This document shows positions 1-39,054 of a DNA stretch of 39,054 nt, piece by piece (within the stretch, counting starts at the first letter, position 1; each line of letters begins with the position of its first letter). A program made the position numbers and the translations under genes. The notes under the pieces are model-generated. The model had not been told where the DNA came from and did no database searches. It saw nothing but the letters and a program-made list of their open reading frames with translations. The stretch lies in the IMG/VR virus record IMGVR_UViG_2874945390_000007; one strand, given 5' to 3'. Origin of the DNA: a virus (taxonomy: Duplodnaviria > Heunggongvirae > Uroviricota > Caudoviricetes).

Positions 1-551
1 TTATTTTGCCAACGCCAATTTAATGCTTTCCATCACAATGGGATCTTCCGGCGTCATATCCGGGGAAAAACGCTGGATGACTTTTCCGTCCCTGCCAACC
101 AGGAATTTTTCAAAATTCCATAAAATATCATCCGGGTACAGCGGTGCACGGCCTTTGCTGACCATACGGGCATAGAATCCGCTCTCTTCCGGCGCGACTG
201 CGGTCGGCGCTGCGGCAATCAATTTTTGATACAGCGGATGGCATCCTTCGCCATTAACTTCAATCTTACTGAACATCGGGAACGTCACCCCCCATGTGGT
301 GGTACAGTAAGTTTTAATCTCTTCATCGCTGCCCGGTTCTTGTTCCAGAAACTGGTTGCACGGGAATCCCAGCACCACAAAACCTCGATCGGCCAGGCTT
401 TCTGAATATTCTCCAACTGCTCATATTGCGGCGTTAAGCCACACTTTGAGGCGACATTGACAATCAACAGCACATTACCAGCGTACTTCTCCAGCGTGGT
501 CACTTCACCGTCGATATCTTTCACTACGGTCGTCAGAATGGAATCTTGCAT
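1..551 (-). pseudogene. btuE: btuE (glutathione peroxidase BtuE) with reading frame broken by an apparent 1-nt deletion
   Basis: Two minus-strand ORFs (285..551 N-terminal part MQDSILTTVVKDIDGEV...ENIQKAW; 1..378 C-terminal part ...GFPCNQFLEQEPGS...ESIKLALAK) together recapitulate BtuE; start-to-stop span is 551 nt (not a multiple of 3); frame switch falls near 390-397 in a short G/C run. Confidence 0.8.
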
Positions 552-613
552 CGTTTCTCCTGGGTGTGGTCAGTAAAAATCTTAGCTTTTAATCATAGAC
601 CGTCTTTTTGCGG

Positions 614-1594
614 CTAACGTCCTGCTTTTAACAATAACCAGATAAACACCGGCGCACCCAACGTTGCGGTGACCACGCCAATAGGCAGCTCTGCGGCAGC
701 TAATGCCAGGCGCGCTACAATATCGGCCAGCAGCAATGCGCTCGCCCCTGCCAGCGCGCAGCCGGGAAGTAATACGCGATGATCGGTTAAACCACACAAC
801 CGAAGAATATGTGGGATCACCAGACCAATAAAGCCGATAGCACCCGCCAGCGCCACACTGACGCCAACCATCCAGCCGGTCGCTGCCACCAGCACATTGC
901 GCCAGAACCACAGGGGTAAACCCAGTTGCCGCGCCGAGATCTCGCCAAGTGCTAACATATTCATCGGCCTGGACTGACAACAGATCCACAACAACACGGG
1001 GATCAATGCCAGCATCAGCCAGCTTTGCCGCCAGTCTACGCCGCCAAAACCGCCCATCATCCAGTACATCAGCTGACGTAAATCAACAGAGGTGGAAAAG
1101 TAGATAGCCCACGTCATTAGTGCGCTACAGATAATCCCTAATGCAACGCCAGCCAGCAATAACCGACTGGTCGAAAGATGACGACGGGCGAAACGTAAGA
1201 GTATTAAAGTGATGATAAGCGCGCCAGCAATCGCACACAGCCCTAGCGCCCAGTTGGGGAGTTGCCCTTGCCCAAGCAATACCGCGGCGATAAGCCCCAC
1301 GCCTGCGCCGTTAGAGACGCCAAGTAGTCCAGGTTCTGCCAGAGGATTTTCAAACAACGCCTTCATTACAGCGCCGGATATAGCCAGCGCCGCACCAACC
1401 AGCAATACAGCCAGCGTACGTGGCAGGCGAATTTGCCAGACGAACAGTTCGCCACGAGGAGTAAACCAGTCACCTGGCGAGATCCATTGTTCACCGGCGC
1501 AAAGGCTTAAGAGAAGCGCCAGCAGCATCAAAACTGACAGGCATAATAACCAGCGAATATTTTGTCGCTGTTGTTGGCGGGCAAGTGTCAGCAT
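614..1594 (-). CDS. btuC: vitamin B12 ABC importer permease BtuC
   Basis: 326-aa multi-TM protein [17 protein letters not shown]... recognisable as BtuC; immediately upstream of btuE as in the btuCED operon. Confidence 0.93.
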
Positions 1595-1650
1595 GGTATC
1601 CGTTCTGCTGAAGTGTCATGGCGTTGATTTTACGGTGACTCTTCGACAGT

Positions 1651-1677
1651 GAAAAGAAAAAAGGCCGCAGAGCGGCC
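1651..1677 (-). terminator. intrinsic terminator (minus-strand sense)
   Basis: GC stem ggccgc/gcggcc at 1663..1677 followed on the minus strand by a U-run (complement of gaaaagaaaaaa at 1651..1662); lies 110 bp downstream of the int-distal cargo gene and upstream of btuC. Confidence 0.55.
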
Positions 1678-1786
1678 ATAAACACAAACAAAAATCAATA
1701 AGTTAGGTAATTATCAAAGACTTACAGACACACAAAAACACAGCCAACCACAACAAATAACAGAGATGTGGTCAATTTGTGGATCA

Positions 1787-2224
1787 TCAGCCAACAAATT
1801 TAGCAACAAATACAGCAACCGCCGCTGTGAAAATGGTTGTGCACACTGGCACAATAATGCCACTCCAACGCCACTTCGTATTATCATCAACCTTGTCAAA
1901 CCGCCGATTCATCTCATCCATAATCTTGTCAAAGCGTTTATCCATCGCTTCGGTAAGCTCACCCTTCAGGCTGTTAATGTCTGATTTGAGCTGCTCTTTC
2001 AGGTTAGCTGTATCAGATTTAAGCTCACCTTTCAGATTCGCAATATCGCATTCAAGATCACCTTTCAGATGTGCTATGTCTGCTTTGAGTTCACCTTTCA
2101 CCTCACCAACATCGGCTTTAGTTGAGAGGTTTGTAGTGCGTTCAGCAAGCGTCGCAAGGTCGTTTCTTGTTAGCGATAAATCACCTTCGAGCCGCTCAAT
2201 TCGCCTTTCAAGTTTATCTGACAT
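1787..2224 (-). CDS. tail-anchored coiled-coil protein with 11-residue repeats and C-terminal transmembrane helix (phage accessory/moron gene)
   Basis: ORF 1787..2341; preferred start ATG at 2224 (MSDKLERRIERLEGDL...) preceded by GGAGG; repeats ...DIAHLKGDLEC DIANLKGELKS DTANLKEQLKS DINSLKGELTE...; hydrophobic C-terminus IIVPVCTTIFTAAVAVFVAKFVG. Confidence 0.6.
   Translation of the reverse strand: MSDKLERRIERLEGDLSLTRNDLATLAERTTNLSTKADVGEVKGELKADIAHLKGDLECDIANLKGELKSDTANLKEQLKSDINSLKGELTEAMDKRFDKIMDEMNRRFDKVDDNTKWRWSGIIVPVCTTIFTAAVAVFVAKFVG
1951..2112. repeat. about five imperfect 33-bp tandem repeats inside the coiled-coil gene
   Basis: Units such as ctgatttgagctgctctttcaggttagctgtat / cagatttaagctcacctttcagattcgcaatat / cgcattcaagatcacctttcagatgtgctatgt / ctgctttgagttcacctttcacctcaccaacat in head-to-tail array; period 33 bp = 11 codons. 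Confidence 0.8.
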
Positions 2225-2324
2225 TCCGCCTCCACTACTGCCGCCATCGCCACCATGATAAAGCACATCACGCTCAGAATGCGACACACTACCTGCTGAA
2301 TTACCGAAAAGATTTCTTGCTACA

Positions 2325-2825
2325 TTACCCATTATCACCATCCTGCGCTTTGTCTTTCTCCAACCACTTCAGCACCGCAGACGTACGATAAAGGCTCAGG
2401 TAACCACAATTCAGGCAATGCAGCGTGTAATAAGTTTTGCGCATATCAGGTATGCTCTTAACATCACCCAAAAAAGCATAAGATACATAATGCTTTATGT
2501 TCTCTTTAATTAACTCACTCTGTTCCTCCAGGGGTAGATTGTTAAAATTTTCTGGTTTCTTATTTTTATCCCAGCAAAGATCCATACTTTCTGGAACAGA
2601 TAATCGCGACGATCCACATGAAGGGCAGACACTGGAGACCCCCTTCTCAGACAAGAAACGGAAGAAGATTTCTGGCGTAATCTCCATCAGCCGCTCTTTA
2701 TGTTTTTTGACACGACTCATCGACTTCTTATTGATTTCATCAGCTTCTTCTTTGCATTTATCTTCTATATATTTCGATAGTAAATAGTCATATAACTCTT
2801 TTTTTGTAGGTTTTTTTATTTCCAT
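2325..2825 (-). CDS. hypothetical zinc-ribbon protein (two CxxC pairs), AT-rich cargo gene downstream of int
   Basis: 166-aa ORF MEIKKPTKKELYDYLLSKY... with CPSCG and CLNCG motifs; visibly AT-rich codon usage; start lies 3 nt after the int stop, same strand. Confidence 0.55.
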   Translation of the reverse strand: MEIKKPTKKELYDYLLSKYIEDKCKEEADEINKKSMSRVKKHKERLMEITPEIFFRFLSEKGVSSVCPSCGSSRLSVPESMDLCWDKNKKPENFNNLPLEEQSELIKENIKHYVSYAFLGDVKSIPDMRKTYYTLHCLNCGYLSLYRTSAVLKWLEKDKAQDGDNG

Positions 2826-2827
2826 AG

Positions 2828-3805
2828 TTACATTCCTCCCAAGGGATTAAACCTCACCGCATCCTGCAAGTAATCCGGCGCAAGATGGGCATAAATCATC
2901 GTTGTCTGAATCTTTGCGTGCCCCAGAATTTTCTGGAGCGTCAGAATATTGCCGCCGTTCATCATGAAATGACTGGCGAAGGTGTGGCGCAGCGCATGAA
3001 CAGCCTGGCCGTCAGGAACATCAGGTGCGACCGTTTTGATGACATCGCGAACCAATGAATAATCCAGCGTCGGAAACACCAGTTTCCCGCCCCGTTTTTT
3101 GATCTTTTCAAACAGGCTTTCAGAAATAGGAACGGTACGGTTTTTGCTGTTCTTCGTTTTTGAAAAAGTGATTCGACAATGAAGAACACGGCGCTGCTCC
3201 AGTGCCGCTACCTCGCCCCATCGCGCCCCGGTCGACAGAAGGATTTCGACGGCCAGCCGTTCATCGGGATTTTCAGCCAGTGCATCCAGCAACTGAACAC
3301 ATTCAGACTTACTCAGATATCCCATTTCACGCTCGTTAACCTTCATTCCTTTAAGGCCTTGAACGGGGTTATCGTTAAGAAAATGGCCGGATGAGATGAG
3401 TGCGGTAAACATCGCGCTTAACGCCCCAATCTCTCGATTTATGGTGCTGGGCTGTATCCCCTGCTCTATCCTGGACACACGTAGCTCGGTGAGCATCGTT
3501 GTATTAAGTTTATGCACGCACGGGTCATCCATTGCCTCACTCAAGCGCAGCAATTTAAGGCGCGTGTTATGCCCTGACTTCATTAGCTGGCCGTGGTATT
3601 TCCACCACAAGTCAATAAGCACTGACAGCGGACGGCGATCAATGGAGTTTCCTTTCCACTCATTGTTATGCTGTTGCGCCAGCACCCACCGCTCATATAA
3701 AACTGCATCCGATTTCGTTTTAAATTTTTTGCGAATGCGTTTGCCTTTACGCCCCTCAGGACGCATGTCAAGAAGATACCCTCCCGGAATTGATTTTATG
3801 CTCAT
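2828..3805 (-). CDS. int: P2-type tyrosine integrase
   Basis: ORF 2828..3955; start preferred at ATG 3805 (MSIKSIPGGYLLDMRPEGRKGKRIRKKF...) matching P2 Int N-terminus; conserved ...LSTGARWGEVA..., ...HALRHTFASHFMMNGGNILTLQKILGH...IYAH... catalytic region. Confidence 0.92.
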   Translation of the reverse strand: MSIKSIPGGYLLDMRPEGRKGKRIRKKFKTKSDAVLYERWVLAQQHNNEWKGNSIDRRPLSVLIDLWWKYHGQLMKSGHNTRLKLLRLSEAMDDPCVHKLNTTMLTELRVSRIEQGIQPSTINREIGALSAMFTALISSGHFLNDNPVQGLKGMKVNEREMGYLSKSECVQLLDALAENPDERLAVEILLSTGARWGEVAALEQRRVLHCRITFSKTKNSKNRTVPISESLFEKIKKRGGKLVFPTLDYSLVRDVIKTVAPDVPDGQAVHALRHTFASHFMMNGGNILTLQKILGHAKIQTTMIYAHLAPDYLQDAVRFNPLGGM

Positions 3806-3854
3806 TCGTGAAGCCCCAGCGTTACAAGACCACCATGCCCCCAGCGTTCCATGA

Positions 3855-4166
3855 TTAGCCGGGCTGTGTGCCAGTCTTGCGGGATTTTTGAGAAGACGAT
3901 GTGTTTTCTGGCCCATCAGGGGAGAGAGAAGGACTGATCTGCCCAGCAGCCTCATTTGTTTCGTTACTCATCAACCACGTAGTGTATTTTTTAAATTCCG
4001 GGTGCATTGTGATTTTCAGTAAAACCTCCGTTCCCACACCTCGAATACCAGTCTCGTATTGCTTAACCGTACCAACCGCAATACCTATTGAATCCGCGAA
4101 CTTTGCCTGACTAAGCCCCTCAGATTCTCGAATTGCTTTTAGCTTCTTTGATATCTCTATTGACAT
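3855..4166 (-). CDS. C: immunity repressor, P2 C-like
   Basis: ORF 3855..4268; start preferred at ATG 4166 (MSIEISKKLKAIRESEGLSQAKFADSIGIAVGTVKQYETG...) giving about 103 aa with N-terminal HTH and ...FKKYTTWLMSNE...GQISP... resembling P2 C; upstream of int on same strand. Confidence 0.8.
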   Translation of the reverse strand: MSIEISKKLKAIRESEGLSQAKFADSIGIAVGTVKQYETGIRGVGTEVLLKITMHPEFKKYTTWLMSNETNEAAGQISPSLSPDGPENTSSSQKSRKTGTQPG

Positions 4167-4261
4167 GGTGTGCACCTGAATACTATATTGGTTATCAGTT
4201 GAGTACCACTTGACGCTACAAAGAGCCACAAATAGCACCAGATTGAATAGGTTATCACACC
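4167..4261. promoter_or_regulatory. divergent immunity/early promoter-operator region (Pc/Pe equivalent)
   Basis: 95-bp intergenic spacer between leftward repressor gene and rightward early operon; contains TTGACG and TTGAAT -35-like hexamers; assignment is positional. Confidence 0.5.
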
Positions 4262-4540
4262 ATGGCAAAAGTCCTTAACACATACGAACAAGCGGATTTT
4301 GAGCGTTTGGCGGCGTTCTACCCATACCGTAATGAACATGGGCTACCGGTACTTGAAGAAAGCCTAGAGGATTATGCGAAACGCACAAATCAAAGCATTC
4401 TCGCTGTAAGAAGGCAGGCTGATAGATCGGTAATTCCCGTTACTCAAGAAGGAAGAAACACAAAACGCAAAGTAAATCTCTTCGCAATTTTCCTGAAAAC
4501 CATCAGAAACGCAGAGAAATACGTGCAGATGACAAAATAA
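4262..4540 (+). CDS. first gene of rightward early operon; Cox/Apl-like regulator by position
   Basis: 92-aa ORF MAKVLNTYEQADFERLAAFYP...; position equivalent to P2 cox / 186 apl; no sequence-level recognition. Confidence 0.45.
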   Translation: MAKVLNTYEQADFERLAAFYPYRNEHGLPVLEESLEDYAKRTNQSILAVRRQADRSVIPVTQEGRNTKRKVNLFAIFLKTIRNAEKYVQMTK

Positions 4541-4554
4541 CGAGGTGTCATTTT

Positions 4555-4893
4555 ATGCTGAAGCAACGCCGTAATTTTTGTACCGGAACAGAACGCCACG
4601 CTAACCGTTTCACTACCAGTGCATCACGCAGCAACATCCGCTACAGCCTGAGTGATACACACGCAACGCCGGATGGCTACCCAGTAAAACAAATCGGCGA
4701 GCACGCCTGGCTGATTGAGAAAGCTGGAATCGTGATCCACAAATGCCCACGCAATCCGTTTACCGGAAACCGCATTTTTGCACTGAGCTGTGGCGACAAT
4801 CAGTTCGGGCAGGATTTCACATTATACGAAGCACTTCGCACGGTTGATCGTCTGCTTCGCGGGCAAAGTTTTATTAAACAGGCTGATTTATAA
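4555..4893 (+). CDS. hypothetical early protein
   Basis: 112-aa ORF in early operon; start uncertain. Confidence 0.4.
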   Translation: MLKQRRNFCTGTERHANRFTTSASRSNIRYSLSDTHATPDGYPVKQIGEHAWLIEKAGIVIHKCPRNPFTGNRIFALSCGDNQFGQDFTLYEALRTVDRLLRGQSFIKQADL

Positions 4894-4903
4894 CAGGTGC
4901 TTT

Positions 4904-5191
4904 ATGACCAAAGACAATGCACAAGGTGTATTTATCCGTTTTATTGATTTTCGCGGTGAACTGTTATTACGTGCATCCGCTATTGACGGAGTGACTCCGG
5001 CGGGTAAAAACGGAGCCGACGAAGCCACTTACGTTTATCTGAACGGCACGCGACTGCTTGTGGAACTTCCGTACCAGACCGTACGAGAAATCATCAGCGA
5101 AGATGAAAAGGCACGCCAGGTTAATGGCGATGAACCCTATATCGAAATTATTTGTATGGATTCAGAAGCTGAAATACAGAAAGCAGATTAA
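4904..5191 (+). CDS. hypothetical early protein
   Basis: ORF 4790..5191; internal ATG at 4904 (MTKDNAQGVFIRFIDFRGELLL...) preferred because upstream part overlaps preceding gene. Confidence 0.45.
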   Translation: MTKDNAQGVFIRFIDFRGELLLRASAIDGVTPAGKNGADEATYVYLNGTRLLVELPYQTVREIISEDEKARQVNGDEPYIEIICMDSEAEIQKAD

Positions 5192-5199
5192 AGGGCGTT

Positions 5200-5445
5200 G
5201 TGATGGGCAAAGAATATAAAACTCTCATTAACAAAGCACTTGAGCGTTTTTATTTTCGCTTAAGTGCATCAGGCGCTCATGCTGAACGTGCGGCCCGTGA
5301 CTCATTGACCAGAGCAATCCGAAGTCTGTATGACGTGGCTTTTTACGCTGATGATCTGGATGCACTTAACGAACTTTCCGAGCTGATCTGTGCCGCAGAA
5401 TGCGGGGAACATATTGAACCGTATAAGCTGGGAAATATCGCATGA
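5200..5445 (+). CDS. hypothetical early protein
   Basis: 81-aa ORF MMGKEYKTLINKALERFYFRL... Confidence 0.45.
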   Translation: MMGKEYKTLINKALERFYFRLSASGAHAERAARDSLTRAIRSLYDVAFYADDLDALNELSELICAAECGEHIEPYKLGNIA

Positions 5446-5555
5446 GTATATTTATTTCATGGCTTGTTCTGATTATTTCGGTGGTCTGCGCCATTGGGAT
5501 TATGCGAATTATTAATTCAGTAAAAAAGATTGAACGCTTTTTCACTGAAGAATAA
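5442..5555 (+). CDS. possible small hydrophobic protein (37 aa), not in ORF track
   Basis: ATG at 5442 overlaps previous stop (ATGA); translation MSIFISWLVLIISVVCAIGIMRIINSVKKIERFFTEE has one predicted TM helix. Confidence 0.35.
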   Translation: MSIFISWLVLIISVVCAIGIMRIINSVKKIERFFTEE

Positions 5556-5641
5556 CCGCGCAAATAAGACCCTAGGTTAAATAAGAAAATGTGAAAACAA
5601 TCCGCATTCGCGGAGGTATTCGCACACGCCAAGGAGGCGTA

Positions 5642-5845
5642 ATGGCAATTAAGCATTTTCCTGTCGTTCGTTTCACCTCCAGAGGACGTGAATACGAAGT
5701 TGACGAACGCCTGATTACCACAATCGACAAACACCGTTCAGAAAAGGATGCACATCATATCTATCTCACTGACGGCACTTACTTCTGCGCCACCAACGTG
5801 GTGCAGGTGAATCTTATCAGACAGGTACAGGAGTCACGCAGATGA
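5642..5845 (+). CDS. hypothetical early protein
   Basis: ORF 5591..5845; ATG 5642 (MAIKHFPVVRFTSRGREYEVDE...) preceded by AAGGAGG. Confidence 0.5.
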   Translation: MAIKHFPVVRFTSRGREYEVDERLITTIDKHRSEKDAHHIYLTDGTYFCATNVVQVNLIRQVQESRR

Positions 5846-6087
5846 CCATTCTGGACTACATCGCTGCCAATCCGGGTTGTAGCAGTGGAGAAATCGCCGC
5901 AGCACTGAATACACCAACCACAACCATTAATGCGGAGCTACGCCGTCTCTGGCGCAGCGGTTTAGTCACAAGAAAAGAGCGCAAAACAGGCGGTCGCTTT
6001 TCTTATCAGGTAAACCTGATGCCGTTTGGGTGTAGCAACCCACTAACCCAGATGTTCAACCAGCTACTGAGGGAAATCAGAGCATGA
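5842..6087 (+). CDS. small putative winged-helix DNA-binding protein
   Basis: 81-aa ORF MTILDYIAANPGCSSGEIAAALNTPTTTINAELRRLWRSGLVTRKERK...; start overlaps previous stop. Confidence 0.45.
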   Translation: MTILDYIAANPGCSSGEIAAALNTPTTTINAELRRLWRSGLVTRKERKTGGRFSYQVNLMPFGCSNPLTQMFNQLLREIRA

Positions 6088-6228
6088 GCACCTCCAACTG
6101 CCGGAAACCACGTCGGGCTTCAGCAGCTCATCCGGCAGCAAAACAAACTCCATTAATTCCTGTTCCGGGCCTTTCCTGCACCTTGCGGCGGGAGGCCTTC
6201 GCACATCTGTAACAAGAGGATTGCCGCA

Positions 6229-6594
6229 ATGATTCTCGCCAACGACTTTCTTGAATACCTGCTCAACACAGAGCGTGATCTTGCCGCTCGCGTGCGTGAT
6301 CGTTATGACATGTACCTGAAATCCCTGCCTGTACCGCAGCTCGCTGACGGAAAGATTGTTATTGATGGTCGCTACATGATTGACAGCCACGAGGGAAATT
6401 ACAGGCTTTACCGCATTGAAGGTGGCACCCCGTCCGTTATTGGCATTTACCAGCGCCCATCCTCTGCAATCGTCGATGTGATTGCCGACAGCATCCGCAT
6501 CACACATCGCCATGCCGACACAGAAGACACCGTGCTGGAAATTCAGCGGCTGGCTACAGTCTGCCGCGACACCCTGAATGGCATGACGAAGTAA
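6229..6594 (+). CDS. hypothetical early protein
   Basis: 121-aa ORF directly preceding gene A. Confidence 0.45.
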   Translation: MILANDFLEYLLNTERDLAARVRDRYDMYLKSLPVPQLADGKIVIDGRYMIDSHEGNYRLYRIEGGTPSVIGIYQRPSSAIVDVIADSIRITHRHADTEDTVLEIQRLATVCRDTLNGMTK

Positions 6595-6600
6595 ATCACT

Positions 6601-9423
6601 ATGACGGCAGAGTACATCAGGGACTGGCAACAACCGCGCCACGCAGTGGGGCGTGAAGGAACGGGGATCCCCGCTCCTGAATCCGCGCTTTCCTCCTGGC
6701 TGGATGCCCACCGGGCAGAGAACGAGCGCCGCCAGGAAATGGCTGATGCGGCGTTCTCCGCCACGCCACTGGGCAACCTGATTAATAAAAGCCTGGACGC
6801 ACAGGAAAAACAGGACAAAACCATCACACTGGCAGGAGACGCCAGAAAACAGGCACGCGGCGCGGTGGATGAAGCCATGGCCTCGCTGCGCCTGCTGCCG
6901 TCCTATCTGCGCGATCCGCTTATTCGCCACCTCTCCTTCCTGCGCAAAAAACAGGAAGCCGATCGCCGGAAAGGCAAAAAGAGCTGGCAGGCGGAACGCT
7001 ATGCACGCGGAACCCTGCGCAAAATATTCGAACGTCTGGATCGCACTGACGGACACTGGCTGACACCGGGTTATCGCTCCCTTGCCGGACGTGAACGCCT
7101 GGACGATTTGCTTTACCTGCCGCAACTCAACAAACACCAGATACAGACGCTGGCCACCATGACGGCGGCGATGTTCAGCAGCACCTTCGAAAAACTCTGC
7201 GATGGTTTTGGCGCGACTGATGGCGAGCTGACCATGGATGTAACGCTGAAGGCGTATCAGATGCTGGCCCGCATGGCGTTACACTTACACGCCATGCCTC
7301 CGCATTATGACGCACTGACAACAGACAAAGACCGGAGGCACGAACCGGACACAGAACTGCTGCCGGGCGCAATCCTTCGCCTGACCTGTGCGGAATGGTG
7401 GAAACGCAAACTGTGGCTGTTACGTTGCGAGTGGAGAGAAGAACAACTTCGCGCCGCCTGTCTGGTTTCCAGAAAAACATCGCCCTATCTGAGCCAGGAC
7501 GCGTTAAGCGAGTTTCGCGCACAGCGCGAGAAAACACGCGATTTCCTGAAAAGTTTCATGCTGGAAAATGAAGACGGGTTCACGATTGATCTCGAGACGG
7601 TGTATTACGCGGGAGTAAGTAACCCGGTTCACCGTAAGGCAGAAATGATGGCCACCATGAAGGGGCTGGAACTTCTGGCCGAAGCCCGTGGCGACAAAGC
7701 GGTGTTTCTGACTGTCACCTGCCCGTCAAAATACCACGCCACAACGGAGAACGGTCATCCGAATCCCAAATGGAACGGGGCCACAATGCGCGACTCCAGC
7801 GATTACCTGGTTAACACGTTTTTTGCGACGGTCCGCAAAAAACTGAACCGCGACGGCCTGCGCTGGTATGGCATCCGCACGGCGGAGCCTCACCATGACG
7901 GCACCGTGCACTGGCATATGATGGTCTTTGCTCATCCGGAAGAAATCGACACCATTGTGTCCCACACCCGCGATATTGCCATTCAGGAAGATCGTCACGA
8001 GCTGGGCGATGACATAACTCCGCGCTTTAAGGCGGAGTATGTAGACGGCTCAAAAGGCACGCCAACCAGCTACATCGCCACCTACATCGGGAAAAACCTG
8101 GACAGCCGCGCCGTGGATGGCATCGACCCGAAAACGGGCAAGCCACGCGTTGACCACGAAACCGGAAAATCAATGGCCGAGAGCGTGGAACGCGCCATCG
8201 GCTGGGCGCGCCTTCACCGGGTCCGCCAGTTCCAGTTCTTTGGCATCCCCTCCCGCCAGGTATGGCGTGAACTGCGCCGCCTTGCCAGCCAGATGGCACG
8301 CAACCCGGAAGGCCCGCAACGGCTGAAGGATGACGCAATGGATGCGGTTCTTGCCGCCGCTGATGCCGGATGTTTTGCCACCTACATAGAGAAACAGGGC
8401 GGCGTACTTGTTCCACGCAAAGACTACCTGATTCGCACCGCCTACGACCTCGCCGATGAGCTGAACGATTACGGCGAACAGAGCGTACAGATTTACGGGA
8501 TCTGGTCACCACTCATCGGGGAATCCTCCCGTGTGTGCACGCATCCGGATAACTGGAAGCTGGTAAGACGCAAACCGGAAGCGGAAGACAGCGCCCGCGA
8601 AAATGGTTTTGACCTTCAGGGCGGCCCTGCCGCCCCTTGGACTCGTGGCAATAACTGTCCCCGTGTACAGGAAACGGACAACAACGGGACAGAACAGCCG
8701 GAAGAACGGCCAGCACCGTGGCCGCAGCTCCCTGACGGCGTTGATGTGGATGAATGGATGCGCTCACTGAAACGGCACGAACGCCGGGCGCTGATGCGTT
8801 CGCTTCGTGACAAACAGGCAAAAAACAGCAGTGATGAAATGCAGAGCTGGACACAGAGCCGCAAACAGCAGCGGCCTTTGCCTGATAACCACGAATTACT
8901 CGCTAAAGAATGGCGGGAGTCTGCTGAATCTCTCGGCCTGCATATCGGTGAACAACAGATGCAGCACCTGTTACGGGGCGGCAGTCTGTACGTTGACGGC
9001 AGCATCATTGCACCGCAGGGATTTGAAATTGTACGCAAACCGGATACCCGCCCGGACAGCCGAATCACGCAGCTCTGGCAGCGCCTGAGCCGTAATCATG
9101 GCGTAAGCAGCACGGAGATCCGCCATAACCCGGTCGCCAGCTATCTGACACAGCTGGGGGCATCAGACCCTGAAGCCGCCGCACGCCTGGCATCCACACT
9201 TCAGCAGGACCAGAACACCATGAAAACACCCGTTACCGTGCTTTCTGACATGCTGCGCGCCATCCGCGACGCAGAGCACGCACAGAGAATCAGTGAAACC
9301 ACTGAACGCGCCCGCCGCAAAGCAGACCTGCTGCGGGGTGGCCTGACCAGTGGAAACAAAAAACAGACAGAAACGGGACTCACGAATCCCGTAAATGAGC
9401 AAAAAACGCGCAGCGATATATGA
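6601..9423 (+). CDS. A: replication initiation endonuclease (rolling-circle initiator), P2 gpA family
   Basis: 940-aa ORF; motifs ...FLTVTCPSKYHATTENG..., ...EPHHDGTVHWHMMVF..., ...SYIATYIGKNLD... match P2/186 A proteins; ORF is longer than P2 gpA so the true start may be internal. Confidence 0.9.
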   Translation: MTAEYIRDWQQPRHAVGREGTGIPAPESALSSWLDAHRAENERRQEMADAAFSATPLGNLINKSLDAQEKQDKTITLAGDARKQARGAVDEAMASLRLLPSYLRDPLIRHLSFLRKKQEADRRKGKKSWQAERYARGTLRKIFERLDRTDGHWLTPGYRSLAGRERLDDLLYLPQLNKHQIQTLATMTAAMFSSTFEKLCDGFGATDGELTMDVTLKAYQMLARMALHLHAMPPHYDALTTDKDRRHEPDTELLPGAILRLTCAEWWKRKLWLLRCEWREEQLRAACLVSRKTSPYLSQDALSEFRAQREKTRDFLKSFMLENEDGFTIDLETVYYAGVSNPVHRKAEMMATMKGLELLAEARGDKAVFLTVTCPSKYHATTENGHPNPKWNGATMRDSSDYLVNTFFATVRKKLNRDGLRWYGIRTAEPHHDGTVHWHMMVFAHPEEIDTIVSHTRDIAIQEDRHELGDDITPRFKAEYVDGSKGTPTSYIATYIGKNLDSRAVDGIDPKTGKPRVDHETGKSMAESVERAIGWARLHRVRQFQFFGIPSRQVWRELRRLASQMARNPEGPQRLKDDAMDAVLAAADAGCFATYIEKQGGVLVPRKDYLIRTAYDLADELNDYGEQSVQIYGIWSPLIGESSRVCTHPDNWKLVRRKPEAEDSARENGFDLQGGPAAPWTRGNNCPRVQETDNNGTEQPEERPAPWPQLPDGVDVDEWMRSLKRHERRALMRSLRDKQAKNSSDEMQSWTQSRKQQRPLPDNHELLAKEWRESAESLGLHIGEQQMQHLLRGGSLYVDGSIIAPQGFEIVRKPDTRPDSRITQLWQRLSRNHGVSSTEIRHNPVASYLTQLGASDPEAAARLASTLQQDQNTMKTPVTVLSDMLRAIRDAEHAQRISETTERARRKADLLRGGLTSGNKKQTETGLTNPVNEQKTRSDI

Positions 9424-9476
9424 AGCGCGCACAAAACAGGCAAAAACGGGATTTCAGAATCCCGTAAACGATTAAT
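9368..9476. repeat. two copies of a 25-bp palindromic motif bracketing the A stop codon, upstream of parM-like gene
   Basis: aaacgggactcacgaatcccgtaaa (about 9371..9395) and aaacgggatttcagaatcccgtaaa (about 9443..9467); each is an inverted repeat acggga-N-tcccgt. Confidence 0.7.
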
Positions 9477-9499
9477 TAATCAACATAAGGAAAAGCGAC

Positions 9500-10459
9500 A
9501 TGAAAATTTGTATCGACGACGGCTCCACCAACATCAAGCTGGCATGGACTGAGAACGGCGAACGCCGCAACGCCATCAGCCCGAACAGCTTCAAGTCGGA
9601 ATGGTCTGCGCCGTTCGGTGGCATGCAGCCCGCGAACTACATGCTTGATGGCGTGCGCTATGGTTTTGATCCGGTCAGCGATCGCTTTGTCCAGACAACC
9701 GACACGCAATACCAGTACAGCGATGTAAATGTCATTGCCATTCATCACGCGCTGGTCAAATCAGGCATCACGCCACAGGAGGTGGATGTGGTTGTCACCC
9801 TGCCACTGAGCGAGTATTTCGACACAAACGCACAGCCGGACATGGCCAACATCAACCGCAAAAAAGCGAACGTTATGCGCCCGGTGGAGTACCAGAACGG
9901 CGAAGCATTCACTATCCGTAACGTGCGGGTTATGCCTGAATCCATTCCGGCTGGCTTTAAGGCACTGGCTGACATGAGTCCGTTTGAATCCCTGCTGATT
10001 GTGGATTTGGGCGGAACCACGCTGGATGTGGCAAAGGTTCAGGGGCAACTGGCAGGTATCAGCCAGGTGTTTTGCGATCCACACGTAGGCGTTTCTCTGA
10101 TGGCCGATGCCGTACTGTCGGTGATGGCCACTAACGGTATGCGCACCAGTCACCACATCGCCAATACCATTATCGAACATCGCCATGATGAAGCCTGGCT
10201 GCGCCAGCACATCCACAATGACGCGCATTACGCCAGCCTGATGGCGGTTATTCGTGAAAAGGAAGAAACACTGAAACAACGCGTGATCCGCGCGCTGGCG
10301 GGTTTTTCGGGTTACGGGCGGGTGATGGTTGTCGGTGGAGGGGCGGAGATTGTGGCACCCGCTATCCGCGAAGCCTGCGGAGTTAATGCGACTTTCATCG
10401 CGGACGGGGTGCCACAGTTTGCTCTGGTTAATGGGCTGTACGCAATGGACAAGGAGTAA
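9500..10459 (+). CDS. parM: ParM/StbA-like actin-type partition ATPase
   Basis: 319-aa ORF MKICIDDGSTNIKLAW...YSDVNVIAIHHAL...VMPESIPAG...LLIVDLGGTTLD...VMVVGGGAE... aligns along its length with plasmid R1 ParM (StbA); RBS AAGGAAAAG upstream. Confidence 0.85.
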   Translation: MKICIDDGSTNIKLAWTENGERRNAISPNSFKSEWSAPFGGMQPANYMLDGVRYGFDPVSDRFVQTTDTQYQYSDVNVIAIHHALVKSGITPQEVDVVVTLPLSEYFDTNAQPDMANINRKKANVMRPVEYQNGEAFTIRNVRVMPESIPAGFKALADMSPFESLLIVDLGGTTLDVAKVQGQLAGISQVFCDPHVGVSLMADAVLSVMATNGMRTSHHIANTIIEHRHDEAWLRQHIHNDAHYASLMAVIREKEETLKQRVIRALAGFSGYGRVMVVGGGAEIVAPAIREACGVNATFIADGVPQFALVNGLYAMDKE

Positions 10460-10463
10460 ACCA

Positions 10464-10775
10464 ATGACGACACCAACCAGACGGATAAGTTTCTATCTGA
10501 AGCCTGCGGCCGTCAAGAACGAAAGCGAAGCATGCGCCTGGCTGGGCAGCCTTACACCAGAAGCCCGCAAAAGCGGCCAACGCGTGGCTTTTCTGGCCGG
10601 GCTGGCACTTCTGAAAATGAATCCAGCAGAGGCTTACCGACTGGCTGCATGGGCTGACGATGAGGCGTTATCGGTGACACAAACCAGGACAGAACGCCCC
10701 GTGCCACAGCCAGTACCAACCGCACAGATAACCAGTCAGATAGCAGGGAATATCCGGGCATTATTTCCTGAATGA
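10464..10775 (+). CDS. parR: ParR/StbB-like centromere-binding adaptor
   Basis: ORF 10329..10775; ATG 10464 (MTTPTRRISFYLKPAAVKNES...RVAFLAGLALL...) 5 nt after parM stop; N-terminal pattern resembles R1 ParR (RTIAFKLNP...RAALTAGLAL). Confidence 0.65.
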   Translation: MTTPTRRISFYLKPAAVKNESEACAWLGSLTPEARKSGQRVAFLAGLALLKMNPAEAYRLAAWADDEALSVTQTRTERPVPQPVPTAQITSQIAGNIRALFPE

Positions 10776-10835
10776 CGAATTTGACGGCTTTTAATTTTAT
10801 CGGGGTGCACTGTCGCCCCGCACGAGGAAAACACG

Positions 10836-11360
10836 ATGAAAAAATACGAATACATGCTAATGAAAGAAGCACTGCGGGCTGGTCTGGCTCCCTGTCCTGT
10901 ATCCGTAGAAGCTGTTGTTGGGAACACGATTTTCCGAACGCTGCGAAATCGCGTATCCGTGAAGATGGTTCACCAACCACCCAAATCTACCAGCATGATC
11001 TATCTGCCGCTGCCCGAGGCTATCAAACTTATGCGTTCGCTGAAATTTGCGATTTGGATGCAGACACAAATCAACAAAGCGGTGCAAAACACCTTCGTTA
11101 AGAGACTAATACCGGAGCTTGCTGCCAGATGTGCAAAATGTACCAGACCCGCACTTCAATTTGATCTGTCATTGATTCAACAAGCTACGGAGGCAGAACT
11201 GTACCGCCTGTCACCTATCCGTGATGCTCACACGGAAGCATCAGAAATGTTCCGGCTCATGTTTCAATTTAATTTTGCCGTTCGACGCACACGCGTTCAG
11301 GTCAATCGCATGATGCAGGAGCAGGAAGAGTTAACACAGTACAAAGGGGGCAGCCAGTGA
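10836..11360 (+). CDS. hypothetical protein (cargo in variable A-Q region)
   Basis: 174-aa ORF MKKYEYMLMKEALRAGLAPCP...; no recognisable family. Confidence 0.5.
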   Translation: MKKYEYMLMKEALRAGLAPCPVSVEAVVGNTIFRTLRNRVSVKMVHQPPKSTSMIYLPLPEAIKLMRSLKFAIWMQTQINKAVQNTFVKRLIPELAARCAKCTRPALQFDLSLIQQATEAELYRLSPIRDAHTEASEMFRLMFQFNFAVRRTRVQVNRMMQEQEELTQYKGGSQ

Positions 11361-11596
11361 GTAATTCAGCACGACTACAGCTTGGTTTTTCACCGCTATC
11401 AAAAACCATCGTATTGGCAAAAATGCGTGACTTAGGAGACGGAACAAAACGCCGCGTAGGAAATGATCGCGGTCGCGATGTAACCAACGAGGCCGCTCAA
11501 CTCGTTTGGCATCTAGTCATGGCAGAAGGCGGTGAAATTAATTGGGAGCTGGATGATGGTTCTCGTATGATTTTGAGGGCCGAGAAGAGTAAATAG
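11357..11596 (+). CDS. hypothetical small protein
   Basis: 79-aa ORF with GTG start overlapping previous stop. Confidence 0.4.
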   Translation: MSNSARLQLGFSPLSKTIVLAKMRDLGDGTKRRVGNDRGRDVTNEAAQLVWHLVMAEGGEINWELDDGSRMILRAEKSK

Positions 11597-11610
11597 CTCA
11601 AGGGGGATTA

Positions 11611-11796
11611 ATGCTAAATGATGATGAAGAAGAGCTGCTTATGCAGGAATGGTCGCTCGGTGATTATGATAATGGTGAAAATGGGTGCCCGCATTGTGGC
11701 CGTTATCGTTTATGTATCTGCCAGAATGGAAAACACAGATGTGAAAAGTGCAATTGGTCTCCGGAACTTAATGACTACGTGCCGATCGAGTGGTAG
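11611..11796 (+). CDS. small Cys-rich zinc-ribbon protein
   Basis: 61-aa ORF MLNDDEEELLMQEWSLGDYDNGENGCPHCGRYRLCICQNGKHRCEKCNW... with CxxC...CxC...CxxC arrangement. Confidence 0.5.
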   Translation: MLNDDEEELLMQEWSLGDYDNGENGCPHCGRYRLCICQNGKHRCEKCNWSPELNDYVPIEW

Positions 11797-11836
11797 AGGT
11801 AAGTCACACTAGGTGTTTTTTAGTTGATTTTATAAA

Positions 11837-11866
11837 TGCACAATAGTGCACAAATTTGCACAATTT
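11837..11866. repeat. three tandem 10-bp TGCACAA-containing repeats
   Basis: tgcacaatag tgcacaaatt tgcacaattt read directly; period 10 bp. Confidence 0.7.
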
Positions 11867-12235
11867 TTTTGAACGACTTTTTGCCCTTCCGGCCCGCGTG
11901 GCGGCTGGATCCGTCAAGGATCCGTGCATGCACAAAAAAACGCGTTTTTTCTGCGCGCAGGTGACGGGGGAACAGCCCGCGTTTCAGGGGGTAAATAGCA
12001 TTCCCTGAACGATGTCGCAGAGATACAACAGAATGGCTGTATTTCTCACGCTGAGCGTGAAAAAGACGTGAGGGCTTTTGATTTGATGGGGTGAAAGGTA
12101 AGGCCGTCAAAATCGCACTGAGACGGCGAGAATATGCAGTCAACGAGGTGGGATTGCGTAAGAGTCTGACTGTCGATGATGGCAATCAGCAGGAAAGCGT
12201 CGTGAAATTATCTGACTGATACAGGAGCTGGAGAG

Positions 12236-12287
12236 TCGGGGCATAAATTTTTTATGCCCCGGCGAAGCAGCAGACAAGCGAAGCGCG
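12236..12287. other. candidate cos / packaging region adjacent to portal gene
   Basis: Positional (P2 cos lies next to the 3' end of Q); perfect palindrome ggggcataaattttttatgcccc followed by ggcgaagcagcagacaagc, loosely reminiscent of the P2 cohesive-end sequence; exact cut site not established. Confidence 0.35.
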
Positions 12288-13334
12288 TCAGGATGTGGGC
12301 TGGGTGTCTAACAGTGCGTAAGGGTTAAAGCGGATCACCTCTTCGCCAAGCCAGTCATTGATGTGCTTCATGGCCTCCATGACGGGCATCAGCTCGTTAA
12401 TTGCGTAAACCCGCGCGGCCTTCTCCACATCACCAAACGCACTTTTTTCGCCCGGCATCGCCCCCATCAGTTGCGGCGGAACGCGGTGCGCAGCCAGCAC
12501 ATCATCACGGGATGCCGCCTTAACATTCATGAACTCATCCTTTGCGGTGATCTGCTGGAACGGCAAAATTTGCACCCCCTCTTTGCCCCCGTTGGGCGCA
12601 TGAATGAGCACGTTTTTAAACGCACCACCACCACGTGCCCCCTGTAGCGTTTCTTTCAGGGAGTCCATGCTTTCGCGGTTTACCTGCGCTGCACCGATGT
12701 AGATGATGCACCCGGCGTGGGATCCGTTGTCGTAGTACAGTTTTCTGAACATGTCCGCCGAATGAGAAAGGCTGGCCGAGAGTAATGCGCCAAGATATTC
12801 CGGCATGCCGTAGATTTCCTGGTTAATATCCGGATTCATCAGGTGGCACACTTTGCCAGGACGAAACTGAAACGCATCCTTGCCATCCTGCACATACCAC
12901 CATGATTCAAGATCGCTTCCGCGTCGCATGTATTTCGCCAGGGCGTGCCGTAATTTAAGCGGTTCGCCGAGCATATTGCTCCGAAGCTCAAGGAATGCGT
13001 TACCGAACACAAACCAGTCCAGCGCCAGCGCCGAGAAATCCTGCCGGGAAAGCAGCGGGTGCGGAATATAGCAGCCGAGCAATACATTGCGCTTAAAGTA
13101 AAGCGCAGACTGATGCCAGGACGTTTGCCGGGCAGCTCTTGCCAGACCGTACCAGTCCACCGGGGTTTCATACCACCGCCCGTTATCAGCACAGTACATA
13201 TTGTCCAGCAGGTCATGCCCGGTCAGGCGGTAAGGACCATCAAATGTGAATGCACTGAGCGACGATTCTTTCCTGAGCGCATCAGCGAGATCAATGCGTG
13301 AACTCATGCGCACTTTTTTATTTTTTCTGCTCAT
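12288..13334 (-). CDS. Q: portal protein, P2 gpQ family
   Basis: 348-aa ORF; size and position (leftward, paired with terminase, next to cos) as P2 Q; start ATG overlaps P stop. Confidence 0.85.
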   Translation of the reverse strand: MSRKNKKVRMSSRIDLADALRKESSLSAFTFDGPYRLTGHDLLDNMYCADNGRWYETPVDWYGLARAARQTSWHQSALYFKRNVLLGCYIPHPLLSRQDFSALALDWFVFGNAFLELRSNMLGEPLKLRHALAKYMRRGSDLESWWYVQDGKDAFQFRPGKVCHLMNPDINQEIYGMPEYLGALLSASLSHSADMFRKLYYDNGSHAGCIIYIGAAQVNRESMDSLKETLQGARGGGAFKNVLIHAPNGGKEGVQILPFQQITAKDEFMNVKAASRDDVLAAHRVPPQLMGAMPGEKSAFGDVEKAARVYAINELMPVMEAMKHINDWLGEEVIRFNPYALLDTQPTS

Positions 13335-15085
13335 CAGAACTCCATAACCGTGAAACGCTCGTTTTCTCCTTCGCCGCCAATCGGTTCGTTAATGACAGCA
13401 AGCATGGTTGCCCACGCAAGGTCGCCGTGGCTGATCCCCCTCGCGCGGTCCGTTTCGTAAGTGATAAAACCGCCCGGTGTTTTCACCTTACGCACGGCGT
13501 TAAAGGCCGCAACCAGCTCGCGTTCGGCGCGATCGTATTCCCACCGCCCGGCACGCATTATTTGCAGCATTTTCAGTACCAGCGACCGTTTTGATGACAG
13601 CGTGAAGGTGTAAGGGATGGCGGCGGGAAAAAACCGTTTCACTATCTGATAGACGGCATCCCCGTGCCCGCCCGTCGCATCAATGCCGATGTGTTCCACG
13701 TTGTAGCGATACGTGAACTCTTCAATAACTCTGGCCTGCTCTTCAAATTCCAGCCCCTGAACGCGTCGCGTCTCCACCGTTCTGAAACGACCACCAGGAA
13801 CAGCCGGAGGAACCACCACGGACACAGCGCCGCTGTCGCCGTTACCACTGCTGCCGTTTGCGTCATACCCAATCCATACCGGACGATTCCCCATCGGGCG
13901 GGGGGCAAAGGGTTTCCAGTCTTTCCAGTCGTCGTATCCGTCAACACCGCAGCCAATCAGGATATTCAGGTTAAATGCCGATTCCCCTTCGCGGACAAAC
14001 TCACACATATAGAGATTGCGGAACTCGTCTTCGGTGTTTTCATCACGAATTTCATCAATATCGGTGTGTTTCCAGCCGTGATTAACCACATCTTCCAGCG
14101 TGACAATTTGCCGCCACGTCCGGTCAGGGCAGATAAGCCCGTTATGCAGCGTTTTCCAGTCCACAGAAAAACGCTGGCGTTTATGCGCGGCCTTTTTCTC
14201 GTTCCAGCGGTCGCCGTTCCAGTAGGCGTATGCCTCGTGCGTTTCGGTGGATGGCGTGGAGAAGCAGGTGCGCCGCAGTCCGCTGAGGGTTGCCATAGCG
14301 CCAGCCACCTTGCGCAGTTCAGCAAAGCGACTGACCCAGAAAAATTCATCAAAATAAAAATTGCCCGTGTAAGATTGCGCCGTCGCAGCAGAAGTGCCGA
14401 GAAAATGCATCTCTGCGCCGTTGGAGAGGATGATTTTATCGCCCCCTTTCAGCTCCACATCGACTTCAGCCGCGGCCTTCTGAATAATGCTTTTAAACTG
14501 GAACGCCTGACGACGCGACGCAGACAAAAAAATCTGGTTACGCTGGTAAGGTTGTGCCACATCGTCACGCAGCGCCATCAGCAGTGCTTCCTGTGCAAAA
14601 TACCAGGTCGCCCCAATCTGTCGGGATTTCAGGATCATCCTGTTACGTATCCCGGCTTCCCTGCAAAGCGTCAGGGAGTCAAACCAGCCCCGCTGATGCC
14701 ACTCCAGCCTGCTGATGATTTTTTCCCGCAGTGCGGCAATCTGTTCCGGCGTGAAATGATTTTTGAGTTTTTTCGCCCGGCCTTTCTTTCCTGTGGCCGT
14801 CGCATCCGGCTGGCCATCATGCAGTTTTTTAAGCTGCCGGGTCAGCAGGTCTATTTCCTTAAAGTCACCACCTGTTTTATTCTGTTTTTCAGTAAGCTGG
14901 ATGAGGCGCGCATCGATGGACTGCGTGACACGCTGCACGGGTGGCGTTTCATCCCACTGGTCGCGTTTTTTCCACGCATAAATCGTGTTCGGGTTTATTC
15001 CCATCAGACGTGATATTTCTGCGGGCGGATAACCCTGCCAGTAAAGTTGCCGCGCACGCTGGCGCACAAAAGCGTCCTGAATCAT
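13334..15085 (-). CDS. P: terminase large (ATPase) subunit, P2 gpP family
   Basis: 583-aa ORF MIQDAFVRQRARQLYWQGYPPAEISRLMGINPNTIYAWKKRDQWDE... typical gpP N-terminus; leftward like P2 P. Confidence 0.9.
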   Translation of the reverse strand: MIQDAFVRQRARQLYWQGYPPAEISRLMGINPNTIYAWKKRDQWDETPPVQRVTQSIDARLIQLTEKQNKTGGDFKEIDLLTRQLKKLHDGQPDATATGKKGRAKKLKNHFTPEQIAALREKIISRLEWHQRGWFDSLTLCREAGIRNRMILKSRQIGATWYFAQEALLMALRDDVAQPYQRNQIFLSASRRQAFQFKSIIQKAAAEVDVELKGGDKIILSNGAEMHFLGTSAATAQSYTGNFYFDEFFWVSRFAELRKVAGAMATLSGLRRTCFSTPSTETHEAYAYWNGDRWNEKKAAHKRQRFSVDWKTLHNGLICPDRTWRQIVTLEDVVNHGWKHTDIDEIRDENTEDEFRNLYMCEFVREGESAFNLNILIGCGVDGYDDWKDWKPFAPRPMGNRPVWIGYDANGSSGNGDSGAVSVVVPPAVPGGRFRTVETRRVQGLEFEEQARVIEEFTYRYNVEHIGIDATGGHGDAVYQIVKRFFPAAIPYTFTLSSKRSLVLKMLQIMRAGRWEYDRAERELVAAFNAVRKVKTPGGFITYETDRARGISHGDLAWATMLAVINEPIGGEGENERFTVMEF

Positions 15086-15239
15086 TGCTCCCCCTGAGTA
15101 ATTACAGGAAGATTACCCGCGCGCGAAACCGTTCTCCTTAACCCCCTGTTCTGGCCGTTTTCTTACAACAAAAGCCCTTTGTATCAGCCTGTTACGCTTT
15201 GCCATCATGACTGAAGAACCAGTCAGAGGGGCAAAAACT

Positions 15240-16076
15240 ATGGCTAATGAAAAAAAGACATCCCGCAAAAAGTTTCGCGTGGCTGTCTCCGGATCAACTG
15301 TTGATGGCCGTGAAATCAGTCCGGTGCATCTGCGTGAAGCCGCCGAGAACTTCAACCCGGATGTTTACGCTGCCCGCGTGAACGTTGAGCACTATCTCTC
15401 GCCATGCCCGTCAAGCGAATTTTCCGCAATGGGCGATGTCACCGCACTGAGTACGGAAGACATTACGGAAGGTCCGCTGGCCGGACGTACTGCGCTGTAT
15501 GCAGAAATCGAACCGACCGAGCGCATGAAGCAGCTTGTCGCGGACGGCAAGAAAATCTATTCCAGTATCGAACTGCACCCGCAGTTCTCCGTTAACGGGC
15601 GCGCCTATCTGGTCGGGCTGGCGATGACCGACACCCCGGCAAGCCTGGGCACTGAGCGCCTGAAATTCACGGCACAGCAACGTCAGGCGGTGATGACGTT
15701 CAACAGTATCCAGGGTGAAGCACCGCTTATCTCCGAAGCCATCGAGTCTGAAATCATCGAAATGGCAGAACAACGCCAGGAAGAAGGCACCCAGTGGTTT
15801 AACCGCGTAATGGGGATTATTGGTCGTGGCCGCAAAGCGGATGACGCCAGTTTCTCCCGTATTCAGGAAGCGGTGGAAAGCGTCGCAACGTCACAGGCCG
15901 ACATTATCGACCGTTTTAATGCGCTGGAAACACGCCATCAGCAGGACAGCCAGAAAATCACTTTACTGACCACGGAGCTGACAGCACTGAAGGAAAAACT
16001 GCGCACGCAGGACGGCGATCCGCAGAACCGGTTCACCGCAACGGGCGCAGCCTCCGACCAGCTGGCTGACTTCTGA
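15240..16076 (+). CDS. O: capsid scaffolding protein, P2 gpO family
   Basis: ORF 15207..16076; ATG 15240 (MANEKKTSRKKFRVAVSGSTVDGREISPVHLREAAENFNP...) parallels P2 gpO N-terminus; ...YLVGLAMTDTPASLGTE... conserved. Confidence 0.88.
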   Translation: MANEKKTSRKKFRVAVSGSTVDGREISPVHLREAAENFNPDVYAARVNVEHYLSPCPSSEFSAMGDVTALSTEDITEGPLAGRTALYAEIEPTERMKQLVADGKKIYSSIELHPQFSVNGRAYLVGLAMTDTPASLGTERLKFTAQQRQAVMTFNSIQGEAPLISEAIESEIIEMAEQRQEEGTQWFNRVMGIIGRGRKADDASFSRIQEAVESVATSQADIIDRFNALETRHQQDSQKITLLTTELTALKEKLRTQDGDPQNRFTATGAASDQLADF

Positions 16077-16099
16077 TAAGACAAAGGAGCAAATTTTTT

Positions 16100-17152
16100 A
16101 TGAATCTGGTGATGTCAGATATTACCCGCAACAAGCTGGGTTGCTATATGGCGCAGCAGGCGTCGCTTAACAATATCCCGGTTTCTGCACTGGTATCGCG
16201 ATTTACCGTGGAACCTGCGGTGCAGCAACGTTTTGAAAACGCCTCAAAGGATAGCACCGAACTTACAAAAAAAATTAACGTGATCGGCGTGACCGACCAG
16301 AAAGGCGAAAAAATCCTCCTGGACACCACAGGACCGATTGCACGCACAAATACCAGTTATGACGGAACAAAACGCCGTAACCCGAATAACGTGGTTGATC
16401 TGAAAAACCGCAAATACCAGTGCGAACAGGTGAACTACGACACGTTTATTTCGTATCCGCAGCTTGATGCCTGGTCGGCACACAGCGATTTTCAGTCCCG
16501 CATCAGCGCACAGATTGCCCGACAGGTGGCACTTGACCGCATCATGATCGGTTTCAACGGCACATCTCACGCGGATGAGTCCAACTTCAGCACCAACAAG
16601 CTGCTTCAGGACGTTAACGTGGGGTGGCTGGAGCACATCAGAACCAATGCCAGCGAGCGCGTAATGAATGACGTGACGCTGACTTCCCGCAACATGGACA
16701 ACACCGTGGCGCACGCGGGTAAATACGCGAACCCTGATGCACTGGTACAGGACGCGCGCTCATCTCTGCTGGATGAATGGCACAAGGAAGCTGACGACCT
16801 CGTGGTGATTATGGGGCGCAACCTGTTTAACTCGCTGCGTCTGCCAGTGCTGAACAGCATCAGCGGCCAGAATCCCAATGCGGAATTACTTGCCGGGCAG
16901 CTCATCCTGTCATCGCGCACCATTGGCGGGCTGGGTGTGTTCCTTGCACCGTTCTTCCCGGATGCAACGATGCTGATCACCTCATTCAACAACCTGTCGA
17001 TTTACTGGCAGAAAGGTTCAATGCGTCGTCTGATGAAAGACGAACCGGAATACAACCGCATCGCCACCTACCAGTCCATCAATGACGCTTATGTCGTTGA
17101 AGACTATGGCAAGTGCGCGATGGTCACTGGCCTGAAGTTCGCCGACAGCTAA
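16100..17152 (+). CDS. N: major capsid protein, P2 gpN family
   Basis: 350-aa ORF with ...FTVEPAV..., ...KGEKI..., ...NKYQCEQVNYDTFISY..., ...IMIGFNG..., ...LQDVNVGWL..., ...YVVEDYG... matching P2 gpN. Confidence 0.92.
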   Translation: MNLVMSDITRNKLGCYMAQQASLNNIPVSALVSRFTVEPAVQQRFENASKDSTELTKKINVIGVTDQKGEKILLDTTGPIARTNTSYDGTKRRNPNNVVDLKNRKYQCEQVNYDTFISYPQLDAWSAHSDFQSRISAQIARQVALDRIMIGFNGTSHADESNFSTNKLLQDVNVGWLEHIRTNASERVMNDVTLTSRNMDNTVAHAGKYANPDALVQDARSSLLDEWHKEADDLVVIMGRNLFNSLRLPVLNSISGQNPNAELLAGQLILSSRTIGGLGVFLAPFFPDATMLITSFNNLSIYWQKGSMRRLMKDEPEYNRIATYQSINDAYVVEDYGKCAMVTGLKFADS

Positions 17153-17197
17153 TCAACTCACGGCGGGCATCATGCCCGCCTGTAACGGAGAGAAAAA

Positions 17198-17998
17198 ATG
17201 ATTACTCCTGCACAGCAACACTGGCAGAACGTGATGGCACAGCGCGCAGGCCGGGCGAATGAAGGTGTGGACCACGCCGCGCGTACCGCGCATGAAGAGG
17301 TGCTGTATCGTCTGCGTCTGGCACAGGCCCGGCTTAAGGGCGTACAGGCCAGAAGCGCGAAAGCCGACATCAAAAAAGCGTTGTTGCCGGACTTTTCCGG
17401 CTGGATTGAGGGAACGCTGGAGGCTGACGGCGGGCAACAGGACGAAGTGATTGCCACGCTGATGGTGTGGGCGATTGACTGCGGCGATCTTCCGCTTGCG
17501 CTGCGTATTGGTGCGTATGCGGTCCGTCACAACCTCATCATGCCGGATAACTTTGGCCGTACTGCTGCCACAGTGCTGACCGAAGAAATCTGCAATCCGG
17601 TACTGACGCAGGCCGGGACGGATGCCGACGCGGATTTGTCCGTCTTTATCGAACCACTGGACACACTTTGGGAAATTGTCGCCAACCAGGATATGCCGGA
17701 CGAAGTGCGCGCCAAATTATGCAAGGCGTGCGCCTTTGCCCGCCGTGGCCTGAGCGATGCGGACAGCATGGCCTCATCACTGAAGCTGCTGCGCGAAGCG
17801 ATGCATCTGAACCAGAACGCAGGTGTGAAACGCGAGATTGCAACCCTTTCCCGCGCCCTGAAAAAAGCCGATTCCGCAGCCGCACCAGAAGACGCCAGCG
17901 CACAGCAGGCGCAGGACGAAAGCAGCGAAAGTAAAAAGACAACGCGGAAGCCTGCAACACGAAAAACCACCGCGACGCAGAAGGCGAAGCGCGGTTAA
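17198..17998 (+). CDS. M: terminase small (endonuclease) subunit, P2 gpM family
   Basis: 266-aa ORF following capsid gene; size and order as P2 M. Confidence 0.8.
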   Translation: MITPAQQHWQNVMAQRAGRANEGVDHAARTAHEEVLYRLRLAQARLKGVQARSAKADIKKALLPDFSGWIEGTLEADGGQQDEVIATLMVWAIDCGDLPLALRIGAYAVRHNLIMPDNFGRTAATVLTEEICNPVLTQAGTDADADLSVFIEPLDTLWEIVANQDMPDEVRAKLCKACAFARRGLSDADSMASSLKLLREAMHLNQNAGVKREIATLSRALKKADSAAAPEDASAQQAQDESSESKKTTRKPATRKTTATQKAKRG

Positions 17999-18090
17999 CG
18001 ACTGACCCCGTCAGCGGGCGGCGTGCGCGGTGTTCCGGTTTGGCTCCGTGACCGTTTACACCGCGCACCCACCGCCCGATTTTTTCAGGA

Positions 18091-18594
18091 GTGAACCCCA
18101 TGAGTATGGTTGCCAGAACTGAACCCGGACCCGCAGAGGACGACATCACCGACACCGAAGATGGCGATACCCGTATTTCAGCGGGTGCATTCTGGCCGGA
18201 TATTGTGCTGCGCGAGCTGCGTCTGGCGGTACGACTGCCGGGCCGCGTGACCACCTCCCGCCTGCTGCATACCGCCACCGGGGCCGTGGCACACGTTACC
18301 CGCGAGCTGGAAGCATGGCAGCAGGAACAGCAGGCGGCTGGCCATCAGACGCTGGCCGATGTTCCGGCACCTGTAATTAACGGAGAAAGCGTCAATCTCT
18401 GGCACTGGCGCAATGCTGTTTATACCGCCACACGCGCCCTGATTCTGGAGCGTTACCGCGATGCGGACACAACGGACAAGGGCGACCGCCGGGCGGACGC
18501 ACTGGATATACAGACATCGGATTTGTGGCGCGATGTGAGCTGGGCCATCTCTGACATTCTGTGCCGCCCGCGAATCTTTGCGGAGTTGTGCTGA
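18091..18594 (+). CDS. L: head completion/stabilisation protein, P2 gpL family
   Basis: 167-aa ORF; ...FWPDIVLRELRLAVRLPGRVTTSRLLHTATGAVAHVTRELEAWQQEQQAAG... resembles P2 gpL. Confidence 0.8.
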   Translation: MNPMSMVARTEPGPAEDDITDTEDGDTRISAGAFWPDIVLRELRLAVRLPGRVTTSRLLHTATGAVAHVTRELEAWQQEQQAAGHQTLADVPAPVINGESVNLWHWRNAVYTATRALILERYRDADTTDKGDRRADALDIQTSDLWRDVSWAISDILCRPRIFAELC

Positions 18595-18791
18595 TGAAAG
18601 TGAAGACACTGGAAGGCGACACCGTGGATTCGCTCTGTTTCCGGTACTACGGCACGACGCAGGGCGTCACCGAAAAGGTGCTGGATGCCAACCCCGGACT
18701 CTGCCGACAGGTATTTCTGGAAGCCGGACAGGAGGTGGAAATGCCGGAGCCGGAGAAGAAAAAACAACGAGAGATGATACAGCTATGGTAA
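18594..18791 (+). CDS. X: tail protein X (LysM-like), P2 gpX family
   Basis: ATG 18594 overlaps L stop; 65-aa MKVKTLEGDTVDSLCFRYYGTTQGVTEKVLDANPGL... Confidence 0.8.
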   Translation: MKVKTLEGDTVDSLCFRYYGTTQGVTEKVLDANPGLCRQVFLEAGQEVEMPEPEKKKQREMIQLW

Positions 18792-19087
18792 CAGGTTTTT
18801 TTCAGCGGGTGAGTGACTGGATCACCTTCTGGGCATCAGTCACAGCCACCACAATAGGCGTGATGACCATCAGTGAAAAAATCGCCCTTGCCGGGTTGTT
18901 ACTCGGTTCTCTGTCTGCATTACATGCCTGGCGACATCGCCGCCTGATGGAAACCGCCATGCAGCGTCGCAATGAACTCATCGCCAGTATCCTGGCGCAG
19001 TCAGACGCACGGCCACTTCACGACAGTGAGCGTCAGGCTCTGAACATTCTGCGGGATAACGATACACATGATAAAGCTGCCCGTTAA
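18785..19087 (+). CDS. holin (two TM segments)
   Basis: ORF 18578..19087; ATG 18785 gives MVTGFFQRVSDWITFWASVTATTIGVMTISEKIALAGLLLGSLSALHAW... with two hydrophobic helices; position between X and endolysin. Confidence 0.7.
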   Translation: MVTGFFQRVSDWITFWASVTATTIGVMTISEKIALAGLLLGSLSALHAWRHRRLMETAMQRRNELIASILAQSDARPLHDSERQALNILRDNDTHDKAAR

Positions 19088-19616
19088 ACGTTACGCCGTA
19101 GCCGCCATTGTGGCGCTGGGGTTCTCCATTGCCCCTCACAAACTCCGGACCAGCCCGGAAGCGCAAATCCGCATTGCCACATGGGAGGACTGTCGCGCAA
19201 CGCCTTACCGGGATATTGCCGGGGTAATGACCGTGGGGTGCGGCTCGACCGGGCATGTGGAAAATCGTCTGTACACCGAAACGGAAGTCGCCGGGCGCTG
19301 GGTTAATGATATGCAACATGCAGAAAACTGCATAAATCAGAACTTCAGCGGCAACGCCATGCCACAGTCCGCGTTTGAGGCAATGACAGATGCCGCCTTT
19401 AATCTTGGATGCAGAAATCTTATGTGGTTCAGGGATAAGAACCGTAACTACCACCGCACCACTATCTGGAAACATGCACAGGCGCACAACTGGCCTGACA
19501 TGTGCAACAGACTGACTGACTTCGTGAACAGCGGCGGCGAACGCTCACAGGGACTGGTTAACCGTCGTACTGATTTTCGTGCATGGTGCTTACGTGACAC
19601 CGGAGGCCAGTCATGA
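19068..19616 (+). CDS. endolysin, T4-lysozyme-like (GH24) with N-terminal signal-anchor-release segment
   Basis: 182-aa ORF; hydrophobic N-terminus AVAAIVALGFSIA; E-x8-D-x5-T catalytic spacing in ...WEDCRATPYRDIAGVMT... Confidence 0.82.
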   Translation: MIKLPVKRYAVAAIVALGFSIAPHKLRTSPEAQIRIATWEDCRATPYRDIAGVMTVGCGSTGHVENRLYTETEVAGRWVNDMQHAENCINQNFSGNAMPQSAFEAMTDAAFNLGCRNLMWFRDKNRNYHRTTIWKHAQAHNWPDMCNRLTDFVNSGGERSQGLVNRRTDFRAWCLRDTGGQS

Positions 19617-20086
19617 AAGTGCGTTACATCCTGATGATGGCACTGACCGTCCTCACGCTGCTGACCATAACACTCTGGCAGACATTCAGACTGGGGCAGG
19701 AAGACGGACACAACCGTTATACACAGGCGCAACTGGACGATTACAGCCGGACCCTGAAAGAGGCCGGCACCATCATCAGCACCGCATCCGGTGTACTGCG
19801 TGACGTCATGACAGCGCGCCAGAACCGACAACAGGAAGGGGAAATCCGACGTGAACAGCTACGCAACGATATCACGACAGATGCATGTGCCCGCGCTGTT
19901 CCTGACGCTCGCTTTACTGAGCGGTTGCACCAGCACGCAGAACGCGTCCGCGCCGCCGCCGTCGTTCCGTTTCATCCCGGAAGGGCTGACCGCCCCCGTA
20001 CTTCCCCCGCCGTTTCCGGTGACGCCATCATGGGGAAACATCGGGATATGGAGCGACAGCCTCATGGACGCACTGGAAACCTGTAA
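19613..20086 (+). CDS. lysB: i-spanin (Rz/LysB-like)
   Basis: 157-aa ORF with N-terminal TM MKVRYILMMALTVLTLLTITLW; RBS GGAGG; follows endolysin. Confidence 0.65.
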   Translation: MKVRYILMMALTVLTLLTITLWQTFRLGQEDGHNRYTQAQLDDYSRTLKEAGTIISTASGVLRDVMTARQNRQQEGEIRREQLRNDITTDACARAVPDARFTERLHQHAERVRAAAVVPFHPGRADRPRTSPAVSGDAIMGKHRDMERQPHGRTGNL

Positions 20087-20171
20087 CGCCGATAAGCGGG
20101 CCATTGAATTACTGGAACAGCGCAGGCTGCAACGACTGAACAACGAGGACAACAACCATGCTGAAAACTGA
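19881..20171 (+). CDS. lysC: o-spanin lipoprotein (Rz1/LysC-like), overlapping lysB in another frame
   Basis: ORF 19851..20171; ATG 19881 gives MHVPALFLTLALLSGCTSTQ... (lipobox LLSGC) and proline-rich body. Confidence 0.65.
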   Translation: MHVPALFLTLALLSGCTSTQNASAPPPSFRFIPEGLTAPVLPPPFPVTPSWGNIGIWSDSLMDALETCNADKRAIELLEQRRLQRLNNEDNNHAEN

Positions 20172-20625
20172 TTCCCTGCGTGAAGCCATGACCCGTTCAT
20201 GCCGGTGGTGTCATGCCAACCCGGAAAAATTCACCATTTTCGTGGAGAGCGGCAACATTGAAACGACCGGAGAAACCCCATCGTTTGTTTACCGCTATCA
20301 GATAGTGATGTTTGTCATGGATTACGCCGGAGAGCTGGACGACCTCACGCTGCCGCTGCTGGCGTGGTTATCCGAAAATCAGCCACAGTTGTTGCTCAAT
20401 CCGGAGCGTAATCAGGACATCAAATTTTCCGCCGTTATCAATGACGATGACAGCGCCGATCTCCTGTTTACGCTCCCCCTGCGGGAACGCGTTCGCATCA
20501 CGCGCAGCAGTCAGGGCACACCGCAGGCAGAACACCTGCCGGAGCCAAAACCCCGCCTGCCCTCTTCCGAAGGCGACTGGTCGCATGTATTCCAGGATGT
20601 GACGTGGGGGGAAAGCGATGGATAA
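20158..20625 (+). CDS. R: tail completion protein, P2 gpR family
   Basis: 155-aa ORF MLKTDSLREAMTRS...LLAWLSENQP... parallels P2 gpR. Confidence 0.8.
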   Translation: MLKTDSLREAMTRSCRWCHANPEKFTIFVESGNIETTGETPSFVYRYQIVMFVMDYAGELDDLTLPLLAWLSENQPQLLLNPERNQDIKFSAVINDDDSADLLFTLPLRERVRITRSSQGTPQAEHLPEPKPRLPSSEGDWSHVFQDVTWGESDG

Positions 20626-21253
20626 GGCATTCACCCGCGTGGATGAAACCTTTGAGGCTATCCGCGACAGCCTGAATCAGCAGGCCATTAATAACATCGC
20701 CAGAAAGCTGGCACAGGATTTACGCCGCGCCCAGCAGGCGCGTATCCGGTCACAGAAAGCGCCGGACGGGACCGCATGGACACCACGCAGACGCCGCGTA
20801 ACCCGGATACAGGAGCGCATTCGCTTTATCTGGAATAACGAAGCACGCACGCTGAAAAACTGGCATCACGACACGGGGAAATACGGGCGAACCATCACCG
20901 GGTGGGATGAGGATAAAAACAATATCCGCACGTTTTACCGGGATGACATCGACCGTTTTCTGGAAATACGCACCCGGCGCATCAACCAGGACAGCACCAG
21001 GCGCGTCTCCATGTTCGTAAAACTGCGCACCGCCCGCTACCTGAAAGCCCGTGCAGATGCTTCCGGTGTGACGGTGGGTTACAGCGGCGTGGCCGCACGT
21101 ATTGCACGCGTTCATCAGTTCGGTGAGCGCGATCAGGTTGCGCCGGGCATTTTCACCGATTACCCGGTACGTGAGCTGCTGGGTATCAGCCAGGCAGATG
21201 AGCGCCTGATTTATAACACGGTGCTGGGCCGGATTGCGGAGGCTGTACGATGA
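20618..21253 (+). CDS. S: tail completion / virion morphogenesis protein, P2 gpS position
   Basis: 211-aa ORF between R and V; assignment mainly positional. Confidence 0.6.
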   Translation: MDKAFTRVDETFEAIRDSLNQQAINNIARKLAQDLRRAQQARIRSQKAPDGTAWTPRRRRVTRIQERIRFIWNNEARTLKNWHHDTGKYGRTITGWDEDKNNIRTFYRDDIDRFLEIRTRRINQDSTRRVSMFVKLRTARYLKARADASGVTVGYSGVAARIARVHQFGERDQVAPGIFTDYPVRELLGISQADERLIYNTVLGRIAEAVR

Positions 21254-21831
21254 GCGCAGAACTCATGCGACTGCTGAGCAATATCATCCGCACCGGGATC
21301 ATCTCTGAAGTTGATGAGGAATCCTGGTGCGTGCGCGTTCGCAGCGGCGAACTGGAAACAGGCTGGCTGCGCTGGAACACCACGCGCGCGGGAGACTTCA
21401 ACGTGTGGTTTCCGCCATCACCAGGCGAACAGGTGGCAATTGCCTGCATCGGCGGCAACCCGGAAACCGCCATGATAATCGGCAGCCTGTGGAGTGATGC
21501 CATTCCGGCACCCGGCAAAAGCCTGAAAGAAATCGTGGTCAGCGCGCCGGACGGCGCGGTGTTCCGCTACGACGCGGACGCAGGCGCACTGAGCGCAAGC
21601 GGCATGAAAACGGCCACTTTGCAGGCATCCATCAGCGTGACACTGAACACGCCTGTCGTGGAATGCACAGACCTTCTGAGAACAGCGACGCTTGACGTCA
21701 CAAAAGGGGGAACGATGAGCGGCAATATCACGCACAGCGGCGGCGATTTCACCTCAAACGGCATCACAGTGCATACGCATAAGCACGGTGGCGTTAAAGG
21801 TGGCAGCGATTCGACAGGAGGCCCGCAGTGA
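21250..21831 (+). CDS. V: baseplate spike/assembly protein, P2 gpV family
   Basis: 193-aa ORF; order V-W-J-I conserved. Confidence 0.8.
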   Translation: MSAELMRLLSNIIRTGIISEVDEESWCVRVRSGELETGWLRWNTTRAGDFNVWFPPSPGEQVAIACIGGNPETAMIIGSLWSDAIPAPGKSLKEIVVSAPDGAVFRYDADAGALSASGMKTATLQASISVTLNTPVVECTDLLRTATLDVTKGGTMSGNITHSGGDFTSNGITVHTHKHGGVKGGSDSTGGPQ

Positions 21832-22178
21832 CAACCCGCTACACAGGAATGAACCCGGACGGGACGGGAAACCTGAACGATATGGCGCACCTGAAACAGT
21901 CAGTCAGGGACATCCTGACCACCCCGCTGGCAAGCCGGGTTATGCGACGGGAATATGGCAGCCTTGTGCCTGATTTGATTGACGAACCCATGAATAACAC
22001 CACGCGTCTGCAATGCATGAGTGCTACCGTGATTGCACTGACACGATGGGAACCACGCATTGCCCTGAACGCCATCGACGTTGTCTGGAAGGCAGGAGGC
22101 CACGCCGGGGTGACGCTGTCGGGCACTGTCATGCAGACCATGCAGAATGTTGAATTAACCATCACGCTGAGGGAGTAA
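21828..22178 (+). CDS. W: baseplate wedge protein, gpW/gp25 family
   Basis: 116-aa ORF; size and position as P2 W. Confidence 0.8.
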   Translation: MTTRYTGMNPDGTGNLNDMAHLKQSVRDILTTPLASRVMRREYGSLVPDLIDEPMNNTTRLQCMSATVIALTRWEPRIALNAIDVVWKAGGHAGVTLSGTVMQTMQNVELTITLRE

Positions 22179-22181
22179 ATC

Positions 22182-23078
22182 ATGCCTGCCGTTGACCTTT
22201 CCCAGTTACCGGAACCCGCCATCATCGCGGAGCCTGACTTTGAGGCAATTCTGGCTGACACAAAGGCCATGATGATTGCAGCTTATCCCGCCGAACAGCG
22301 TGAAGTCGTCTCCGCCGCACTGGAACTGGAATCGGAACCCCTGAACGTTATCGCTCAAACCATGTCGTTTCGTGAAATGCTGTTACGCCAGCGGGTCAAT
22401 GAGGCCGCACGCGCCTGCATGTTGAGCCACAGCGCCGGAACAGACCTGGACAACCTCGCGGGCAATATGAACACAAAGCGCCTGGTTATCACTCCGGCAA
22501 CGGATACCACCGACGTGGTGATGGAGAACGACACCTCGCTGAGACTGCGGGCGCAGCGGGCGTATGACGGCCTGAGTGTTGCAGGCCCGTCAGGCGCATA
22601 CGAGTATTTTGCCCGCAGCGCCAGCGGTCTGGTGCGCGATGCGCGGGCCATCAGTCCGTCTCCGGCAAATGTGACGGTTTCCATCCTGTCCACTGAGGGC
22701 GACGGCACAGCAACGGAGGCGTTGCTTAATACCGTTCGCGCCGTTCTGAATGCAGAGGATACCCGCCCGGTGGCCGACCGCCTGACCGTACAGAGTGCCA
22801 GAATCGTGACATGGCGGCTGAATGCAAAACTGTACTTTTACCCCGGTCCGGAATCCGAACCTATTCTGGCTGCGGCTGAATCGTCGTTCAGGAAGTGGCT
22901 GGCTGAGCAGGGGCTTATCGGTCAGGACGTGGCGTTGTCCGCCATTGCTGCCGCACTGCATGTGCACGGTGTGCAACGCGTGGAGATAATCGAACCCACA
23001 CAGAATATGGCCATCAGCGACATACAGGCGGCGCGCTGTGAGTCATTCACCATCAGCGAAGGTGGGCGTAATGAGTAA
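22182..23078 (+). CDS. J: baseplate protein J
   Basis: 298-aa ORF; size and position as P2 J. Confidence 0.82.
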   Translation: MPAVDLSQLPEPAIIAEPDFEAILADTKAMMIAAYPAEQREVVSAALELESEPLNVIAQTMSFREMLLRQRVNEAARACMLSHSAGTDLDNLAGNMNTKRLVITPATDTTDVVMENDTSLRLRAQRAYDGLSVAGPSGAYEYFARSASGLVRDARAISPSPANVTVSILSTEGDGTATEALLNTVRAVLNAEDTRPVADRLTVQSARIVTWRLNAKLYFYPGPESEPILAAAESSFRKWLAEQGLIGQDVALSAIAAALHVHGVQRVEIIEPTQNMAISDIQAARCESFTISEGGRNE

Positions 23079-23601
23079 TTCACTGTTACCACCATCAGCC
23101 AGCAATTTCATGCGTTGTGCCGAAGCCGTCGGAACACGCATTACAGACATTCCGGCAGACCTCAACACGCTGTGGTCGCCGGACACCTGCCCGGTGCATC
23201 TGCTGCCTTATCTCGCCTGGGCGTTTTCCGTTGACCGCTGGGATCGCAACTGGCCGGAAGAGACAAAGCGACAGGTGATTCGTGATGCATGGCTGATACA
23301 CCGACACAAAGGAACCATCAGCGCCCTGCGACGGGCCATTGAGCCGCTGGGATACCTCATTCGCGTGTCTGAGTGGTGGGAGTTCAACGGCGAACCCGGA
23401 ACATTCAAGATTGATGTTGGCACGCTGGACAGTGGCGTGACGGAGGAAATGTATCTGGAAATGGAGCGGTTGATTGCTGATGCCCGCCCGGTCAGCCGCC
23501 ACATGACAGGGCTGAATATCATTCAGGAGATTCAGGGAGATATTTTCGCGGCAGCAGCAACTTACGACGGTGAAGTCATTACCATTTATCCGGACGATTA
23601 A
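23071..23601 (+). CDS. I: baseplate/tail protein I
   Basis: ORF 23038..23601; ATG 23071 (MSNSLLPPSASNFMRCAEAV...) gives 176 aa, same as P2 gpI. Confidence 0.8.
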   Translation: MSNSLLPPSASNFMRCAEAVGTRITDIPADLNTLWSPDTCPVHLLPYLAWAFSVDRWDRNWPEETKRQVIRDAWLIHRHKGTISALRRAIEPLGYLIRVSEWWEFNGEPGTFKIDVGTLDSGVTEEMYLEMERLIADARPVSRHMTGLNIIQEIQGDIFAAAATYDGEVITIYPDD

Positions 23602-23603
23602 GC

Positions 23604-25640
23604 ATGAGTACCACAACACGAAAATTTAAAACCATTATCACCGATACGGGTGCAAAAAAATTAGCGCAGGCAACCGCGCCAGATGGGAAACCTGTCCGCC
23701 TGACACATATGGCCGTGGGTGACGGCGGCGGTACTTTACCCACGCCAGACAGTAAGCAGACCCGTCTTGTGCATGAGGTGTGGCGACATACCGTTAATCG
23801 CGTCACCCTGGACGCAACACATCAGAACCACATTATTGCGGAGCTGGTTATTCCTCCTGAAACGGGCGGATTCTGGATCCGGGAAATTGGTGTGTTTGAT
23901 GAGCACGGCGATTTGATCGCGGTAGGCAATACTGCCGAAAGTTACAAGCCAACCGTTGCCGAAGGATCCGGACGTGCACAAACATTTCGCACCATTCTGA
24001 CCGTATCCAGCACTGCCACTGTGGCGCTTACCGTGGATAACACCATGGTGATGGCCACAGTGAATTACGTGGATGACAAACTGAAAGAGCATGAACAGTC
24101 ACGACGTCACCCGGACGCCTCGCTGACCGCAAAAGGCCTTGTCCAGCTCAGCAACGCCACCAACAGCACGTCTGAAACGCTGGCAGCGACACCAAAAGCC
24201 GTTAAGGCAGTAATGGATGAAACGAACAAGAAAGCCCCATTAAACAGCCCGGCACTGACCGGAACGCCAACAACACCAACTGCGCGACAGGGAACGAATA
24301 ATACCCAAATCGCAAGCACGGCTTTCGTTATGGCTGCGATTGCCGCACTTGTAGACTCTTCGCCTGATGCACTGAACACACTGAACGAGCTGGCGGCGGC
24401 GCTGGGCAACGACCCGAATTTTGCGACCACCATGACTAACGCGCTTGCGGGTAAGCAACCGAAAGATGCCACTCTGACGGCGCTGGCGGGGCTTGCTACT
24501 GCGGCAGACAGGTTTCCGTATTTTACGGGGAATGATGTCGCCAGCCTGGCAACCCTGACAAAAGTCGGGCGGGATATTCTTGCGAAATCGACCGTTGCCG
24601 CCGTTATCGAATACCTCGGTTTACAGGAAACGGTAAACAAGGCTGGTAACGCCGTGCAAAAAAATGGCGATACGTTGTCCGGTGGACTTACTTTTGAAAA
24701 CGACTCAATCCTTGCCTGGATTCGAAATACTGACTGGGCAAAGATTGGGTTTAAAAATAATTCGGATGCAGACACCGATTCCTACATGTGGTTTGAAACA
24801 GGCAACAACGGCAATGAATATTTCAAATGGAGACACCGCATCATTGGCACCCGGCCTAAAGACCTGATGAATCTTAAATGGAATGCTTTGTCTGTTCTTG
24901 TTGAAGCCCTTTTCAGCAGTGAAGTGAAAATATCGACAGTCAATGCACTGAGGATATTTAATTCATCTTTTGGTGCCATTTTTCGTCGTTCTGAAGAATG
25001 CCTGCATATCATCCCTACACGAGAGAATGAAGGGGAAAATGGTAATATAGGGCCACTACGCCCCTTTACGCTTAATCTCAGAACTGGCCGGATAAGCATG
25101 GGGCATGGTCTTGATGTTACAGGGGATATATTTGCAAACCGTTTTGCAATTAACAGTAGTACCGGCATGTGGATTCATATGCGTGACCAGAATGTTATTT
25201 TGGGACGTAATGCGGTATCCACTGATGGTGCTCAGGCTTTGCTCCGTCAGGACCATGCCGACCGCAAATTTATGATTGGCGGTCTGGGAAATAAGCAATT
25301 TGGCATCTACATGATTAATAACTCAAGGACAGCCAATGGCACCGATGGTCAGGCGTACATGGATAATAACGGGAACTGGCTTTGCGGCTCGCAAGTTATT
25401 CCCGGCAACTATGGCAATTTTGATTCCAGATATGTGAAAGATGTTCGACTTGGTTCACAGCAATATTATGGAGTGAACAACTGGCAAACATGGAATTTTC
25501 AGTGCCCGTCAGGCTATGTACTGACGGGGATTAACGTACAGGATACCGGAAAAAACTCTGCCGATAATATTGCAGGCGTTCATTACAGGCCAGTGCAAAA
25601 GTATATAAATGGCACTTGGTATAATGTGGCGAGTATTTAA
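23604..25640 (+). CDS. H: tail fibre protein H (constant N-terminal part plus currently expressed variable C-terminal part)
   Basis: 678-aa [25 protein letters not shown]... matching P2 gpH N-terminus; crossover site lies inside the gene at 24604..24629. Confidence 0.9.
24604..24629. repeat. left crossover site for DNA invertase (gix/pix-like), inside gene H
   Basis: ttatcgaatacctcggtttacaggaa; reverse complement ttcctgtaaaccgaggt... shares 17 nt with right site and 12/12 with the Mu gix half-site TTCCTGTAAACC. Confidence 0.8.
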
Positions 25641-25641
25641 T

Positions 25642-26169
25642 ATGATGCACTTAAAGAACATAAAAGCAGGTAATGCTAAAACAGTGGAGCAGTATGAGTT
25701 AACAAAGAAGCACGGAGTCATCTGGCTTTACTCTGAGGACGGAAAAAACTGGTATGAGGAAGTGAAGAACTTTCAGCCAGACACAATAAAGATTGTTTAC
25801 GATGCAAATAATATTATTGTCGCCATCACCAAAGATGCCTCCACGCTTAACCCTGAAGGTTATAGCGTCGTTGAGGTTCCTGATATTACAGCAAATCGTC
25901 GTGCTGATGATTCCGGTAAGTGGATGTTTAAGGACGGAGCTGTGGTTAAACGGATTTATACGGCTGACGAACAGCAACAACAGGCCGAATCACAAAAGGC
26001 CGCATTGCTTTCCGAAGCTGAATCAGTCATCCAGCCGCTGGAACGCGCTGTCAGGCTGAATATGGCGACGGACGAGGAACGCACACGACTGGAAGCATGG
26101 GAACGCTACAGTGTTCTGGTCAGCCGTGTGGATACGGCAAAGCCAGAATGGCCACAAAAGCCTGAGTAA
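25642..26169 (+). CDS. G: tail fibre assembly chaperone (Tfa / P2 gpG-like), active-orientation copy
   Basis: ORF 25609..26169; ATG 25642 ([40 protein letters not shown]...). Confidence 0.85.
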
Positions 26170-26174
26170 AAATT

Positions 26175-26194
26175 AAGGCCCGATATCGGGCCTT
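26175..26194. terminator. bidirectional hairpin between convergent tfa genes
   Basis: 20-bp perfect palindrome aaggcccgatatcgggcctt between stops of 25642..26169 (+) and 26198..26731 (-). Confidence 0.55.
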
Positions 26195-26197
26195 GTT

Positions 26198-26731
26198 TCA
26201 TTCTGGTTGTTCGGGAAACGTTACTGGCAGGCTGGAGGTGTCTGTGGATTCGACCTTCTGCGCATAGAGCATCCACTCGGTTAATTTTTGTTTATTCTCG
26301 TCGGAAATAATGCCCAGCCGTAGCTGTGAGTCCCATAGCTGGGTTTTATCCCTGACGAGCTGTAGCAGGCTTTGCTTTTCATTTTCCGCTTGTTGCCTCT
26401 GCTCTTCCCCGGTATAAGTTCGCTTTATCACTACGCCATCTTTGAACATCCATTTACCTGAAATATCAGCCCGGCGATTTGCTGTAATATCAGGAACCTC
26501 AACGACGCTTGCGCCTTCCGGATTAATTGCTGAAACATCCTTTTCAATACAAATAATAACGCCGTTGTGGTCATAGACCATTTTCAACGTATCAGGCTGA
26601 AAGTTCTTTTGTTCCTCATACCAGTTTTTCCCATCCTCTGTATAAAGCCATTTGATGTTAAATTGTTTCGTTAGCTGGTATTGCTCTTTTGTTTCAGGAT
26701 TACCAGCAGAAATGTTTTTTAAGTGCATCAT
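26198..26731 (-). CDS. alternative tail fibre assembly chaperone (Tfa'), silent-orientation copy
   Basis: 177-aa [43 protein letters not shown]... paralogous to the plus-strand Tfa with divergent C-terminus. Confidence 0.85.
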   Translation of the reverse strand: MMHLKNISAGNPETKEQYQLTKQFNIKWLYTEDGKNWYEEQKNFQPDTLKMVYDHNGVIICIEKDVSAINPEGASVVEVPDITANRRADISGKWMFKDGVVIKRTYTGEEQRQQAENEKQSLLQLVRDKTQLWDSQLRLGIISDENKQKLTEWMLYAQKVESTDTSSLPVTFPEQPE

Positions 26732-26733
26732 CG

Positions 26734-27678
26734 TTAAATACTCCCCGCGTTATACCACGTCCCATTAATGCAATACTGAATTGGCCTTGCCTGAGTTGTA
26801 TCAATTAGTTCATCTCTGTTTGAGTTAACGGAACCGGTAACAACATAACCTGACCTGTCAGACCATCCGGGACCATTCCATGTCTGAACAGATAACAGAC
26901 CACCAAGGCGAATACCTGTAATAAACCTTGAGTTACATTCTGCCTGCGTATATGCACCAACATCTCCCGCAGAGGGTTTGCGGGTTGTGGTGTAAAACTC
27001 TGACCAGTCAGCTTCAAAGCCATAACCATCACGCGCTGAACGATAAAAAATACCGCCGTTCCTGTAATTCACGCGGAACTGTACAGCAGGGCAGCTCCCC
27101 GTATTCATATTGAAGTGGAGGATTAATGTCGATGCGCCACCAATGTTTGCGTTATAGACCCCGCTATTCCAGTTCCAGCCAACAGCTTTATCATTTCCGA
27201 CAGTGCTTCCTGTTTGCCCTAAAGCAAATGCAGGTTGTTGATTTTTCGTGTTGTAGTCTCGTCGCCAGCCAGGAGCGTAAGCATCACCATGATTAATATA
27301 AGTGAATTGAGCGTTAGTAATTCCGCCACCGCTGGACGTGCTCGGCGTGGTAACGCGTATGGTCATTGCGCCGCGAGTGCCAATAACTTCCACCACAGCA
27401 CCTGCAAGACAAATATTTCCGCAACCTGTATCTGTAATGACCTTATTATTTGCATAAGCCCATGAGCCTTTGCACATCCAGTAAGGATGGTTAAATGCTC
27501 CCTGACTCTCCAGCCACGAAATAAATTGCGCGGTTGTCCAGACCTGACTATCGCCACCAATATTCAGCCATGAGCTATATGCGCGGCAGGCACCAATATT
27601 TTTGGTGAAGGTATCTTTCCCCGGAATATCTGCGCCGTTCTGGTTTTTCTGTAATGCGCCAGAAGCCTGATTTACCGT
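26734..27678 (-). other. alternative tail-fibre C-terminal cassette (H variable part, silent orientation; no own start)
   Basis: Minus-strand frame ...LQETVNQASGALQKN...CINGTWYNAGSI is collinear with the H region after the crossover site but has a different receptor-binding C-terminus; ORF-track N-terminal extension to 27834 reads through the crossover site into the IS and is not a real start. Confidence 0.8.
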
Positions 27679-27704
27679 TTCCTGTAAACCGAGGTTTGAG
27701 GTGT
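27679..27704. repeat. right crossover site for DNA invertase (gix/pix-like)
   Basis: ttcctgtaaaccgaggtttgaggtgt; inner half-site identical to left site in inverted orientation, outer half-site more degenerate. Confidence 0.75.
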
Positions 27705-27739
27705 ACTGGCAATAGCGGACACTACCATTTGTTCTTTTT

Positions 27740-28558
27740 TTAAGCAGCCATCTGATGATATTTTTCCCTGAAGGCTGCCGGGGAGATATTCCCCAGACGA
27801 GAGTGACGACGCTGACGATTGTAGAAAATCTCAATGTATTCCCGTATTACTGAGATGGCTTCATCCCGGTTATTAAAACGATAGTGGCTCAGGCTCTCAT
27901 TTTTCAGCGTTCCCCAGAAGCTTTCCATCGGAGCGTTGTCGTAACAGTTACCTTTACGCGACATTGATGTTTTCAGACCAAACTGCTCCTGTATGACCCG
28001 GTAATCGTATGCGCAGTACTGTGAACCTCGATCAGAGTGGTGGATTAGCCCGGCAGGTGGGCGCTGGCTCCTGAGCGCCATAAACAGGGCTTTACCTGTC
28101 AGCTCTTTTGTCATGCGCTCTCCCATGGCGTAGCCGACAATTTCGCACGTATAAACATCTTTGATGCCAGCGAGGTACAACCATCCCTCCTGTGTGGCAA
28201 CATACGTCAGGTCCGCCACCCAGACCTGATTTGGTGCTGTAGGAGCGAACGTCTGGTTCAGCAGATTTGGCGCAACTGGCAGATTGTGGTTCGAGTTCGT
28301 AGTCGCTCTGAACTTGCGTTTCTGCTTACAGCGTAGCCTTAGCTCCTTACGAAGACGTGCCAGTCGGTCACGACCAACGATGATGCCATTCTCTGCCAGC
28401 TCCGTCTGGAGCCGCCGGGTTCCATATGTTTCGCGAGTGCGGATATGTGCCACCTTAATCTCCAGTTTTAGCCGCTCATCACTTTGTTTTCTGTCTGAGG
28501 GTTCATGCTGTACCCAGTTGTAATAACCGCTCCTGGATACACCAAATACCTGACACAT
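27740..28558 (-). CDS. IS3-family transposase OrfB (catalytic DDE domain; expressed as OrfAB fusion by -1 frameshift)
   Basis: 272-aa ORF with ...VWVADLTYV...GWLYLAGIKDVYT...HHSDRGSQY...CYDNAPMESFWGTLK... typical IS3 OrfB. Confidence 0.9.
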   Translation of the reverse strand: MCQVFGVSRSGYYNWVQHEPSDRKQSDERLKLEIKVAHIRTRETYGTRRLQTELAENGIIVGRDRLARLRKELRLRCKQKRKFRATTNSNHNLPVAPNLLNQTFAPTAPNQVWVADLTYVATQEGWLYLAGIKDVYTCEIVGYAMGERMTKELTGKALFMALRSQRPPAGLIHHSDRGSQYCAYDYRVIQEQFGLKTSMSRKGNCYDNAPMESFWGTLKNESLSHYRFNNRDEAISVIREYIEIFYNRQRRHSRLGNISPAAFREKYHQMAA

Positions 28559-28593
28559 CGCTTCAATGGGAAATTGTTGTCGCCATTGTTCGA

Positions 28594-28896
28594 TTAACGC
28601 GTATTTTTCAGCGACTCCTGTGCAAAATACGCTGTTGCTTTTTTTAATATATCTCGCTCAAGGCGAGCTTCATTTAACGCCTTACGCAGTTGCAGAATTT
28701 CAGATTCCAGTTCAGCCACCGTGCGGGAACCAGGAGTACCGAGCCCTTTTCTGGCGGCGGTAACCCATTGTCCTAAAGTGCCTTCAGGAAGAGATAATCG
28801 GGAAGCGCCTTCACTGATCGAAAGTTGATTTTCAAGAACCGTTCTGACAGCTTCGGCTTTGAACTCTTTAGAGTAACGTTGGGTTTTTCTGCTCAT
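28594..28896 (-). CDS. IS3-family transposase OrfA (HTH/leucine zipper)
   Basis: 100-aa ORF MSRKTQRYSKEFKAEAVRTVLENQLSISEGA...; slippery TTA AAA AAA GCA near its 3' end (complement of 28638..28649). Confidence 0.9.
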   Translation of the reverse strand: MSRKTQRYSKEFKAEAVRTVLENQLSISEGASRLSLPEGTLGQWVTAARKGLGTPGSRTVAELESEILQLRKALNEARLERDILKKATAYFAQESLKNTR

Positions 28897-29025
28897 TATT
28901 AGCTCCTTCTGATGCCATTCTATTTCAGGAAGGAGTGTCCGTTAAACTCAGGCTACCTCAGTTTTAGATAATGGCCGTTTCCGGCCTGCATGGCATGATT
29001 TGCGCTTTTGGACGGGAGATTCAGC

Positions 29026-29613
29026 GTGCTGATTGGCTATGTAAGGGTATCAACAAATGACCAGAATACAGACCTGCAACGAAACGCTCTTGTTTGTGCA
29101 GGATGTGAACAAATATTTGAAGATAAATTAAGCGGGACAAAGACAGACCGACCGGGATTAAAACGCGCTTTAAAGCGCCTTCAAAAAGGTGACACGCTGG
29201 TTGTCTGGAAACTGGATCGCCTCGGGCGAAGCATGAAACATCTGATTTCTCTCGTCGGGGAACTACGGGAGCGAGGAATTAATTTTCGCAGTCTGACCGA
29301 CAGCATAGATACATCTTCTCCAATGGGGCGTTTTTTCTTCCACGTGATGGGTGCCCTGGCTGAAATGGAACGTGAATTAATTGTTGAACGTACACTGGCC
29401 GGACTGGCGGCAGCACGCGCACGGGGGCGCACAGGCGGACGTCGACCGAAGCTGACAAAAGAACAGCATGAGCAAATAGCAAGGCTGATCAAAAACGGGC
29501 ACGACAGAAAACAACTGGCAATAATTTACGGCATTGGTATATCGACGATTTATCGTTACCACCCCGCAGGAGAATCAATCGGAACAATAGAGAAGAGTCA
29601 GGAAACAAAATAA
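29026..29613 (+). CDS. pin: serine DNA invertase, Pin/Gin/Hin/Cin family
   Basis: ORF 29008..29613 (TTG); preferred GTG start 29026 giving (M)LIGYVRVSTNDQNTDLQRNAL...LVVWKLDRLGRSMKHL...GINFRSLTDSIDTSSPMGRFFFHVMGALAEMERELIVERT... nearly collinear with e14 Pin; catalytic Ser in YVRVST. Confidence 0.92.
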   Translation: MLIGYVRVSTNDQNTDLQRNALVCAGCEQIFEDKLSGTKTDRPGLKRALKRLQKGDTLVVWKLDRLGRSMKHLISLVGELRERGINFRSLTDSIDTSSPMGRFFFHVMGALAEMERELIVERTLAGLAAARARGRTGGRRPKLTKEQHEQIARLIKNGHDRKQLAIIYGIGISTIYRYHPAGESIGTIEKSQETK

Positions 29614-29641
29614 CCGCTAATCTGACCATTAGCGGTTTTTG
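29613..29641. terminator. hairpin terminator between convergent pin and U
   Basis: accgctaat-ctgacc-attagcggt followed by ttttt; complement side also followed by a T-rich tract. Confidence 0.6.
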
Positions 29642-29648
29642 TGTTAAA

Positions 29649-30143
29649 TCAGAACAACCCTTTAACTGAACTGGCCGCGCTGTTAAGGGATGATGTTACC
29701 TTATCTTTGAAGCCGGACAGCATATCGCTGAACGATGAGGATTGCAGGCGCTCCCGCAAATCCTCATCACAGCGTTCAAGAGTCAGTGAAAATTCTATCT
29801 TTTTCGCCTTACCGTAGCGATCAAACTCGGAGCGGGTCGTATTCGTTTCGGTCAGGACATACATGCCGTAAATCTGCCCGACGCCATCAATCAGAGGCCA
29901 GGGTCGTCCTGTATACGCCTGCGTGGTCAGCAGCGACAGCGACACTTCGCCACCTGTAATTTCAGGATAAAGCACACCAGAAAGAACGATGCGCTCATCA
30001 CCTGCACCGATATACTGCCAGCTTGCCGAACGGTTAACGCGTTCATTTTTCACATGCCGCCAGCTTTTGTTTTGCTGTAACTGCTGATGCGGCAATGTAC
30101 GCAGCTCAAAAACAAACATGCCGTAGATCATCATCATGGCCAT
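29649..30143 (-). CDS. U: tail protein U
   Basis: 164-aa ORF ...FVFELRTLPHQQLQQNKSWRH...GRPWPLIDGVG... resembling P2 gpU. Confidence 0.8.
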   Translation of the reverse strand: MAMMMIYGMFVFELRTLPHQQLQQNKSWRHVKNERVNRSASWQYIGAGDERIVLSGVLYPEITGGEVSLSLLTTQAYTGRPWPLIDGVGQIYGMYVLTETNTTRSEFDRYGKAKKIEFSLTLERCDEDLRERLQSSSFSDMLSGFKDKVTSSLNSAASSVKGLF

Positions 30144-30149
30144 GACTCC

Positions 30150-32993
30150 TCAATCTTTATCGTAAAAACTGCCACGCCCGGCACGGGCGCGCCGTTCCAT
30201 TTCTGCCCTGACCATTTCACCGACCAGTTTCGCCAGTTCGCGGGGATTCTGCGTAACAACGTTATGCAGATGAACATGAATTTCACCACCAAATCCGGAG
30301 GCAACAGGCTCCCGGTTACGGGAAGTTACAGGAACTGATGCCACTGGAGAGCGTATGGCCTCCGCCACCGGGCGGGAGCTGGCCGCAACAACAGGGACCA
30401 GCGCCGGAGGCAGCGGAGCCGGGACCACGGGTGTGATATTAATTGCGGGGGCAGGCTTACTGACCTGCGCAATCTTCCGCTCCTGCCACTCCCCACGAAC
30501 AGCAAGTGCGCGGGGCAGGTTCTTAAAGACAATATCGCCGGGGCCAATGCGTTTTTTCGTCTCATCAACCAGCTTACCTGTGTTATCAGCAATTTTGCTG
30601 AGTCTGCGTAGCGTCCCGGTATTGCTGTCTGTGAGCGGTTTGTTGTCTTTGGGTTTATCACCTCCGGTGCCATTGCCATTTTCCACAGGCTTCGGCGGAT
30701 TGATTTTCGCCAGGTTCCCCTGAAGCAAGGCAACCTTGTCCTGAAGAATGGCCGCACGCTGTGCGTCTTCGATTTTCTTGCGCGCCCTTTCCGCTTCATC
30801 CGGAAGGACGCCAAGTTTTTCAAGTATCCACGCCAGCGTATCCAGTAGCATTTTTGCAGGTGTCAGAACAAGTTGTAACGCACCGCCAAGAACGTTACCG
30901 AATATCTCGCCAGCACTGGCACATTTATCCAGCGTTTCCTTGCTGGACTCCATCGGTGACAGCAGCGATTTAAACCAGTTAAAGACCTGAATAATCCCAT
31001 CGCGCACGACATCAAAAACAGGGCCAAACCGTTCAAAGGTTTCGCGCAACGGGGTCAGCCTTTCCATAATCCCGCTGAACACCCCGGCAAAAAATGCCCT
31101 GATGGGATCCCAGTATTTCCAGATAAGAACGGCAGCTCCGGCAAGCGCAGCCACGATAAGACTAACCGGACTGAACAGCGCCCCGATAGCGCCACCAAGT
31201 AAAGAAACGGAACCCGTCACCATTCCCCATAATGCAGGCAGAACCCTGACAACATTCATTGATTCGGTCAGGAGAGAAAAACCGAGACGCAACGTAGCCA
31301 GCTTCCCGTGAAGCACCCCAATAACCAGAGACAACGAACCAACCGTTGCTGTTGTCGCCAGCAGTGCGCCTCCCGCTATCAGTAACTGGCGCGTCAGTGC
31401 CGGGTGGGCCTGCGCCAGCGCCGTCACCTTTGAGACAACCCGCGTGAGCCACTGCGTGACAGAACGCAGCGGACCGTCAACCAGATCACTGATGCGAATA
31501 CGCAGACCTTCCCATGCACTGCCGAGTGATTTCAGGTTGCCATCAAGGTTATTGGCCATAACCTTTGCCGTGCGTTCTGCCTCACCGCGCGCGCCTTCAA
31601 GTTCTTTTCTCAGTTTGGCTAAGAAGCCGTCACCTGCCGCATCAACGAGGCCCATAAATGATGTGAAAGCCTCTTCTCCGGCAATGTCCTTAAAGAACGA
31701 TACCCGGTCAACCTCCCCGTATTTGCGGGTGGCTTTATAGAGATCGGCCAGCACATTCTCCATCGGGCGCATTTTGCCTTTGGCGTCAGCAACTGACACC
31801 CCCAGCTCTTTCAGTGCTTCTGCCGCTGCCTTTGGCGGTGATGACAGATTGGCCAGGCTTTTACGCAACGCTGTACCTGCATCACTCCCCCTGATACCCA
31901 TCTTCGCCAGCACGCCCGCCATCGCTGCGGCCTGCTCCAGCGATATTCCCAGCTTACCCGCCACCGGACCTGCATATTTCATGGTTTCGCCCAGTGCGCG
32001 AAGGTCAGTGTTGGTACGGGTAAACGCTGCGGTAAGTGTGTCACCGACCCGGTCCATCTGGTCAGCAGAGAGGCCGAACTGCGTCAGGATATTGGAACCA
32101 ATATCCGCCGTCTCGCCGAGGTCCATACCGCCAGCCGTTGCCATGCTCAGCACGCCGGGAAGCGCAGCCTGAATGGCCTGCGGTGTGAAACCAGCCATTG
32201 CAAGAAATGCCTGTCCACTGGCGGCATCGCCTGCGGTGAACTGCGTTTCAGAGCCAAGTTTTAACGCCTGCTCACGCAGCGCCTTAAACTGCGGGCTGTT
32301 TTTATCGATTCGCGTCAGTGCCTGAACACGGGACATCTCTTTCCCGAACCCGATAGCGGGCTGCAAAAAACGCCCGGCAGCATAGCCGCCCGCTGCCGCC
32401 GCACCTGTTGCCAGCGCACCACCTGTTTTCAGTTTTCCCGCTGTTTCCTGCGCGCGTGAATACCGCTCACGCGCCTGCGTTACACGCGCAAGCGCCCGCC
32501 GTTCGCGTTCAAGCTGGTTGTTGTATTGTCCGGTGCGTCTGATGGCCTGCTGGATGGTGTTATCGCTGCCTGTCAGGGAAATGCCGTGGCGTTTCAGCTC
32601 TCCGCCAAGTTCCCGCATTTTCTGAATTTCCCGTGTGCGCGATTCATTCAGGCGTTCAAGCCGGGTGCTTAACTGCTGCATCAGCTTTTGTTGTTTTTCG
32701 CTGAGCACTGTACCCGTGCGTTGTAACTGATTAAGGGCGTTAAGCTGGCGTCGTGCTTTCACGATGCCCGCATCCGCTTTACTGACAGCGTCACGGGCGC
32801 GCTCAAATGAACGCGCCTGACGCTCGAGATTTTTGATCGCCCCCTGCGTTCGCTGGATGGAGTCACCAAACTGCCCCATCAGGCGGCGGGCGTTTTCGGC
32901 AGGCCGGGTCAGCCTGTCAACGGCGCTGAAAGCGACCCGGATATCAAGAGTCTTCATTGTCTGCATTCCCGCTGCGAAGTGCCGCCCGCTCAC
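30150..32993 (-). CDS. T: tail tape measure protein T
   Basis: 947-aa ORF, helical/Ala-rich with central hydrophobic segment; position between E/E' and U. Confidence 0.88.
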   Translation of the reverse strand: MSGRHFAAGMQTMKTLDIRVAFSAVDRLTRPAENARRLMGQFGDSIQRTQGAIKNLERQARSFERARDAVSKADAGIVKARRQLNALNQLQRTGTVLSEKQQKLMQQLSTRLERLNESRTREIQKMRELGGELKRHGISLTGSDNTIQQAIRRTGQYNNQLERERRALARVTQARERYSRAQETAGKLKTGGALATGAAAAGGYAAGRFLQPAIGFGKEMSRVQALTRIDKNSPQFKALREQALKLGSETQFTAGDAASGQAFLAMAGFTPQAIQAALPGVLSMATAGGMDLGETADIGSNILTQFGLSADQMDRVGDTLTAAFTRTNTDLRALGETMKYAGPVAGKLGISLEQAAAMAGVLAKMGIRGSDAGTALRKSLANLSSPPKAAAEALKELGVSVADAKGKMRPMENVLADLYKATRKYGEVDRVSFFKDIAGEEAFTSFMGLVDAAGDGFLAKLRKELEGARGEAERTAKVMANNLDGNLKSLGSAWEGLRIRISDLVDGPLRSVTQWLTRVVSKVTALAQAHPALTRQLLIAGGALLATTATVGSLSLVIGVLHGKLATLRLGFSLLTESMNVVRVLPALWGMVTGSVSLLGGAIGALFSPVSLIVAALAGAAVLIWKYWDPIRAFFAGVFSGIMERLTPLRETFERFGPVFDVVRDGIIQVFNWFKSLLSPMESSKETLDKCASAGEIFGNVLGGALQLVLTPAKMLLDTLAWILEKLGVLPDEAERARKKIEDAQRAAILQDKVALLQGNLAKINPPKPVENGNGTGGDKPKDNKPLTDSNTGTLRRLSKIADNTGKLVDETKKRIGPGDIVFKNLPRALAVRGEWQERKIAQVSKPAPAINITPVVPAPLPPALVPVVAASSRPVAEAIRSPVASVPVTSRNREPVASGFGGEIHVHLHNVVTQNPRELAKLVGEMVRAEMERRARAGRGSFYDKD

Positions 32994-33473
32994 GCCAGCT
33001 AACCACTTCGCCGGGCGTCATCATGAAGATTTCGGCGGGCGACCAGTTAAAAATGGCGGCAATATCCGCCACAAAGTCTTCTATGTGCTCAAAGCACACA
33101 ACCGTGATCAGGCTTCCGTCGCCTGTTCGTTCTTCTCGCCAGAGTCCGCACCGCTCAAAAAATTTACGGCAACCACACATAACTGAATAAAGTCACGGGA
33201 TGCCATTTTTTTGATCGTCACTTCATCCAGTCGCGGTGATGTCACGCGTGACAGCAGCGTAAACATGGATTCCGCTTTCAAATTCAGCACATCAGACAGC
33301 GACAAATCTCGCAGAGATCCAGCCTGCTCAATAGCCCCGGTGATCTCCACATACGTGATTTTTTCGCCGCCTCGCTCAATTGGTTGGGTAAGTTTTACGC
33401 CACGCTCACTGGTTTCTTTCACAGTGTCAGCAACGACCGTGTTTTCGGTATCGATGTTTTTCGTCTCTTTCAT
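32944..33473 (-). CDS. E+E' programmed -1 frameshift product
   Basis: Minus-strand -1 frame ORF (32944..33180 in track) continues from the A7 slippery run inside E and overlaps the start of T, as for P2 E/E' and lambda G/GT. Confidence 0.6.
33108..33473 (-). CDS. E: tail assembly chaperone E
   Basis: 121-aa ORF upstream of T; contains slippery A7 run (complement of 33204..33212). Confidence 0.75.
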   Translation of the reverse strand: MKETKNIDTENTVVADTVKETSERGVKLTQPIERGGEKITYVEITGAIEQAGSLRDLSLSDVLNLKAESMFTLLSRVTSPRLDEVTIKKMASRDFIQLCVVAVNFLSGADSGEKNEQATEA

Positions 33474-33527
33474 CAGGAAACTCCTTTCAGTCAGAGGCGA
33501 CGCACTGCGCCGCCTGCATATTACTTA

Positions 33528-34040
33528 TCAGCCAAGCCCGAGCGCGGAACGGATGCGATCGGGCACAATGTCCCTGCCGTCCTTCCGGTAAATGAAGTTC
33601 AGCAGGTCAATCTCCCACAACGGGCGATCGTTAACACTCAGCTTGTAGTAGGTGTTTTTAATGGCGTAAGTGTGTGATGTGGCTTCGCCCTGTTTGGCTT
33701 CCCCCATATCAATTTCCGTCACACGTCCGCGCATTTCGACTTCATACAGGTCGCTTTCAGCGTCGGTGTAGTATTCACCCGCAAAACGCAGCAGCGTACC
33801 GTCAATCGTGCCGCCATACTTAAGGAACAGCTCACGAACTGCGCCCCCCATGACAAAGCTCGCATCAAGCGCGGAGTCATCCAGGCCGAGATCAATACTT
33901 ACCGCTCCCATCATGCCACCACCCCGGTAGCTGTCGGTTTTGCGCGTCAGCTTAGGCAGAGTGACGGACGTCACCTTACCCACTTCGTTTTCACCATCCA
34001 CAAACAGCGTAAAAAAGCGAAGATGTTTTGGTACAGCCAT
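33528..34040 (-). CDS. FII: tail tube protein FII
   Basis: 170-aa ORF; size and position as P2 FII. Confidence 0.85.
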   Translation of the reverse strand: MAVPKHLRFFTLFVDGENEVGKVTSVTLPKLTRKTDSYRGGGMMGAVSIDLGLDDSALDASFVMGGAVRELFLKYGGTIDGTLLRFAGEYYTDAESDLYEVEMRGRVTEIDMGEAKQGEATSHTYAIKNTYYKLSVNDRPLWEIDLLNFIYRKDGRDIVPDRIRSALGLG

Positions 34041-35224
34041 CAGGCACCTCCCAGCACCGCAAATGCGGGACCAAAGAATTCATCAGTAAACGACTGGTAA
34101 AGCTCCATGTCTTCCAGCGGGGGAACAGGCGTATATTTGTAGCGAATACGCACGCGCCCCTGACGTAAATTCGTGGTGCCGTTATCCACCACGTCATACC
34201 AGCACGACGCCCCAATCAGTTTCCCGGCAGTAACCAGTGAATCCAGTTTTGCCCTGATGGCACCGATAACATCCTTCACGTTCGCAGGCGTCAGTGGACT
34301 GTCGATGGTTTCAAACTGCGCTTCCGCAATTGAATCAGCCAGCACCTGTGCGGTTCGGGTATACACCTCAAAGATGTAGGCGTTCGTTTCCGGTGTGCGG
34401 TTGCCCCAGAAGCGGAACCCGTTGCGACGAATAATGGTCGTGATTTCTTTGTTGTTGAGGCTGTTGGCATCACTGTCTTCGGCCTGCAACGACCAGAACA
34501 CATGCCTGGACATCCCCAGCACATTTTTAACCGGAACGTTGGACAGCGATTTGTGCCAGCCCTGCTCATGGTCAATGTACGCACGAAGGCCGCACGCATA
34601 GGCAGGCGCGGGGAACGTTTCGTTTTTGCCACTTTTCGGGTTGTAGGCGATGAAGTCCGGCCATAAGAGCATCACCTCACGTTCGTTGAATTTCTGGCGG
34701 TAGGTAATTGCCTCAGCCATCGTGTTACAGTCATGACATGAGGCATACACAAACGCGCGCAGTTTACCCGCAATCACGCACAGGGATTTTGTCACCGCCT
34801 CCGTGTCCAGCTCCGGCGCGGCCAGAATACGCGGACGGTATCCGATGCTTTCATCCTGCTCTGCAACAAGCAGCGCATACATCCCCGTATAGCTGCCGTC
34901 AGATTCAGAACCACCGATAACCAGTTGATCCTGCGTTTTTCCGTCTTCTTCTTTGTGTTCAGCCACGCGAACGACGATCACCTTTGTGCTCACCTGGTCT
35001 GCGATGGCCTTAAGCGCACGATAAAGCGTCCCCGTTGTTCCGCATTTTCCCAGCACGTCATTGACGCGGGGCAGCAGTGTGGGCTTGTTCAGCGGGAACA
35101 GCTCCGCGTCCGCATCATCCGCCGTTGCCACGATACCGATAACGCTGGAATCAACATCGTTAATCGCTGTTACCAGGTCGGTATTTTCCGTAACACGGGC
35201 ACCATGAAAACGAGTTTCACTCAT
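34040..35224 (-). CDS. FI: contractile tail sheath protein FI
   Basis: 394-aa ORF with ...FPLNKP..., ...KLRAF..., ...LLWPDF..., ...DHEQGWHKSLSNV..., ...IRRNGFRFWGNRT..., ...YTRTAQV..., ...YKYTPVPPLE... matching P2 gpFI. Confidence 0.92.
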   Translation of the reverse strand: MSETRFHGARVTENTDLVTAINDVDSSVIGIVATADDADAELFPLNKPTLLPRVNDVLGKCGTTGTLYRALKAIADQVSTKVIVVRVAEHKEEDGKTQDQLVIGGSESDGSYTGMYALLVAEQDESIGYRPRILAAPELDTEAVTKSLCVIAGKLRAFVYASCHDCNTMAEAITYRQKFNEREVMLLWPDFIAYNPKSGKNETFPAPAYACGLRAYIDHEQGWHKSLSNVPVKNVLGMSRHVFWSLQAEDSDANSLNNKEITTIIRRNGFRFWGNRTPETNAYIFEVYTRTAQVLADSIAEAQFETIDSPLTPANVKDVIGAIRAKLDSLVTAGKLIGASCWYDVVDNGTTNLRQGRVRIRYKYTPVPPLEDMELYQSFTDEFFGPAFAVLGGA

Positions 35225-35381
35225 AGCTTCAACCCCTTGTATCCGTTAAATGATTCGGCAACAATCATCACCCACCACGCGCGTAATCTCACCCCTGCGC
35301 CATTCTCCCGCCACGGCGACAACAAAAAGCAGTAACCCCCTCCGCACGCACATGCGACCATGCCACACAGGGAGGGAGCAG

Positions 35382-36491
35382 ATGACCGACACCACCATGC
35401 AATTGCTCAGTCAGGGCACAGACCCCGTGAAAATGCCGGATTTTGATATTCTCGCGGAGGGTAAAACGCTGTCAGGCGTGGCAGAGCGCCTGATGAGCCT
35501 GTCACTGACCGACAACCGGGGATTTGAGGCGGACCAGCTCACCATCACGCTGGATGATGCGGATGGTCAGTTGCAGCTACCGCCACGGGGCGCGCGCCTG
35601 ACGGTTCTCATTGGCTGGAAGGGAGAACCGCTGACAGAAAAAGGCACTTACATTGTTGATGAAATCGCTCACGAAGGACCGCCGGACAGGCTGACTGTTT
35701 CAGCCAGAAGCGCAGATTTTCGGGCTGAATTTAACGTTAAACGTGAGGTGTCCTGGCATGATGTGACCGTTGAGCGTGTGGTATCCGCCATCGCTCATCG
35801 GTATGGTCTGAAACCGCAAATCAGCGAAATGCTGATGGATATCGAAATCGACCACGCCGACCAGACCGAAGAAAGCGACATGTCCTTCCTTACGCGCATG
35901 GCGGAAATGCTGGGCGCAATCACCACGGTAAAAAGCGGTAATCTGTTATTCATCATGCCCGGTGGTGGCGTGAACGCACAGGGCCAGCCGTTGCCCTCGT
36001 TCGCCATCACACGCAGCAGCGGCGATCGCCATCAGTTCCGCATTGCTGACCGCGAAGCGTATACGGGGGTACGCGCTTACTGGCTTGATCTTAATTACGG
36101 GAAAAAGAAAAAAGTCAGCGTGAAACGCCGCAAACCGTCAAAACCAAAAAAGGAGAAAAGCAGCAGCCGGGAAGGCGACTATATGGAAGGTGCGGAAGGC
36201 AACGTGTTTGTGTTACGCAAAACTTATCAGAACGAGCAGGCAGCAAGACGTGCAGCGGCGGCAAAGTGGCAGCAGCTACAACGCGGAGCCGCATCATTCT
36301 CCATCACACTGGCGCATGGACGTGCAGAACTCTACCCCGAAATGCATGGCACGGTAACAGGATTTAAAAGCGAGATTGATAATCAGGACTGGATTATTGC
36401 AAAAGCCGAGCACACCATTGATAACAGCGGCTTTACCACGCAGCTTGAGCTTGAGGCAAAAATCCCGGAATGGATAGCAGAAACAGAGTGA
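35382..36491 (+). CDS. D: tail protein D
   Basis: ORF 35250..36491; ATG 35382 (MTDTTMQLLSQGTDPVKMPDFDILAEGKTLSG...) preceded by GGGAGGGAG; about 369 aa. Confidence 0.85.
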   Translation: MTDTTMQLLSQGTDPVKMPDFDILAEGKTLSGVAERLMSLSLTDNRGFEADQLTITLDDADGQLQLPPRGARLTVLIGWKGEPLTEKGTYIVDEIAHEGPPDRLTVSARSADFRAEFNVKREVSWHDVTVERVVSAIAHRYGLKPQISEMLMDIEIDHADQTEESDMSFLTRMAEMLGAITTVKSGNLLFIMPGGGVNAQGQPLPSFAITRSSGDRHQFRIADREAYTGVRAYWLDLNYGKKKKVSVKRRKPSKPKKEKSSSREGDYMEGAEGNVFVLRKTYQNEQAARRAAAAKWQQLQRGAASFSITLAHGRAELYPEMHGTVTGFKSEIDNQDWIIAKAEHTIDNSGFTTQLELEAKIPEWIAETE

Positions 36492-36716
36492 GCAACTTAA
36501 ATGTATTAACTCAGAACGGATCAACACACTCACAACATAGAGTCAATATAGCTGCTCGCTTTGTTCCAGCAAGGATGCCTATTTCTAAGGAAAAACAGAG
36601 CAGAAACATATGGTGTTTTCCTACCTGACATCAGGGGTGGTAAGAATCATGCTTTGATAACCAATTGATAACTATTATTATATTAATCTAACACCATTGA
36701 CATAGTTGAGGTTTGA

Positions 36717-38219
36717 ATGAACAAAAAGCTGTATTTATTCCCAGACTCAAACATTTTTCTACAATGCAAGGACTTGACGCAGGTAAATTTTTCCGAGATT
36801 ACTGCTTGTGATGAAGTATGTATCATTATTACAAGGCCCATTCAGCAAGAGATTGACCGCCAGAAAGGGCAAGGTAATTCCCGCCTATCCAAAAAAGCAA
36901 GGAAGGCTGCTAGCCTATTTAATCAAGTAGTTGATTCAACTGACATGACTCTTGTTATTCGTGAACGCTCGCCGCGAGTTTTTCTTACCATGGATCTAAG
37001 CCTGAAACCATGTGAACAGTTATCTGAACAATTGGATTATCAGGAGGCCGACGATCGTTTTGTTGGTATTGCGGCAGGGTATTGCGCTGACGATCCAGAT
37101 TCGGAGGTGGCAATCATTACCAATGATAGCGGTCCACGTTTTTCAGCAATAAAACATAATATAATCTGCTATAAAGTGCCTTCTTCATGGTTGCTTCCTG
37201 CTGAGCCAGATGAAAAGGATAAACAAATTAAATTGCTGGAAGCTAAGCTGAAGCAATTCACTCAGTCTATGCCCGATTTCAGCATTAAAGTAGCCGATGA
37301 CGAGCAATTAAATATTGTACTTCCTTATTATACAGCTTTATCTGAATATGAAGTTGATAATTTGCTTTGTCAACTAACGGATGCATTCCCATTGGTTACA
37401 AACTTTGACAATGAACAAACTACCCCACAATCACTAGAAAAAATCATCAAGTCATTTAGTCAACAGGAGTATTTCCCTGTATCAGCAGATGATATTTCTC
37501 TTTATAAAGAAAAACATTATCCACTTTGGAAAAAGCAGTGTGAAGAAATACTGAAAAACTGTCATACTCATATTAATCCGAAGGCAATAAATTACCCGCT
37601 GTCGTTTTTATTACAAAACACAGGTTATACTATCGCTGAACGTGCTGTGGTAACATTTACAGCAAAAGGAGATTTTCGTCTGTGTGGATTTAATTGGGAG
37701 ATAATGGAAGAGCTGACTGAAAGCAAAAGGATTGACCTACCTTCAGCCCCTACCGCCCCCAAAGGAAAATGGCGTAGTGTATGTGGCGTAACAGAAAGAA
37801 TGCCTTACGCTGGGGGAGCTTTGGAAACACCGCTATCCAGTATAATTTCAAAAGAAATTGGTCCTTTGTTATCTCTTACTCCAACAGAAAGGGATAAAAA
37901 CGATTTTTATTATAAAGAAAAGAGAAATGAGCCAGTTCAAGTTGTATCGCTGGAATGCGAAGAGTGGCGTCATCAAGTCAAAGAAGAAATATTCCCGTTG
38001 TTCGTATATACAGCCAACAAACCAAAGAAAGTGAATGGTGCAATTGAGGTGAGAGTTGATGCAAATAACCTTACCAATCCGGTCATTAAAACATTTAAAT
38101 TAAAAATAACTATAGAAGAACATAGTGCATTTTCAACCATAACAGAAATGGTGCAGACATACATTCAAGAGCAGAAGAAAAGACAGAAAAGTTCTATTAG
38201 CGCACAAATCAAAACATGA
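36717..38219 (+). CDS. PIN-like nuclease domain protein (N-terminal PIN fold, about 350-aa C-terminal region of unknown function); candidate defence gene
   Basis: 500-aa ORF; N-terminus MNKKLYLFPDSNIFLQ... (first acidic residue), ...QQEIDRQ..., ...DDRFVGIAAGY..., ...VAIITNDSGP... fit the four-acidic-residue PIN pattern; visibly AT-rich relative to flanking D and ogr; AT-rich promoter-like upstream region with TTGATA hexamers. Confidence 0.6.
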   Translation: MNKKLYLFPDSNIFLQCKDLTQVNFSEITACDEVCIIITRPIQQEIDRQKGQGNSRLSKKARKAASLFNQVVDSTDMTLVIRERSPRVFLTMDLSLKPCEQLSEQLDYQEADDRFVGIAAGYCADDPDSEVAIITNDSGPRFSAIKHNIICYKVPSSWLLPAEPDEKDKQIKLLEAKLKQFTQSMPDFSIKVADDEQLNIVLPYYTALSEYEVDNLLCQLTDAFPLVTNFDNEQTTPQSLEKIIKSFSQQEYFPVSADDISLYKEKHYPLWKKQCEEILKNCHTHINPKAINYPLSFLLQNTGYTIAERAVVTFTAKGDFRLCGFNWEIMEELTESKRIDLPSAPTAPKGKWRSVCGVTERMPYAGGALETPLSSIISKEIGPLLSLTPTERDKNDFYYKEKRNEPVQVVSLECEEWRHQVKEEIFPLFVYTANKPKKVNGAIEVRVDANNLTNPVIKTFKLKITIEEHSAFSTITEMVQTYIQEQKKRQKSSISAQIKT

Positions 38220-38462
38220 GGGTGTACTCAAATAATACAATGCTATAGTAAATCTATAAGTGCATAACTATTTCCTGATCTTTTCCCAAAATAGATGACA
38301 GGATAAAAAACATTCCAATCTTTTACAGGCTTTGGATAAATCGTATCAAAGCCTATTTCTTCAAGAGTTAAATCACCGCTTTTCGCTCGAAACGGACTGG
38401 CTGTTGGAGTATGAGCCAGAACAACTTAGAATAGCCCCTGCACTACGTTAAGGGAGGTCGCT

Positions 38463-38723
38463 ATGTTCCGTTGTCCGCTTTGTGGCGCATCTGCCCGTAT
38501 CCGCACCAGTCGTCCGGAAAATGATTCAAACACCGTGCGGCAAAAGTATTACCAGTGTAACAATCTGGAATGCGGCGTATGCTTCTCAACACTGGAAGCT
38601 TTCCATAAATTCACATCAAAACACGCCTCCGGCGTTCACTCTTCAGAAGATATCCCGTGGCATGATCTGCCAGCTTCACACAGGGGAAACAATCAGATGA
38701 GCTTGCCTTTACCTCAGAATTAA
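38463..38723 (+). CDS. ogr: late gene transcriptional activator, Ogr/Delta zinc-finger family
   Basis: 86-aa ORF MFRCPLCGASARIRTSRPENDSNTVRQKYYQCNNLECGVCFSTLEAFHKF... with CxxC...CxxxxC as in P2 Ogr. Confidence 0.9.
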   Translation: MFRCPLCGASARIRTSRPENDSNTVRQKYYQCNNLECGVCFSTLEAFHKFTSKHASGVHSSEDIPWHDLPASHRGNNQMSLPLPQN

Positions 38724-38783
38724 CAGGCAGAATTGCCGGAGTAACAAAAAAGCGATAGATTACGCGCGGGTGCCTTTCGGCTG

Positions 38784-38996
38784 ATGGTCGGAGGGAATAC
38801 CCGAAGGCCAGATGTGGAAAGGCCCCGGAAAACATCTCTGTTTAACCGAGGCCCTAACCGCATTACCTTGACAAGTGAAAGGTTAGCGCCTCTCCGGAAA
38901 AGGAGCAAGTGCTATGTCGCAAAAATCGCTTACGACCATCACGTTCTGCGTGACGGCAATCCTCATCATCTGGATGTTGCACGGTTCGCTGTGTGA
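38784..38996 (+). CDS. possible Mok-like overlapping reading frame
   Basis: 70-aa ORF overlapping the hok-like start in another frame, same size class as R1 mok; support is positional only. Confidence 0.3.
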   Translation: MVGGNTRRPDVERPRKTSLFNRGPNRITLTSERLAPLRKRSKCYVAKIAYDHHVLRDGNPHHLDVARFAV

Positions 38997-39054
38997 AATA
39001 CGGATGAGCTTCTGGGGAGCGGAGTTTGCGGCGTTCTTACAGTGTAAGCAGTAA
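38914..39054 (+). CDS. Hok/Gef-family type I toxin (46 aa), not in ORF track
   Basis: ATG 38914 with AGGAG upstream; translation MSQKSLTTITFCVTAILIIWMLHGSLCEIRMSFWGAEFAAFLQCKQ has TM helix plus SLCEIR and AAFL motifs shared with Hok/HokA; stop codon is the last 3 nt of the window. Confidence 0.7.
   Translation: MSQKSLTTITFCVTAILIIWMLHGSLCEIRMSFWGAEFAAFLQCKQ

Follow-up and report, generated by a model that had tools for sequence, protein, structure and literature searches.

A two-gene cassette occupies the interval between the integrase gene (int) and the attachment site (att) at one end of a P2-like Escherichia coli prophage in the window, by which we mean the whole 39,054-nucleotide stretch analysed (IMG/VR record IMGVR_UViG_2874945390_000007). 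Judged from their sequences, the two products are a zinc-ribbon protein and a tail-anchored coiled-coil protein of the DUF1640/CCDC90 (MCUR1) family, termed here the stalk protein. The two genes travel together from one prophage to another. Our preferred though tentative interpretation is that it constitutes a mobile accessory module of Enterobacterales temperate phages, whose products may act in lysogens as a sensor/effector pair against superinfecting phages.

Two cargo genes between int and att

We located the prophage boundary by alignment with Escherichia coli K-12, in which the match to the btuC–ihfA spacer stops at position 1677. A second copy of the 25-bp repeat lies beside ihfA at the opposite prophage end in strain RM8426. 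Because K-12 identity ends at 1677 and the repeat recurs, the zinc-ribbon and stalk genes are prophage cargo in the int–att interval, bearing out an earlier reading of the sequence alone that had placed two extra co-oriented genes between int and the host flank. The features of this end of the prophage are as follows.

1653–1677, no strand: att core copy on the attL side, AAAGAAAAAAGGCCGCAGAGCGGCC (25 bp), from the K-12 alignment, the second copy by ihfA in RM8426 and a terminator scan
1678–1786, no strand: noncoding phage DNA from the att core to the stalk stop codon, ORF-free and conserved among prophages at this site; presumed attP arm
1787–2332, minus strand: stalk gene, long form, 181 aa, DUF1640/CCDC90-like
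2325–2825, minus strand: zinc-ribbon gene, 166 aa, of the stand-alone family PHROG 4293, which has no Pfam family
2828–3805, minus strand: int, encoding a tyrosine integrase and ending 2 nt ahead of the zinc-ribbon start
3855–4166, minus strand: gene for a helix-turn-helix (C-type) repressor, the first of the repressor–int–zinc-ribbon–stalk string

The four genes are co-oriented on the minus strand, with gaps of 2–49 nt or overlaps, and the Shine–Dalgarno sequence of the zinc-ribbon gene (GGAGGA) lies inside the 3′ end of int. Read on the minus strand, the att core is the rho-independent terminator of ihfA (stem at 1663–1677), and the terminator scan identified it as the sole strong terminator downstream of the operon. 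We infer from the close spacing and the absence of terminators between the genes that all four are carried on a single transcript. A promoter scan found no sigma-70-like promoter on the minus strand within int or the pair, the overall counts being at chance level, and a search of the window against Rfam found no RNA families. A Hok/Gef addiction-type gene lies at the other end of the prophage.

A stand-alone zinc-ribbon family

The upstream gene of the pair had been described as AT-rich with two CxxC pairs, and both properties held: GC content is 0.37–0.41 over 2251–3000, compared with about 0.50 for int, and all four cysteines (C67, C70, C137 and C140) are kept in 24 of 24 homologues, the most distant of which share about 20% identity.

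2616–2627, minus strand: first CxxC, C67-P-S-C70, in invariant alignment columns
2406–2417, minus strand: second CxxC, C137-L-N-C140, followed by the invariant G141, also in invariant columns

In the AlphaFold2 (AF2) model of the protein (pLDDT 82.8), the second pair sits between strands 131–137 and 143–147. With both pairs present family-wide, the product is on sequence grounds a zinc-ribbon protein, for which metal binding is predicted. Exhaustive profile searching across 1.84 billion representatives recovered 90 relatives, all of them small and stand-alone, and a diverse profile used in a word-indexed search (E ≤ 10) recovered 29; no fusion to another domain occurred among the relatives from either search. 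PDB sequence searches gave no matches, tblastn gave none in 50,697 deposited phage records, and a genome-contig profile scan with a closer alignment matched only two species representatives. One homologue adjoins type I-F cas genes.

Architecture of the stalk protein

The downstream gene had been read as a coiled coil of 11-residue repeats ending in a single TM helix and starting at 2224. The repeat and TM assignments stood; the start at 2224 is probably not the only one, as the frame is open back to an ATG at 2332. In its long form the protein comprises an N-terminal peptide, a Gly-rich linker, a coiled-coil segment, a β-layer, a hendecad stalk and a TM anchor.

2255–2332, minus strand: variable N-terminal peptide, residues 1–26, disordered in the AF2 monomer model; co-varies with the zinc-ribbon allele
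2225–2254, minus strand: Gly-rich linker GGDGGSSGGG
2129–2221, minus strand: N-terminal coiled-coil segment, residues 38–68, beginning SDKLERRIERLEGD; R44 and E49 invariant
2111–2128, minus strand: β-layer motif L-S-T-K-A-D, residues 69–74, the DUF1640 hallmark; K72 and D74 invariant
1865–2110, minus strand: hendecad coiled-coil stalk, residues 75–156
1802–1858, minus strand: single C-terminal TM helix, residues 159–177 (mean Kyte–Doolittle hydropathy 2.43), then a 4-residue tail

Tandem Repeats Finder detected 3.2 copies of a 33-nt period at 1996–2100, and the 11-residue register spans residues 69–156, or eight repeats. The hydrophobic periodicity of the stalk peaks at 3.7 residues (power 95, compared with 2.5 at 3.5 residues). 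Hendecad copy number differs between alleles, and homologue lengths vary by multiples of 11 aa. W154, just upstream of the TM helix, is invariant. Given the single C-terminal anchor, the remainder of the stalk protein would lie in the cytoplasm. The 4-residue periplasmic tail leaves the stalk facing the cytoplasm, which argues against a block of injection from the periplasmic side, and we ruled out a periplasmic exclusion protein on this topology.

The stalk protein itself scored 24.5 bits against PF07798, under the Pfam gathering threshold of 33.5. Among its aligned relatives, however, 17 of 22 matched that family at E ≤ 0.01 (best 6.4 × 10−12), and the family profile matched PDB entry 6h9l, which contains three chains, at E = 9.5 × 10−5, together with β-layer constructs; a PDB search with the single stalk sequence returned noise only. 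In DUF1640 proteins a β-layer motif, [aliphatic]-A-T-K-[polar]-[DE], opens the C-terminal stalk (PMC4786415). The stalk protein carries L-S-T-K-A-D at that place, with T71 nearly invariant and, in this allele, Ser instead of Ala, and its model helix breaks at residues 69–71, within the motif. RefSeq likewise names the protein DUF1640/CCDC90 family. On these sequence comparisons we assign the stalk to the DUF1640/CCDC90 (MCUR1) family; it shares with MCUR1, CCDC90B, their prokaryotic homologues and 6h9l the [aliphatic]-A/S-T-K-x-[DE] β-layer, the stalk and the single C-terminal TM anchor, the likeness being at profile level, and is probably trimeric. The MCUR1/CCDC90B architecture of Adlakha et al. 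2019 reportedly includes a folded N-terminal head domain. The stalk protein lacks such a head: residues 1–35 are Gly-rich and disordered in the AF2 monomer model (pLDDT < 50), so that a disordered peptide of about 26 residues and a Gly linker take its place. It differs further from these relatives in its variable-copy hendecads and in being encoded in prophages with an obligatory zinc-ribbon partner. In the 50,697 phage records, tblastn with the stalk found only weak DUF1640 matches, in Liberibacter SC1/SC2, APSE and one Klebsiella prophage-like record. The physiological role of MCUR1/CCDC90B is termed elusive in a 2025 preprint (10.1101/2025.10.14.682030).

Probable alternative stalk starts and translational coupling

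Translation of the stalk most likely begins at 2332 rather than 2224, which adds the disordered N-terminal peptide and the Gly-rich linker. The upstream frame is open in 12 of 12 divergent loci, indels in this segment are in frame among loci, a Shine–Dalgarno sequence precedes the upstream start, and pN/pS in the segment upstream of 2224 is 0.08–0.31.

2325–2332, minus strand: 8-nt overlap ATGGGTAA, in which the stalk start codon lies over the zinc-ribbon stop codon
2222–2224, minus strand: internal start codon, Met37, from which RefSeq begins the gene; ATG in 11 loci

From its sequence, the ATGGGTAA overlap is an arrangement for translational coupling of the two genes. At other loci the stalk start abuts the zinc-ribbon stop or overlaps it by 4–11 nt. 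The last linker codons, GGA GGC GGA, create a GGAGG Shine–Dalgarno sequence 4 nt ahead of the ATG at 2224, and of the 18 Gly codons just two, codons 34 and 36, are the rare GGA. At one locus (L021) the internal start is GTG, preceded by three GGAGGTGAT copies. Conservation of an internal ATG or GTG behind GGAGG suggests a second, shorter stalk isoform of 145 aa. Such in-frame alternative starts would give two membrane isoforms, as do those of the lambda S105/S107 holin/antiholin; the stalk extension, however, is 36 residues with a tether, compared with 2–3 residues in S105/S107.

Conservation of the pair across genomes

The two genes occur together in 12 divergent loci, including loci in E. 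coli, Salmonella, Klebsiella and Providencia, with the zinc-ribbon gene first in all of them, and at three kinds of prophage position: int–att, repressor–int and the tail module. In E. coli, the stalk is present in 39 genomes and two zinc-ribbon types in 23 and 15, so that carriers cover 38 of the 39 stalk-carrying genomes, provided that they fall within those 39. Conservation of the pair as a unit in other genomes, proposed earlier as a check on the module, is therefore what we found, and synteny ruled out two unrelated cargo genes. The pair is rare, being present in 0.7% of complete E. coli genomes and absent from most P2-like prophages. A Flk_N-like tail-anchored protein is encoded beside the pair in two loci.

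These data bear on whether the two frames are genes at all. The 33-nt repeat could have arisen by chance and both frames could be dead remnants decaying beside att; the zinc-ribbon gene is AT-rich, and RefSeq leaves it unannotated among the listed genomes that carry a short allele of about 90% identity. Against this stand purifying selection in all segments (pN/pS 0.05–0.41), Cys, Trp and β-layer residues that are invariant across genera, the pLDDT of the zinc-ribbon model and synteny kept in the 12 loci. Conservation effectively refutes spurious or decaying frames, and we give that explanation next to no weight.

Position and distribution also bear on a regulatory role in the phage life cycle, in which the stalk would hold at the membrane a zinc-ribbon regulator that binds nucleic acids or proteins, much as in anti-sigma or sequestration systems, and its release would tune integration/excision, induction or the timing of lysis. 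The pair directly follows int in the repressor–int string, and 14 of 24 zinc-ribbon members match Zn_ribbon_13 ('nucleic-acid-binding') below threshold. Zinc ribbons are often nucleic-acid binders, and genes with two starts typically serve to control when lysis occurs, lambda S105/S107 being an example; the apparent dual start of the stalk would fit such control. However, the module is missing from most P2-like prophages, the zinc-ribbon gene is missing from the 50,697 phage records, and elsewhere the pair takes up unrelated positions, including the tail/baseplate module. Since it is mostly absent and unrelated in position, it behaves as an accessory moron rather than as a core regulator, and we regard the regulatory role as quite unlikely.

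Co-variation of the zinc-ribbon allele and the stalk N-terminal peptide

In the identity matrix, zinc-ribbon identity was correlated with identity of the stalk N-terminal peptide (Spearman ρ = 0.58) but not with that of the stalk body (ρ = 0.06). Compared with two other loci (L002 and L003), the stalk body of the window is 98–99% identical, whereas the zinc-ribbon proteins share only 31–36%. This co-variation could simply reflect DNA adjacency, if recombination breaks within the conserved sequence that encodes the linker and the coiled coil.

Rapid replacement of one putative interface also weighs on whether the pair is instead a lysogenic-conversion factor that serves host physiology (membrane or stress homeostasis, or colonisation), comparable with Flk, ElaB or the att-adjacent ctx of phiCTX. 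Expression in the lysogen is expected, STEC and other pathotypes are enriched among the matches, the Flk_N-like tail-anchored neighbour recurs in two loci, and mitochondrial DUF1640 relatives are described as metabolic scaffolds in the same preprint (10.1101/2025.10.14.682030). Neither protein, however, resembles any virulence or stress factor, and replacement of the zinc-ribbon and N-terminal peptide around a constant body fits an interface in conflict better than it fits housekeeping. We consider host conversion improbable.

Comparison with known systems

Neither protein showed convincing homology to a characterised defence, lysis or virion protein, nor did either show the confident homology to a known virion or host housekeeping protein on which the sequence-only reading had said its proposal would founder. 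PADLOC-DB v2 gave no credible system match: the stalk matched only through coiled-coil composition (LmuB, ZorA), and the zinc-ribbon protein matched nothing credible. The PADLOC candidate PDC-S64 was matched weakly (16–21 bits) by five zinc-ribbon relatives and not by the protein of the window. A literature search did not find a description of a zinc-ribbon/stalk pair. We ruled out a virion or lysis gene by position (beside int and att, not lysis genes) and lack of homology.

The arrangement of the genes raises the possibility of a toxin–antitoxin-like addiction module, in which the stalk would be the toxin and the zinc-ribbon protein the antitoxin and perhaps an autoregulator, with prophage stabilization as the main function and any anti-phage effect secondary. 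A small upstream gene overlapping the downstream one by 4–11 nt is the classic type II layout (8 nt here, 0–11 nt at other loci), variation in the zinc-ribbon allele follows variation in the stretch of the stalk that its product would touch, and the Hok/Gef gene is a second addiction-type gene in the same prophage. The C-terminal 70 residues of the stalk weakly resemble holin phrog_689 (E = 0.004) and XhlA-type phrog_1193 (E = 0.023), and Pfam XhlA was matched by 1 of 22 stalk family members (E = 0.0055). XhlA-type single-TM lysis proteins share the order of a coiled coil and then a TM helix at the C terminus. The PHROG scores are at noise level, however, and the stalk gene lies outside the lysis cassette. 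Nor did the pair match any toxin–antitoxin family in Pfam or NCBIfam; there is no sign that the DUF1640 stalk is toxic and none of a DNA-binding antitoxin, and the eukaryotic relatives are reported as scaffolds in the preprint cited above. An addiction module thus has, in our estimate, a low probability.

Among prophage systems, the lambda abortive-infection pair RexA/RexB, co-transcribed with repressor, provides a working analogy for the exclusion or abortive-infection role that we prefer: both pairs combine a cytoplasmic with a membrane-bound partner, and in both a temperate phage seems to express them within its lysogenic operon. The likeness does not extend to sequence or fold in any search, including those for Rex families in Pfam, PHROG and NCBIfam, and RexB is polytopic, whereas the stalk is a tail-anchored coiled coil. 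The int–att interval of P2-like phages has been reported as a minor defence hotspot, accounting for 3% of P2 defence systems (PMC13586616). Like the accessory cargo of P2-like phages (the old, tin and Z/fun hotspots, the int–att minor hotspot and phiCTX ctx beside att), the pair is non-essential cargo in a variable slot; it differs in lying outside recognised systems and in also occurring at other prophage positions.

A proposed role at the inner membrane

We propose the following mechanism for the anti-phage reading. The stalk would be anchored in the inner membrane by its single C-terminal TM helix and carry at its other end a flexible Gly-rich tether that ends in a short, rapidly evolving peptide. 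The zinc-ribbon protein, small, probably cytoplasmic and translated just upstream through coupling to the stalk gene, may dock on this peptide, and docking would hold it at the end of the stalk farthest from the membrane. The internal Shine–Dalgarno sequence and ATG probably also yield a stalk isoform lacking the docking peptide. From the cytoplasmic side of the membrane, the pair would then exclude superinfecting phages or abort their infection, as a functional analogue of RexA/RexB. Such a role is plausible from the lysogenic-operon position, the minor hotspot, the mobility of the cassette and the diversification of its alleles, all of which are circumstantial. The homologue beside type I-F cas genes and the weak PDC-S64 matches of relatives also speak for it. 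Against it, one would not readily expect a single-pass, tail-anchored protein with only 4 residues in the periplasm to form a pore or to block injection.

A more specific form of the proposal, which we think doubtful as a whole, is that the pair represents a new class of prophage immunity: an MCUR1-like trimeric stalk would present a swappable zinc-ribbon sensor, the two isoforms would set activity, sensor and docking peptide would be exchanged together, and hendecad count would tune length. Should lysogens prove to be protected, this would be a defence architecture without relatives among catalogued systems, and, if true, the proposal would for the first time open a way into the function of DUF1640 proteins in bacteria, which are prokaryotic relatives of mitochondrial MCUR1/CCDC90B. 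Two of its features, the swappable sensor/docking-peptide cassette and what looks like a dual start, are concrete enough to be tested cheaply. For annotation, the stalk start given in RefSeq usually lies 108 nt downstream of the likely one.

The gene pair lies inside the prophage, between int and att

The window aligns perfectly with the K-12 btuC–ihfA spacer up to position 1677 and the alignment breaks beyond it. The 25-bp sequence AAAGAAAAAAGGCCGCAGAGCGGCC (window 1653–1677) has a second copy adjoining ihfA at the far end of a P2-like prophage of about 35 kb in strain RM8426, which is 99.9% identical to the window over 1600–2900. We therefore assign the window from 1678 rightwards to the prophage, and the repeat is the att core; a terminator scan identified it on the minus strand as the ihfA rho-independent terminator. 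Features at the two window ends are listed here.

1–551, minus strand: btuE, E. coli chromosome, left window end
614–1594, minus strand: btuC, E. coli chromosome, left window end
2325–2825, minus strand: zinc-ribbon gene, 166 aa
2828–3805, co-oriented with the zinc-ribbon and stalk genes: int
35250–36491: late-control gene D, upstream neighbour of the 500-aa ORF
36717–38219, plus strand: 500-aa ORF between gene D and ogr ('PIN domain-containing protein' in RM8426)
38463–38723: ogr, downstream neighbour of the 500-aa ORF
38915–39054, plus strand: Hok/Gef-family membrane toxin gene between ogr and the other att copy, running off the window end (141 nt in RM8426)

In P2, attP abuts int, so this premise of the sequence-only reading holds; its claim of extra co-oriented genes past int, before the btuC flank, is borne out, with the zinc-ribbon gene and the coiled-coil (stalk) gene both placed between int and the att core, within the prophage. 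The 109 nt separating the att core from the stalk stop codon (1678–1786) are A/C-rich with repeated ACACAAA-like motifs and presumably form the Int/IHF arm region of attP, here about 1.15 kb from int. With the Hok/Gef gene at one side and the pair at the other, cargo flanks attP on both sides; Rfam detected no Sok-type RNA inside the window. The 500-aa ORF marks another cargo slot of this prophage and may be a defence or nuclease gene.

Repressor, int, zinc-ribbon and stalk genes follow one another in the same orientation, with gaps of 49 nt and 2 nt and then an 8-nt overlap, and the zinc-ribbon Shine–Dalgarno sequence (GGAGGA) lies within the 3′ end of int. Inside this string, a simple scan gave no promoter-like site for the pair's strand, and the att-core hairpin was the only convincing terminator. 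Since no internal promoter was found and the sole convincing terminator is at the att core, the pair would be read from the lysogenic transcript, like int of P2, and would be present in lysogens.

The stalk is a tail-anchored coiled coil with a tethered N-terminal peptide

RefSeq annotates the stalk gene at 1787–2224 (145 aa, 'DUF1640/CCDC90 family protein'). The open frame continues past ATG 2224 to ATG 2332 upstream, and the extension encodes MGNVARNLFGNSAGSVSHSERDVLYH followed by the linker GGDGGSSGGG. All 12 divergent loci examined share about 21–28 variable residues and a Gly-rich linker, then Met (ATG) in 11 and Val (GTG) in the twelfth, L021. This upstream start either adjoins the stop codon of the zinc-ribbon gene or overlaps it (by 8 nt in the window, ATGGGTAA) and, in the clade with short zinc-ribbon proteins, follows a GGGAGG(G/A) Shine–Dalgarno sequence by 7 nt. 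An in-frame 18-nt indel separates two related alleles, pN/pS of the extension is 0.08–0.31 among close alleles, and the long start is already in use by other gene callers and, for some alleles, by NCBI. The shared layout, stop-codon junction, Shine–Dalgarno sequence, indel, pN/pS and other annotations together support translation of the extension. RefSeq usually begins the gene at the internal ATG, 108 nt downstream of its probable start.

In the window gene, GGA occurs only at codons 34 and 36 among 18 Gly codons, creating GGAGGCGGA-ATG. From the sequence we infer that both 181-aa and 145-aa products are made. At L021, three GGAGGTGAT copies in tandem (4443–4475) encode the Gly-rich linker, directly before GTG; GGAGGTGAT is perfectly complementary, over 9 nt, to the 3′ end of 16S rRNA.

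The coiled coil of 11-residue repeats with one terminal transmembrane helix, proposed from sequence alone, stood up to analysis: the register is unbroken over residues 69–156, hydrophobic periodicity is 3.7 rather than 3.5, the DNA repeats with a 33-nt period at 1996–2100, and a single transmembrane helix (159–177) is followed by only four residues. Because the protein lacks a signal peptide, its N-terminal part of roughly 158 residues must remain cytoplasmic, and the protein is therefore tail-anchored. PF07798 scored 24.5 bits against the window protein, under the Pfam gathering threshold of 33.5, and matched 17 of 22 relatives (best E 6e-12). A family profile matched PDB 6h9l, a three-chain entry (E 9.5e-5), and several engineered beta-layer coiled coils; the stalk is probably trimeric. 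The DUF1640 hallmark at the stalk start is [aliphatic]-A-T-K-[polar]-[DE] (Hartmann et al., PMC4786415). Its window counterpart is L-S-T-K-A-D (residues 69–74; K72 and D74 invariant), and a monomer model (helices 38–68, 72–147 and 153–180) breaks exactly at this motif. Homologue lengths fall in 11-residue steps (112/123/134/145/156 and 148/159/170/181/192), so hendecad copy number varies among nearly identical alleles with the helical register kept. One Providencia homologue is without any hendecads, and another homologue has six FATKADLQN nonads.

The zinc-ribbon protein belongs to a small stand-alone family

The description of the partner gene as AT-rich with two CxxC pairs was also correct: GC over 2251–3000 is 0.37–0.41 versus about 0.50 for int, and C67/C70, C137/C140, G141 and W154 are invariant across 24 homologues, the most distant about 20% identical. 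A fairly confident AlphaFold2 model (pLDDT 82.8, built from 16 homologues) has a long helix at the N terminus, a short one (ITPEIFFRFLSEKG), a beta-sheet bearing the knuckle of the second CxxC pair, and another helix at the C terminus. The protein has no sequence match in the PDB and no Pfam or NCBIfam family; its only match across Pfam, PHROG and NCBIfam is PHROG 4293. A profile search of 1.84 billion proteins recovered 90 representatives of 57–180 aa, always stand-alone, and all named members come from Enterobacterales.

The two genes travel and vary together

In 5,426 complete E. coli genomes, the stalk body occurs in 39, the long zinc-ribbon clade in 23 and the short one (129–133 aa) in 15, each copy being one per genome in the same slot. 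A seemingly different neighbour of the stalk gene in E. coli proved to be a divergent zinc-ribbon allele. For the short-clade gene (for example, L002 4719–5117), the listed complete RefSeq E. coli genomes with an approximately 90%-identical allele carry no annotation. Co-occurrence elsewhere, a check proposed with the sequence-only reading, was found: zinc-ribbon-then-stalk order was seen in 12 divergent loci and recurs, outside E. coli, in Klebsiella, Salmonella, Providencia and several metagenomic enterobacterial contigs. By locus, the pair lies in the int–att interval, in the stretch from the repressor region to int, or within a tail/baseplate module; at the Klebsiella locus, att adjoins an alanine racemase gene (dadX by neighbourhood). 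Chance ORFs were excluded as an explanation for the pair.

Among ten pairs, zinc-ribbon identity correlated with that of the stalk N-terminal peptide (Spearman 0.58) and not with that of the stalk body (0.06). Bodies of the window and L002/L003 are 98–99% identical and their zinc-ribbon proteins 31–36% identical, whereas L003 and L008 have zinc-ribbon proteins 70% and bodies 49% identical. As identities co-vary without the stalk body, the zinc-ribbon gene and peptide are exchanged together, with the breakpoint at the conserved linker and coiled-coil start. This fits a physical interface, the zinc-ribbon protein docking on the peptide; mere DNA adjacency could give the same pattern. Purifying selection acts on every segment (pN/pS 0.05–0.24 for the zinc-ribbon gene, 0.09–0.41 for the stalk body and 0.04–0.10 for int).

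Candidate functions

The evidence supports a functional, mobile two-protein module comprising a cytoplasmic zinc-ribbon protein and a cytoplasm-facing, membrane-anchored DUF1640 stalk with a tethered allele-specific peptide. Existing catalogues list both protein families as 'unknown function' (DUF1640 with PHROG 9415; PHROG 4293). We found no literature description of the obligate pair, of the long start and its tether, of the conserved internal start, of the co-varying zinc-ribbon/peptide cassette or of hendecad copy-number variation.

We rank first, tentatively and at rather less than an even chance, the earlier proposal of an anti-phage role, by abortive infection or exclusion at the inner membrane face. 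This ranking rests on expected lysogen expression, a defence-holding slot, mobility as a cassette among three positions classic for morons, and cassette-like replacement of the putative sensor part. The int–att slot is already known as a minor hotspot: in a 2026 survey, 3% of the recognised defence systems of P2-like phages lie there (PMC13586616). Two weak hints point the same way. At L024 (2537–2980), P0117, a 147-aa zinc-ribbon homologue without a DUF1640 partner, lies about 1.1 kb from a Csy1–Csy4 (type I-F) cas gene set. In addition, five long-clade homologues, the window protein not among them, align nearly full length with positions 144–286 of 339 in PDC-S64 (PDLC05059), an uncharacterised single-gene defence candidate in PADLOC (weak; E 3e-5 to 8e-4, 16–21 bits). 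Two points count against an anti-phage role: PADLOC matched neither window protein to a characterised defence system, and a one-helix protein with a four-residue periplasmic tail has no obvious effector chemistry. The rivals to this reading are a toxin–antitoxin-like addiction pair, a membrane-sequestered protein regulating the life cycle of the phage itself, and a conversion factor directed at the host. The pair is prophage accessory or candidate defence cargo.

At L012 and L023, two prophages in which the repressor region and int flank the pair, the gene just upstream encodes a Flk_N-like protein of roughly 200 aa that has a transmembrane helix at its C terminus (L012 2285–2896; L023 411–1013), and L023 also has a VasI-like protein upstream of the pair; these genes and the pair form a cluster of tail-anchored cargo proteins.

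Follow-up and report, generated by a model that had tools for sequence, protein, structure and literature searches.

A candidate parC-type centromere of two short dyads upstream of parMR in a P88-like prophage

We analysed a window of 39,054 nucleotides, meaning the whole stretch of DNA under study, which is an integrated P88-like (P2-family) prophage whose variable region downstream of gene A holds a parMR cassette. Gene A (6601..9423, + strand, TGA stop at 9421-9423) encodes a replication endonuclease (Phage_GPA). From ~9322 onwards its open reading frame (ORF) reads into cassette DNA, so that the last ~34 codons are cassette-specific. parM (9500..10459, + strand, ATG at 9500) encodes an actin-like segregation ATPase of 319 aa with Pfam matches to StbA_N (2.7e-82) and the ParM C-terminal domain (1.3e-68). 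It is ~47-52% identical to plasmid ParMs (about 52% for those of IncF/IncK) and has the PHROG annotation 'partition protein'. Directly downstream, parR (10464..10775, + strand) encodes a centromere-binding adaptor of 103 aa belonging to Plasmid_stab_B (PF10784, 5e-23), with a TRRISFYL strand at the N-terminus and the tail NIRALFPE at the C-terminus. Searched against the PDB as a single sequence ParR gave no match, and a profile was needed to reach 2JD3 (E 5e-14), an entry deposited as 'StbB protein' which we take to be pB171 ParR. Residues R6, F10, P14, R35, R40, G46, A48 and N96 are invariant in a ParR alignment that includes a sequence taken to be the ParR of plasmid R1. At a pLDDT of 58 the AlphaFold model of the ParR monomer was of low confidence; it lacked the N-terminal strand and did not confirm a ribbon-helix-helix fold. 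Judged by these matches parM and parR are genuine R1/pB171-type genes, and the locus combines the constituents of a type II (ParMRC) system, namely a ParM ATPase gene, an adjacent ParR gene and a repeated cis site upstream. The cassette is very common: of 5426 complete E. coli genomes, 1371 (about a quarter) had the A-parM junction, nearly always on the chromosome, and strains carrying this prophage family include O157:H7 and O104:H4.

The repeated cis site consists of two related 25-mers, both found exactly as quoted in an initial annotation of this DNA, M1 at 9371-9395 and M2 at 9444-9468. The separation of about 70 bp given there is 73 bp from start to start, with a gap of 48 bp. As described, M1 falls within the final codons of the A ORF and M2 within the 76-nt A-parM spacer, its end 31 nt from the parM ATG. 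The description of both as inverted repeats applies in full to M2, a perfect palindrome with an 8-bp stem and a 4-nt loop, and in part to M1, which is imperfect on the + strand with 6 perfect pairs and a C:A mismatch at 9379/9386. The repeated unit is longer than 25 nt: a 42-nt direct repeat, 81% identical between 9357-9398 and 9430-9471, includes an A-rich 5′ flank ahead of each palindrome (ACGGGACTCACGAATCCCGT at 9373-9392 in M1 and the perfect ACGGGATTTCAGAATCCCGT at 9446-9465 in M2). Two half-sites, CGGGAt and aTCCCG, make up the dyad at each site, their GGG and CCC centres lying 13 bp apart. The cores lie at 9375-9378 (GGGA) and 9387-9390 (TCCC) in M1, where they are invariant across six lineages, and at 9448-9451 and 9460-9463 in M2. 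When the motif was sought elsewhere in the window, as had been proposed, a scan for AAACGGGA-N7-ATCCCGTAAA allowing ≤3 mismatches over 39 kb returned M1 and M2 only (2 matches versus 0.02 expected by chance, with ≥2 matches in 0 of 100 shuffles), and ACGGGA-N4-12-TCCCGT likewise occurs just twice. No 10-11-bp tandem array was found at M1/M2, and the two dyad sites do not form an R1/pSK41-style parC, in which four to ten direct iterons of 10-11 or 20 bp stand in tandem; in R1, examined for comparison, the array was present.

Between the sites lies an A-rich spacer (9393..9443; AT skew +0.70) which includes the A stop codon and a CGCGC...GCGCG inverted repeat at 9407-9429; a possible compensatory change in this central repeat was examined and is unsupported. 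The length of the spacer is conserved across lineages but its sequence is not, and the site-to-site distance is thereby held at 72-73 bp or ~7 helical turns. A 12-bp palindrome, GATTAATTAATC (9470..9481), follows between M2 and the Shine-Dalgarno sequence. All six lineages share its ATTAAT core unchanged, and in some P88-like phages the palindrome is changed symmetrically at two positions to GGTTAATTAACC. At the other end of the cassette, the 3′ junction after parR has a GC-rich hairpin, and a third GGG-N10-CCC occurs at 10803 in one downstream-cargo allele only, outside the conserved set.

The initial annotation had raised the possibility that the motif is typical of the 3′ ends of A genes in phages lacking parMR, which proved not to be the case. 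Prophage L001 encodes an A protein 95% identical to that of the window, followed by a Dam-methylase/AAA-ATPase cassette in place of parMR; its DNA departs from the window at ~9322 and contains no GGGA-N8-TCCC within 6 kb. The M1-M2-parM-parR block is found behind at least three unrelated A types. It follows A genes that are 31% and 40% identical to the window's A, and in these backbones homology sets in at the 5′ end of the M1 unit. By these alignments the two sites belong to the parMR cassette and not to gene A. Two rearranged elements carry part of the block: the L002 prophage remnant keeps parMR and has neither site, and L033 keeps M2 alone.

A ParM scan of genome contigs yielded three near-identical loci only, and diverged relatives were obtained from protein searches and contig look-ups. 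In cassettes from Hafnia and Plesiomonas, whose ParM is 62-63% identical to the window's, two GGG-N10-CCC sites are kept 72-73 bp apart while the remaining upstream DNA has diverged. They stand upstream of parM at -124/-51, -131/-59 and -128/-55, compared with -125/-52 in the window, and in each lineage at most 0.2% of shuffles contained two or more such sites. The type of motif follows the type of ParR, the cis site being inherited and co-varying with its ParR, although the lineages are few and phylogenetically nested: all five with a TRR[I/V]SFYL ParR have this motif pair, whereas two with an NRKISFYL ParR (Serratia and Enterobacter) have a different 19-20-nt inverted repeat, GGAACGAAATAGAAAAAT. 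Among ~170 P88-like phages TRRISFYL is near-invariant, with two single-residue exceptions, and parR alleles overall are as low as 52% identical. Per-column diversity over 62 distinct P88-like upstream regions gave π values of 0.035-0.073 in the palindrome arms versus 0.049 at parM third codon positions; no recent constraint is detectable in this set, which has diverged too little to reveal it, since the arms are no less diverse than third codon positions. A CCC-to-CCT change in M2 is present in about a quarter of P88-like phages.

The initial annotation had proposed a centromere or an operator. The parC-like centromere gained support from the cassette membership of the sites, the conservation of cores and spacing, and the ParR strand type; the operator of an autoregulated par promoter did not, as no promoter was found. 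A sigma-70 consensus scan of 9000-11000 gave no sigma-70-like promoter on either strand, comparison of the lineages gave no conserved promoter element between the two sites or downstream of them, and inspection by eye around M2 and ATTAAT revealed no -35/-10 pairs consistent across lineages, although a weak or unusual promoter may have escaped notice. It is no less likely that parM is co-transcribed with the early operon, because no + strand terminator was found between A and parM.

Taken together, these sequence comparisons make it probable that M1 and M2 are cis-acting ParR-binding sites, forming the parC-type centromere of the type II ParM/ParR cassette. They are most likely the cis site that a system of this known kind would be expected to have and not a new mechanism, and are best read as a putative minimal centromere with four predicted half-sites. 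Several observations weigh against this reading: the two rearranged elements with an incomplete pair of sites, the undetectable constraint on the palindrome arms, the CCT change in M2, the negative promoter scan, the low-confidence ParR model, and the few, nested lineages behind the correlation of motif and ParR. Recognition by a protein other than ParR, whether a phage regulator or a host factor controlling the cassette, is an unlikely alternative to which 20-bp dyad-symmetric sites, typical of helix-turn-helix dimers, nevertheless lend some weight. The phage encodes several small DNA-binding proteins, candidates being the C repressor, a Cox-like protein and the winged-helix protein at 5842-6087 besides a host factor, and all characterised ParRs are said to bind direct repeats and not dyads (PMC9426499). 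However, the sites accompany parMR when it lies behind A genes of 31-40% identity and in Hafnia and Plesiomonas phages, and the sole recognised DNA-binding protein travelling with them is ParR, whose strand type the motif type tracks; the rest of the 39-kb window, regulatory region included, lacks the motif. It is more doubtful still that the repeats are a non-functional by-product, left by local duplication or as the scar of a recombination joint where a mobile cassette begins, on its 5′ side, in the variable region after A. The cassette boundary does map right to the M1 unit, the 3′ junction after parR has a second GC-rich hairpin, and arm diversity is near-neutral within the P88 clade, but neutral DNA would not hold two GGG-N10-CCC cores at fixed positions and a spacing of 72-73 bp amid surroundings diverged beyond recognition.

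An RNA-level explanation, in which the palindromes are minus-strand hairpins acting as tandem Rho-independent terminators or as the 3′ ends of a small antisense RNA, is about as improbable as a by-product. Such an antisense RNA would cover the parM ribosome-binding site, and antisense transcription would be kept out of A. A terminator scan flagged both sites on the - strand only (8-pair stem, 4-nt loop), with T-rich tails TTTTTGCCTGT and TTCTGTCTGT that the 42-nt unit spans exactly. The C:A of M1 on the + strand is a G.U on the - strand, as in several common M1 variants, and folding z-scores are ~ -2.5. Against this, the wobble pairs do not all favour one strand: G1:T20 and G3:T18, both common in M2, pair on the + strand only; no - strand promoter or gene reading toward the sites was found; and an Rfam search of 9200-9700 at a permissive E-value gave chance-level matches only. 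The terminator stems are not kept in Plesiomonas and the second Hafnia lineage, where 3-4 bp remain around a 10-nt loop and an inverted repeat is no longer detected, and the sites do not qualify as intrinsic terminators given these unconserved stems and the lack of an upstream - strand gene or promoter. The loss of stems where GGG/CCC cores and spacing are kept argues for a protein-binding DNA site and not for RNA hairpins or minus-strand terminators. Least probable of all, to the point of being remote, is a role in the phage replication origin or as hairpins in A-driven rolling-circle replication. In P2 the origin is located within the coding sequence of A, and M1 is likewise within the A ORF; yet a P2-type origin should be present wherever its cognate A protein is, and both sites are absent from L001 despite its 95% identical A protein, being cassette DNA and not A DNA.

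The distance of 73 bp, corresponding to ~7 helical turns, puts the two dyads on the same face of the DNA. If M1 and M2 are bound by ParR, its ribbon-helix-helix dimers may read the major groove of each half-site with the inserted N-terminal strand (TRRISFYL) and build a single nucleoprotein complex over both dyads. This complex would capture growing ParM filaments via the conserved C-terminal N-x-x-x-LFP tail of ParR, and once infection or excision has produced circular phage genomes, the filaments could move the copies or separate them. Expression of parMR probably comes from read-through of A into parM from the early operon and not from a promoter of the cassette's own, although ParR at M2, only 31 nt before the ATG, could still dampen it. 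More tentatively, and with somewhat less than even confidence, we suggest that the dyads are a minimal centromere tying excised or newly injected circular P2-family genomes to ParM filaments, which under early-lytic-operon expression would serve genome positioning, replication or inheritance in the non-integrated phase and not classical plasmid maintenance.

None of the papers searched describes the centromere or the function of the P88-like parMR cassette. The two short dyads provide a defined target for binding assays and for incompatibility tests against plasmids, and they make it worth asking why a phage that integrates has retained segregation machinery of the plasmid type. The minimal-centromere reading, if true, would apply across the prophage family, that of the O157:H7 and O104:H4 strains included. 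For a ParR of the R1/pB171 family, the sites used may be dyad-symmetric instead of direct iterons, which, if true, would widen the known parC architectures.

The cassette resembles ParMRC of plasmid R1 in its order of cis site, parM and parR and in its homologous ParM and ParR proteins. R1 parC also lies immediately upstream of parM, as do those of pSK41 and pB171 (PMC5016525; PMC9426499), and shares with the phage sites an arrangement in two blocks, A-rich DNA and CCC-core repeats: the R1 iterons (AAAACCCAAAA) are 11-mers rich in A with CCC at the core, and the half-site here is AATCCCGTAAA. Unlike the phage cassette, which has two dyads with four half-sites and no recognisable promoter and belongs to an integrating phage instead of a plasmid, R1 parC is built of ten direct iterons of 11 bp, in two sets of five on either side of a defined promoter. 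R1, pSK41 and pB171 all have direct iterons of 10-11 bp, unlike the phage dyads with their half-site spacing of 13 bp, and this difference, together with the presence of only four half-sites, counts against the parC reading. Two repeats upstream of parM are all that pB171 ParR uses (PMC9426499). The chain in 2JD3, taken to be that protein, is the closest solved homologue of the phage ParR, although pB171 parC1 has 10-bp direct repeats whereas the phage repeats are dyad-symmetric and 73 bp apart.

Partition loci of elements that are normally integrated offer a second comparison. srpMRC of the SXT/R391 integrative conjugative elements is likewise a type II partition locus of such an element, with a centromere of four short repeats, direct and inverted, upstream of the actin-like gene and with expression driven from outside the locus (PMC4489591). 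It differs in host element and regulation, and SrpR has no detectable ParR homology whereas the phage ParR is a clear Plasmid_stab_B member. AlpAC of the Corynebacterium prophage CGP3 is expressed early after induction and supports phage DNA replication or positioning (PMC4446434), although its proteins are unrelated in sequence, its host is Gram-positive and its alpS site has 24 short repeats (TTAAnnG) (PMC4446434). A role in the non-integrated phase, as suggested here for the phage cassette, has been proposed for both CGP3 AlpAC (PMC4446434) and SXT SrpMRC (PMC4489591).

An integrated P2-family prophage of the P88/Xuanwuvirus type makes up the window; its best DNA matches are phage P88 and relatives, and in an E. 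coli chromosome copy with 100% identity the gene order is integrase, repressor, early operon, A, parM, parR, cargo, portal, terminase. Of 5426 complete E. coli genomes, 1371 contain the A-parM junction (1531 chromosomal and 2 plasmid places); this type of A gene occurs in 1578 genomes, so most but not all of its carriers have the junction. Gene A (6601-9423, plus strand; Phage_GPA) is followed on the same strand by parM (start 9500), encoding a full ParM (StbA_N 2.7e-82, ParM C-terminal domain 1.3e-68) about 52% identical to the ParMs of IncF/IncK plasmids, and by parR (10464-10775; Plasmid_stab_B 5e-23), which is 103 aa when read from M46 of the listed ORF. The ParR-family profile matched PDB 2JD3 (E 5e-14), deposited as 'StbB protein' and taken here to be pB171 ParR, and ParR could be aligned with what is presumably R1 ParR. 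A GC-rich hairpin, CGGGGTGCACTGTCGCCCCG, lies 28 nt past the parR stop (10801-10820) with a T tract on neither strand; other P88-like phages have a different hairpin, CAGGGCG-N4/5-CGCCCTG, at this position, the junction with variable cargo genes. Three small plus-strand cargo ORFs (174 aa without family; DUF7446; 61-aa zinc-ribbon-like), none functionally annotated, occupy 10836-11796 between parR and the cos/portal region, a stretch that varies among P88-like phages.

Both 25-bp palindromes reported in the initial annotation were recovered exactly as quoted, M1 at 9371-9395 and M2 at 9444-9468, 73 bp apart start to start. With the A stop codon at 9421-9423 and parM starting at 9500, M1 falls inside the last codons of A and M2 in the A-parM spacer, in agreement with their described placement. 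A search for the motif elsewhere in the prophage, suggested at that stage, returned M1 and M2 as the sole matches to AAACGGGA-N7-ATCCCGTAAA in the 39-kb window at ≤ 3 mismatches (0.02 expected by chance; two or more matches in 0 of 100 shuffles) and again as the sole ACGGGA-N(4-12)-TCCCGT sites. The full repeat unit is a 42-nt direct repeat (9357-9398 and 9430-9471, 81% identical) which takes in an A-rich 5′ flank, and the stretch holding the half-sites, AATCCCGTAAA, has an AT skew of +0.70. An inverted repeat inside A (8804-8822/8877-8895, 79% complementary) also has its arms offset by 73 bp and has AAACAGGCAAAAA in common with the M2 flank, a likeness that may be due to chance.

Sequence comparison indicates that M1 and M2 are a property of the par cassette and not of gene A. 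In L001, a prophage whose A protein is 95% identical, a Dam-methylase/AAA-ATPase cassette replaces parMR, DNA similarity to the window breaks off at about 9322, and GGGA-N8-TCCC is absent from 6 kb of sequence, so that the motif does not behave as a feature of A 3′ ends in phages lacking parMR, the possibility raised against it initially. Among 128 motif matches in IMG/VR, the 5′ end of parM comes next after every upstream segment listed (the best 60 of 86 distinct). Two of these segments follow A genes that share just 31% and 40% identity with that of the window, and there homology to the window begins with the 5′ end of the M1 unit. In Hafnia the stop codon of A falls inside the M1 loop, and in Plesiomonas 10 nt past M1, so the 'A tail' is incidental read-through into cassette DNA; in agreement, codon-position diversity across 9357-9423 lacks the third-position excess found farther upstream in A, albeit in a small sample. 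The last ~34 codons of A (~9322-9423; 3121-3227 in L001) are supplied by whichever cassette comes next, and strain AR_0013, with a Dam methylase and AAA ATPase cassette instead of parMR, has a different A C-terminal tail.

P2-like prophages from two Hafnia lineages and from Plesiomonas, Serratia and Enterobacter also have a parMR cassette after A, and their ParMs are 54-63% identical to that of the window. Upstream of parM, the DNA of Hafnia-1, Plesiomonas and Hafnia-2 has almost wholly diverged from E. coli, yet two GGG-N10-CCC sites are kept at nearly the same distances from the parM ATG: -125 and -52 in the window (spacing 73 bp), -124 and -51 in Hafnia-1 (73 bp), -131 and -59 in Plesiomonas (72 bp) and -128 and -55 in Hafnia-2 (73 bp), with two or more such sites in ≤ 0.2% of shuffles per lineage. 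Invariant islands in a six-lineage alignment are GGGA...CCC (M1), CGGG...CC (M2), a downstream ATTAAT and the ribosome-binding region. This ATTAAT, the same in all six deep lineages, is the core of a perfect 12-bp palindrome, GATTAATTAATC (9470-9481), between M2 and the parM Shine-Dalgarno, which could serve as a -10-like element or as a further site for protein binding. Of 62 distinct upstream regions from P88-like phages, 6 have GGTTAATTAACC instead, both halves being altered symmetrically; 9471 A>G was seen in 8 regions and 9480 T>C in 6, and at least one region has the A>G change only.

The palindromes might instead act as RNA, as minus-strand terminators or antisense RNA: a terminator scan flagged both on the minus strand (8-pair stem, 4-nt loop, T-rich tail), where the C:A mismatch of M1 becomes a G.U pair. 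However, the stems are lost in the deeper lineages. The Plesiomonas and Hafnia-2 sites retain just 3-4 bp of pairing between GGG and CCC, with a loop of 10 nt, no inverted repeat was reported there by the repeat finder, and folding was mostly no better than that of shuffled sequence; hairpin potential is therefore not conserved. Transition variants allow wobble pairing equally often on the two strands; among M2 variants, for instance, the common GCGGG...CCCGT and ...ATCCTGT can pair on the plus strand only. As, in addition, no minus-strand promoter or gene directed at M1/M2 and no Rfam match were found, we reject this explanation, although stray antisense transcription may incidentally be terminated at the E. 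coli copies. A protein-binding DNA site would be expected to show the pattern seen, in which two short cores and their spacing are kept but the stem is not. The initial annotation had offered a centromere or an operator with a par promoter. The latter is unsupported: a scan of both strands over 9000-11000 found no sigma-70-like promoter, and the DNA between M1 and M2 is not conserved across the six lineages. No plus-strand terminator was found between A and parM, and co-transcription of parMR with the early operon is the simplest reading. The centromere half of the proposal gains good comparative support, though not proof: M1 and M2 probably constitute the parC-type centromere of the parMR cassette.

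Motif type follows the ParR N-terminal strand. TRR(I/V)SFYL occurs in the five lineages that carry the GGG-N10-CCC pair, whereas in Serratia and Enterobacter the ParRs have NRKISFYL and the element upstream of parM is a different one, a 19-20-nt inverted repeat, AGGAACGAAATAGAAAAAT/ATTTTTCTATTTCGTTCCT, whose arms are 28 nt apart. In the Serratia fonticola prophage L138 this element (2882-2947) is a perfect 19-nt inverted repeat, and an extra copy of the arm motif ATTTTTCTATTT just 3′ of parR suggests that the operon there may have candidate binding sites on both sides. Across about 170 P88-like phages TRRISFYL is essentially unchanged, two records having single-residue variants. P88-like parR has at least two alleles, about 52% identical, which agree in residues 1-18 and in the C-terminal NI..LFPE, so the middle of ParR is either free to diverge or under diversifying selection; phages with different alleles have ParMs of 99% identity, and their upstream DNA, about 99% identical, differs at two positions with M2 unchanged. 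Alternate strand residues of ribbon-helix-helix proteins read the major groove; by analogy T5, R7, S9 and Y11 would do so here, the arginine plausibly reading the G-rich core (the AlphaFold ParR monomer is of low confidence). R1 parC offers a comparison: its A-rich 11-mers, which form two blocks, have a CCC core (AAAACCCAAAA), and the half-site here is AATCCCGTAAA.

Some observations sit less easily with a centromere. Arm diversity is near-neutral within the P88 clade, a rearranged E. coli remnant (L002) keeps parMR without either site, and another rearranged element keeps M2 only. In L002, on the EC7518 chromosome, replication genes and both palindromes are deleted and the early-operon DUF4761 gene is joined straight to parM, the parM and parR ORFs being intact. 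Characterised ParRs bind direct repeats (PMC9426499), whereas the window has just four half-sites, paired at 13-bp spacing into two symmetric dyads, a somewhat unusual architecture. M1/M2 would be the cis element that a system of this known kind is expected to have, here in a phage-borne member that is very widespread and uncharacterised. The type II locus srpMRC of the integrating element SXT/R391, whose centromere comprises four short direct and inverted repeats, provides a precedent for expression driven from outside the locus (PMC4489591), and AlpAC of CGP3, which acts on the prophage's own DNA after induction, one for an actin-like system serving an integrated prophage (PMC4446434).

Follow-up and report, generated by a model that had tools for sequence, protein, structure and literature searches.

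The region from 9373 to 10775 of the window (the whole stretch of 39,054 nucleotides that was analyzed) is probably a complete and fixed type II (ParMRC-type) partition cassette that segregates circular DNA, and the region that follows it, 10776-11836, a separate hotspot. More tentatively, P88-like phages may apply an actin-like ParM spindle to their own circles while these replicate, in the interval that opens with infection or induction and closes with integration or packaging. The features on which the text relies are as follows.

2828-3955: integrase
6601-9423: gene A (Phage_GPA), upstream of parM
9373..9392, no strand assigned: candidate parC box 1, palindrome ACGGGACT-CACG-AATCCCGT, within the last codons of gene A
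9446..9465, no strand assigned: candidate parC box 2 (possible operator), palindrome ACGGGATT-TCAG-AATCCCGT, in the A-parM intergenic region
9471..9483, + strand: conserved ATTAAT(T)AATCAA box immediately 5' of the parM RBS, perhaps a -10 element or a feature of the leader
9500..10459, + strand: parM, actin-like segregation ATPase, 319 aa (Pfam and R1 ParM alignment)
10464..10775, + strand: parR, small DNA-binding adaptor, 103 aa (PF10784, phrog_2515)
10776..10835, + strand: left edge of the hotspot, GC-rich hairpin CGGGGTGCACTGTCGCCCCG after parR
10836..11360, + strand: ORF174, orphan-family cargo gene, 174 aa
11357..11596, + strand: ORF79, DUF7446 / phrog_1578 cargo gene, 79 aa, GTG start
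11611..11796, + strand: ORF61, acidic zinc-ribbon cargo gene, 61 aa (phrog_24897 over its full length)
11837..11864, no strand assigned: right edge of the hotspot, three TGCACAA repeats phased at 10 bp, with which sequence conservation resumes on the cos side
12288-15085, minus strand: portal and terminase, downstream of the cassette

The prophage and its parM and parR genes

The window is an integrated P88-like prophage, with the host genes btuE/btuC at its left flank. Its genome is near-identical to and collinear with that of phage P88, which places it in the genus Xuanwuvirus (P88-like) of the Peduoviridae. The conserved flanks of the 9300-12300 region (65% of the query) were 97.2% identical to P88 (NC_026014), in which the same A-parM-parR-cargo-portal layout was found, while the cargo between these flanks gave no match. 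The ParM proteins of the window and of P88 are 99.7% identical. Since gene A lies upstream and the portal and terminase genes downstream, the parMR interval corresponds to the A-to-Q position of P2, a documented hotspot (PMC9122126). An earlier, sequence-only reading of this interval had described five ORFs between 9500 and 11796 of an integrating phage; all five were recovered at their coordinates on the + strand, and the integrase and the btuE/btuC flank agree with integration.

That reading had also recognized an R1 ParM/StbA homolog, and this was borne out. ParM matched the Pfam families StbA_N (2.7e-82) and ParM C-terminal domain (1.3e-68), and it aligned end to end with R1 ParM (PDB 1mwk; E 8.5e-93, about 50% identity). 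The sequence-only reading had named a lack of the actin-fold nucleotide-binding motifs on alignment as evidence against it. In the alignment to 1mwk all of them were retained (IDDGSTNIK, VMPESIPAG, DLGGTTLD and GGGAE), so that ParM carries the phosphate-1, phosphate-2, adenosine and connect motifs of the actin-fold ATPase of type II systems. Furthermore, the parM ORF was unbroken in 86 of 86 related P88-like loci. Nucleotide diversity reached 0.054 at its third codon positions and 0.0056 at positions 1+2, a ratio (positions 1+2 to position 3) of about 0.10; the adjoining 3' part of A gave 0.38. Judged from these codon-position values, parM is under strong purifying selection.

The protein encoded directly downstream, 4 nt after the parM stop, had been called ParR-like, and its identity was established by matches to PF10784 (Plasmid_stab_B, 2e-23) and, over its full length, to phrog_2515. 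It is thus a ParR-type adaptor directly 3' of parM, as in type II systems, by its family match and by the retention of two elements, the N-terminal strand and the C-terminal tail, which are conserved across phage, plasmid and ICE homologues. Among the E. coli alleles, the strand (TRRISFYLKP) is nearly invariant and the tail (NIxxLFPE) is conserved apart from minor substitutions; phage, plasmid and ICE ParRs have the motif N[AI]xx[LM]F of this tail in common. The linker is hypervariable. parR was intact in about 83 of the 86 loci. Covariation between ParR alleles and the sequences of the upstream boxes was looked for and none was found, because the DNA-reading strand of ParR is essentially invariant.

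Upstream boxes as a candidate parC

The motif CGGGA-N9-CCCG occurs at three sites in the window, against 0.24 expected. In an alignment of three genera, the two GGG-N10-CCC boxes upstream of parM were the conserved blocks that stood out, together with the ATTAAT(T)AATCAA box as a third. Measured from the parM ATG, box 1 keeps its place in the phages of Plesiomonas and Hafnia, where its flanks have diverged, and the box-to-box spacing is 73 bp in E. coli, 72 bp in Plesiomonas and 73 bp in Hafnia. Within E. coli, box 2 varied mostly at the central loop positions, and a C>T change at 9463, inside its CCC arm, was present in 15 of 63 haplotypes. The diversity of the A-parM intergenic region within E. 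coli (0.06) is about that of synonymous sites, so that the case for constraint is made by the comparison across genera. In the Serratia/Enterobacter clade the upstream architecture is different and consists of a long inverted repeat. A tandem iteron array was looked for as parC and was not found; the candidate sites are two only. The palindromes 73 bp apart upstream of parM are put forward as a candidate minimal parC, and such a two-box centromere would be unusually small.

A scan for a sigma-70 promoter between A and parM gave no match of at least 9/12, so that a promoter call at the ATTAAT box is one that we infer: the box could provide parMR with a promoter of its own that works in lysogens. 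No + strand terminator was predicted between A and parM.

Other candidate elements were set aside. The RNA folding of the region upstream of parM (z = -3.6) is put down to the two similar palindromes and not counted as a sign of an RNA element. A third ParR box within the hairpin after parR, at 10801-10820, was rejected since related loci have different GC hairpins there. The array of three TGCACAA repeats was considered as the real parC and is more likely cos-associated, because it forms a fixed boundary on the cos side at any distance from parR.

Distribution of parMR and limits of the adjacent hotspot

The sequence-only reading had treated the whole interval as variable cargo. For parMR, this view was not upheld. 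The two genes were present in 1307 of 5426 complete E. coli genomes (about 24%; range 1278-1307) and P88-type gene A in 1320. All the parMR copies in these genomes were at least 90% identical, and 1453 of the 1455 places were chromosomal. From these counts, parMR is fixed beside P88-type gene A and belongs to the replication module, not to the cargo. The order gpA-ParM-ParR-cargo-portal was also found in P2-like prophages of Plesiomonas, Hafnia, Serratia and Enterobacter, whose ParM proteins are 54-63% identical to that of the window; parMR is thus conserved, in synteny, across five genera. The possibility had been raised that the cassette is universal and syntenic in all P2-like phages, as an ordinary replication accessory. 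This holds within the P88-like lineage and fails outside it: parMR is absent from P2 and 186, and among 50,697 phage records only D6 otherwise has an R1-type ParM. Phage 500465-2 was considered as a contrast devoid of parMR and was discarded, its record being a badly delimited prophage.

No plasmid ParM among more than 5000 compared exceeded 52% identity to the phage ParM, which argues against a recent pick-up. In neighbor-joining trees, the phage proteins formed two clades with bootstrap values of 100/100 each. The sister grouping of these clades was weak (48-53/100), so that a single ancient acquisition is not established. A related ParMR was observed in a Dickeya ICE.

By comparison of the loci, the real variable hotspot is 10776-11836 and starts after parR. 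The related loci carry other GC hairpins after parR and diverge from there on. In 53 loci, 26 different cargo sets were counted, that of the window being present in 4. Content varied between near-identical prophages for ORF174, ORF79 and ORF61 but not for parMR. On the other side, the 40 retrieved P88-like loci that extend this far all have the TGCACAA tandem repeat. In annotation, the limits of P88-type hotspots would therefore be better drawn from the parR stop to the TGCACAA repeats than from gene A.

Profile searches of the five proteins, suggested earlier, confirmed ParM and ParR, assigned ORF79 to DUF7446 and left ORF174 without a family. ORF174 had no match in Pfam, PHROGs, NCBIfam, PADLOC or PDB; it forms 8 clusters only at 90% identity, and an exhaustive profile search among 1.84 billion proteins returned 3 representatives only. 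Its AF2 model, built from a 5-sequence alignment, had a mean pLDDT of 49.9. In other prophages, ORF174 is paired with different downstream genes. In the window its stop is overlapped by 4 nt by the start of ORF79, whose DNA homologues (80-91% identity) are found in lambdoid, P22-like and P1-like phages, where they occupy the 'ea' accessory region beside Ead/EaA genes. ORF61 had been described as a zinc ribbon, correctly: it contains CxxC...CxxC, with a weak Pfam match that indicates generic zinc-ribbon similarity only. Searches of the three small ORFs in PADLOC, NCBIfam and PDB returned nothing useful, and with E values up to 1 none of the five proteins had a PADLOC match. ORF174, ORF79 and ORF61 are small accessory genes (morons) unrelated to parMR.

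Possible role of the cassette and its relation to known systems

By analogy with characterized systems, the most likely role of the cassette is to move or segregate circular extrachromosomal phage DNA during A-dependent replication. ParR dimers would bind the two palindromes upstream of parM and, as in the R1 system, the conserved ParR C-terminal tail would capture the ends of ParM-ATP filaments, whose growth would push circular phage genomes apart. As the cassette lies directly after gene A with no predicted terminator, parMR is probably expressed together with the early replication proteins. The substrate would be the double-stranded circles produced by A-dependent replication, either after infection and before integration or after induction. 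In this way, copies would be distributed over the cell and reach both daughters rather than clump or become lost, to the benefit of the phage. A literature search on ParM/StbA with P2-like phages, Peduoviridae, Xuanwuvirus and Citrobacter phiSM found no functional study, and the P88 paper does not mention the parMR genes.

A possible, though rather unlikely, alternative is a lytic role like that of AlpAC, in which ParMR positions or transports the replicating circles, e.g. to a replication or packaging site, and raises replication and burst size. The position 3' of a replication gene would suit it, and in CGP3 AlpA/AlpC are induced early and their loss halves the circular phage DNA (PMC4446434). 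However, AlpC is a distant actin relative, whereas the phage ParM is a close homologue of the R1-type protein, whose known activity is the bipolar pushing of plasmid pairs; moreover, P2, 186 and other relatives lack such genes and still replicate well. We consider it improbable that parMR gives the prophage a facultative existence as a stable low-copy plasmid instead of integration. This is exactly the proposal of Rousset et al. 2022 (PMC9122126), and it agrees with the deposition of one complete P88-like genome as a circular 'plasmid' of 34,461 bp (NZ_CP148288.1), with a hok/gef toxin gene, a plasmid-type stability gene, also carried on the P88-like phage, and with the use of a ParM/StbA system by D6, itself a plasmid prophage. 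A single circular contig can, however, simply be induced phage DNA, and of 72,556 plasmid records only 7 contain P88-type parMR, in most cases inserted into a very large replicon. The integrase is kept in every member examined. With its integrase, its insertion beside btuC and the almost exclusively chromosomal places of parMR, the prophage is not a phage-plasmid in the sense of an extrachromosomal, non-integrating element. Its replication protein is a P2-type gene A initiator, which drives rolling-circle replication and is not known to support a controlled plasmid copy number.

It is still harder to favor exclusion, in which ParR and/or ParM made by the lysogen would act against incoming related phages or plasmids with the same centromere. 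P2 keeps its exclusion genes old and tin in the A-to-Q interval, palindrome 2 covers the -35 position of the conserved -10-like box, so that the two could form an autoregulated lysogen promoter, and conflict might produce a linker as variable as that of ParR. But the alleles hardly differ in the boxes or in the DNA-reading strand of ParR, so that there is no sign of diversification of specificity; in addition, PADLOC matches are lacking, parMR does not vary like the neighboring defence cargo, and homologous phages are already blocked by immunity. That parMR forms one five-gene defence or exclusion system with the small ORFs, a co-option envisaged by the sequence-only reading, or else is an inert relic, is hardly credible. 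The genes are co-directional and tightly packed in a known defence hotspot, but 26 unrelated cargo sets were found beside this same parMR, on which ground a joint defence system was rejected, and ORF79 homologues lie in lambdoid 'ea' regions without parMR. The intact parM ORFs, the strong purifying selection and the conservation across five genera speak against a relic. The earlier interpretation was thus partly supported; its ideas of an episomal phase and of DNA positioning are plausible hypotheses.

If parMR is functional in segregating phage circles, a very common E. coli prophage lineage would have its own DNA-segregation motor, the efficiency of lysogeny establishment or of replication would be affected, and the line between integrating phages and phage-plasmids would be blurred. 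A ParM spindle would introduce a cytoskeletal step into the life cycle of an ordinary integrating coliphage, and it could raise lysogenization, allow a transient plasmid-like carrier state or organize lytic replication. In P88-like phages, the hotspot next to parMR also holds many defence cargos. Study of the system is straightforward, as phage P88, R1 ParM tools and standard plasmid-loss assays all exist.

Among the closest known systems is R1 / IncFII ParMRC (StbA/StbB), with which the phage cassette shares the parC-parM-parR order (parC as a candidate), a ParM with about 50% identity from end to end and every nucleotide-binding motif, a ParR of the same Pfam family (PF10784) and, as in plasmid ParRs, the N-terminal strand and the N-x-x-x-[LM]-F C-terminal tail. 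It differs in being located on a tailed phage that integrates, immediately 3' of a P2-type gene A initiator, and by its ParM, which forms a clade of its own, at most 52% identical to plasmid ParMs. R1 parC consists of ten iterons (2 x 5 direct 11-bp repeats), whereas the phage candidate centromere is made of two palindromes rather than iterons.

The presence of parMR was already known, as the genes are annotated in RefSeq and GenBank and were noted by Rousset et al. 2022. A partition system, called unexpected by the sequence-only reading, is in fact not so, since these authors reported that about one P2-like phage in four has a putative plasmid partitioning system, with StbA and Plasmid_stab_B between gpA and gpQ in their Table S5A (PMC9122126). 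These are the same genes, treated there as hotspot content with a one-line guess at plasmid maintenance (PMC9122126); the present comparisons add their fixation to P88-type A, a hotspot that begins after parR, a parC candidate and cross-genus synteny.

Two experimental precedents concern integrated elements. The CGP3 prophage AlpA/AlpC/alpS system combines an actin-like ATPase with a DNA-binding adaptor, AlpA, that binds repeats upstream of its own operon; it is induced early, acts on excised circles soon after induction, and without it circular phage DNA is not replicated efficiently (Donovan et al. 2015; PMC4446434). It is set apart, by description, by another actin subfamily, an unrelated adaptor and a Gram-positive Corynebacterium host, and its proposed function is transport to the membrane for replication, not segregation (PMC4446434). 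SrpMRC of SXT/R391 is likewise a type II partition system on a normally integrated element; its expression is limited to activated elements, and it stabilizes the excised replicating form, which is transient (Carraro et al. 2015; PMC4489591). However, SXT/R391 is conjugative, and a ParR domain is not recognizable in SrpR, whereas the phage protein clearly belongs to PF10784. The StbA-type genes of the P1-like phage D6 (ParM identity 47.8%) belong to a 91-kb non-integrating plasmid prophage, where a partition system is expected. As the genes were already annotated and precedents exist on integrated elements, the present result extends known biology and does not define a new category.

ParMR genes and their surroundings

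The window is an integrated copy of the phage, carrying a tyrosine integrase and flanked by host btuE and btuC, in keeping with the integrating P2-like phage proposed by the sequence-only reading. Two conserved parts of the region, namely the end of gene A plus parMR and the flank on the cos side, share 97% identity with Escherichia phage P88 (Peduoviridae, Xuanwuvirus). The cargo between these conserved flanks has no match to P88, in which the order is likewise A, parM, parR, a few small genes and portal. The ORF list reproduced exactly the ParM, ParR and three co-directional ORFs first described.

Features of the window
285-1594: host btuE and btuC, left flank
2828-3955: tyrosine integrase
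6601-9423, plus strand: gene A, 940 aa (Phage_GPA, 6.6e-131)
9373-9392: box 1 palindrome ACGGGACTCACGAATCCCGT, within the last codons of A
9446-9465: box 2 palindrome ACGGGATTTCAGAATCCCGT, 73 bp from box 1
9500-10459, plus strand: parM, 319 aa, starting 76 bp past gene A
10464-10775, plus strand: parR, 103 aa, downstream of parM
10836-11360, plus strand: ORF174, 174 aa, matching nothing
11357-11596, plus strand: ORF79, 79 aa (DUF7446 / phrog_1578)
11611-11796, plus strand: ORF61, 61 aa, the zinc ribbon already recognized by eye (phrog_24897)
11837-11864: TGCACAA x3 in 10-bp phase, exact first conserved cos-side sequence of the hotspot
from 12288, minus strand: portal and terminase genes
38463-38723: ogr, right end
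38914-39054: hok/gef toxin, right end (Hok/Gef family, PF01848, 29 bits)

By homology, the 319-aa protein is unambiguously ParM. It was matched by the Pfam StbA_N (2.7e-82) and ParM C-terminal (1.3e-68) domains and by phrog_691 ('partition protein'), and was aligned end to end with R1 ParM (PDB 1mwk; E 8.5e-93, about 50% identity). IDDGSTNIK, VMPESIPAG, DLGGTTLD and GGGAE are all retained, so that the suggested R1 ParM/StbA homology held down to the nucleotide-binding motifs. The ParR-like assignment of the next protein was borne out by PF10784 (Plasmid_stab_B, StbB/ParR family; 2e-23) and, over its full length, by phrog_2515. Among E. coli P88-like prophages, ParR alleles are about 50% identical overall, against 98-100% for ParM. 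Their N-terminal strand TRRISFYLKP is nearly invariant and their C-terminal tail NIxxLFPE is conserved with minor substitutions, whereas the linker (window 10650-10745, residues ~64-93; loci L010-L089) is hypervariable; the tail motif N[AI]xx[LM]F is common to phage, plasmid and ICE ParRs. Conserved ends around a variable linker are the pattern that would be expected if DNA binding and ParM capture were both maintained.

Other parts of the prophage deserve mention. Gene A has a C-terminal extension of ~430 aa past Phage_GPA (8113-9423, residues ~504-940), without a Pfam match, and its final codons overlap box 1. The Hok/Gef ORF has a P88 counterpart, gp52; parMR and hok, the two stability determinants of R1, thus both have homologues in the prophage. 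Tail gene D and ogr are separated by a 38% GC island, a second accessory-gene position, which encodes a 500-aa protein (36717-38219) whose N terminus carries a PIN_4 domain. The protein had no PADLOC match; its gene is a candidate for nuclease defence or for a toxin. Between host btuC and the integrase (1787-2825, minus strand), a position at which P88 has no genes, lie two low-GC ORFs. One encodes a 184-aa coiled-coil protein with weak matches to LmuB/ZorA coiled-coil segments, the other a 166-aa protein whose C terminus is a zinc ribbon.

Fixed parMR beside a variable cargo

With parMR alone as megablast query, the pair was found in 1307 of 5426 complete E. coli genomes, at 1455 places of which 1453 are chromosomal, every match being at least 90% identical. 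P88-type gene A occurs in 1320 complete E. coli genomes, so that linkage of the two is nearly perfect. Of 86 related loci (80 from IMG/VR), all have an intact parM and about 83 an intact parR, the others having a parR cut at a contig end (two) or a premature stop (one). Across 63 haplotypes, codon positions 1+2 of parM have a nucleotide diversity of 0.0056, against 0.054 for position 3 (0.024 and 0.063 in the neighbouring 3' part of A), a contrast indicating strong purifying selection on parM. The pair is a fixed lineage feature and a member of the P88-lineage replication module, not cargo, and this membership extends to P88 relatives in other genera. A decayed P88-like prophage of E. coli O157:H7 strain 1130 (NZ_CP017434.1) is without head genes and its tape-measure gene is frameshifted, yet A, parM and parR are intact, with IS1203 directly after parR.

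Conservation with P88 and its relatives ends at the parR stop codon and restarts at 11837; as judged from these alignments, the true hotspot is bounded by the parR stop on one side and by the TGCACAA x3 array on the other. In the 81% coverage class of the E. coli megablast, the left recombination boundary often falls within parR. The array was present in all 40 fetched P88-like loci reaching that point and is probably a protein-binding site tied to cos or packaging; as direct repeats one helical turn apart, the copies also resemble sites of the recombination-directionality-factor (Cox/Apl) type. In 53 loci spanning both edges, the interval measures 537-2004 bp and holds 26 cargo arrangements, which, read from the sequences, include ATPase + Toprim (PARIS-like), Phd/Doc-like, DUF4760, Ead/Ea22-like and other genes. 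The earlier description of a variable cargo site is therefore valid for the region of the three small ORFs and not for parMR, linked as it is to P88-type A. In other P88-like hotspots (L021, L024, L050 and L085), cargo resembling known systems was identified by eye. A 399-aa ATPase partnered by a 174-aa Toprim-like protein is PARIS-like, and another pair is Phd/Doc-like; an HTH-peptidase is accompanied by a PIN protein, and a 268-aa protein is DUF3800-like.

ORF174, ORF79 and ORF61 occur together in 4 of the 53 loci, and as a set in none of the complete E. coli genomes. ORF174 is an orphan (8 clusters in a 5.8-billion-protein set; 3 representatives among 1.84 billion) and is paired with different neighbours in other prophages; ORF79 homologues are found in P22-like and lambdoid phages, within the 'ea' accessory region. 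Given these variable arrangements, differing neighbours and 'ea' locations, the three are independent accessory genes (morons), and their working together with ParMR was rejected.

Candidate parC and expression

A 42-nt repeat containing one palindrome occurs twice upstream of parM. CGGGA-N9-CCCG has three sites in the window against 0.24 expected; the third of them, a CGGGA-N8-TCCCG palindrome at 32329-32346, is located among the tail genes, 23 kb from the other two, and may be a chance occurrence. A three-genus alignment showed conservation in three blocks only: the two GGG-N10-CCC boxes (73, 72 and 73 bp apart) and an ATTAAT(C)AA box preceding the ribosome-binding site. The Serratia/Enterobacter clade differs upstream, with an inverted repeat of ~20 nt and a spacer of ~26 nt. 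No tandem iteron array was present. Within E. coli the A-parM intergenic region is as polymorphic as synonymous sites, with changes mostly in the palindrome loops. The two boxes are a reasonable candidate for a minimal parC/operator.

Between A and parM, no plus-strand terminator was predicted and no good sigma-70 promoter was found, so that parMR is most simply taken to be expressed by read-through from the early replication operon. A promoter repressed by ParR may also exist, given the conserved ATTAAT box and the location of box 2 over the -35 position.

Origin and probable role

The order gpA-ParM-ParR-cargo-(ogr)-portal-terminase recurs in P2-like prophages of Plesiomonas, Serratia, Hafnia and Enterobacter, with ParMs at 54-63% identity. 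More than 5000 plasmids have ParM homologues, all at most 52% identical, a few P88-like inserts excepted, and among 50,697 phage records R1-type ParM was confined to P88-like phages and plasmid prophage D6. These identities and this distribution count against a recent plasmid origin. Homologues ~50% identical occur in a Dickeya ICE and a Mangrovibacter integrated plasmid. NJ trees gave two phage clades, E. coli+Hafnia+Plesiomonas and Serratia+Enterobacter (bootstrap 100/100 each), whose union reached only 48-53/100.

The best-supported reading, which we consider rather probable, is a working ParMRC cassette acting on extrachromosomal circular phage DNA during A-dependent replication. The pay-off would be segregation into daughter cells (SrpMRC-like) or positioning for replication (AlpAC-like). 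Stable plasmid lysogeny would agree with the hok/gef gene also carried by the phage and with one complete circular 34.5-kb P88-like record; since chromosomal integration is overwhelming (1453/1455 places), it is unlikely as the norm. That record (NZ_CP148288.1, 34,461 bp), a P88-like genome with integrase deposited as an E. coli 'plasmid', could be a true episome or merely assembled induced phage DNA. An exclusion role in lysogens is possible but unsupported. The idea that parMR had been co-opted with the small ORFs into a composite defence system is contradicted by the independence of those ORFs, and neither ParM, ParR nor any of the three had a PADLOC match. An inert relic is likewise contradicted, parM being under purifying selection.

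Rousset et al. 2022 (PMC9122126) analysed the gpA-gpQ interval of E. coli P2-like prophages and list StbA and Plasmid_stab_B in their tables. They ascribed a putative partition system to about one in four P2-like phages and suggested that it might serve plasmid-like maintenance. The P88 paper does not mention the parMR genes, and our literature search found no functional study of them. The sequence-only reading is thus confirmed as an observation and in part as an interpretation. As the feature was already annotated and noted in the literature, its novelty is low; added here are the place of parMR in the replication module, the hotspot edges, the candidate two-box parC and the three small ORFs as unrelated cargo. 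What an actin-like segregation motor contributes to an integrating phage that is present in a quarter of E. coli genomes is an easily testable question. On two integrated elements, actin-type systems have been shown by experiment to work. In CGP3, AlpA/AlpC are induced early, bind repeats that precede their own operon and are required for efficient replication of the circular phage DNA (PMC4446434); in SXT/R391, SrpMRC stabilises the excised form and is expressed only when the element is activated (PMC4489591).

Follow-up and report, generated by a model that had tools for sequence, protein, structure and literature searches.

The partition genes parMR and the hok-like toxin gene of the prophage analyzed here are best interpreted, with a probability of roughly one half, as two independent backbone or near-backbone genes of the P88-like phage lineage, with parMR handling extrachromosomal phage DNA, and not as a coupled kit of the plasmid R1 type. 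The window (the whole stretch of DNA that was analyzed, 39,054 nucleotides) carries homologs of ParM/ParR and Hok on a single integrase-bearing P2-like prophage beside btuC, and this part of the original prediction was borne out by Pfam, PDB and PHROG matches. The phage-plasmid ancestry or lifestyle that had been read into this combination turned out to be poorly supported given the chromosomal location of nearly all parMR copies, the phage-only ParM clade in the same P2-like slot, and gpA as the sole replication gene. The two modules thus appear to be long-standing genes of a chromosomally integrated phage lineage rather than signs of plasmid life. Annotations of both exist already, for phage P88 in RefSeq and in PHROGs, and a partition system in P2-like phages is not new either: a "putative plasmid partitioning system" has been noted in about a quarter of these phages, along with the same phage-plasmid type of speculation (Rousset et al., 2022; PMC9122126).

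The P88-like prophage and its borders

The Escherichia coli prophage in the window is a P88-like member (Xuanwuvirus) of the P2 family (Peduoviridae), a common and already catalogued element that is ordinary, intact-looking and integrated in the ihfA terminator beside btuC. Its gene content and order are nearly identical to those of the type phage P88, including the inverted tail module and the invertase. Nucleotide identity to P88 is 97% across the shared parts of region 9400-12300 (63% of the query covered) and 93% at the hok locus, and the two ParM proteins are 99.7% identical. The attL core (aaagaaaaaaggccgcagagcggcc, positions 1653-1677) coincides with the ihfA terminator, prophage DNA begins directly past it at 1678, and the identical 25-nt core is found again as attR in an identical prophage (L002, 12320-12344), which places it some 265 nt past the end of the window; the empty site of K-12 contains a single copy. 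Because the attR core lies beyond the window end, hok is located within the prophage and not outside attR, the arrangement that would have spoken against the original prediction. The window ends with the stop codon of hok and therefore lacks attR, the terminator and the fbi element of the 3' end.

The integrase and the att sites are intact, the former being a tyrosine integrase encoded on the minus strand (2828-3806, as annotated in RefSeq for the identical prophage). Directly upstream of parM, the annotation places the gene for a 940-aa P2-type replication endonuclease, gpA (6601-9423, plus strand), and a Pfam Phage_GPA match is present at the equivalent position in distant relatives. In P2, gpA belongs to the repressed early operon. 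This rolling-circle endonuclease is the only replication protein annotated in the identical prophage and in P88, whose gene lists contain no plasmid-type replication module. The portal gene Q (12288-13334, minus strand, annotated in P88 and relatives) marks the far border of the gpA-gpQ hotspot, and the ogr/Delta late activator gene (38463-38723, plus strand; Pfam Ogr_Delta, 5e-14) is the last backbone gene ahead of hok.

The parMR genes, their upstream region and their relatives

The parM gene (9500-10459, plus strand) encodes a full-length actin-fold segregation ATPase of 319 aa that contains the StbA_N (2.7e-82) and ParM C-terminal (1.3e-68) Pfam domains. Residues 2-316 align with residues 2-318 of R1 ParM (PDB 1mwk, E = 8.5e-93), and the nucleotide-binding motifs are retained, namely IDDGSTNIKL (phosphate-1), DLGGTTLD (phosphate-2) and GGGAE (adenosine). 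The small StbB/ParR-type adaptor gene parR (10464-10775, plus strand, 103 aa; Pfam Plasmid_stab_B, 2e-23; PHROG 2515) follows immediately, starting 4 nt past the parM stop. The 48 distinct ParR sequences, which include several divergent alleles, share a conserved N-terminus (RRISFYLKP) and a conserved tail (NI(R/Q)ALFPE) separated by a variable linker; a sequence search with ParR against solved structures gave no match. The 319-aa ParM frame is intact in all 86 loci and ParR in 83 of 84, and the median dN/dS of parM among related loci is 0.049 (dS up to 0.24), so parM is under strong purifying selection.

In the R1/R100 ParMRC (parA/stb) systems, as in the P88-like locus, ParM aligns end to end, parR adjoins parM and the order is cis site, parM, parR. 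The P88-like ParM is nevertheless diverged (52% identity to the IncL/M plasmid ParM used for comparison), and its ParR could not be aligned with the IncL/M plasmid ParR by BLASTP. The cis regions differ as well: R1-type parC consists of about 10 direct iterons flanking the promoter, and the IncL/M relative has short T-rich iterons on either side of a promoter-like stretch, whereas no such iteron array was found upstream of the P88-like parM. Instead, this region contains two 20-bp palindromes 73 nt apart, each a candidate ParR binding site, that are embedded in 42-nt direct repeats. Palindrome 1 (ACGGGACTCACGAATCCCGT, 9373-9392) lies inside the 3' end of gene A, and part of its conservation may be protein-driven because it is in coding sequence; palindrome 2 (ACGGGATTTCAGAATCCCGT, 9446-9465) is located within the 76 nt that separate A from parM, and the pair might represent a minimal parC. 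There is no further copy elsewhere in the window. The palindrome arms are conserved in 82 related loci with a varying center, and in a Plesiomonas phage an analogous pair is spaced by 72 nt. No covariation was seen between the palindromes and the ParR alleles; there is no sign of specificity switching, since every allele has the same ParR N-terminus and the same palindrome arms. To our knowledge, such a two-site centromere would be far smaller than any characterized parC.

Neither a sigma-70-like promoter nor a plus-strand terminator was found between A and parM. Because parMR has no recognizable promoter of its own and no terminator intervenes, the genes are probably co-transcribed with the early replication operon. 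A weak or ParR-regulated promoter would also be compatible with the missing consensus, so that parMR may be expressed in the lysogen.

Among 50,697 phage records, ParM is present only in 14 records of the Xuanwuvirus type and in the phage-plasmid D6 (48% identity). The nearest relatives outside E. coli (54-63% identity) belong to P2-like phages of Serratia, Plesiomonas, Hafnia and Enterobacter, all of which share the order gpA, parM, parR, cargo, portal, so that this arrangement spans five genera. ParM proteins at or below 52% identity come from plasmid or ICE contexts. In a neighbor-joining tree, built without support values, the phage ParM clade is separate from plasmid and ICE ParMs, and the short-contig homologs P0023 and P0026 fall outside it. 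These patterns suggest that, within the type II (actin-like) partition systems, parMR represents an old branch specific to phages.

The parMR genes occupy the same slot, between the replication gene A and the portal gene Q, as tin/old and other hotspot cargo of P2-like phages. That cargo is variable, whereas parMR forms the constant A-proximal part: from phage to phage, homology is lost precisely at the stop codon of parR, and what follows differs. In the window, the cargo consists of orf174, a DUF7446 gene and a gene for a 61-aa zinc-ribbon protein (10836-11796, plus strand; Pfam, PHROGs and PADLOC) and is separate from parMR.

Of 5426 complete E. coli genomes, 1307 carry the parMR allele, with 1453 chromosomal copies and 2 plasmid copies (>99.8% chromosomal). 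This distribution argues against plasmid stabilization as its normal role and, like the phage-only clade, sets it apart from R1/R100 ParMRC. A plasmid form, which the original prediction proposed to seek in related genomes, is seen in a single circular "plasmid" record in PLSDB (pZ1323PEC0009-2, 34,461 bp), a complete P88-like phage that is joined at attP and carries both modules. The early region of this circular phage is itself chromosomal in 1725 of 1727 places, including a 99.9% identical copy integrated in the chromosome of another strain.

The hok locus at the attR-proximal end

The hok gene (38914-39054, plus strand; its stop codon is the last position of the window) encodes a 46-aa Hok/Gef toxin that scores 29 bits against Pfam HOK_GEF (cut-off 22 bits), matches PHROG 251, "MokW-like host killing," at 1e-22, and is annotated as "Hok/Gef family protein" in RefSeq. 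Like R1 hok/sok, the locus contains a mok-like frame of 70 codons (38784-38996, plus strand, from ORF lists) that overlaps the hok start, and translational coupling is predicted from this overlap. The 5' leader of the hok mRNA (38768-38927, plus strand) matches the Rfam sok model with 48.4 bits (E = 1e-9), under the gathering score of 59, and a putative antisense Sok would be encoded in this region; no consensus promoter, antisense or other, was found on either strand of the locus. The tac element at the 5' end (GGGUGCCUU) is complementary to fbi (AAGGCACCC, L002 12112-12120, 57 nt past the window end), and their pairing closes the predicted minimum-energy fold (z = -7.4), again as in R1.

The locus differs from R1 hok/sok in being prophage-borne and in having the phage-encoded hokW, not a plasmid locus, as its nearest relative. 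At the nucleotide level, it is 82% identical to the hokW-sokW locus of Stx phages over about 375 nt, and the Hok and HokW proteins are about 74% identical as read by eye from the alignment. The hokW-sokW locus of the Stx2 prophage Sp5 likewise encodes a 46-aa Hok, with identical 5' tac and 3' fbi, in a functional integrated temperate phage. The leader, tac and fbi are invariant between the P88-like and Stx-phage loci, and there is no covariation to count because tac and fbi are the same in all six loci compared, hokW included. The phages themselves are different, hokW-sokW residing in a lambdoid phage and the P88-like hok in a phage of the P2 family; the P88-like hok follows ogr, with no further gene between it and attR. 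The position 3' of ogr recurs in phages that integrate at other sites, and hok is found in 1980 chromosomal and 17 plasmid places.

The hokW-sokW locus is a proven type I toxin-antitoxin that promotes phage release, and sokW RNA has been detected experimentally (PMC8621323); the toxicity, sok RNA and induction response of the P88-like allele are predicted by homology to it. By this analogy, hok would be a hokW-sokW-type system silenced by antisense RNA in the lysogen that most likely fires upon induction, aiding lysis and release, with killing of cured cells or abortive exclusion as possible side effects. The repurposing of hok for prophage stabilization or exclusion, as originally proposed, is possible, the nearest characterized relative acting instead in phage release.

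Possible roles of parMR

The best functional analogy for parMR appears to be the AlpC/AlpA/alpS system of the CGP3 prophage of Corynebacterium glutamicum, in which an actin-like ATPase and a DNA-binding adaptor are likewise combined with upstream sites in an integrated prophage. AlpC and AlpA are induced early, and the circular phage DNA depends on them to replicate efficiently after excision (PMC4446434; PMC5539076). The comparison is by description and involves an unrelated host and phage, and AlpC is a distant actin-like protein whereas the P88-like protein is a close ParM homolog. In the role that we infer, the P88-like parMR, located directly 3' of gene A, would probably be expressed as part of the early replication operon; ParR would bind the two conserved palindromes just upstream of parM, and ParM filaments would then separate or position circular phage genomes. 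This might occur after infection and before integration, as well as after excision during replication, and could improve replication, packaging or inheritance by daughter cells, as for AlpC/AlpA.

Three other readings were weighed against this handling of extrachromosomal phage DNA. It is unlikely that the element is a facultative phage-plasmid in which parMR maintains the prophage as a circular, low-copy episome, for instance in cells whose attB is missing or already taken, and hok kills cells that have lost it. The idea, voiced by Rousset et al. (2022; PMC9122126), agrees with a complete ParM/ParR pair under purifying selection, with the circular record closed at attP, and with the fact that D6, the only other ParM-bearing phage in the collection, is a true phage-plasmid. 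That circular contig, however, could be excised, replicating phage DNA of the sequenced culture; it is the only exception seen to chromosomal integration, the state of the window prophage and of nearly all parMR copies and copies of the circular phage's own early region. Phages of the P1, D6, N15 and SSU5 types, which also carry partition genes, lysogenize as plasmids with plasmid replicons, whereas the P88-like phages possess an intact integrase and att sites, are found integrated, encode gpA only and lack the promoter-embedded iterons of plasmid parC.

A role in interference, with parMR expressed in the lysogen as cargo of the gpA-gpQ hotspot and destabilizing or misplacing incoming related phages or plasmids through partition incompatibility or centromere titration, and hok acting in abortive infection, seems quite improbable. 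Anti-phage systems of P2-like phages are documented to cluster in the gpA-gpQ interval (PMC9122126), R1 hok-sok reportedly lowers the plating of T4 (cited in PMC8621323), and the divergent ParR alleles could reflect diversifying pressure. Yet parMR lies outside the variable part of the hotspot and keeps its slot across phages of five genera at ParM identities down to 54%, PADLOC has no model matching ParM, ParR or Hok, no promoter for lysogen expression was detected, and the ParR N-terminus and palindrome arms remain constant over the alleles. The notion of parMR and hok as passive, functionless relics of a one-time capture from a plasmid is exceedingly improbable: although the searchable literature reports no experimental function for parMR in any P2-like phage, this reading is already contradicted by the selection data (median dN/dS of about 0.05 and intact frames), and neither the synteny kept across genera nor the invariant hok leader, tac and fbi fits it.

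Following the reading in which parMR acts on extrachromosomal phage DNA, we tentatively suggest, at slightly less than even odds, that ParMR of the P88-like and related P2-family phages is a dedicated viral cytoskeletal system, with a phage-only clade and a minimal two-palindrome centromere, that is switched on with gene A and separates or positions circular genomes in establishment and lytic growth rather than in plasmid maintenance. If so, no other phage actin-like system in a model host would be as widespread, given that roughly one in four E. coli genomes carries ParMR, and its role would be directly testable in this species.

Prophage boundaries and the hok locus

The genes btuE and btuC, together with the first base of btuD, occupy positions 1-1594 on the minus strand, and sequence of a P2-family prophage runs from 1678 onward. 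In K-12, btuC and ihfA are adjacent, with the ihfA terminator alone between them; the window follows the K-12 sequence through aaagaaaaaaggccgcagagcggcc (1653-1677) and diverges afterwards. The same 25 nt are found as attR, continuing into ihfA, at positions 12320-12344 of L002, the corresponding locus with the identical prophage in the chromosome of E. coli O111 strain 11128, which is 99.7% identical to the window across the last 4 kb of the latter. Given that an L002 position plus 26,999 equals the window position, attR is located approximately 265 nt beyond the window end, and the prophage spans about 37.7 kb. The phage inserts into the ihfA transcription terminator, which is restored at attR by the att core; this region (1653-1677 and L002 12264-12420) also matches the Rfam sRNA family STnc540 (43 bits vs a gathering score of 38).

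The left 12 kb matches chromosomes of E. coli O26, O111, O103 and O145 (megablast), where the annotated genes include integrase, replication endonuclease, "plasmid segregation protein ParM" and "plasmid partitioning/stability family protein". The annotation of the right end reads tail sheath, gpD-like protein, PIN-domain protein, ogr and "Hok/Gef family protein", followed by ihfA-pheT-pheS. Among sequenced phages, the nearest are P88 and its relatives; P88 represents the type species of the genus Xuanwuvirus (Peduoviridae) and originates from mitomycin C induction (PMC5285337). An invertible tail-fibre segment and its invertase span 26198-29613, with alternative tail-fibre and assembly genes at 26198-28558 (minus strand) and the adjoining DNA invertase gene at 29008-29613, and the tail sheath-tube-tape measure block (29649-35224) is on the strand opposite to the other late genes, as in P88.

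The stop codon of hok is at 39054, the last position of the window and short of attR, so the gene lies within the element, and the alternative that it is a host gene outside attR, which would have counted against the original prediction, is ruled out. Relatives integrated beside yecA, dmsA and flk show the same layout at whichever phage end is present, and hok comes after ogr wherever the ogr end is present; because this order is kept in phages at other host sites, hok travels with the phage. The 46-aa ORF scores above the Pfam HOK_GEF cut-off and matches PHROG 251 "MokW-like host killing" (1e-22), and a mok-like frame of 70 codons overlaps its start. In a permissive scan, the leader matches the Rfam sok model along its full length, with an E-value of 1e-9 under the gathering score; the sok/hok families were not found at the gathering threshold in the window and L002, and a search for a sigma-70-like promoter of sok found none. 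The 5' GGGUGCCUU is complementary to AAGGCACCC located about 345 nt downstream, and the two segments pair to close the predicted fold (z -7.4).

The hok locus is 82% identical to that of Stx2 phages, and the tac and fbi elements, the 5' and 3' pairing elements of the hok mRNA, are invariant in the alignment. This relative, hokW-sokW of Sp5, has been proven experimentally to be a type I toxin-antitoxin, in which the antitoxin is lost upon induction and which raises phage release twofold (PMC8621323). By analogy, the hok locus most likely behaves like hokW-sokW, and prophage addiction or abortive exclusion via hok is possible.

The parMR pair and its upstream region

Both Pfam ParM domains are recognised in ParM (9500-10459, 319 aa), which aligns with the ParM of plasmid R1 over the full length (E 8.5e-93) and retains the ATP-binding motifs. 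The parR gene (10464-10775) starts 4 nt past the parM stop codon, preceded by the ribosome-binding site AAGGAG, and its product matches the StbB/ParR family (2e-23); a sequence search matched no solved structure for ParR, and no alignment was obtained with the ParR of an IncL/M plasmid. From these matches, the observation is correct, far beyond chance, and the original prediction of parM/parR and hok homologues on one prophage holds. Each of the 86 loci examined encodes a ParM of 319 aa, 83 of 84 have an intact ParR, and the median pairwise dN/dS of parM is 0.049 (dS up to 0.24); as far as sequence can tell, parMR is functional. In the literature on Xuanwuvirus, P88 and prophage ParM, no functional study of this parMR was found.

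ParR combines an invariant N-terminus (RRISFYLKP) and a conserved C-terminal tail with several divergent central alleles. Across the window and 84 related loci, the N-terminal 17 and the last ~10 residues are nearly invariant, the middle falls into at least three divergent allele groups, with apparent recombination breakpoints near 10516-10531 and 10617, and the neighbouring parM is 98-100% conserved. A 98% identical ParM in phage context is also present in an assembly labelled as the Gram-positive "Vagococcus sp." (NZ_JBQPOM010000071.1), most likely a case of assembly contamination or mislabelling.

Upstream of parM there are two 42-nt direct repeats, and no other repeat, each containing a 20-bp palindrome (9373-9392, at the 3' end of gene A, and 9446-9465, in the gap between A and parM), 73 nt apart. 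A search for a sigma-70-like promoter or a plus-strand terminator between gene A and parM found neither; the palindromes were rejected as plus-strand terminators, since neither is followed by a T-run there. Among 82 loci the palindrome arms are conserved and the centres variable, and the Plesiomonas phage carries a comparable pair of repeats (CGGGA...CCCG) at a spacing of 72 nt. Covariation of palindrome variants with ParR alleles, sought as support for binding, was not detected, which fits the invariant N-terminus of ParR but is not positive proof that ParR binds these sites. The gpA protein (6601-9423) has 940 aa here vs 785-907 aa for gpA encoded beside parM in other genera, and the extra C-terminal part contains the first palindrome.

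Genomic location and ancestry of parMR

As one of two readings, the original prediction proposed a phage-plasmid ancestry or lifestyle for this element. Of 5426 complete E. coli genomes, 1307 contain the parMR allele; of its 1455 places in them, 1453 are chromosomal and two on plasmids; for the hok allele, the counts are 1980 chromosomal vs 17 plasmid places. Near-identical matches in PLSDB are prophages within replicons of very large size, a single linear record of a 26.8-kb fragment and a single circle of 34,461 bp. The latter, pZ1323PEC0009-2 (NZ_CP148288.1), is labelled as a plasmid of E. coli and comprises an entire P88-like genome that is closed at attP, with a Com/DNA-methyltransferase pair between hok and attP. 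Given that 1725 of 1727 places with the early region of this phage are chromosomal, including one 99.9% identical copy, the circle would most simply be excised phage DNA.

Plasmid ParMs are distant: part of the gene aligns at 66.6% nucleotide identity, and the proteins are 52% identical. In the protein search, the top cluster (at least 92% identity) is followed by homologues from Hafnia and Plesiomonas (62-63%), Serratia (57-58%) and Enterobacter (54%), and the bulk of the plasmid ParMs are at about 50%. All four intermediate homologues inspected are encoded in the order Phage_GPA, parM, parR, variable cargo, portal, terminase, and three homologues at 52% or less adjoin Rep3, ParA or TraG/TraU genes. 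In a neighbour-joining tree computed without support values, the phage-context ParMs form a 16-leaf clade, with plasmid and ICE ParMs outside. Among 50,697 phage records, those with a ParM are confined to the Xuanwuvirus group, apart from the P1-like phage-plasmid D6 (48% identity). Furthermore, in the IncL/M plasmid relative, T-rich iterons flank a promoter-like stretch, whereas the cis region of the prophage consists of the two palindromes, with no promoter found; it is unlike a plasmid parC. Location, the plasmid database, ancestry and the cis region, four lines of evidence, all speak against a plasmid signature; the original prediction is partly supported, its facts being right and the plasmid ancestry or lifestyle not supported. 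The results also caution that a chromosomal gene annotated as "plasmid segregation protein ParM" or "Hok" should not be taken to point to a plasmid origin.

Within the prophage, 28 kb separate the two modules, which lie in different transcription units. Their co-occurrence rests on similar genome counts (1307 for parMR vs about 1228 for hok) and on seven records, namely P88, 520873 and the PLSDB circle, where both are in the gene tables, and P884B11, Chuche, PhiR44_2 and Shae_phiSM, which match both DNA queries; 569R5 and 500465-2, being partial prophage predictions, were left out of the presence/absence comparison. Nothing links parMR and hok functionally.

Possible role of parMR, and the phage cargo genes

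P2-type phages replicate as, and are packaged from, circular monomers, and hence a substrate for a parMR-type system is available. The parMR genes are probably transcribed together with the early replication operon and would act on circular phage DNA off the chromosome, after infection and after excision, with ParR binding the two palindromes and ParM filaments separating the copies. The best precedent for such action on excised phage DNA is the AlpC/AlpA system of the integrated prophage CGP3, which is induced early, binds sites upstream of its own operon, tethers circular phage DNA to filaments and is required for efficient phage replication (PMC4446434).

In P2-like phages, the interval between gpA and gpQ is a known hotspot where anti-phage cargo is carried; Rousset et al. 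(PMC9122126) counted a putative partition system there in about a quarter of such phages. Within it, parMR is the constant, A-proximal portion; homology between phages ends exactly at the parR stop codon, and the downstream cargo differs from phage to phage. Here, the cargo between parR and the cos/portal region (10836-11796, plus strand) consists of orf174, which belongs to no family, a DUF7446 protein (79 aa) and a zinc-ribbon protein (61 aa); other P88-like phages carry different genes in their place. A PADLOC search yielded no defence-system match for ParM, ParR, Hok, the hotspot cargo or a 500-aa PIN protein (36717-38219, plus strand). This protein, encoded in a low-GC island (0.39-0.45) between a gpD-like gene and ogr, has an N-terminal PIN_4 domain followed by ~350 residues without a family match, and had no PHROG match either; it has the look of phage cargo, perhaps a defence protein or toxin that works as a nuclease. 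Two further cargo genes between attL and the integrase (1787-2825, minus strand), are both absent from P88. One product, of 145 aa and annotated DUF1640, is a coiled-coil protein that ends in a membrane-like segment at its C-terminus and gives weak coiled-coil matches with models of defence proteins; the other, of 166 aa, weakly matches a zinc ribbon. A role of the two modules in stabilisation or exclusion, the second reading of the original prediction, would be conceivable.

RefSeq P88 and PHROGs already annotate the feature, and Rousset et al. noted it (PMC9122126), so both the parMR observation and the idea drawn from it had been published; the feature is common, not unusual. The present analysis mostly confirms database annotation and a published remark, and reveals neither a phage-plasmid nor a new stability strategy. 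What it describes is a true ParM/ParR pair under strong purifying selection, in ~24% of complete E. coli genomes, carried by a phage whose lysogens arise through integration. Its phage-specific clade, its constant place behind gpA, the lack of a detectable promoter of its own and the two-site cis element sharpen the question of what this strongly conserved, phage-specific ParMR system does, a question that is cheaply testable in a tractable host.

Follow-up and report, generated by a model that had tools for sequence, protein, structure and literature searches.

An IS600 insertion within one crossover site of a putative B/G-type invertible tail-fibre segment in a P88-like prophage

Introduction

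Switching of phage tail fibres by inversion of a DNA segment is textbook biology, and the type treated here, that of the G segment of phage Mu and the B segment of Shigella, is already known and involves no new principle. The B segment of Shigella boydii and its invertase gene pinB were described by Tominaga, Ikemizu and Enomoto (1991, J Bacteriol 173:4079; GenBank D00660) and are tabulated in PMC3241671; like the locus studied here, this system consists of a segment of about 3 kb with an adjoining invertase gene. Cin of P1/P7, Pin of e14, Hin of Salmonella and Min of p15B belong to the same Din family, whose members act at 26-bp sites and have an enhancer within the invertase gene, although Hin switches a promoter instead of fibre cassettes and Min of p15B has six sites. 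Tail-fibre inversion has been confirmed by sequencing and PCR in the P2-like prophages of EPEC E2348/69 (PMC4272514), and the C-terminal tip of the fibre determines the host range of phage P88 (PMC5285337).

We analysed a stretch of viral DNA of 39,054 nucleotides, referred to as the window, which shares 13.1 kb at 100% identity with CP026836.1, a record named S. boydii in PMC12817139. A first-pass annotation had described an invertible tail-fibre segment of the Gin/Pin type between two 26-bp sites, with a Pin-like invertase gene beyond it. This annotation overlooked a copy of IS600 that lies between the segment and the invertase gene. If the element went unnoticed, automated or by-eye work would annotate the region as a functional two-site switch together with a spurious 366-aa chimeric gene. 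Here, we give a corrected annotation of the region, as G-type cassettes with bix sites and a PinB/Gin-type invertase inside a P88-like prophage, and present comparative evidence bearing on whether the split site still works.

Results

Two tail-fibre cassettes in a P88-like prophage

The prophage aligns with phage P88 at 95.8% identity, with 84% of the query covered, and is collinear with it genome-wide, and it encodes the P2-type families Phage_GPA, GPW_gp25, Tail_P2_I, Phage_P2_GpU and GpE. Judged by these matches, it is a P88-like member of the P2 family (Peduoviridae). On its 5’ side the segment is preceded by the baseplate genes J and I and a P2-type N-terminus of the tail-fibre gene H; on its 3’ side are gpU, tape measure, and tube and sheath genes. 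No Rfam family or tRNA was detected in scans of the window.

Gene H is a plus-strand ORF of 678 aa (23604-25640). Its constant N-terminal part, Sc (23604..24603), has a Phage_tail_fib N-terminal domain (E 3.8e-56) and a Phage_fiber_2 domain in Pfam; it carries the promoter-proximal start and would be fused in frame to whichever cassette faces it. At present this is Sv, the expressed variable C-terminus of 336 aa (24630..25640, plus strand), followed by Tfa/U, the tail-fibre assembly chaperone matched to Sv (25642..26169, plus strand; Pfam Caudo_TAP, E 2.5e-37). Sv has 66% amino acid identity to the Sv (G+) part of Mu, and the Gp34_trimer family is annotated on its homologues, while Tfa has 90% amino acid identity to Mu U. 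The minus strand carries the alternative chaperone Tfa’/U’ (26198..26731; Pfam Caudo_TAP, E 7.1e-37), which is silent in the present orientation, and the alternative fibre C-terminus Sv’ (26734..27678), which is 314 aa long and has no start of its own. Tfa’ has 97.7% amino acid identity to Mu U’ and Sv’ 98.4% to Mu S’ (G-), and as a pair they are 98% identical to the G(-) S’/U’ pair of Mu.

ORF coordinates and Pfam matches agree with the first-pass placement of one C-terminus and chaperone on each strand. The fibre tips differ as it had stated, with just 40% identity between Sv and Sv’ across the last 75 aa; identity between the two chaperones is 58%. Its claim that the switch is absent from P2 also holds, as P2 matches only Sv and Tfa (88% identity over 24300-26162) and offers no second cassette and no invertase match. 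Inversion of the segment would fuse Sv’ to Sc and give an H’ protein of 656 aa; flipped relatives contain 656-aa H’ genes.

IS600 splits the right crossover site

The left crossover site, TTATCGAATACCTCGGTTTACAGGAA (24604..24629), lies within the H ORF and reads TTCCTGTAAACC GA GGTATTCGATAA on the minus strand. It is composed of an outer half (24604-24615), the core (24616-24617) and an inner half (24618-24629). When aligned with known sites it is identical to bixL and matches gix at 24/26 positions (Table 3, PMC3241671), and it is native over its whole length, as the first-pass annotation had it. The 12-mer TTCCTGTAAACC has two exact occurrences in the window, at 24618-24629 (minus strand) and 27679-27690 (plus strand), where about 0.005 exact matches would be expected by chance in 39 kb on both strands; the two sites are thus in inverted orientation. 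Together with the GA core, the identity of the inner half-sites covers 24616-24629 (minus strand) and 27679-27692 (plus strand). The earlier equation of these inner half-sites with that of Mu gix is likewise correct (Table 3, PMC3241671).

The second of the annotated sites, the 26-mer TTCCTGTAAACCGAGGTTTGAGGTGT at 27679-27704, is a chimera that is native only to position 27696. The native part of the right site (27679..27696, plus strand) comprises the inner half (27679-27690), the GA core (27691-27692) and the four nucleotides GGTT (27693-27696) that begin the outer half, while the last 8 nt of the 26-mer, TGAGGTGT (27697-27704), are the terminal inverted repeat of IS600. This IS3-family element of 1264 bp (27697..28960, minus strand) is inserted inside the right site, 4 nt past the core, and is 100% identical over 1264 bp to annotated IS600 copies. 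It has terminal repeats (TGAGGT...), orfA (28594-28896, minus strand) and orfB (27740-28558, minus strand), with the Pfam domains HTH_Tnp_1 and rve, in keeping with the TG...CA ends, imperfect terminal repeats and frameshifted orfA/orfB pair that characterise IS600. The junction sequence is CCTGTAAACCGAGGTTTGAGGTGTACTGGC. The element is flanked by a 3-bp target duplication, GTT, with one copy at 27694-27696 and the second at 28961-28963; the latter is followed by the displaced remainder of the outer half, TTAGATAA (28964-28971), so that this plus-strand remnant covers 28961..28971. Removal of IS600 and one GTT copy restores TTCCTGTAAACCGAGGTTTTAGATAA, which is exactly bixR (Table 3, PMC3241671), and it is only after this removal that the right site aligns as bixR. 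After the same excision in silico, 194 nt match the empty site of E. coli FDAARGOS_943 exactly. The empty-site relative is 99.9% identical, and a precise empty site is present in locus L001.

The locus can therefore hardly contain a canonical Gin/Pin switch in undamaged form, with both of its 26-bp sites native and the invertase gene alongside. While the inner half-sites, core, cassettes and invertase that such a switch calls for are all present, the end of the right 26-mer belongs to the IS600 terminal repeat and the native outer half is displaced by 1267 bp, and the exact empty site in so close a relative refutes this reading.

The chimeric outer half-site, made up of GGTT and the IS600 end, is identical to the native one at 8/12 positions, and the whole site at 22/26; the 4/26 mismatches contributed by the element all fall within the outer half-site. 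Against a working site, the outer part of the half-site, which holds the four changed positions, is read by the helix-turn-helix domain in the Hin-hix structure. Outer half-sites as degenerate as the chimeric one are found in natural cix and mix sites, several of which have one poorly conserved half-site, as the chimera does (Table 3, PMC3241671). The insertion also places about 1.27 kb (1267 bp) of extra DNA between the segment and the invertase gene with its presumed enhancer, and the distance from core to enhancer is now about 1374 bp versus about 107 bp in the empty site.

The invertase gene is intact

The invertase gene (29026..29613, plus strand) is present and intact where the first-pass annotation had placed it. 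It has a GTG start and encodes a serine DNA invertase of 195 aa (Pfam Resolvase, E 1.3e-50; HTH_7, E 1.6e-13), which, judged by its sites (bixL and bixR) and its identity to Mu Gin, is probably nearer to Gin and PinB than to Pin of e14, and we replace the label Pin-like by Gin/PinB-type. The protein is 100% identical to that of the uninterrupted FDAARGOS_943 prophage and has 81% amino acid identity to Mu Gin, with near-identity across the catalytic domain and a conserved catalytic-serine motif, YVRVSTNDQ. Upstream of the gene, neither the window nor the empty site showed a plus-strand sigma-70-like promoter. Downstream, a bidirectional terminator-like hairpin (29612..29637), the same as in L001, separates it from a convergent gpU-like tail gene (29649-30143, minus strand).

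In the Gin, Hin and Cin systems it is established that the enhancer lies within the invertase gene, and in Din systems its usual distance from one of the sites is about 100 bp. The first 235 nt of the gene here have only 3 differences from Mu gin, and based on this identity we place a presumed Fis-dependent recombinational enhancer in its 5’ end, at approximately 29050..29135. A consensus scan found two strict Fis matches, centred at +40 and +77, whose distance of 37 bp does not reproduce the 48-bp spacing of the Fis sites in the Hin enhancer. The placement also draws on work on Hin (PMC3798978).

The insertion occurs in both orientations

Uninterrupted relatives carry the segment in either orientation. 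Complete E. coli genomes contain the left junction of the window type (n=321) and the junction predicted by flipping the segment in silico (n=126), and locus L004 has collinear flanks around a central block that is inverted. The earlier assignment to the Gin-family (Din) invertible tail-fibre segments stands.

Loci that bear the IS were also found in both orientations, with the window, L010 and L016 in orientation A and L007/L018, L015, L019, L020, L024 and L025 in orientation B. The junctions at either end of the element are identical in all of them (9/9), with the same position, IS orientation and target duplication. IS-bearing strains include those of CP026836.1, CP180280.1, CP032523.1, CP044191.1 and GCA_900457235.1, while contigs such as L017 and L022 represent the nearest strains that lack the element. 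Moreover, position 30716 is a T in every IS-bearing locus that reaches it and a C in every sampled IS-less locus, including P88, and the exact 301-mer around this derived T has no perfect match among 5426 complete E. coli genomes. Because the same insertion and the same derived SNP are present in both orientations, these data suggest that at least one inversion took place after the insertion; strictly, they require just one.

These observations bear on the proposal that the switch is locked, that is, that IS600 destroyed the right site and froze Sv/Tfa in the expressed state, the flipped IS-bearing relatives having arisen when IS600 inserted independently, at a target it prefers, into prophages whose segment had flipped beforehand. 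In its favour are the 4/12 altered positions of the outer half-site and the displacement of the enhancer by 1267 bp, as well as the uniform orientation within sub-lineages: the window and L016, which share an A at 25893, are both in orientation A, and a second IS600 in Tfa’ is found in three genomes, all in orientation B. Furthermore, a similar flank, GGTAAACGGAGGTC joined to TGAGGTGT, is present at one further IS600 copy, and IS600 may prefer GAGGT-like target sequences beside its own TGAGGT end, which would raise the chance of independent insertions somewhat. However, independent events would have had to agree in position, IS orientation and target duplication in 9/9 loci and to coincide with 30716 T. 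They would also have had to spare E. coli, where 0/5426 complete genomes have IS600 at bixR despite many opportunities (at least 447 have the junction type and 1614 a full IS600). We therefore regard a locked switch as unlikely.

The IS-site junction had no match in a contig set with one genome per species, and among viral contigs its pattern was found at one locus, L015. Some hits in the E. coli genomes extended a short way upstream, but these proved to lie elsewhere, in a lambdoid tail gene and in gtrA.

Homologous recombination by RecA across a short inverted repeat, rather than the invertase, could also have flipped the IS-bearing genomes. The segment ends do contain a 25-nt perfect inverted repeat inside a 52-nt repeat of 81% identity, but 25 nt is just at the lower limit of homology length for RecA. 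In addition, the prophage itself supplies in cis an intact invertase and a conserved presumed enhancer region, the core lies within the stretch to which the breakpoints map, and the same flip is common in uninterrupted relatives, all of which makes this explanation very improbable. Recombination between IS copies was rejected as an explanation for the flip of L007, where the inverted block runs from site to site, past the internal IS; moreover, L015 and L019 are flipped although they have no internal IS. By reasoning, we also dismissed a double crossover with a second prophage, since just 18 bp of native DNA lie between the segment and the IS.

Discussion

We consider it likely, on comparative grounds, that the region is an invertible tail-fibre segment of the B/G type whose IS600-split right site still works in weakened form. 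By analogy to Gin and Hin, the Gin-family invertase would bind as dimers to the two inverted 26-bp sites, and the presumed enhancer, bound by Fis near the start of the invertase gene, would promote strand exchange at the GA core. Such an exchange would flip about 3.06 kb and would leave the constant part of H joined either to Sv with Tfa, as in the present state, or to Sv’ with Tfa’, with a corresponding change in the receptor specificity of the phage.

The present rate of switching is probably reduced. The uniform orientation within sub-lineages hints at slow switching, but it is also compatible with a very low rate and even with the loss of switching altogether. Whether a Gin-family site can bear such damage is a matter on which we lean, if slightly, to the affirmative: it would tolerate an IS600 end over the distal 8 bp of one half-site, together with a shift of the enhancer from about 0.1 to about 1.4 kb, and keep inversion. 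A slowed or near-frozen host-range switch would then persist, and perhaps spread, in records named S. boydii and S. sonnei. Hin recombines even with long DNA between site and enhancer (PMC3798978).

If this comparative reading holds, the locus would amount to a mutagenesis experiment done by nature, bearing on minimal site requirements and enhancer distance and testing how much of a Din site, and how near an enhancer, inversion needs. The long site-enhancer loop would also be predicted, from the work in PMC3798978, to permit processive, knotting strand exchange. More practically, the IS600 junction and the T at 30716 together provide a marker for a Shigella prophage lineage.

Among known systems, the cassettes share 87–91% DNA identity with the C segment of P1/P7, a segment that in P1 has long inverted repeats. 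The G segments of Mu, D108 and SfMu are 91–95% identical in DNA to the segment here. Mu has the same gene order and invertase position, and the inner half-sites and core are identical to those of gix, whereas the outer half-sites differ by 1–2 nt, Mu Sv is considerably diverged from Sv here, and the Mu segment has no IS600 in its right site. The surroundings differ as well: homology to Mu begins just before the left site, upstream of which the prophage has a P2-type H N-terminus in place of the Mu S N-terminus, and on the far side gpU and its neighbours stand in place of com/mom. The GA core is common to gix, bix and the sites here, while the cix, pix, hix and mix sites have AA (PMC3241671). 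The segment, its sites and the invertase also occur, at about 94% identity, in phage P88 (Xuanwuvirus, Peduoviridae), but in P88 and the E. coli relatives the right site is uninterrupted. The B segment of S. boydii, as far as the sites tabulated in PMC3241671 indicate, has the same bixL, the same bixR once the latter is rejoined, and the same GA core, and differs in that the bixR described here is split by IS600.

The invertible segment and its host prophage

The surrounding prophage belongs to the P2 family: its baseplate, tail and replication genes are of P2 type, and 84% of the query aligns with phage P88 (Xuanwuvirus, Peduoviridae) at 95.8% identity. P2 itself matches only at window 24300-26162 (88%), which corresponds to the expressed fibre C-terminus Sv and chaperone Tfa, in agreement with the first-pass annotation, which held that the switch is absent from P2. 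Downstream of the gpA replication gene the prophage encodes a ParM/StbA-type actin-like segregation protein (9500-10459, plus strand; StbA_N, E 2.7e-82; ParM C-terminal domain, E 1.3e-68), which P2-like prophages do not usually carry. Past the tail gene cluster, near the window end, lies the gene for a 500-aa protein (36717-38219, plus strand) that has a PIN_4 domain at its N-terminus (E 4.5e-08) and for which PADLOC gave no match. A host FecCD-type permease gene (614-1594) and the phage integrase gene (2828-3955) enclose two small minus-strand ORFs (1787-2341 and 2325-2825); one encodes a coiled-coil protein with weak matches to ZorA/LmuB models (E about 1e-4), and the other gave no matches.

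Four cassettes lie between the crossover sites, as expected from the proposal of alternative fibre tips and chaperones on opposite strands: Sv (24630-25640) and Tfa (25642-26169) on the plus strand, and the second chaperone Tfa' (26198-26731) and second fibre C-terminus Sv' (26734-27678) on the minus strand. The tips Sv and Sv' share just 40% identity, over their last 75 residues, and the two chaperones, both with Caudo_TAP domains, share 58%. In E. coli O145 RM9467-C1 (L004) and in loci L005-L012, a different cassette takes the place of Sv (window 24645-25405 in the comparison with L004).

The Pin-like invertase previously placed at 29026-29613 is indeed an intact ORF there, with Resolvase and HTH_7 domains, and shares 100% identity with its counterpart in the uninterrupted E. 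coli FDAARGOS_943 prophage. Since its gene has just three differences from Mu gin in the first 235 nt, we infer that the enhancer region is intact. A hairpin with a 10-bp stem and T-runs on both strands (29612-29637), conserved in FDAARGOS_943, separates the invertase gene from a convergent gpU-like gene and is likely a bidirectional terminator.

IS600 splits the right crossover site

The left 26-mer, TTATCGAATACCTCGGTTTACAGGAA (24604-24629), lies inside a 678-aa ORF (23604-25640), and the right one had been read as TTCCTGTAAACCGAGGTTTGAGGTGT (27679-27704). Both positions and the inverted arrangement stand: the 39-kb window contains exactly two copies of the 12-mer TTCCTGTAAACC, one per strand, at these two sites. 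The right one, however, is not a native 26-mer. The segment and the invertase gene are separated by two ORFs on the minus strand that encode HTH_Tnp_1 and rve domains, within a 1264-bp element running from 27697 (TGAGGTGTACTGG...) to 28960 (...CTACCTCA), with imperfect terminal inverted repeats, GTT at both flanks, and 100% identity to copies annotated "IS3-like element IS600 family transposase". Removing 27697-28963 from the window leaves a 194-nt sequence that is matched exactly in the FDAARGOS_943 prophage, which is 99.9% identical to the window across a 5.4-kb query and 98.7% across 9.4 kb. The right site as first read therefore consists of 18 native and 8 IS600 bases. The native site was TTCCTGTAAACC GA GGTTTTAGATAA, and its final 8 bases now lie at 28964-28971. 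Thus IS600, overlooked in the first pass, splits the right site and parts the segment from its invertase gene.

The chimeric site keeps 22 of the 26 native positions; its outer half retains GGTTT and matches at 8/12 positions. Deviations of this size are also seen in natural cixL and in several mix sites (Table 3 of PMC3241671, where the sites of the Shigella boydii PinB/B-segment system, from Tominaga et al. 1991, are given too). The distance from the core to the first Fis-consensus match is ~1374 bp in the window versus ~107 bp in the empty site.

The insertion also creates a 366-aa chimeric ORF (26734-27834, minus strand) that begins within IS600 and continues across the crossover site into the Sv' cassette. 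Five NCBI genomes list it as a gene, most likely an artefact of annotation. The flank GGTAAACGGAGGTC|TGAGGTGT of an unrelated IS600 copy, which lies in a tail region of lambdoid type (L026, 5000-5033), resembles the window target TGTAAACCGAGGTT|TGAGGTGT (comparison with window 27683-27704), and a GAGGT-like sequence beside its own end may be a target preference of IS600.

Inversion without the insertion and probable inversion with it

Among 5426 complete E. coli genomes, at a coverage of at least 80% of the left-junction query, 321 have the window form and 126 the form flipped in silico, with the constant part of H joined to Sv'. L004 has both sites intact and an inverted central block, with flanks that remain collinear, and inversion in EPEC P2-like prophages was demonstrated by sequencing and PCR (PMC4272514). 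This segment family therefore switches orientation.

The IS-site junction was absent from all 5426 E. coli genomes searched. Nine further loci with the identical insertion and identical junctions on either side came from look-ups of identical proteins and from a scan for the junction. L010 (GCA_900457235.1) and L016 (CP026836.1; 100% identical to the window over 13,101 nt) have the window orientation, while L007/L018 (CP032523.1), L020 (CP044191.1), L024, L019 (CP180280.1), L025 and L015 are flipped site to site. Position 30716 is T in every IS-bearing locus that reaches it and C in all IS-less loci examined, including P88; otherwise the closest IS-less loci differ from the window only at 25893 in the regions compared. 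The window's 301-mer carrying the T had no exact match in any of the 5426 E. coli genomes. Given the same junctions and the common T, the parsimonious reading is one ancestral IS600 insertion; as both orientations occur, the segment must then have inverted from site to site at least once afterwards.

Two other causes of the flip were ruled out. A double crossover with another prophage would have had just 18 bp of native DNA between segment and IS. Recombination between IS copies does not account for an inverted block that reaches past the internal IS, nor for L015 and L019, which are flipped without one. That internal copy is a second IS600, in opposite orientation, in the Tfa' gene of three flipped relatives (L007, at 1689-2957, L020 and L024). 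It sits at window-equivalent 26326-26328, where a 3-bp overlap marks the target duplication, and leaves only 137 aa of Tfa'; the fibre made in the flipped orientation would thus have no intact chaperone of its own.

Orientation is uniform within each recognisable sub-group (the pair with A at 25893, the window and L016, in one; the three genomes with the second IS600 in the other), a hint of slow switching. L016 and L019 share the IS-bearing prophage, its junctions and the private SNP, and are named S. boydii (PMC12817139) and S. sonnei 201809330 (PMC12511311), respectively, which implies either that the IS-carrying phage has spread horizontally or that the naming is at fault.

Relation to known inversion systems

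By homology with Gin and Hin, invertase dimers would bind both sites (PMC3798978 for Hin) and form a synapse at an enhancer that Fis occupies within the 5' portion of the invertase gene; cleavage at the 2-bp core would be followed by strand exchange through subunit rotation. With Hin, recombination persists when the DNA between site and enhancer is long, and extra subunit rotations are allowed (PMC3798978); fewer simple inversions and some knotting are therefore a reasonable prediction for the IS600-bearing form.

The segment shares 91-95% DNA identity with the G segments of Mu, D108 and SfMu and 87-91% with the C segments of P1 and P7. Between the invertase and Mu Gin, identity is 81%, and only one of the first 119 residues differs. 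At the protein level, identity to the Mu G(-) pair is 98.4% for Sv' (against S') and 97.7% for Tfa' (against U'); Tfa is 90% identical to U, and Sv only 66% to Mu Sv. The two cassettes evolve differently, and together with the replacement of Sv in L004 and L005-L012 this points to modular exchange of just one of them. Taken on the minus strand, the left site exactly matches its counterpart in the S. boydii B segment/PinB system, as does the rejoined right site (PMC3241671). Altogether, the first-pass observation is partly confirmed and its interpretation largely right. The system itself is already known from bix/PinB, Mu G/Gin and P88-like phages, and the sole new element is the IS-split right site, which, judging from comparative evidence, seems to have kept some activity.

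Follow-up and report, generated by a model that had tools for sequence, protein, structure and literature searches.

The window, by which we mean the whole 39,054-nucleotide stretch that was analysed, contains a P2-family prophage that is integrated beside btuC and looks intact apart from one copy of the insertion sequence IS600. The integrase gene (2828–3955; taken here as a mechanical 375-aa ORF, for which database entries use a shorter start) and the tail-fibre gene H enclose the replication, head, lysis and baseplate genes. The active form of the fibre gene, H-A (23604–25640, plus strand; 678 aa, Pfam Phage_tail_fib and Phage_fiber_2), joins a constant part to the cassette SvA, and an exact-sequence look-up in public assemblies found the identical H-A protein on 224 contigs. 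On the basis of ORFs, Pfam matches and the reciprocal inversion seen in relatives, we delimited an invertible segment between two central dinucleotides (24618–27690). SvA and TAP-A lie on the plus strand of this segment and are active here; TAP-B and SvB lie on the minus strand and are silent. The two fibre C-terminal cassettes are thus mirror images, each with its own assembly chaperone, between two crossover sites, the arrangement that defines Din-family switches. SvB, the silent alternative C-terminal cassette, is gp37_C-like and occupies 26734–27690 on the minus strand; as a mechanical ORF it extends to a TTG at 27834, inside IS600. On the far side of IS600 is an intact gene for a pin-type DNA invertase (29026–29613, plus strand; 195 aa, GTG start). 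Its product carries the Resolvase domain (PF00239, E = 1e-50) and C-terminal HTH_7 domain (PF02796, E = 2e-13) of a serine recombinase and is identical to Pin of IS-free prophages. Tail genes (29649–35224, minus strand), gpD (35250–36491) and a PIN-domain cargo ORF of 500 aa (36717–38219) complete the prophage, whose chromosomal flanks we compared through a neighbouring 166-aa ORF.

Positions 27697–28960 constitute a complete IS600 of the IS3 family, 1,264 bp long and with its transposase on the minus strand. The element is 100% identical from end to end to annotated copies (‘IS3-like element IS600 family transposase’) that sit on chromosomes and plasmids in unrelated contexts; other full copies are likewise 1,264 bp, within the 1.2–1.5 kb of IS3 elements. 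A search for inverted-repeat pairs placed the right inverted repeat (IRR, the orfB-downstream end) at 27697–27723 (TGAGGTGTACTGG...) and the left inverted repeat (IRL, upstream of orfA) at 28934–28960 (...CAGGCTACCTCA). Together they form the longest inverted repeat of the region, 27 nt with 70% complementarity; the repeats are imperfect, start with 5′-TG and finish with CA-3′ (TGAGGT...ACCTCA). On the minus strand, orfA (28594–28896) encodes 100 aa with a helix-turn-helix transposase domain (PF01527 HTH_Tnp_1, E = 1.5e-20), and the orfB frame (27740–28558) encodes 272 aa with a DDE/rve catalytic domain (PF00665 rve, E = 3e-26) and further matches to PF13683, PF13333 and PF13276 (rve_3, rve_2 and HTH_21). 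A slippery heptamer, A AAA AAG (A7G; 28638–28645, minus strand), was assigned to −1 programmed frameshifting from its sequence and frame phase. Its phase suits a −1 shift from orfA to orfB, by which OrfAB is predicted to be expressed; the modelled fusion spans 27740–28896 and has 385 aa, the length given in RefSeq for ‘IS3-like element IS600 family transposase, programmed frameshift’. A promoter scan found a promoter-like pair for the transposase at 28945–28917 on the minus strand, inside the IRL region.

The trinucleotide GTT stands on both sides of IS600 (27694–27696 and 28961–28963) and is single in empty sites. Duplications of this size (3 bp, or 3–4 bp) are what IS3-family elements normally leave at their targets; members of the family move by a copy-out/paste-in route. 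IS600 was first described in Shigella sonnei, is abundant in Shigella and is in itself routine. Compared with the IS600 reference, the copy is identical in nucleotides, repeats, orfA and orfB, A7G site and 3-bp duplication, and its location alone is particular. It is an ordinary copy whose intact sequence is identical to that of multi-copy elements, and it may be able to transpose. The initial annotation had described an intact IS3-family element with orfA, orfB, an A7 site and TG-initiated repeats, and all of these were recovered from Pfam matches, repeats and sequence; the exact identity that it had left to comparison is IS600, by the full-length match to annotated copies. The boundaries that it gave, 27707 and 28950, fall 10 bp short at each end, on internal TG/CA dinucleotides, and are replaced by 27697 and 28960. 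Its further statement, that the window has no other transposable element, is probably correct: outside IS600 the window follows an IS-free E. coli prophage colinearly, and no transposase was found among the other non-colinear ORFs that we tested.

We located the insertion point by comparison with IS-free relatives, which lack exactly 27697–28963, that is, IS600 and one GTT. Removal of these positions restores ...TTCCTGTAAACCGAGGTTTTAGATAATGGCC..., and IS-free alleles read ...CCGAGGTTTTAGATAATGG... in two alignments of IS-bearing against IS-free sequence with breakpoints exact to the base. An 800-bp construct without the IS has uninterrupted matches, reaching 99.9% identity, in 132 complete E. 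coli genomes, at loci annotated ‘tail fiber protein | recombinase family protein’, and in a whole-window comparison with an E. coli A36 prophage colinearity at IS600 is broken only at 27697/28961. The restored right crossover site is a 26-mer, TTCCTGTAAACC-GA-GGTT^TTAGATAA (^, IS600 insertion point), also written TTCCTGTAAACC GA GGTTTTAGATAA. IS600 therefore interrupts the outer half-site, at a point 4 bp beyond the central GA. What remains next to the invertible segment are 18 contiguous base pairs (27679–27696, plus strand), made up of the inner half-site TTCCTGTAAACC, the central GA (27691–27692) and GGTT. The displaced outer 8 bp, TTAGATAA, are now at 28964–28971 on the plus strand; we assigned them by reconstruction from the IS-free relatives, in which the site is uninterrupted. 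The left site, within the tail-fibre gene (24604–24629, minus strand; reverse complement TTCCTGTAAACC GA GGTATTCGATAA), is intact. The two sites share a 25-bp perfect inverted repeat, TTTACCGTTTCCTGTAAACCGAGGT.

The right site of the window is thus a hybrid of 18 original base pairs followed by the IS600 end, TTCCTGTAAACC GA GGTTTGAGGTGT (also written TTCCTGTAAACCGAGGTTTGAGGTGT), and is identical to the original at 22 of 26 positions. The outer 8 bp that IS600 replaces include the conserved outer ...GATAA, which reads TTATC on the opposite strand. The IS600 end matches the lost half-site at four of the eight replaced positions, which is within chance (calculated P ~0.11), so that likeness of the IS end gives no support to binding of the hybrid half-site by Pin. 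These results explain why the right site had been noticed as more degenerate than the left, since IS600 inserted in its outer half. The IS-free comparison that had been proposed as a check fixes the insertion point to the base and the target duplication as GTT, and it moves the element from 2–3 bp outside the right site, where it had first been placed, to within the 26-bp site, 4 bp from the central dinucleotide.

IS600 and its GTT move the outer 8 bp, pin and everything downstream 1,267 bp away, and the separation of the invertible segment from pin that was noted at the outset is borne out to that extent. The promoter scan of the empty allele found only one sigma-70-like pair upstream of pin, a −35 TTTCCT and a −10 GATAAT spaced by 16 nt. 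TTTCCT lies in the inner half-site and GATAAT in the outer half-site, and the insertion parts them. The scan gave no −10-like hexamer upstream of pin except GATAAT, at 28967–28972, which is now paired with a poor hexamer of the IS end. Because IS600 splits this −35/−10 pair, pin expression may have been changed; the promoter is a predicted one with weak matches to consensus, and the idea is tentative since the scans gave only weak candidates for pin. By analogy with the hin and gin systems, and from a resemblance to the hin enhancer region, we place a putative enhancer within pin; when the 5′ region of pin was scanned loosely for Fis motifs, no two sites made a convincing pair. The putative enhancer is presumably now ~1.4 kb from the site instead of ~0.1 kb. 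The recombinational enhancers of Din-family systems are bound by Fis. They usually lie within the 5′ portion of the invertase gene (Kahmann et al. 1985, as cited in the Hin invertasome paper). The Hin enhancer works far from hix, and a long distance relaxes the limit of one rotation, with extra rotations as a result (Hin invertasome paper).

The switch of the window is of the Din-family tail-fibre inversion type known from Mu, P1, e14, p15B, S. boydii and the EC958 prophages. The Din family comprises Mu G/gin, P1 C/cin, e14 P/pin, Salmonella H/hin and S. boydii B/pinB, each with a resolvase-type recombinase of ~190 aa that has a C-terminal helix-turn-helix, and Din systems share with the window a 2-bp core, control of alternative tail-fibre C-termini and 26-bp inverted sites, the right one being interrupted in the window. 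The window differs from Mu, P1 and e14 in that its phage is P2-like and one of its sites is a hybrid with an IS end. The same layout is found in Phi4 of EC958, a P2-like E. coli prophage in which a constant part of the fibre gene is followed by a mirror-image pair of C-terminal cassettes with their chaperones, next to a serine invertase gene. The left site of the window is the published Phi4 5′ site, TTATCGAATACCTC GGTTTACAGGAA (PMC4134206). The restored right outer half and central dinucleotide (reverse complement TTATCTAAAACCTC) equal those of the Phi4 3′ site, whose outer half is TTATCTAAAACC (PMC4134206, Table 3), and the restored right inner half equals the Phi4 5′ inner half and differs at two bases from the Phi4 3′ inner half. 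Phi4 has a truncated invertase, and its segment is believed to be inverted in trans (PMC4134206), whereas in the window pin is intact and the 3′ site is split by IS600. Two precedents come from this strain: inversion in trans is documented for the EC958 prophages, and Phi2 inverts with one strongly degenerate half-site, GAGAGATAAACG (PMC4134206). Cin recombination at quasi-cix secondary sites, with one good half and a matching central dinucleotide, has also been described (Iida & Hiestand-Nauer 1986, 1987, as cited in PMC4134206). Quasi-cix sites, however, are sequences that happen to occur in chromosomes or plasmids and are used very rarely, whereas the window has a formerly perfect site degraded by an IS, the use of which we infer from natural variation.

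That variation was read from relatives found by exact protein look-up in public assemblies, together with their surrounding DNA, and genotyped with junction k-mers. We took species labels from protein names and a single paper; the genomes that carry the insertion are labelled S. sonnei, except for one labelled S. boydii (CP026836.1). The compared prophages differ from the window by 0–5 SNPs in a 7-kb backbone. Without IS600, orientation A (that of the window) is found in CP065615.1 and orientation B in AAUVNX010000034.1. With IS600, orientation A is found in the window, CP026836.1 and UGZB01000001, and orientation B in CP180280.1, DAEANX010000037.1 and AATFNM010000037.1. A second IS600 accompanies the first in CP044151.1 (orientation A) and in CP032523.1, AKNC01000050.1 and CP044191.1 (orientation B); it lies in the TAP-B chaperone gene with the same junctions and the same CAC duplication in A and B genomes. 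All IS-bearing genomes compared have the same pin-proximal IS junctions, and the left-site junctions are in every case the exact reciprocals expected of exchange between two sites. Both orientations, with exact exchange at the sites as in Din-family switches, thus occur among IS-free and IS-bearing alleles alike. CP032523.1 (B) and CP044151.1 (A) moreover share two private SNPs in the 7 kb that are absent from the other loci.

Insertion of IS600 into the site has also left a mark in protein databases. The chimeric junction ORFs start at a TTG inside IS600 and read into whichever cassette is silent, and both exist in RefSeq, as WP_244758614.1 (MULTISPECIES Shigella) and WP_252997184.1 (S. sonnei). 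The presence of both chimeras independently shows both states in deposited genomes. A homologue search with the chimeric ORF was dominated by ordinary fibre proteins, and exact-sequence look-ups were more informative.

At the level of deposited sequences, these comparisons show that precise inversion between the sites took place at least once after the arrival of IS600. An inversion after both IS copies were in place is indicated because A and B genomes share the second IS600 and two SNPs; since genomes with one IS600 also occur in both orientations, the economical reading, by parsimony, would be at least two inversions after the first IS600 insertion. We consider it very probable that IS600 transposed into the right site of a Pin-type switch and that inversion by Pin or a related invertase persisted, probably more slowly. 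IS600 entered the outer half of the right site of a P2-like Shigella prophage beside btuC with a 3-bp GTT duplication, and the inner half-site, the cleavage dinucleotide GA and GGTT stayed adjacent to the invertible segment. Pin, or a related invertase acting in trans, would still catalyse inversion on the hybrid site, with one invertase subunit poorly anchored there and the enhancer acting from ~1.4 kb. Owing to this poor anchoring and the distant enhancer, slower switching is predicted, probably rarer than in IS-free relatives and not abolished. A slower switch or altered pin expression in the IS-bearing allele is a possible outcome.

The agent of exchange could conceivably be something other than an invertase. 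Homologous recombination across the 25-bp perfect inverted repeat could have produced the post-insertion inversions, given that TTTACCGTTTCCTGTAAACCGAGGT is identical at both sites and exchange anywhere within it gives the observed junctions. Twenty-five base pairs are, however, at the lower limit for RecA-dependent exchange, and an intact invertase gene with correct sites is present. Frequent switching is moreover seen in IS-free relatives of the same prophage family: in EC958 each orientation accounts for ~50% of the reads (PMC4134206). We therefore regard RecA-dependent inversion as unlikely and catalysis by Pin or a related invertase as the better account.

The initial annotation had suggested that the IS could lock the fibre switch. 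In its strong form, destruction of the right site or of pin expression by IS600 would have frozen whichever orientation was held at insertion, and the replacement of the outer 8 bp of one half-site, conserved GATAA included, and the splitting of the only promoter-like hexamer pair upstream of pin are the points in its favour. A lock is nevertheless contradicted by the same IS junctions in both orientations, and by the sister genomes that share the second IS600 and two private SNPs but differ in orientation. We judge a frozen switch to be very improbable.

We give a similarly small chance to a target hot spot, at which IS600 would have hit one and the same nucleotide independently in prophages with orientation A and in prophages with orientation B, with no later inversion. 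The occurrence of the IS-bearing prophage in S. sonnei-labelled genomes and in CP026836.1 (S. boydii) with different chromosomal flanks would fit more than one insertion, as would an unrelated IS600 copy, L058, that adjoins GTAAACGGAGGTC, an 11/13 match to the target. The likeness of L058 was, however, selected by BLAST ranking, and this copy lies in a lambdoid tail operon; the two-IS genomes would in addition need two independent double insertions at identical nucleotides as well as two shared SNPs. L058 and a second E. coli copy, L059, into whose flanks the BLAST matches had extended, lie in lambdoid tail-gene contexts and not in crossover sites, and similarity of the flanks had favoured them in the ranking. 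Of the 5,426 complete E. coli genomes, 3,487 show IS600 matches, many with multiple copies, and more than 130 have this prophage junction; in none of those searched do both junctions of this insertion occur. A single partial junction match, in strain 720632, comes from an IS600 that sits elsewhere in a related prophage. We also compared 33 distinct flank pairs, obtained from 70 IS600-containing stretches of two IS-rich genomes, and found no common target motif in the flanks of these other copies and varied 3-bp duplications. With no searched E. coli genome carrying both junctions and no motif shared by the 33 flanks, an insertion hot spot is not supported by the sequences, nor could one account for the sister genomes that have two IS copies and two SNPs in common. 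Our literature search found no direct report on IS600 target preference or on half-site mutations. Recombination between the two IS600 copies, finally, was rejected as the source of the flip, since it would invert only the intervening DNA and leave the reciprocal junctions at the left site unexplained.

With a single insertion followed by inversion as the preferred reading, neither the IS nor the kind of switch is new, and the locus is unusual only as a natural half-site-replacement allele that still recombines; our search of the literature found no report of this insertion. The allele offers a natural substrate on which to ask what length of the second half-site these invertases require in vivo, and at what distance their enhancer must lie. 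It is possible, although we would not presume it, that one half-site, the core and 4–5 bp of the other half-site, with an enhancer ~1.4 kb away, suffice in vivo, and that a fast switch has been turned into a slow, lineage-marking one in epidemic Shigella. The occurrence of the IS-bearing prophage, identical over 11 kb, in S. sonnei- and S. boydii-labelled genomes could further mean that the phage is still spreading horizontally with the IS. For annotation, the IS600 ends and the crossover site are now base-exact, and WP_244758614.1 and WP_252997184.1, both entered as ‘phage tail protein’, are seen to be chimeras that begin within IS600. For typing, both the orientation and the IS status of the locus vary among very close Shigella genomes, a variability that can break short-read assemblies and could mislead structural-variant comparisons.

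We found that the tail-fibre switch region carries further lesions in relatives of the window prophage. In one sub-lineage, a second IS600, flanked by a 3-bp duplication (CAC/GTG), breaks the TAP-B tail-fibre assembly gene at a point equivalent to window ~26326-26338, cutting the chaperone of the alternative SvB fibre to 137 aa. Its carriers are loci L005/L016 (CP032523.1), L019/L046 (AKNC01000050.1), L029 (CP044151.1) and L042 (CP044191.1). Two other relatives, L023 (DABPLH010000011.1) and L026 (UGBG01000002.1), contain the same prophage without window 26357-29604, a deletion that extends from within TAP-B, whose 5′ portion is lost, through SvB and the right crossover site into the invertase gene pin, almost all of which is gone; microhomology at the junction is only 2 bp. 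These prophages are locked in orientation A, in which SvA is the active cassette. Downstream of TAP-B in a further relative, L020 (CXDC01000039.1; 8684-12221), we observed a partial, inverted copy of pin followed by additional fibre and chaperone cassettes, an arrangement that may be multi-segment (shufflon-like) or may be a misassembly.

Additional IS600 or IS3-family insertions were observed at different places in the same prophage family, in L001 (E. coli 720632), L056 (CP026802.1) and L053 (CP044151.1). The genes hit by such insertions are a TAP gene, a DUF4761 early gene and a 181-aa gene adjoining the integrase. IS hits appear to be building up in the prophage within IS-rich hosts.

The junction of the first IS600 is itself crossed by a mechanically called ORF of 366 aa (window 26734-27834, minus strand), which begins at a TTG within the element and runs into the silent SvB cassette; its orientation-B counterpart is 388 aa long. 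RefSeq lists both under the name 'phage tail protein' (WP_244758614.1 and WP_252997184.1); these entries are most likely annotation artefacts.

The window is 100% identical to CP026836.1 (loci L013/L024/L048) across 11.1 kb, and a private SNP (25893 A) is common to the two. CP026836.1, which is labelled S. boydii (PMC12817139), has a split btuE and lacks the DDE_3-type transposase, possibly of the IS630 family, that lies 3′ of nlpC in L049 (CP032523.1), L051 (HE616528.1) and L056 (CP026802.1), all taken to be S. sonnei. Either the IS-bearing prophage has been transferred between lineages or the species labels are inconsistent.

Between gpD and the ogr region lies a 1.9-kb insert (window 36502-38419) that is absent from the E. 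coli A36 prophage, which is elsewhere colinear with the window. The insert has a plus-strand ORF (36717-38219) whose 500-aa product carries a PIN_4 domain at its N-terminus; this is probably a moron, or cargo gene, of the phage. On the other side of gpD, the gpU, tape measure, E/E′, tube and sheath genes (29649-35224) occupy the minus strand. Since H/G and gpD (35250-36491) lie on the opposite, plus strand, this tail block has the reverse of its orientation in the canonical P2 gene order; all relatives examined (L002 and L033) show the same arrangement as the window.

Follow-up and report, generated by a model that had tools for sequence, protein, structure and literature searches.

The Inverted FI to U Tail Block of a P2-like Prophage Is an Established Layout of Xuanwuvirus and Its Sister Genera and Adjoins a Predicted Two-Way Late Promoter

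Gene Content of the Tail Region

The window, the whole stretch of viral DNA that was analysed, is 39,054 nucleotides in length. The tail genes U, T, E/E', FII, and FI (29649-35224) are all located on the minus strand, with a plus-strand invertase gene at the left and a plus-strand D gene at the right.

The left neighbor of the block is a serine DNA invertase gene of the Gin/Pin type (29008-29613, plus strand). It matches PHROG_125 DNA invertase (E 1e-96), contains the Pfam Resolvase and HTH_7 domains, and is annotated as the same gene in the same place in P88. By comparison with P88, its likely start is the GTG at 29026.

The gene for a gpU-like tail protein (29649-30143, minus strand) matches PHROG_76 tail protein (E 8e-75). 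It is adjoined by the tape measure gene T (30150-32957, minus strand), which matches PHROG_28 tape measure (E 6e-212). The T ORF extends to a GTG at 32993, and the length of T in P88 points to 32957 as the likely start. The tail chaperone gene E (33108-33473, minus strand) matches PHROG_103. A -1 frameshift at the slippery heptamer TTTTTTG (33156-33162) gives access to E', which ends at 32944, for a combined E and E' extent of 32944-33473; the Pfam domain Phage_P2_GpE is found on the ORF of the -1 frame.

The tail tube gene FII (33528-34040, minus strand) matches PHROG_55 (E 2e-59). PHROG_55 is mislabelled "head closure", and the P2 FII CDS, which is given as a tail tube protein in its note, bears the same PHROG-style label. 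The tail sheath gene FI (34040-35224, minus strand) matches PHROG_23 tail sheath (E 4e-124). A 157 bp divergent spacer (35225-35381), a putative two-way Ogr-dependent late promoter, separates FI from D.

The gpD gene (late control D / baseplate hub; 35382-36491, plus strand) matches PHROG_52 (E 1e-166) and Pfam Phage_GPD. The ATG at 35382 is most likely its start, rather than 35250. The ribosome-binding site GGGAGGGAG precedes 35382, and the resulting 369-aa form of D shows 99% identity to a cluster in which 6052 protein sequences are grouped. An ogr-like late activator gene (38463-38723, plus strand; Pfam Ogr_Delta zinc finger, E 5e-14) is located downstream of D. A cargo insertion parts the two genes in the window, while in most relatives ogr directly follows D, approximately 1.1 kb from the D start.

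The gene content of the canonical P2 F operon is therefore present, with seven products including the E/E' -1 frameshift chaperone. Its layout is not, in that D is on the strand opposite to FI to U and adjoins FI, not U. The order of the lineage represented by the window reads V, W, J, I, H, G, the invertible fibre segment, and the invertase, converging on U, T, E'/E, FII, and FI, with D diverging from FI and followed by the cargo and ogr. This order is regarded as likely to be correct jointly with the whole of the explanation given below.

The Hairpin between the Invertase and U

A hairpin resembling a two-way intrinsic terminator is found at 29612-29637, between the stop codon of the invertase and that of U. 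It is composed of a 10-bp stem and a 6-nt loop, with T-runs on both strands. The RNA fold energy is -15.7 kcal/mol for the plus strand and -16.1 kcal/mol for the minus strand, with z values of -4.1 and -4.5, respectively. The hairpin is identical in P88. The invertase is missing from SEN4, 3LV2017, and phiT5282H; at the G/U junction of these phages, just past the U stop, there is a different strong hairpin, rich in GC and bordered by A/T tracts. The presence of a hairpin in each lineage fits a need to halt two converging transcripts. The first-pass annotation, made from the sequence of the window, had proposed a convergent terminator at this position, and the stem, the T-runs, and the fold energy are consistent with such a role.

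Gene Order in P2

In P2 (NC_001895), the genes FI, FII, E, E', T, U, D, and ogr are co-directional with V-W-J-I-H-G. The contrast with P2 that was drawn in the first-pass annotation is borne out by this record, and the gene identities and strands of the block are confirmed by the PHROG and Pfam results. The description of V to G and FI to D as a single late operon does not hold; the P2 record shows two operons, with promoters pV and pF and a terminator between them. Canonical order is also found in Burkholderia phiE12-2, Mannheimia 1152AP, and Ralstonia RSY1.

Close Relatives of the Prophage

An 11-kb query over the region shows 96% identity to Escherichia phage P88 (Xuanwuvirus, NC_026014) and also matches P884B11, Citrobacter phage phiSM, 500465-2, 520873, PhiR44_2, and Chuche. 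The part of the window reaching from the invertase gene through D (28961-36499) aligns with P88 in one colinear 7540-bp blastn alignment with 96.5% identity. Over the whole prophage, alignment with the closest relatives, which had been suggested as a check, shows colinearity with P88 throughout (blastn). The aligned part amounts to 29,165 window bases, or approximately 78% of the prophage part, with 91-98% identity.

The ICTV genus-level threshold is approximately 70% identity x coverage to the type phage. Both nucleotide similarity (the 29,165 bases aligned to P88) and the order and strands of the tail-region genes place the window in Xuanwuvirus. Taken together with the rest of the explanation, it is quite probable that the window is a P88-like prophage of the genus Xuanwuvirus, family Peduoviridae.

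The first-pass annotation had treated the orientation of the block as an anomaly. Two functional phages have exactly this orientation, and the anomaly reading is abandoned. P88 is described as mitomycin C-inducible and plaque-forming, with a burst size of approximately 65 and virions imaged by electron microscopy (PMC5285337). phiSM is described as a temperate, plaque-forming phage with spontaneous release and the ability to lysogenise E. coli K-12 (PMC6456863).

Distribution of the Inverted Layout

The FI-D junction was searched for in 5426 complete E. coli genomes with a 1.2 kb probe, and was counted as intact when at least 80% of the probe was covered in one piece. It is intact in at least 1109 genomes (about a fifth), with 95-99% identity. 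Approximately 270 partial matches, mostly from O157:H7, were sampled; these cross the junction too, with the break located inside D. The junction between the invertase and U is intact in 621 E. coli genomes.

The recurrence of both junctions bears on the possibility, raised in the first-pass annotation, that the block was mis-oriented during assembly. The departure from P2 order is the sole point in favor of an assembly artefact. The junctions recur in hundreds to more than 1000 independently assembled complete genomes and in phages sequenced from virions, and the junctions contain no repeats of a kind that would confuse assembly. With so many independent assemblies sharing both junctions, an assembly inversion is ruled out, and practically no probability is assigned to it.

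For a wider survey, D homologues were aligned, one genome was taken per bacterial species, and the best 80 D-match loci were extracted with 10-kb flanks. FI, FII, T, U, D, the invertase, J, I, and ogr were placed by tblastn, with the window and P2 proteins serving as U queries. Among these 80 loci and the phage records, 66 sequences are inverted (FI to U opposite D, with FI adjoining D) and 20 are canonical, the canonical loci being less deeply sampled, since only the top 80 matches to the D of the window were retained.

The inverted layout is found in approximately 29 bacterial genera, most of which have no invertase at that spot. These are Escherichia, Salmonella, Citrobacter, Enterobacter, Klebsiella, Raoultella, Kosakonia, Kluyvera, Yokenella, Trabulsiella, Serratia, Chania, Rouxiella, Hafnia, Edwardsiella, Yersinia, Erwinia, Pantoea, Mixta, Izhakiella, Pectobacterium, Brenneria, Symbiopectobacterium, Dryocola, Xenorhabdus, Photorhabdus, Providencia, Morganella, and Aeromonas (one MAG). 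Among annotated phage records, the layout is present in four ICTV genera: Xuanwuvirus, Senquatrovirus (SEN4), Reginaelenavirus (3LV2017), and Novemvirus (phiT5282H). Fels-2 might have the same layout; no Fels-2 record was present among D matches with at least 60% identity.

Trees were constructed from the D and FI proteins. In both, which are simple neighbour-joining distance trees without bootstrap, rooted on a Burkholderia phage, all 64 of the 64 inverted tips form one clade that contains no canonical tip. Median protein identity is 0.68 within groups and 0.50 between the inverted and canonical groups. The simplest reading of these results would be a single ancient inversion in the ancestor of one enterobacterial P2-like branch. 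Several independent flips within the P2-like phages, or an orientation that still switches, would be easier to accommodate given the limited canonical sample and the simplicity of the trees. The monophyly of the inverted tips in both trees, the difference between the two medians, and the conservation of the junction architecture across the clade argue against repeated or ongoing flipping, which is considered very improbable.

Among the explanations first offered for the block was an arrangement specific to the lineage, with D transcribed from a promoter of its own. The arrangement is supported by P88, by phiSM, by the E. coli genomes with an intact FI-D junction, and by the monophyletic clade of approximately 29 genera; the promoter is predicted.

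Invertase, Insertion Sequence, and Repeats

The invertase gene and an IS3-family element (27697-28960) are both located just left of the block. The IS3-family element lies within the right gix site and is the sole IS copy in the region. Their proximity is the point in favor of a recent inversion of approximately 5.6 kb in this prophage, brought about by the adjacent Pin-like invertase or by the nearby IS, as had been suggested in the first-pass annotation.

An inverted-repeat search located gix-containing repeats only at 24613-24664 and 27644-27695, where they bound the fibre segment. At the ends of the FI to U block (29.6 kb and 35.3 kb), the same search returned only chance-level matches of 26 nt with 73% identity, positioned away from the boundaries; the earlier statement that no obvious inverted repeats occur at the block boundaries thus stands. 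The block does not have the features of a Gin/Pin/Hin-type invertible segment. It is not bounded by 26-bp recombination sites, and close relatives do not show it in both orientations. A single orientation is present in all 64 members of the clade, and all sampled E. coli matches cross the same FI-D junction.

The invertase is present at the junction in only approximately 8 of approximately 60 inverted genome loci and is also present in two canonical loci, which indicates that it is unrelated to the orientation of the block. P88 does not have the IS3-family element and has the same orientation and the same junctions as the window. The orientation is likewise shared by more than 1000 E. coli genomes and by dozens of genera without an invertase at the junction. 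Because most relatives with this orientation have neither the invertase nor the IS, and because the block is not flanked by inverted repeats, gix-like or otherwise, a recent inversion is ruled out for practical purposes; its probability is judged to be negligible.

The FI-D Spacer

The spacer between FI and D contains the dyad TCTCCCGCCACGGCGACA (35304-35321), which has the form TCT-N12-ACA with one mismatch in the left half-site. T(G/C)T-N12-ACA is the known Ogr/Delta site type. The 62 non-redundant FI-D spacers that were aligned are otherwise heavily diverged. In 59 of the 62, the alignment shows a T(G/C)T-N12-ACA dyad at the same place; these related spacers are homologous and not independent, so the motif counts overstate the statistical support, which is partly answered by the 12-nt spacer within the dyad, which varies freely, and by the one-sided control described below. 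The three remaining spacers are two with a CCT left half-site and one with a weak match. The left half-site is TCT, not TGT, in the window and its closest relatives, and for this reason the site emerged only when the related spacers were aligned. An exact search of the window for TGT-N12-ACA gave two matches, both in non-promoter sequence and fewer than expected by chance.

With the dyad as anchor, the aligned spacers show peaks of information content in the half-sites and in two hexamers, one on each side and each exactly 34 nt from the dyad edge. The FI-side hexamer is -10-like and reads GATNAT on the minus strand (GATGAT at 35264-35269 in the window). The D-side hexamer, also -10-like, reads nAnnAT on the plus strand (GACCAT at 35356-35361 in the window). 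Positions A2 and T6 of the -10 (nAnnnT) are kept in 58 of 60 loci on the FI side and in 55 of 60 on the D side. Canonical loci with a recognisable pF dyad were used as a control; 13 of 14 have the hexamer on the side of FI, and 2 of 14 have it on the other side. Transcription is predicted to start near 35257 on the minus strand and near 35368 on the plus strand, 55-56 nt from the dyad center. The predicted leader of D is short, at approximately 14 nt.

Two properties of an Ogr/Delta-dependent late promoter are found here. The predicted site has the dyad type and the spacing, and the cognate zinc-finger activator gene is encoded at 38463-38723. A second dyad of the form TCT-N12-ACA (ACAAAAGC) is located at 15150-15167 in the divergent spacer between P and O (terminase/scaffold), where it marks the other putative two-way late promoter of the window. 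On the plus strand of the whole window, TNT-N12-ACAAYA occurs only at 15150 and 35304; on the minus strand it has one match, inside a tail-fibre assembly gene. A third late promoter was sought upstream of R/S/V with a relaxed scan for the dyad and hexamer, and no intergenic match was found besides P/O and FI/D. S and V overlap.

Because the dyad and the mirrored hexamers match the geometry of the P2 P/O pair, D would have its own late promoter, with an activator site common to FI. The FI to U genes and D would then form divergent late units on one shared predicted Ogr site. The lineage layout may instead be real while D is transcribed from a sigma-70 promoter, from an early or constitutive promoter, or under another regulator, with the spacer elements serving FI only. 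The degenerate TCT left half-site of the window is in keeping with a D gene that does not use the Ogr site. A simple sigma-70 consensus scan of the spacer found nothing convincing and no promoter facing D; this is what is expected of activator-dependent late promoters, and it was also counted under the alternative of a D promoter independent of Ogr. Three observations weigh against that alternative. The nAnnnT hexamer of the D side is at the exact mirror position in most inverted loci, in contrast to the 2 of 14 canonical loci with such a hexamer on the side away from FI. The 55.5 nt from the dyad center to the predicted start equal the distance in the annotated pP/pO pair of P2. D is also a structural baseplate protein that is required simultaneously with FI to U. 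An Ogr-independent D promoter is therefore considered unlikely, and the shared Ogr site is the preferred reading.

Discussion

The inverted block is the established layout of Xuanwuvirus and its sister genera. It is ordinary and is already known from deposited annotations. Titles and abstracts of the literature on Xuanwuvirus and on tail inversion in P2-like phages gave no account of the tail-gene order, and a term search of the P88, SEN4, and phiSM papers returned no discussion of the orientation or inversion of the block.

The explanation preferred here has three parts: the gene order is the normal order of the P88-like lineage, the inversion is old and fixed, and the FI/D dyad acts as a two-way late promoter under Ogr. 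Considered as a whole, this explanation is held with good, though not complete, confidence. One breakpoint of the inversion would have been located between U and D and the other on the upstream side of the FI late promoter, and breakpoints in these positions would have brought the pF activator site beside D. A dyad of the TGT-N12-ACA type is symmetric and could serve promoters on both sides, as the P/O site of P2 does. FI, FII, E/E', T, and U would be transcribed leftward from approximately 35257, ending at the hairpin at 29612-29637. D, and then ogr by read-through, would be transcribed rightward from approximately 35368. Both FI to U and D would be switched on late by Ogr. Binding of Ogr, the transcription starts, termination, and the evolutionary scenario are predictions from sequence, and they are put forward to account for the observed gene identities, strands, hairpin, colinearity, distribution, monophyly, and conservation and geometry of the motif.

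A further step can be proposed. The ancient inversion may have set a palindromic pF site beside D and thereby created a second two-way Ogr-dependent late promoter, with the result that P/O and FI/D together run all of the late genes. The chances of this fuller scenario are put at about even. If it is true, the symmetric activator site would render an inversion that splits an operon immediately tolerable.

It would be wrong to mark the departure from P2 order as a rearrangement, as a sign of prophage decay, or as misassembly. Pipelines and readers that use P2 as the sole template will meet the inverted layout repeatedly. The layout also provides a clean synapomorphy that parts one enterobacterial branch of Peduoviridae from the P2/186 branch. 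The symmetric FI-D spacer offers a testable model for how D could be kept under late control once it is cut from its operon. This two-way late promoter model is the only mildly new part of the analysis, and it places a known device, the P2 pP/pO pair, at a second location.

Comparison with Known Systems

The closest known system is the group of P88 and its relatives (P884B11, 500465-2, 520873, PhiR44_2, Chuche, and phiSM). These phages are 91-98% identical to the window in nucleotide sequence over approximately 29 kb and have the same order and strands in the tail region, together with the same terminator-like hairpin. In the annotations of P88 and phiSM, as in the window, the invertase and D are on the plus strand and U-T-E-FII-FI on the minus strand. 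The window differs from this group in four respects: its integrase and immunity end and its segment of lysis genes are different, the IS3-family element is present within the right gix site, and a 1.9-kb insertion with a PIN-domain ORF lies between D and ogr. The PIN-domain cargo ORF had no PADLOC match.

Senquatrovirus (SEN4/SEN5), Reginaelenavirus (Klebsiella 3LV2017), and Novemvirus (Enterobacter phiT5282H) have G converging on U, T, E, FII, and FI, with D and ogr diverging from FI. Like the window, they contain a dyad between FI and D as well as a hairpin at the point of convergence with U. They differ from it in having neither the invertase nor the invertible fibre segment at the junction, and their D proteins are 62-77% identical to that of the window.

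The 3.1-kb segment of the window at 24613-27695, which contains alternative fibre and assembly genes and has the invertase adjacent to it, is 93-95% identical to the G region of Mu/D108. In the Gin, Cin, and Pin systems of Mu, P1, and e14, only the fibre segment flips. The FI to U block has no recombination sites and lies outside that system.

The late genes of P2 (operons P, O, V, and F) share with the window the set of tail genes, the E/E' frameshift, Ogr, and a dyad upstream of FI. In the P2 record, the -1 frameshift is annotated at 19685, the equivalent of the window site. In P2, FI-FII-E-T-U-D-ogr form one unit downstream of G and Z/fun, whereas in the window FI to U are inverted and D forms a divergent unit of its own. 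The D proteins of the window and P2 are only approximately 50% identical. In P2 the form is TGT...CCA, while the half-site in the inverted clade is TCT or TGT, and the arrangement at FI/D is predicted from sequence. In the P2 reference sites, the dyad center is 55.5-57.5 nt from the annotated starts. P2 has a divergent P/O pair around one activator site, as does the window at its own P/O spacer, where the dyad is a predicted one. The P2 pP/pO pair has one annotated activator site, and its dyad center, as measured here, is 55.5 nt from both annotated starts, so the geometry proposed for FI/D already exists in P2.

Putative Late Promoters and a Possible O-to-G Unit

On the plus strand, the extended dyad motif (TNT-N12-ACAAYA) was found in only two places, the divergent P/O spacer (position 15150, within 15086-15239) and the FI/D spacer (position 35304). 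No separate V-type late promoter was found (20087-21260). The S gene (20618-21253) and the V gene (21250-21831) overlap, as they do in Escherichia phage P88. The O-side late unit in this lineage may therefore extend from O through G.

Left Edge and Segregation Gene

The left edge of the window consists of host sequence, a btuE fragment (1-378) and a btuC fragment (614-1594). To their right are two small ORFs (1787-2825), the prophage integrase (2828-3955), and a repressor-like HTH gene (3855-4268). None of these prophage genes aligns to P88, and the integration and immunity end is therefore exchanged relative to that phage.

A ParM-type actin-like segregation gene is located at 9500-10459 and matches Pfam StbA_N and ParM_N, two domains whose current annotation is as the two halves of ParM (N- and C-terminal). 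In P88, which has a ParM-type gene too, the next gene carries a partition-protein annotation. The gene hints that P2-like phages carrying it may persist in a plasmid state.

Cargo between D and ogr

A low-GC insertion (36500-38422, GC about 39-45%) lies between D and the late activator gene ogr. It contains an ORF (36717-38219) encoding a 500-aa protein with a PIN_4 domain at its N-terminus; PHROG and PADLOC searches of this protein returned no match. The insertion is absent from P88, while Citrobacter phage phiSM has a different cargo in the same interval, composed of a TagO-like gene and one hypothetical gene. In most relatives D is followed directly by ogr, with no insertion. The interval resembles a slot for variable cargo, perhaps of defence genes.

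Related Records

In the GenBank record of phiSM (OR565851, Citrobacter phage Shae_phiSM), the sheath gene is labelled “late control gene D protein” and gene D is labelled “ogr/Delta-like zinc finger family protein”. The tails of phiSM have been described as long and non-contractile, of the siphovirus type (PMC6456863). That description is at odds with the genome, in which genes for a sheath and tube of the P2 type are present.

A 226-kb contig labelled Vagococcus sp. WN89Y, a Firmicute (NZ_JBQPOM010000071.1), carries a prophage with the same tail layout as the window and a D 98% identical to its counterpart here. Contamination or a mislabelled assembly probably accounts for this. In genomes of E. 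coli O157:H7 (example, NZ_CP017669.1), one copy of the FI-D junction matches the 1.2-kb query only as far as query position 950, which is inside D. These genomes may thus share what is left of a truncated P88-like prophage, conserved among them.

Invertible Tail-Fibre Segment

The fibre segment (24613-27695) contains alternative fibre C-termini and assembly genes, is bounded by gix-like arms (24613-24664 and 27644-27695), and is adjoined by the invertase gene. The right gix-like recombination site is split by a 1264-bp IS3-family element (27697-28960) with orfA at 28594-28896, orfB at 27740-28558, and a 3-bp target duplication, GTT. Copies in Stx2a-converting phages are 99.6-99.8% identical to this element. 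The insertion also cuts the invertase gene off from its upstream sequence, and the present orientation of the segment is probably locked.

The segment and its invertase share 93-95% DNA identity with the G region of Mu and D108, and 88-94% identity with the C segment region of P1, P7, and D6. Together they are a mobile host-range module held in common with these phages, in a phage that is otherwise P2-like.
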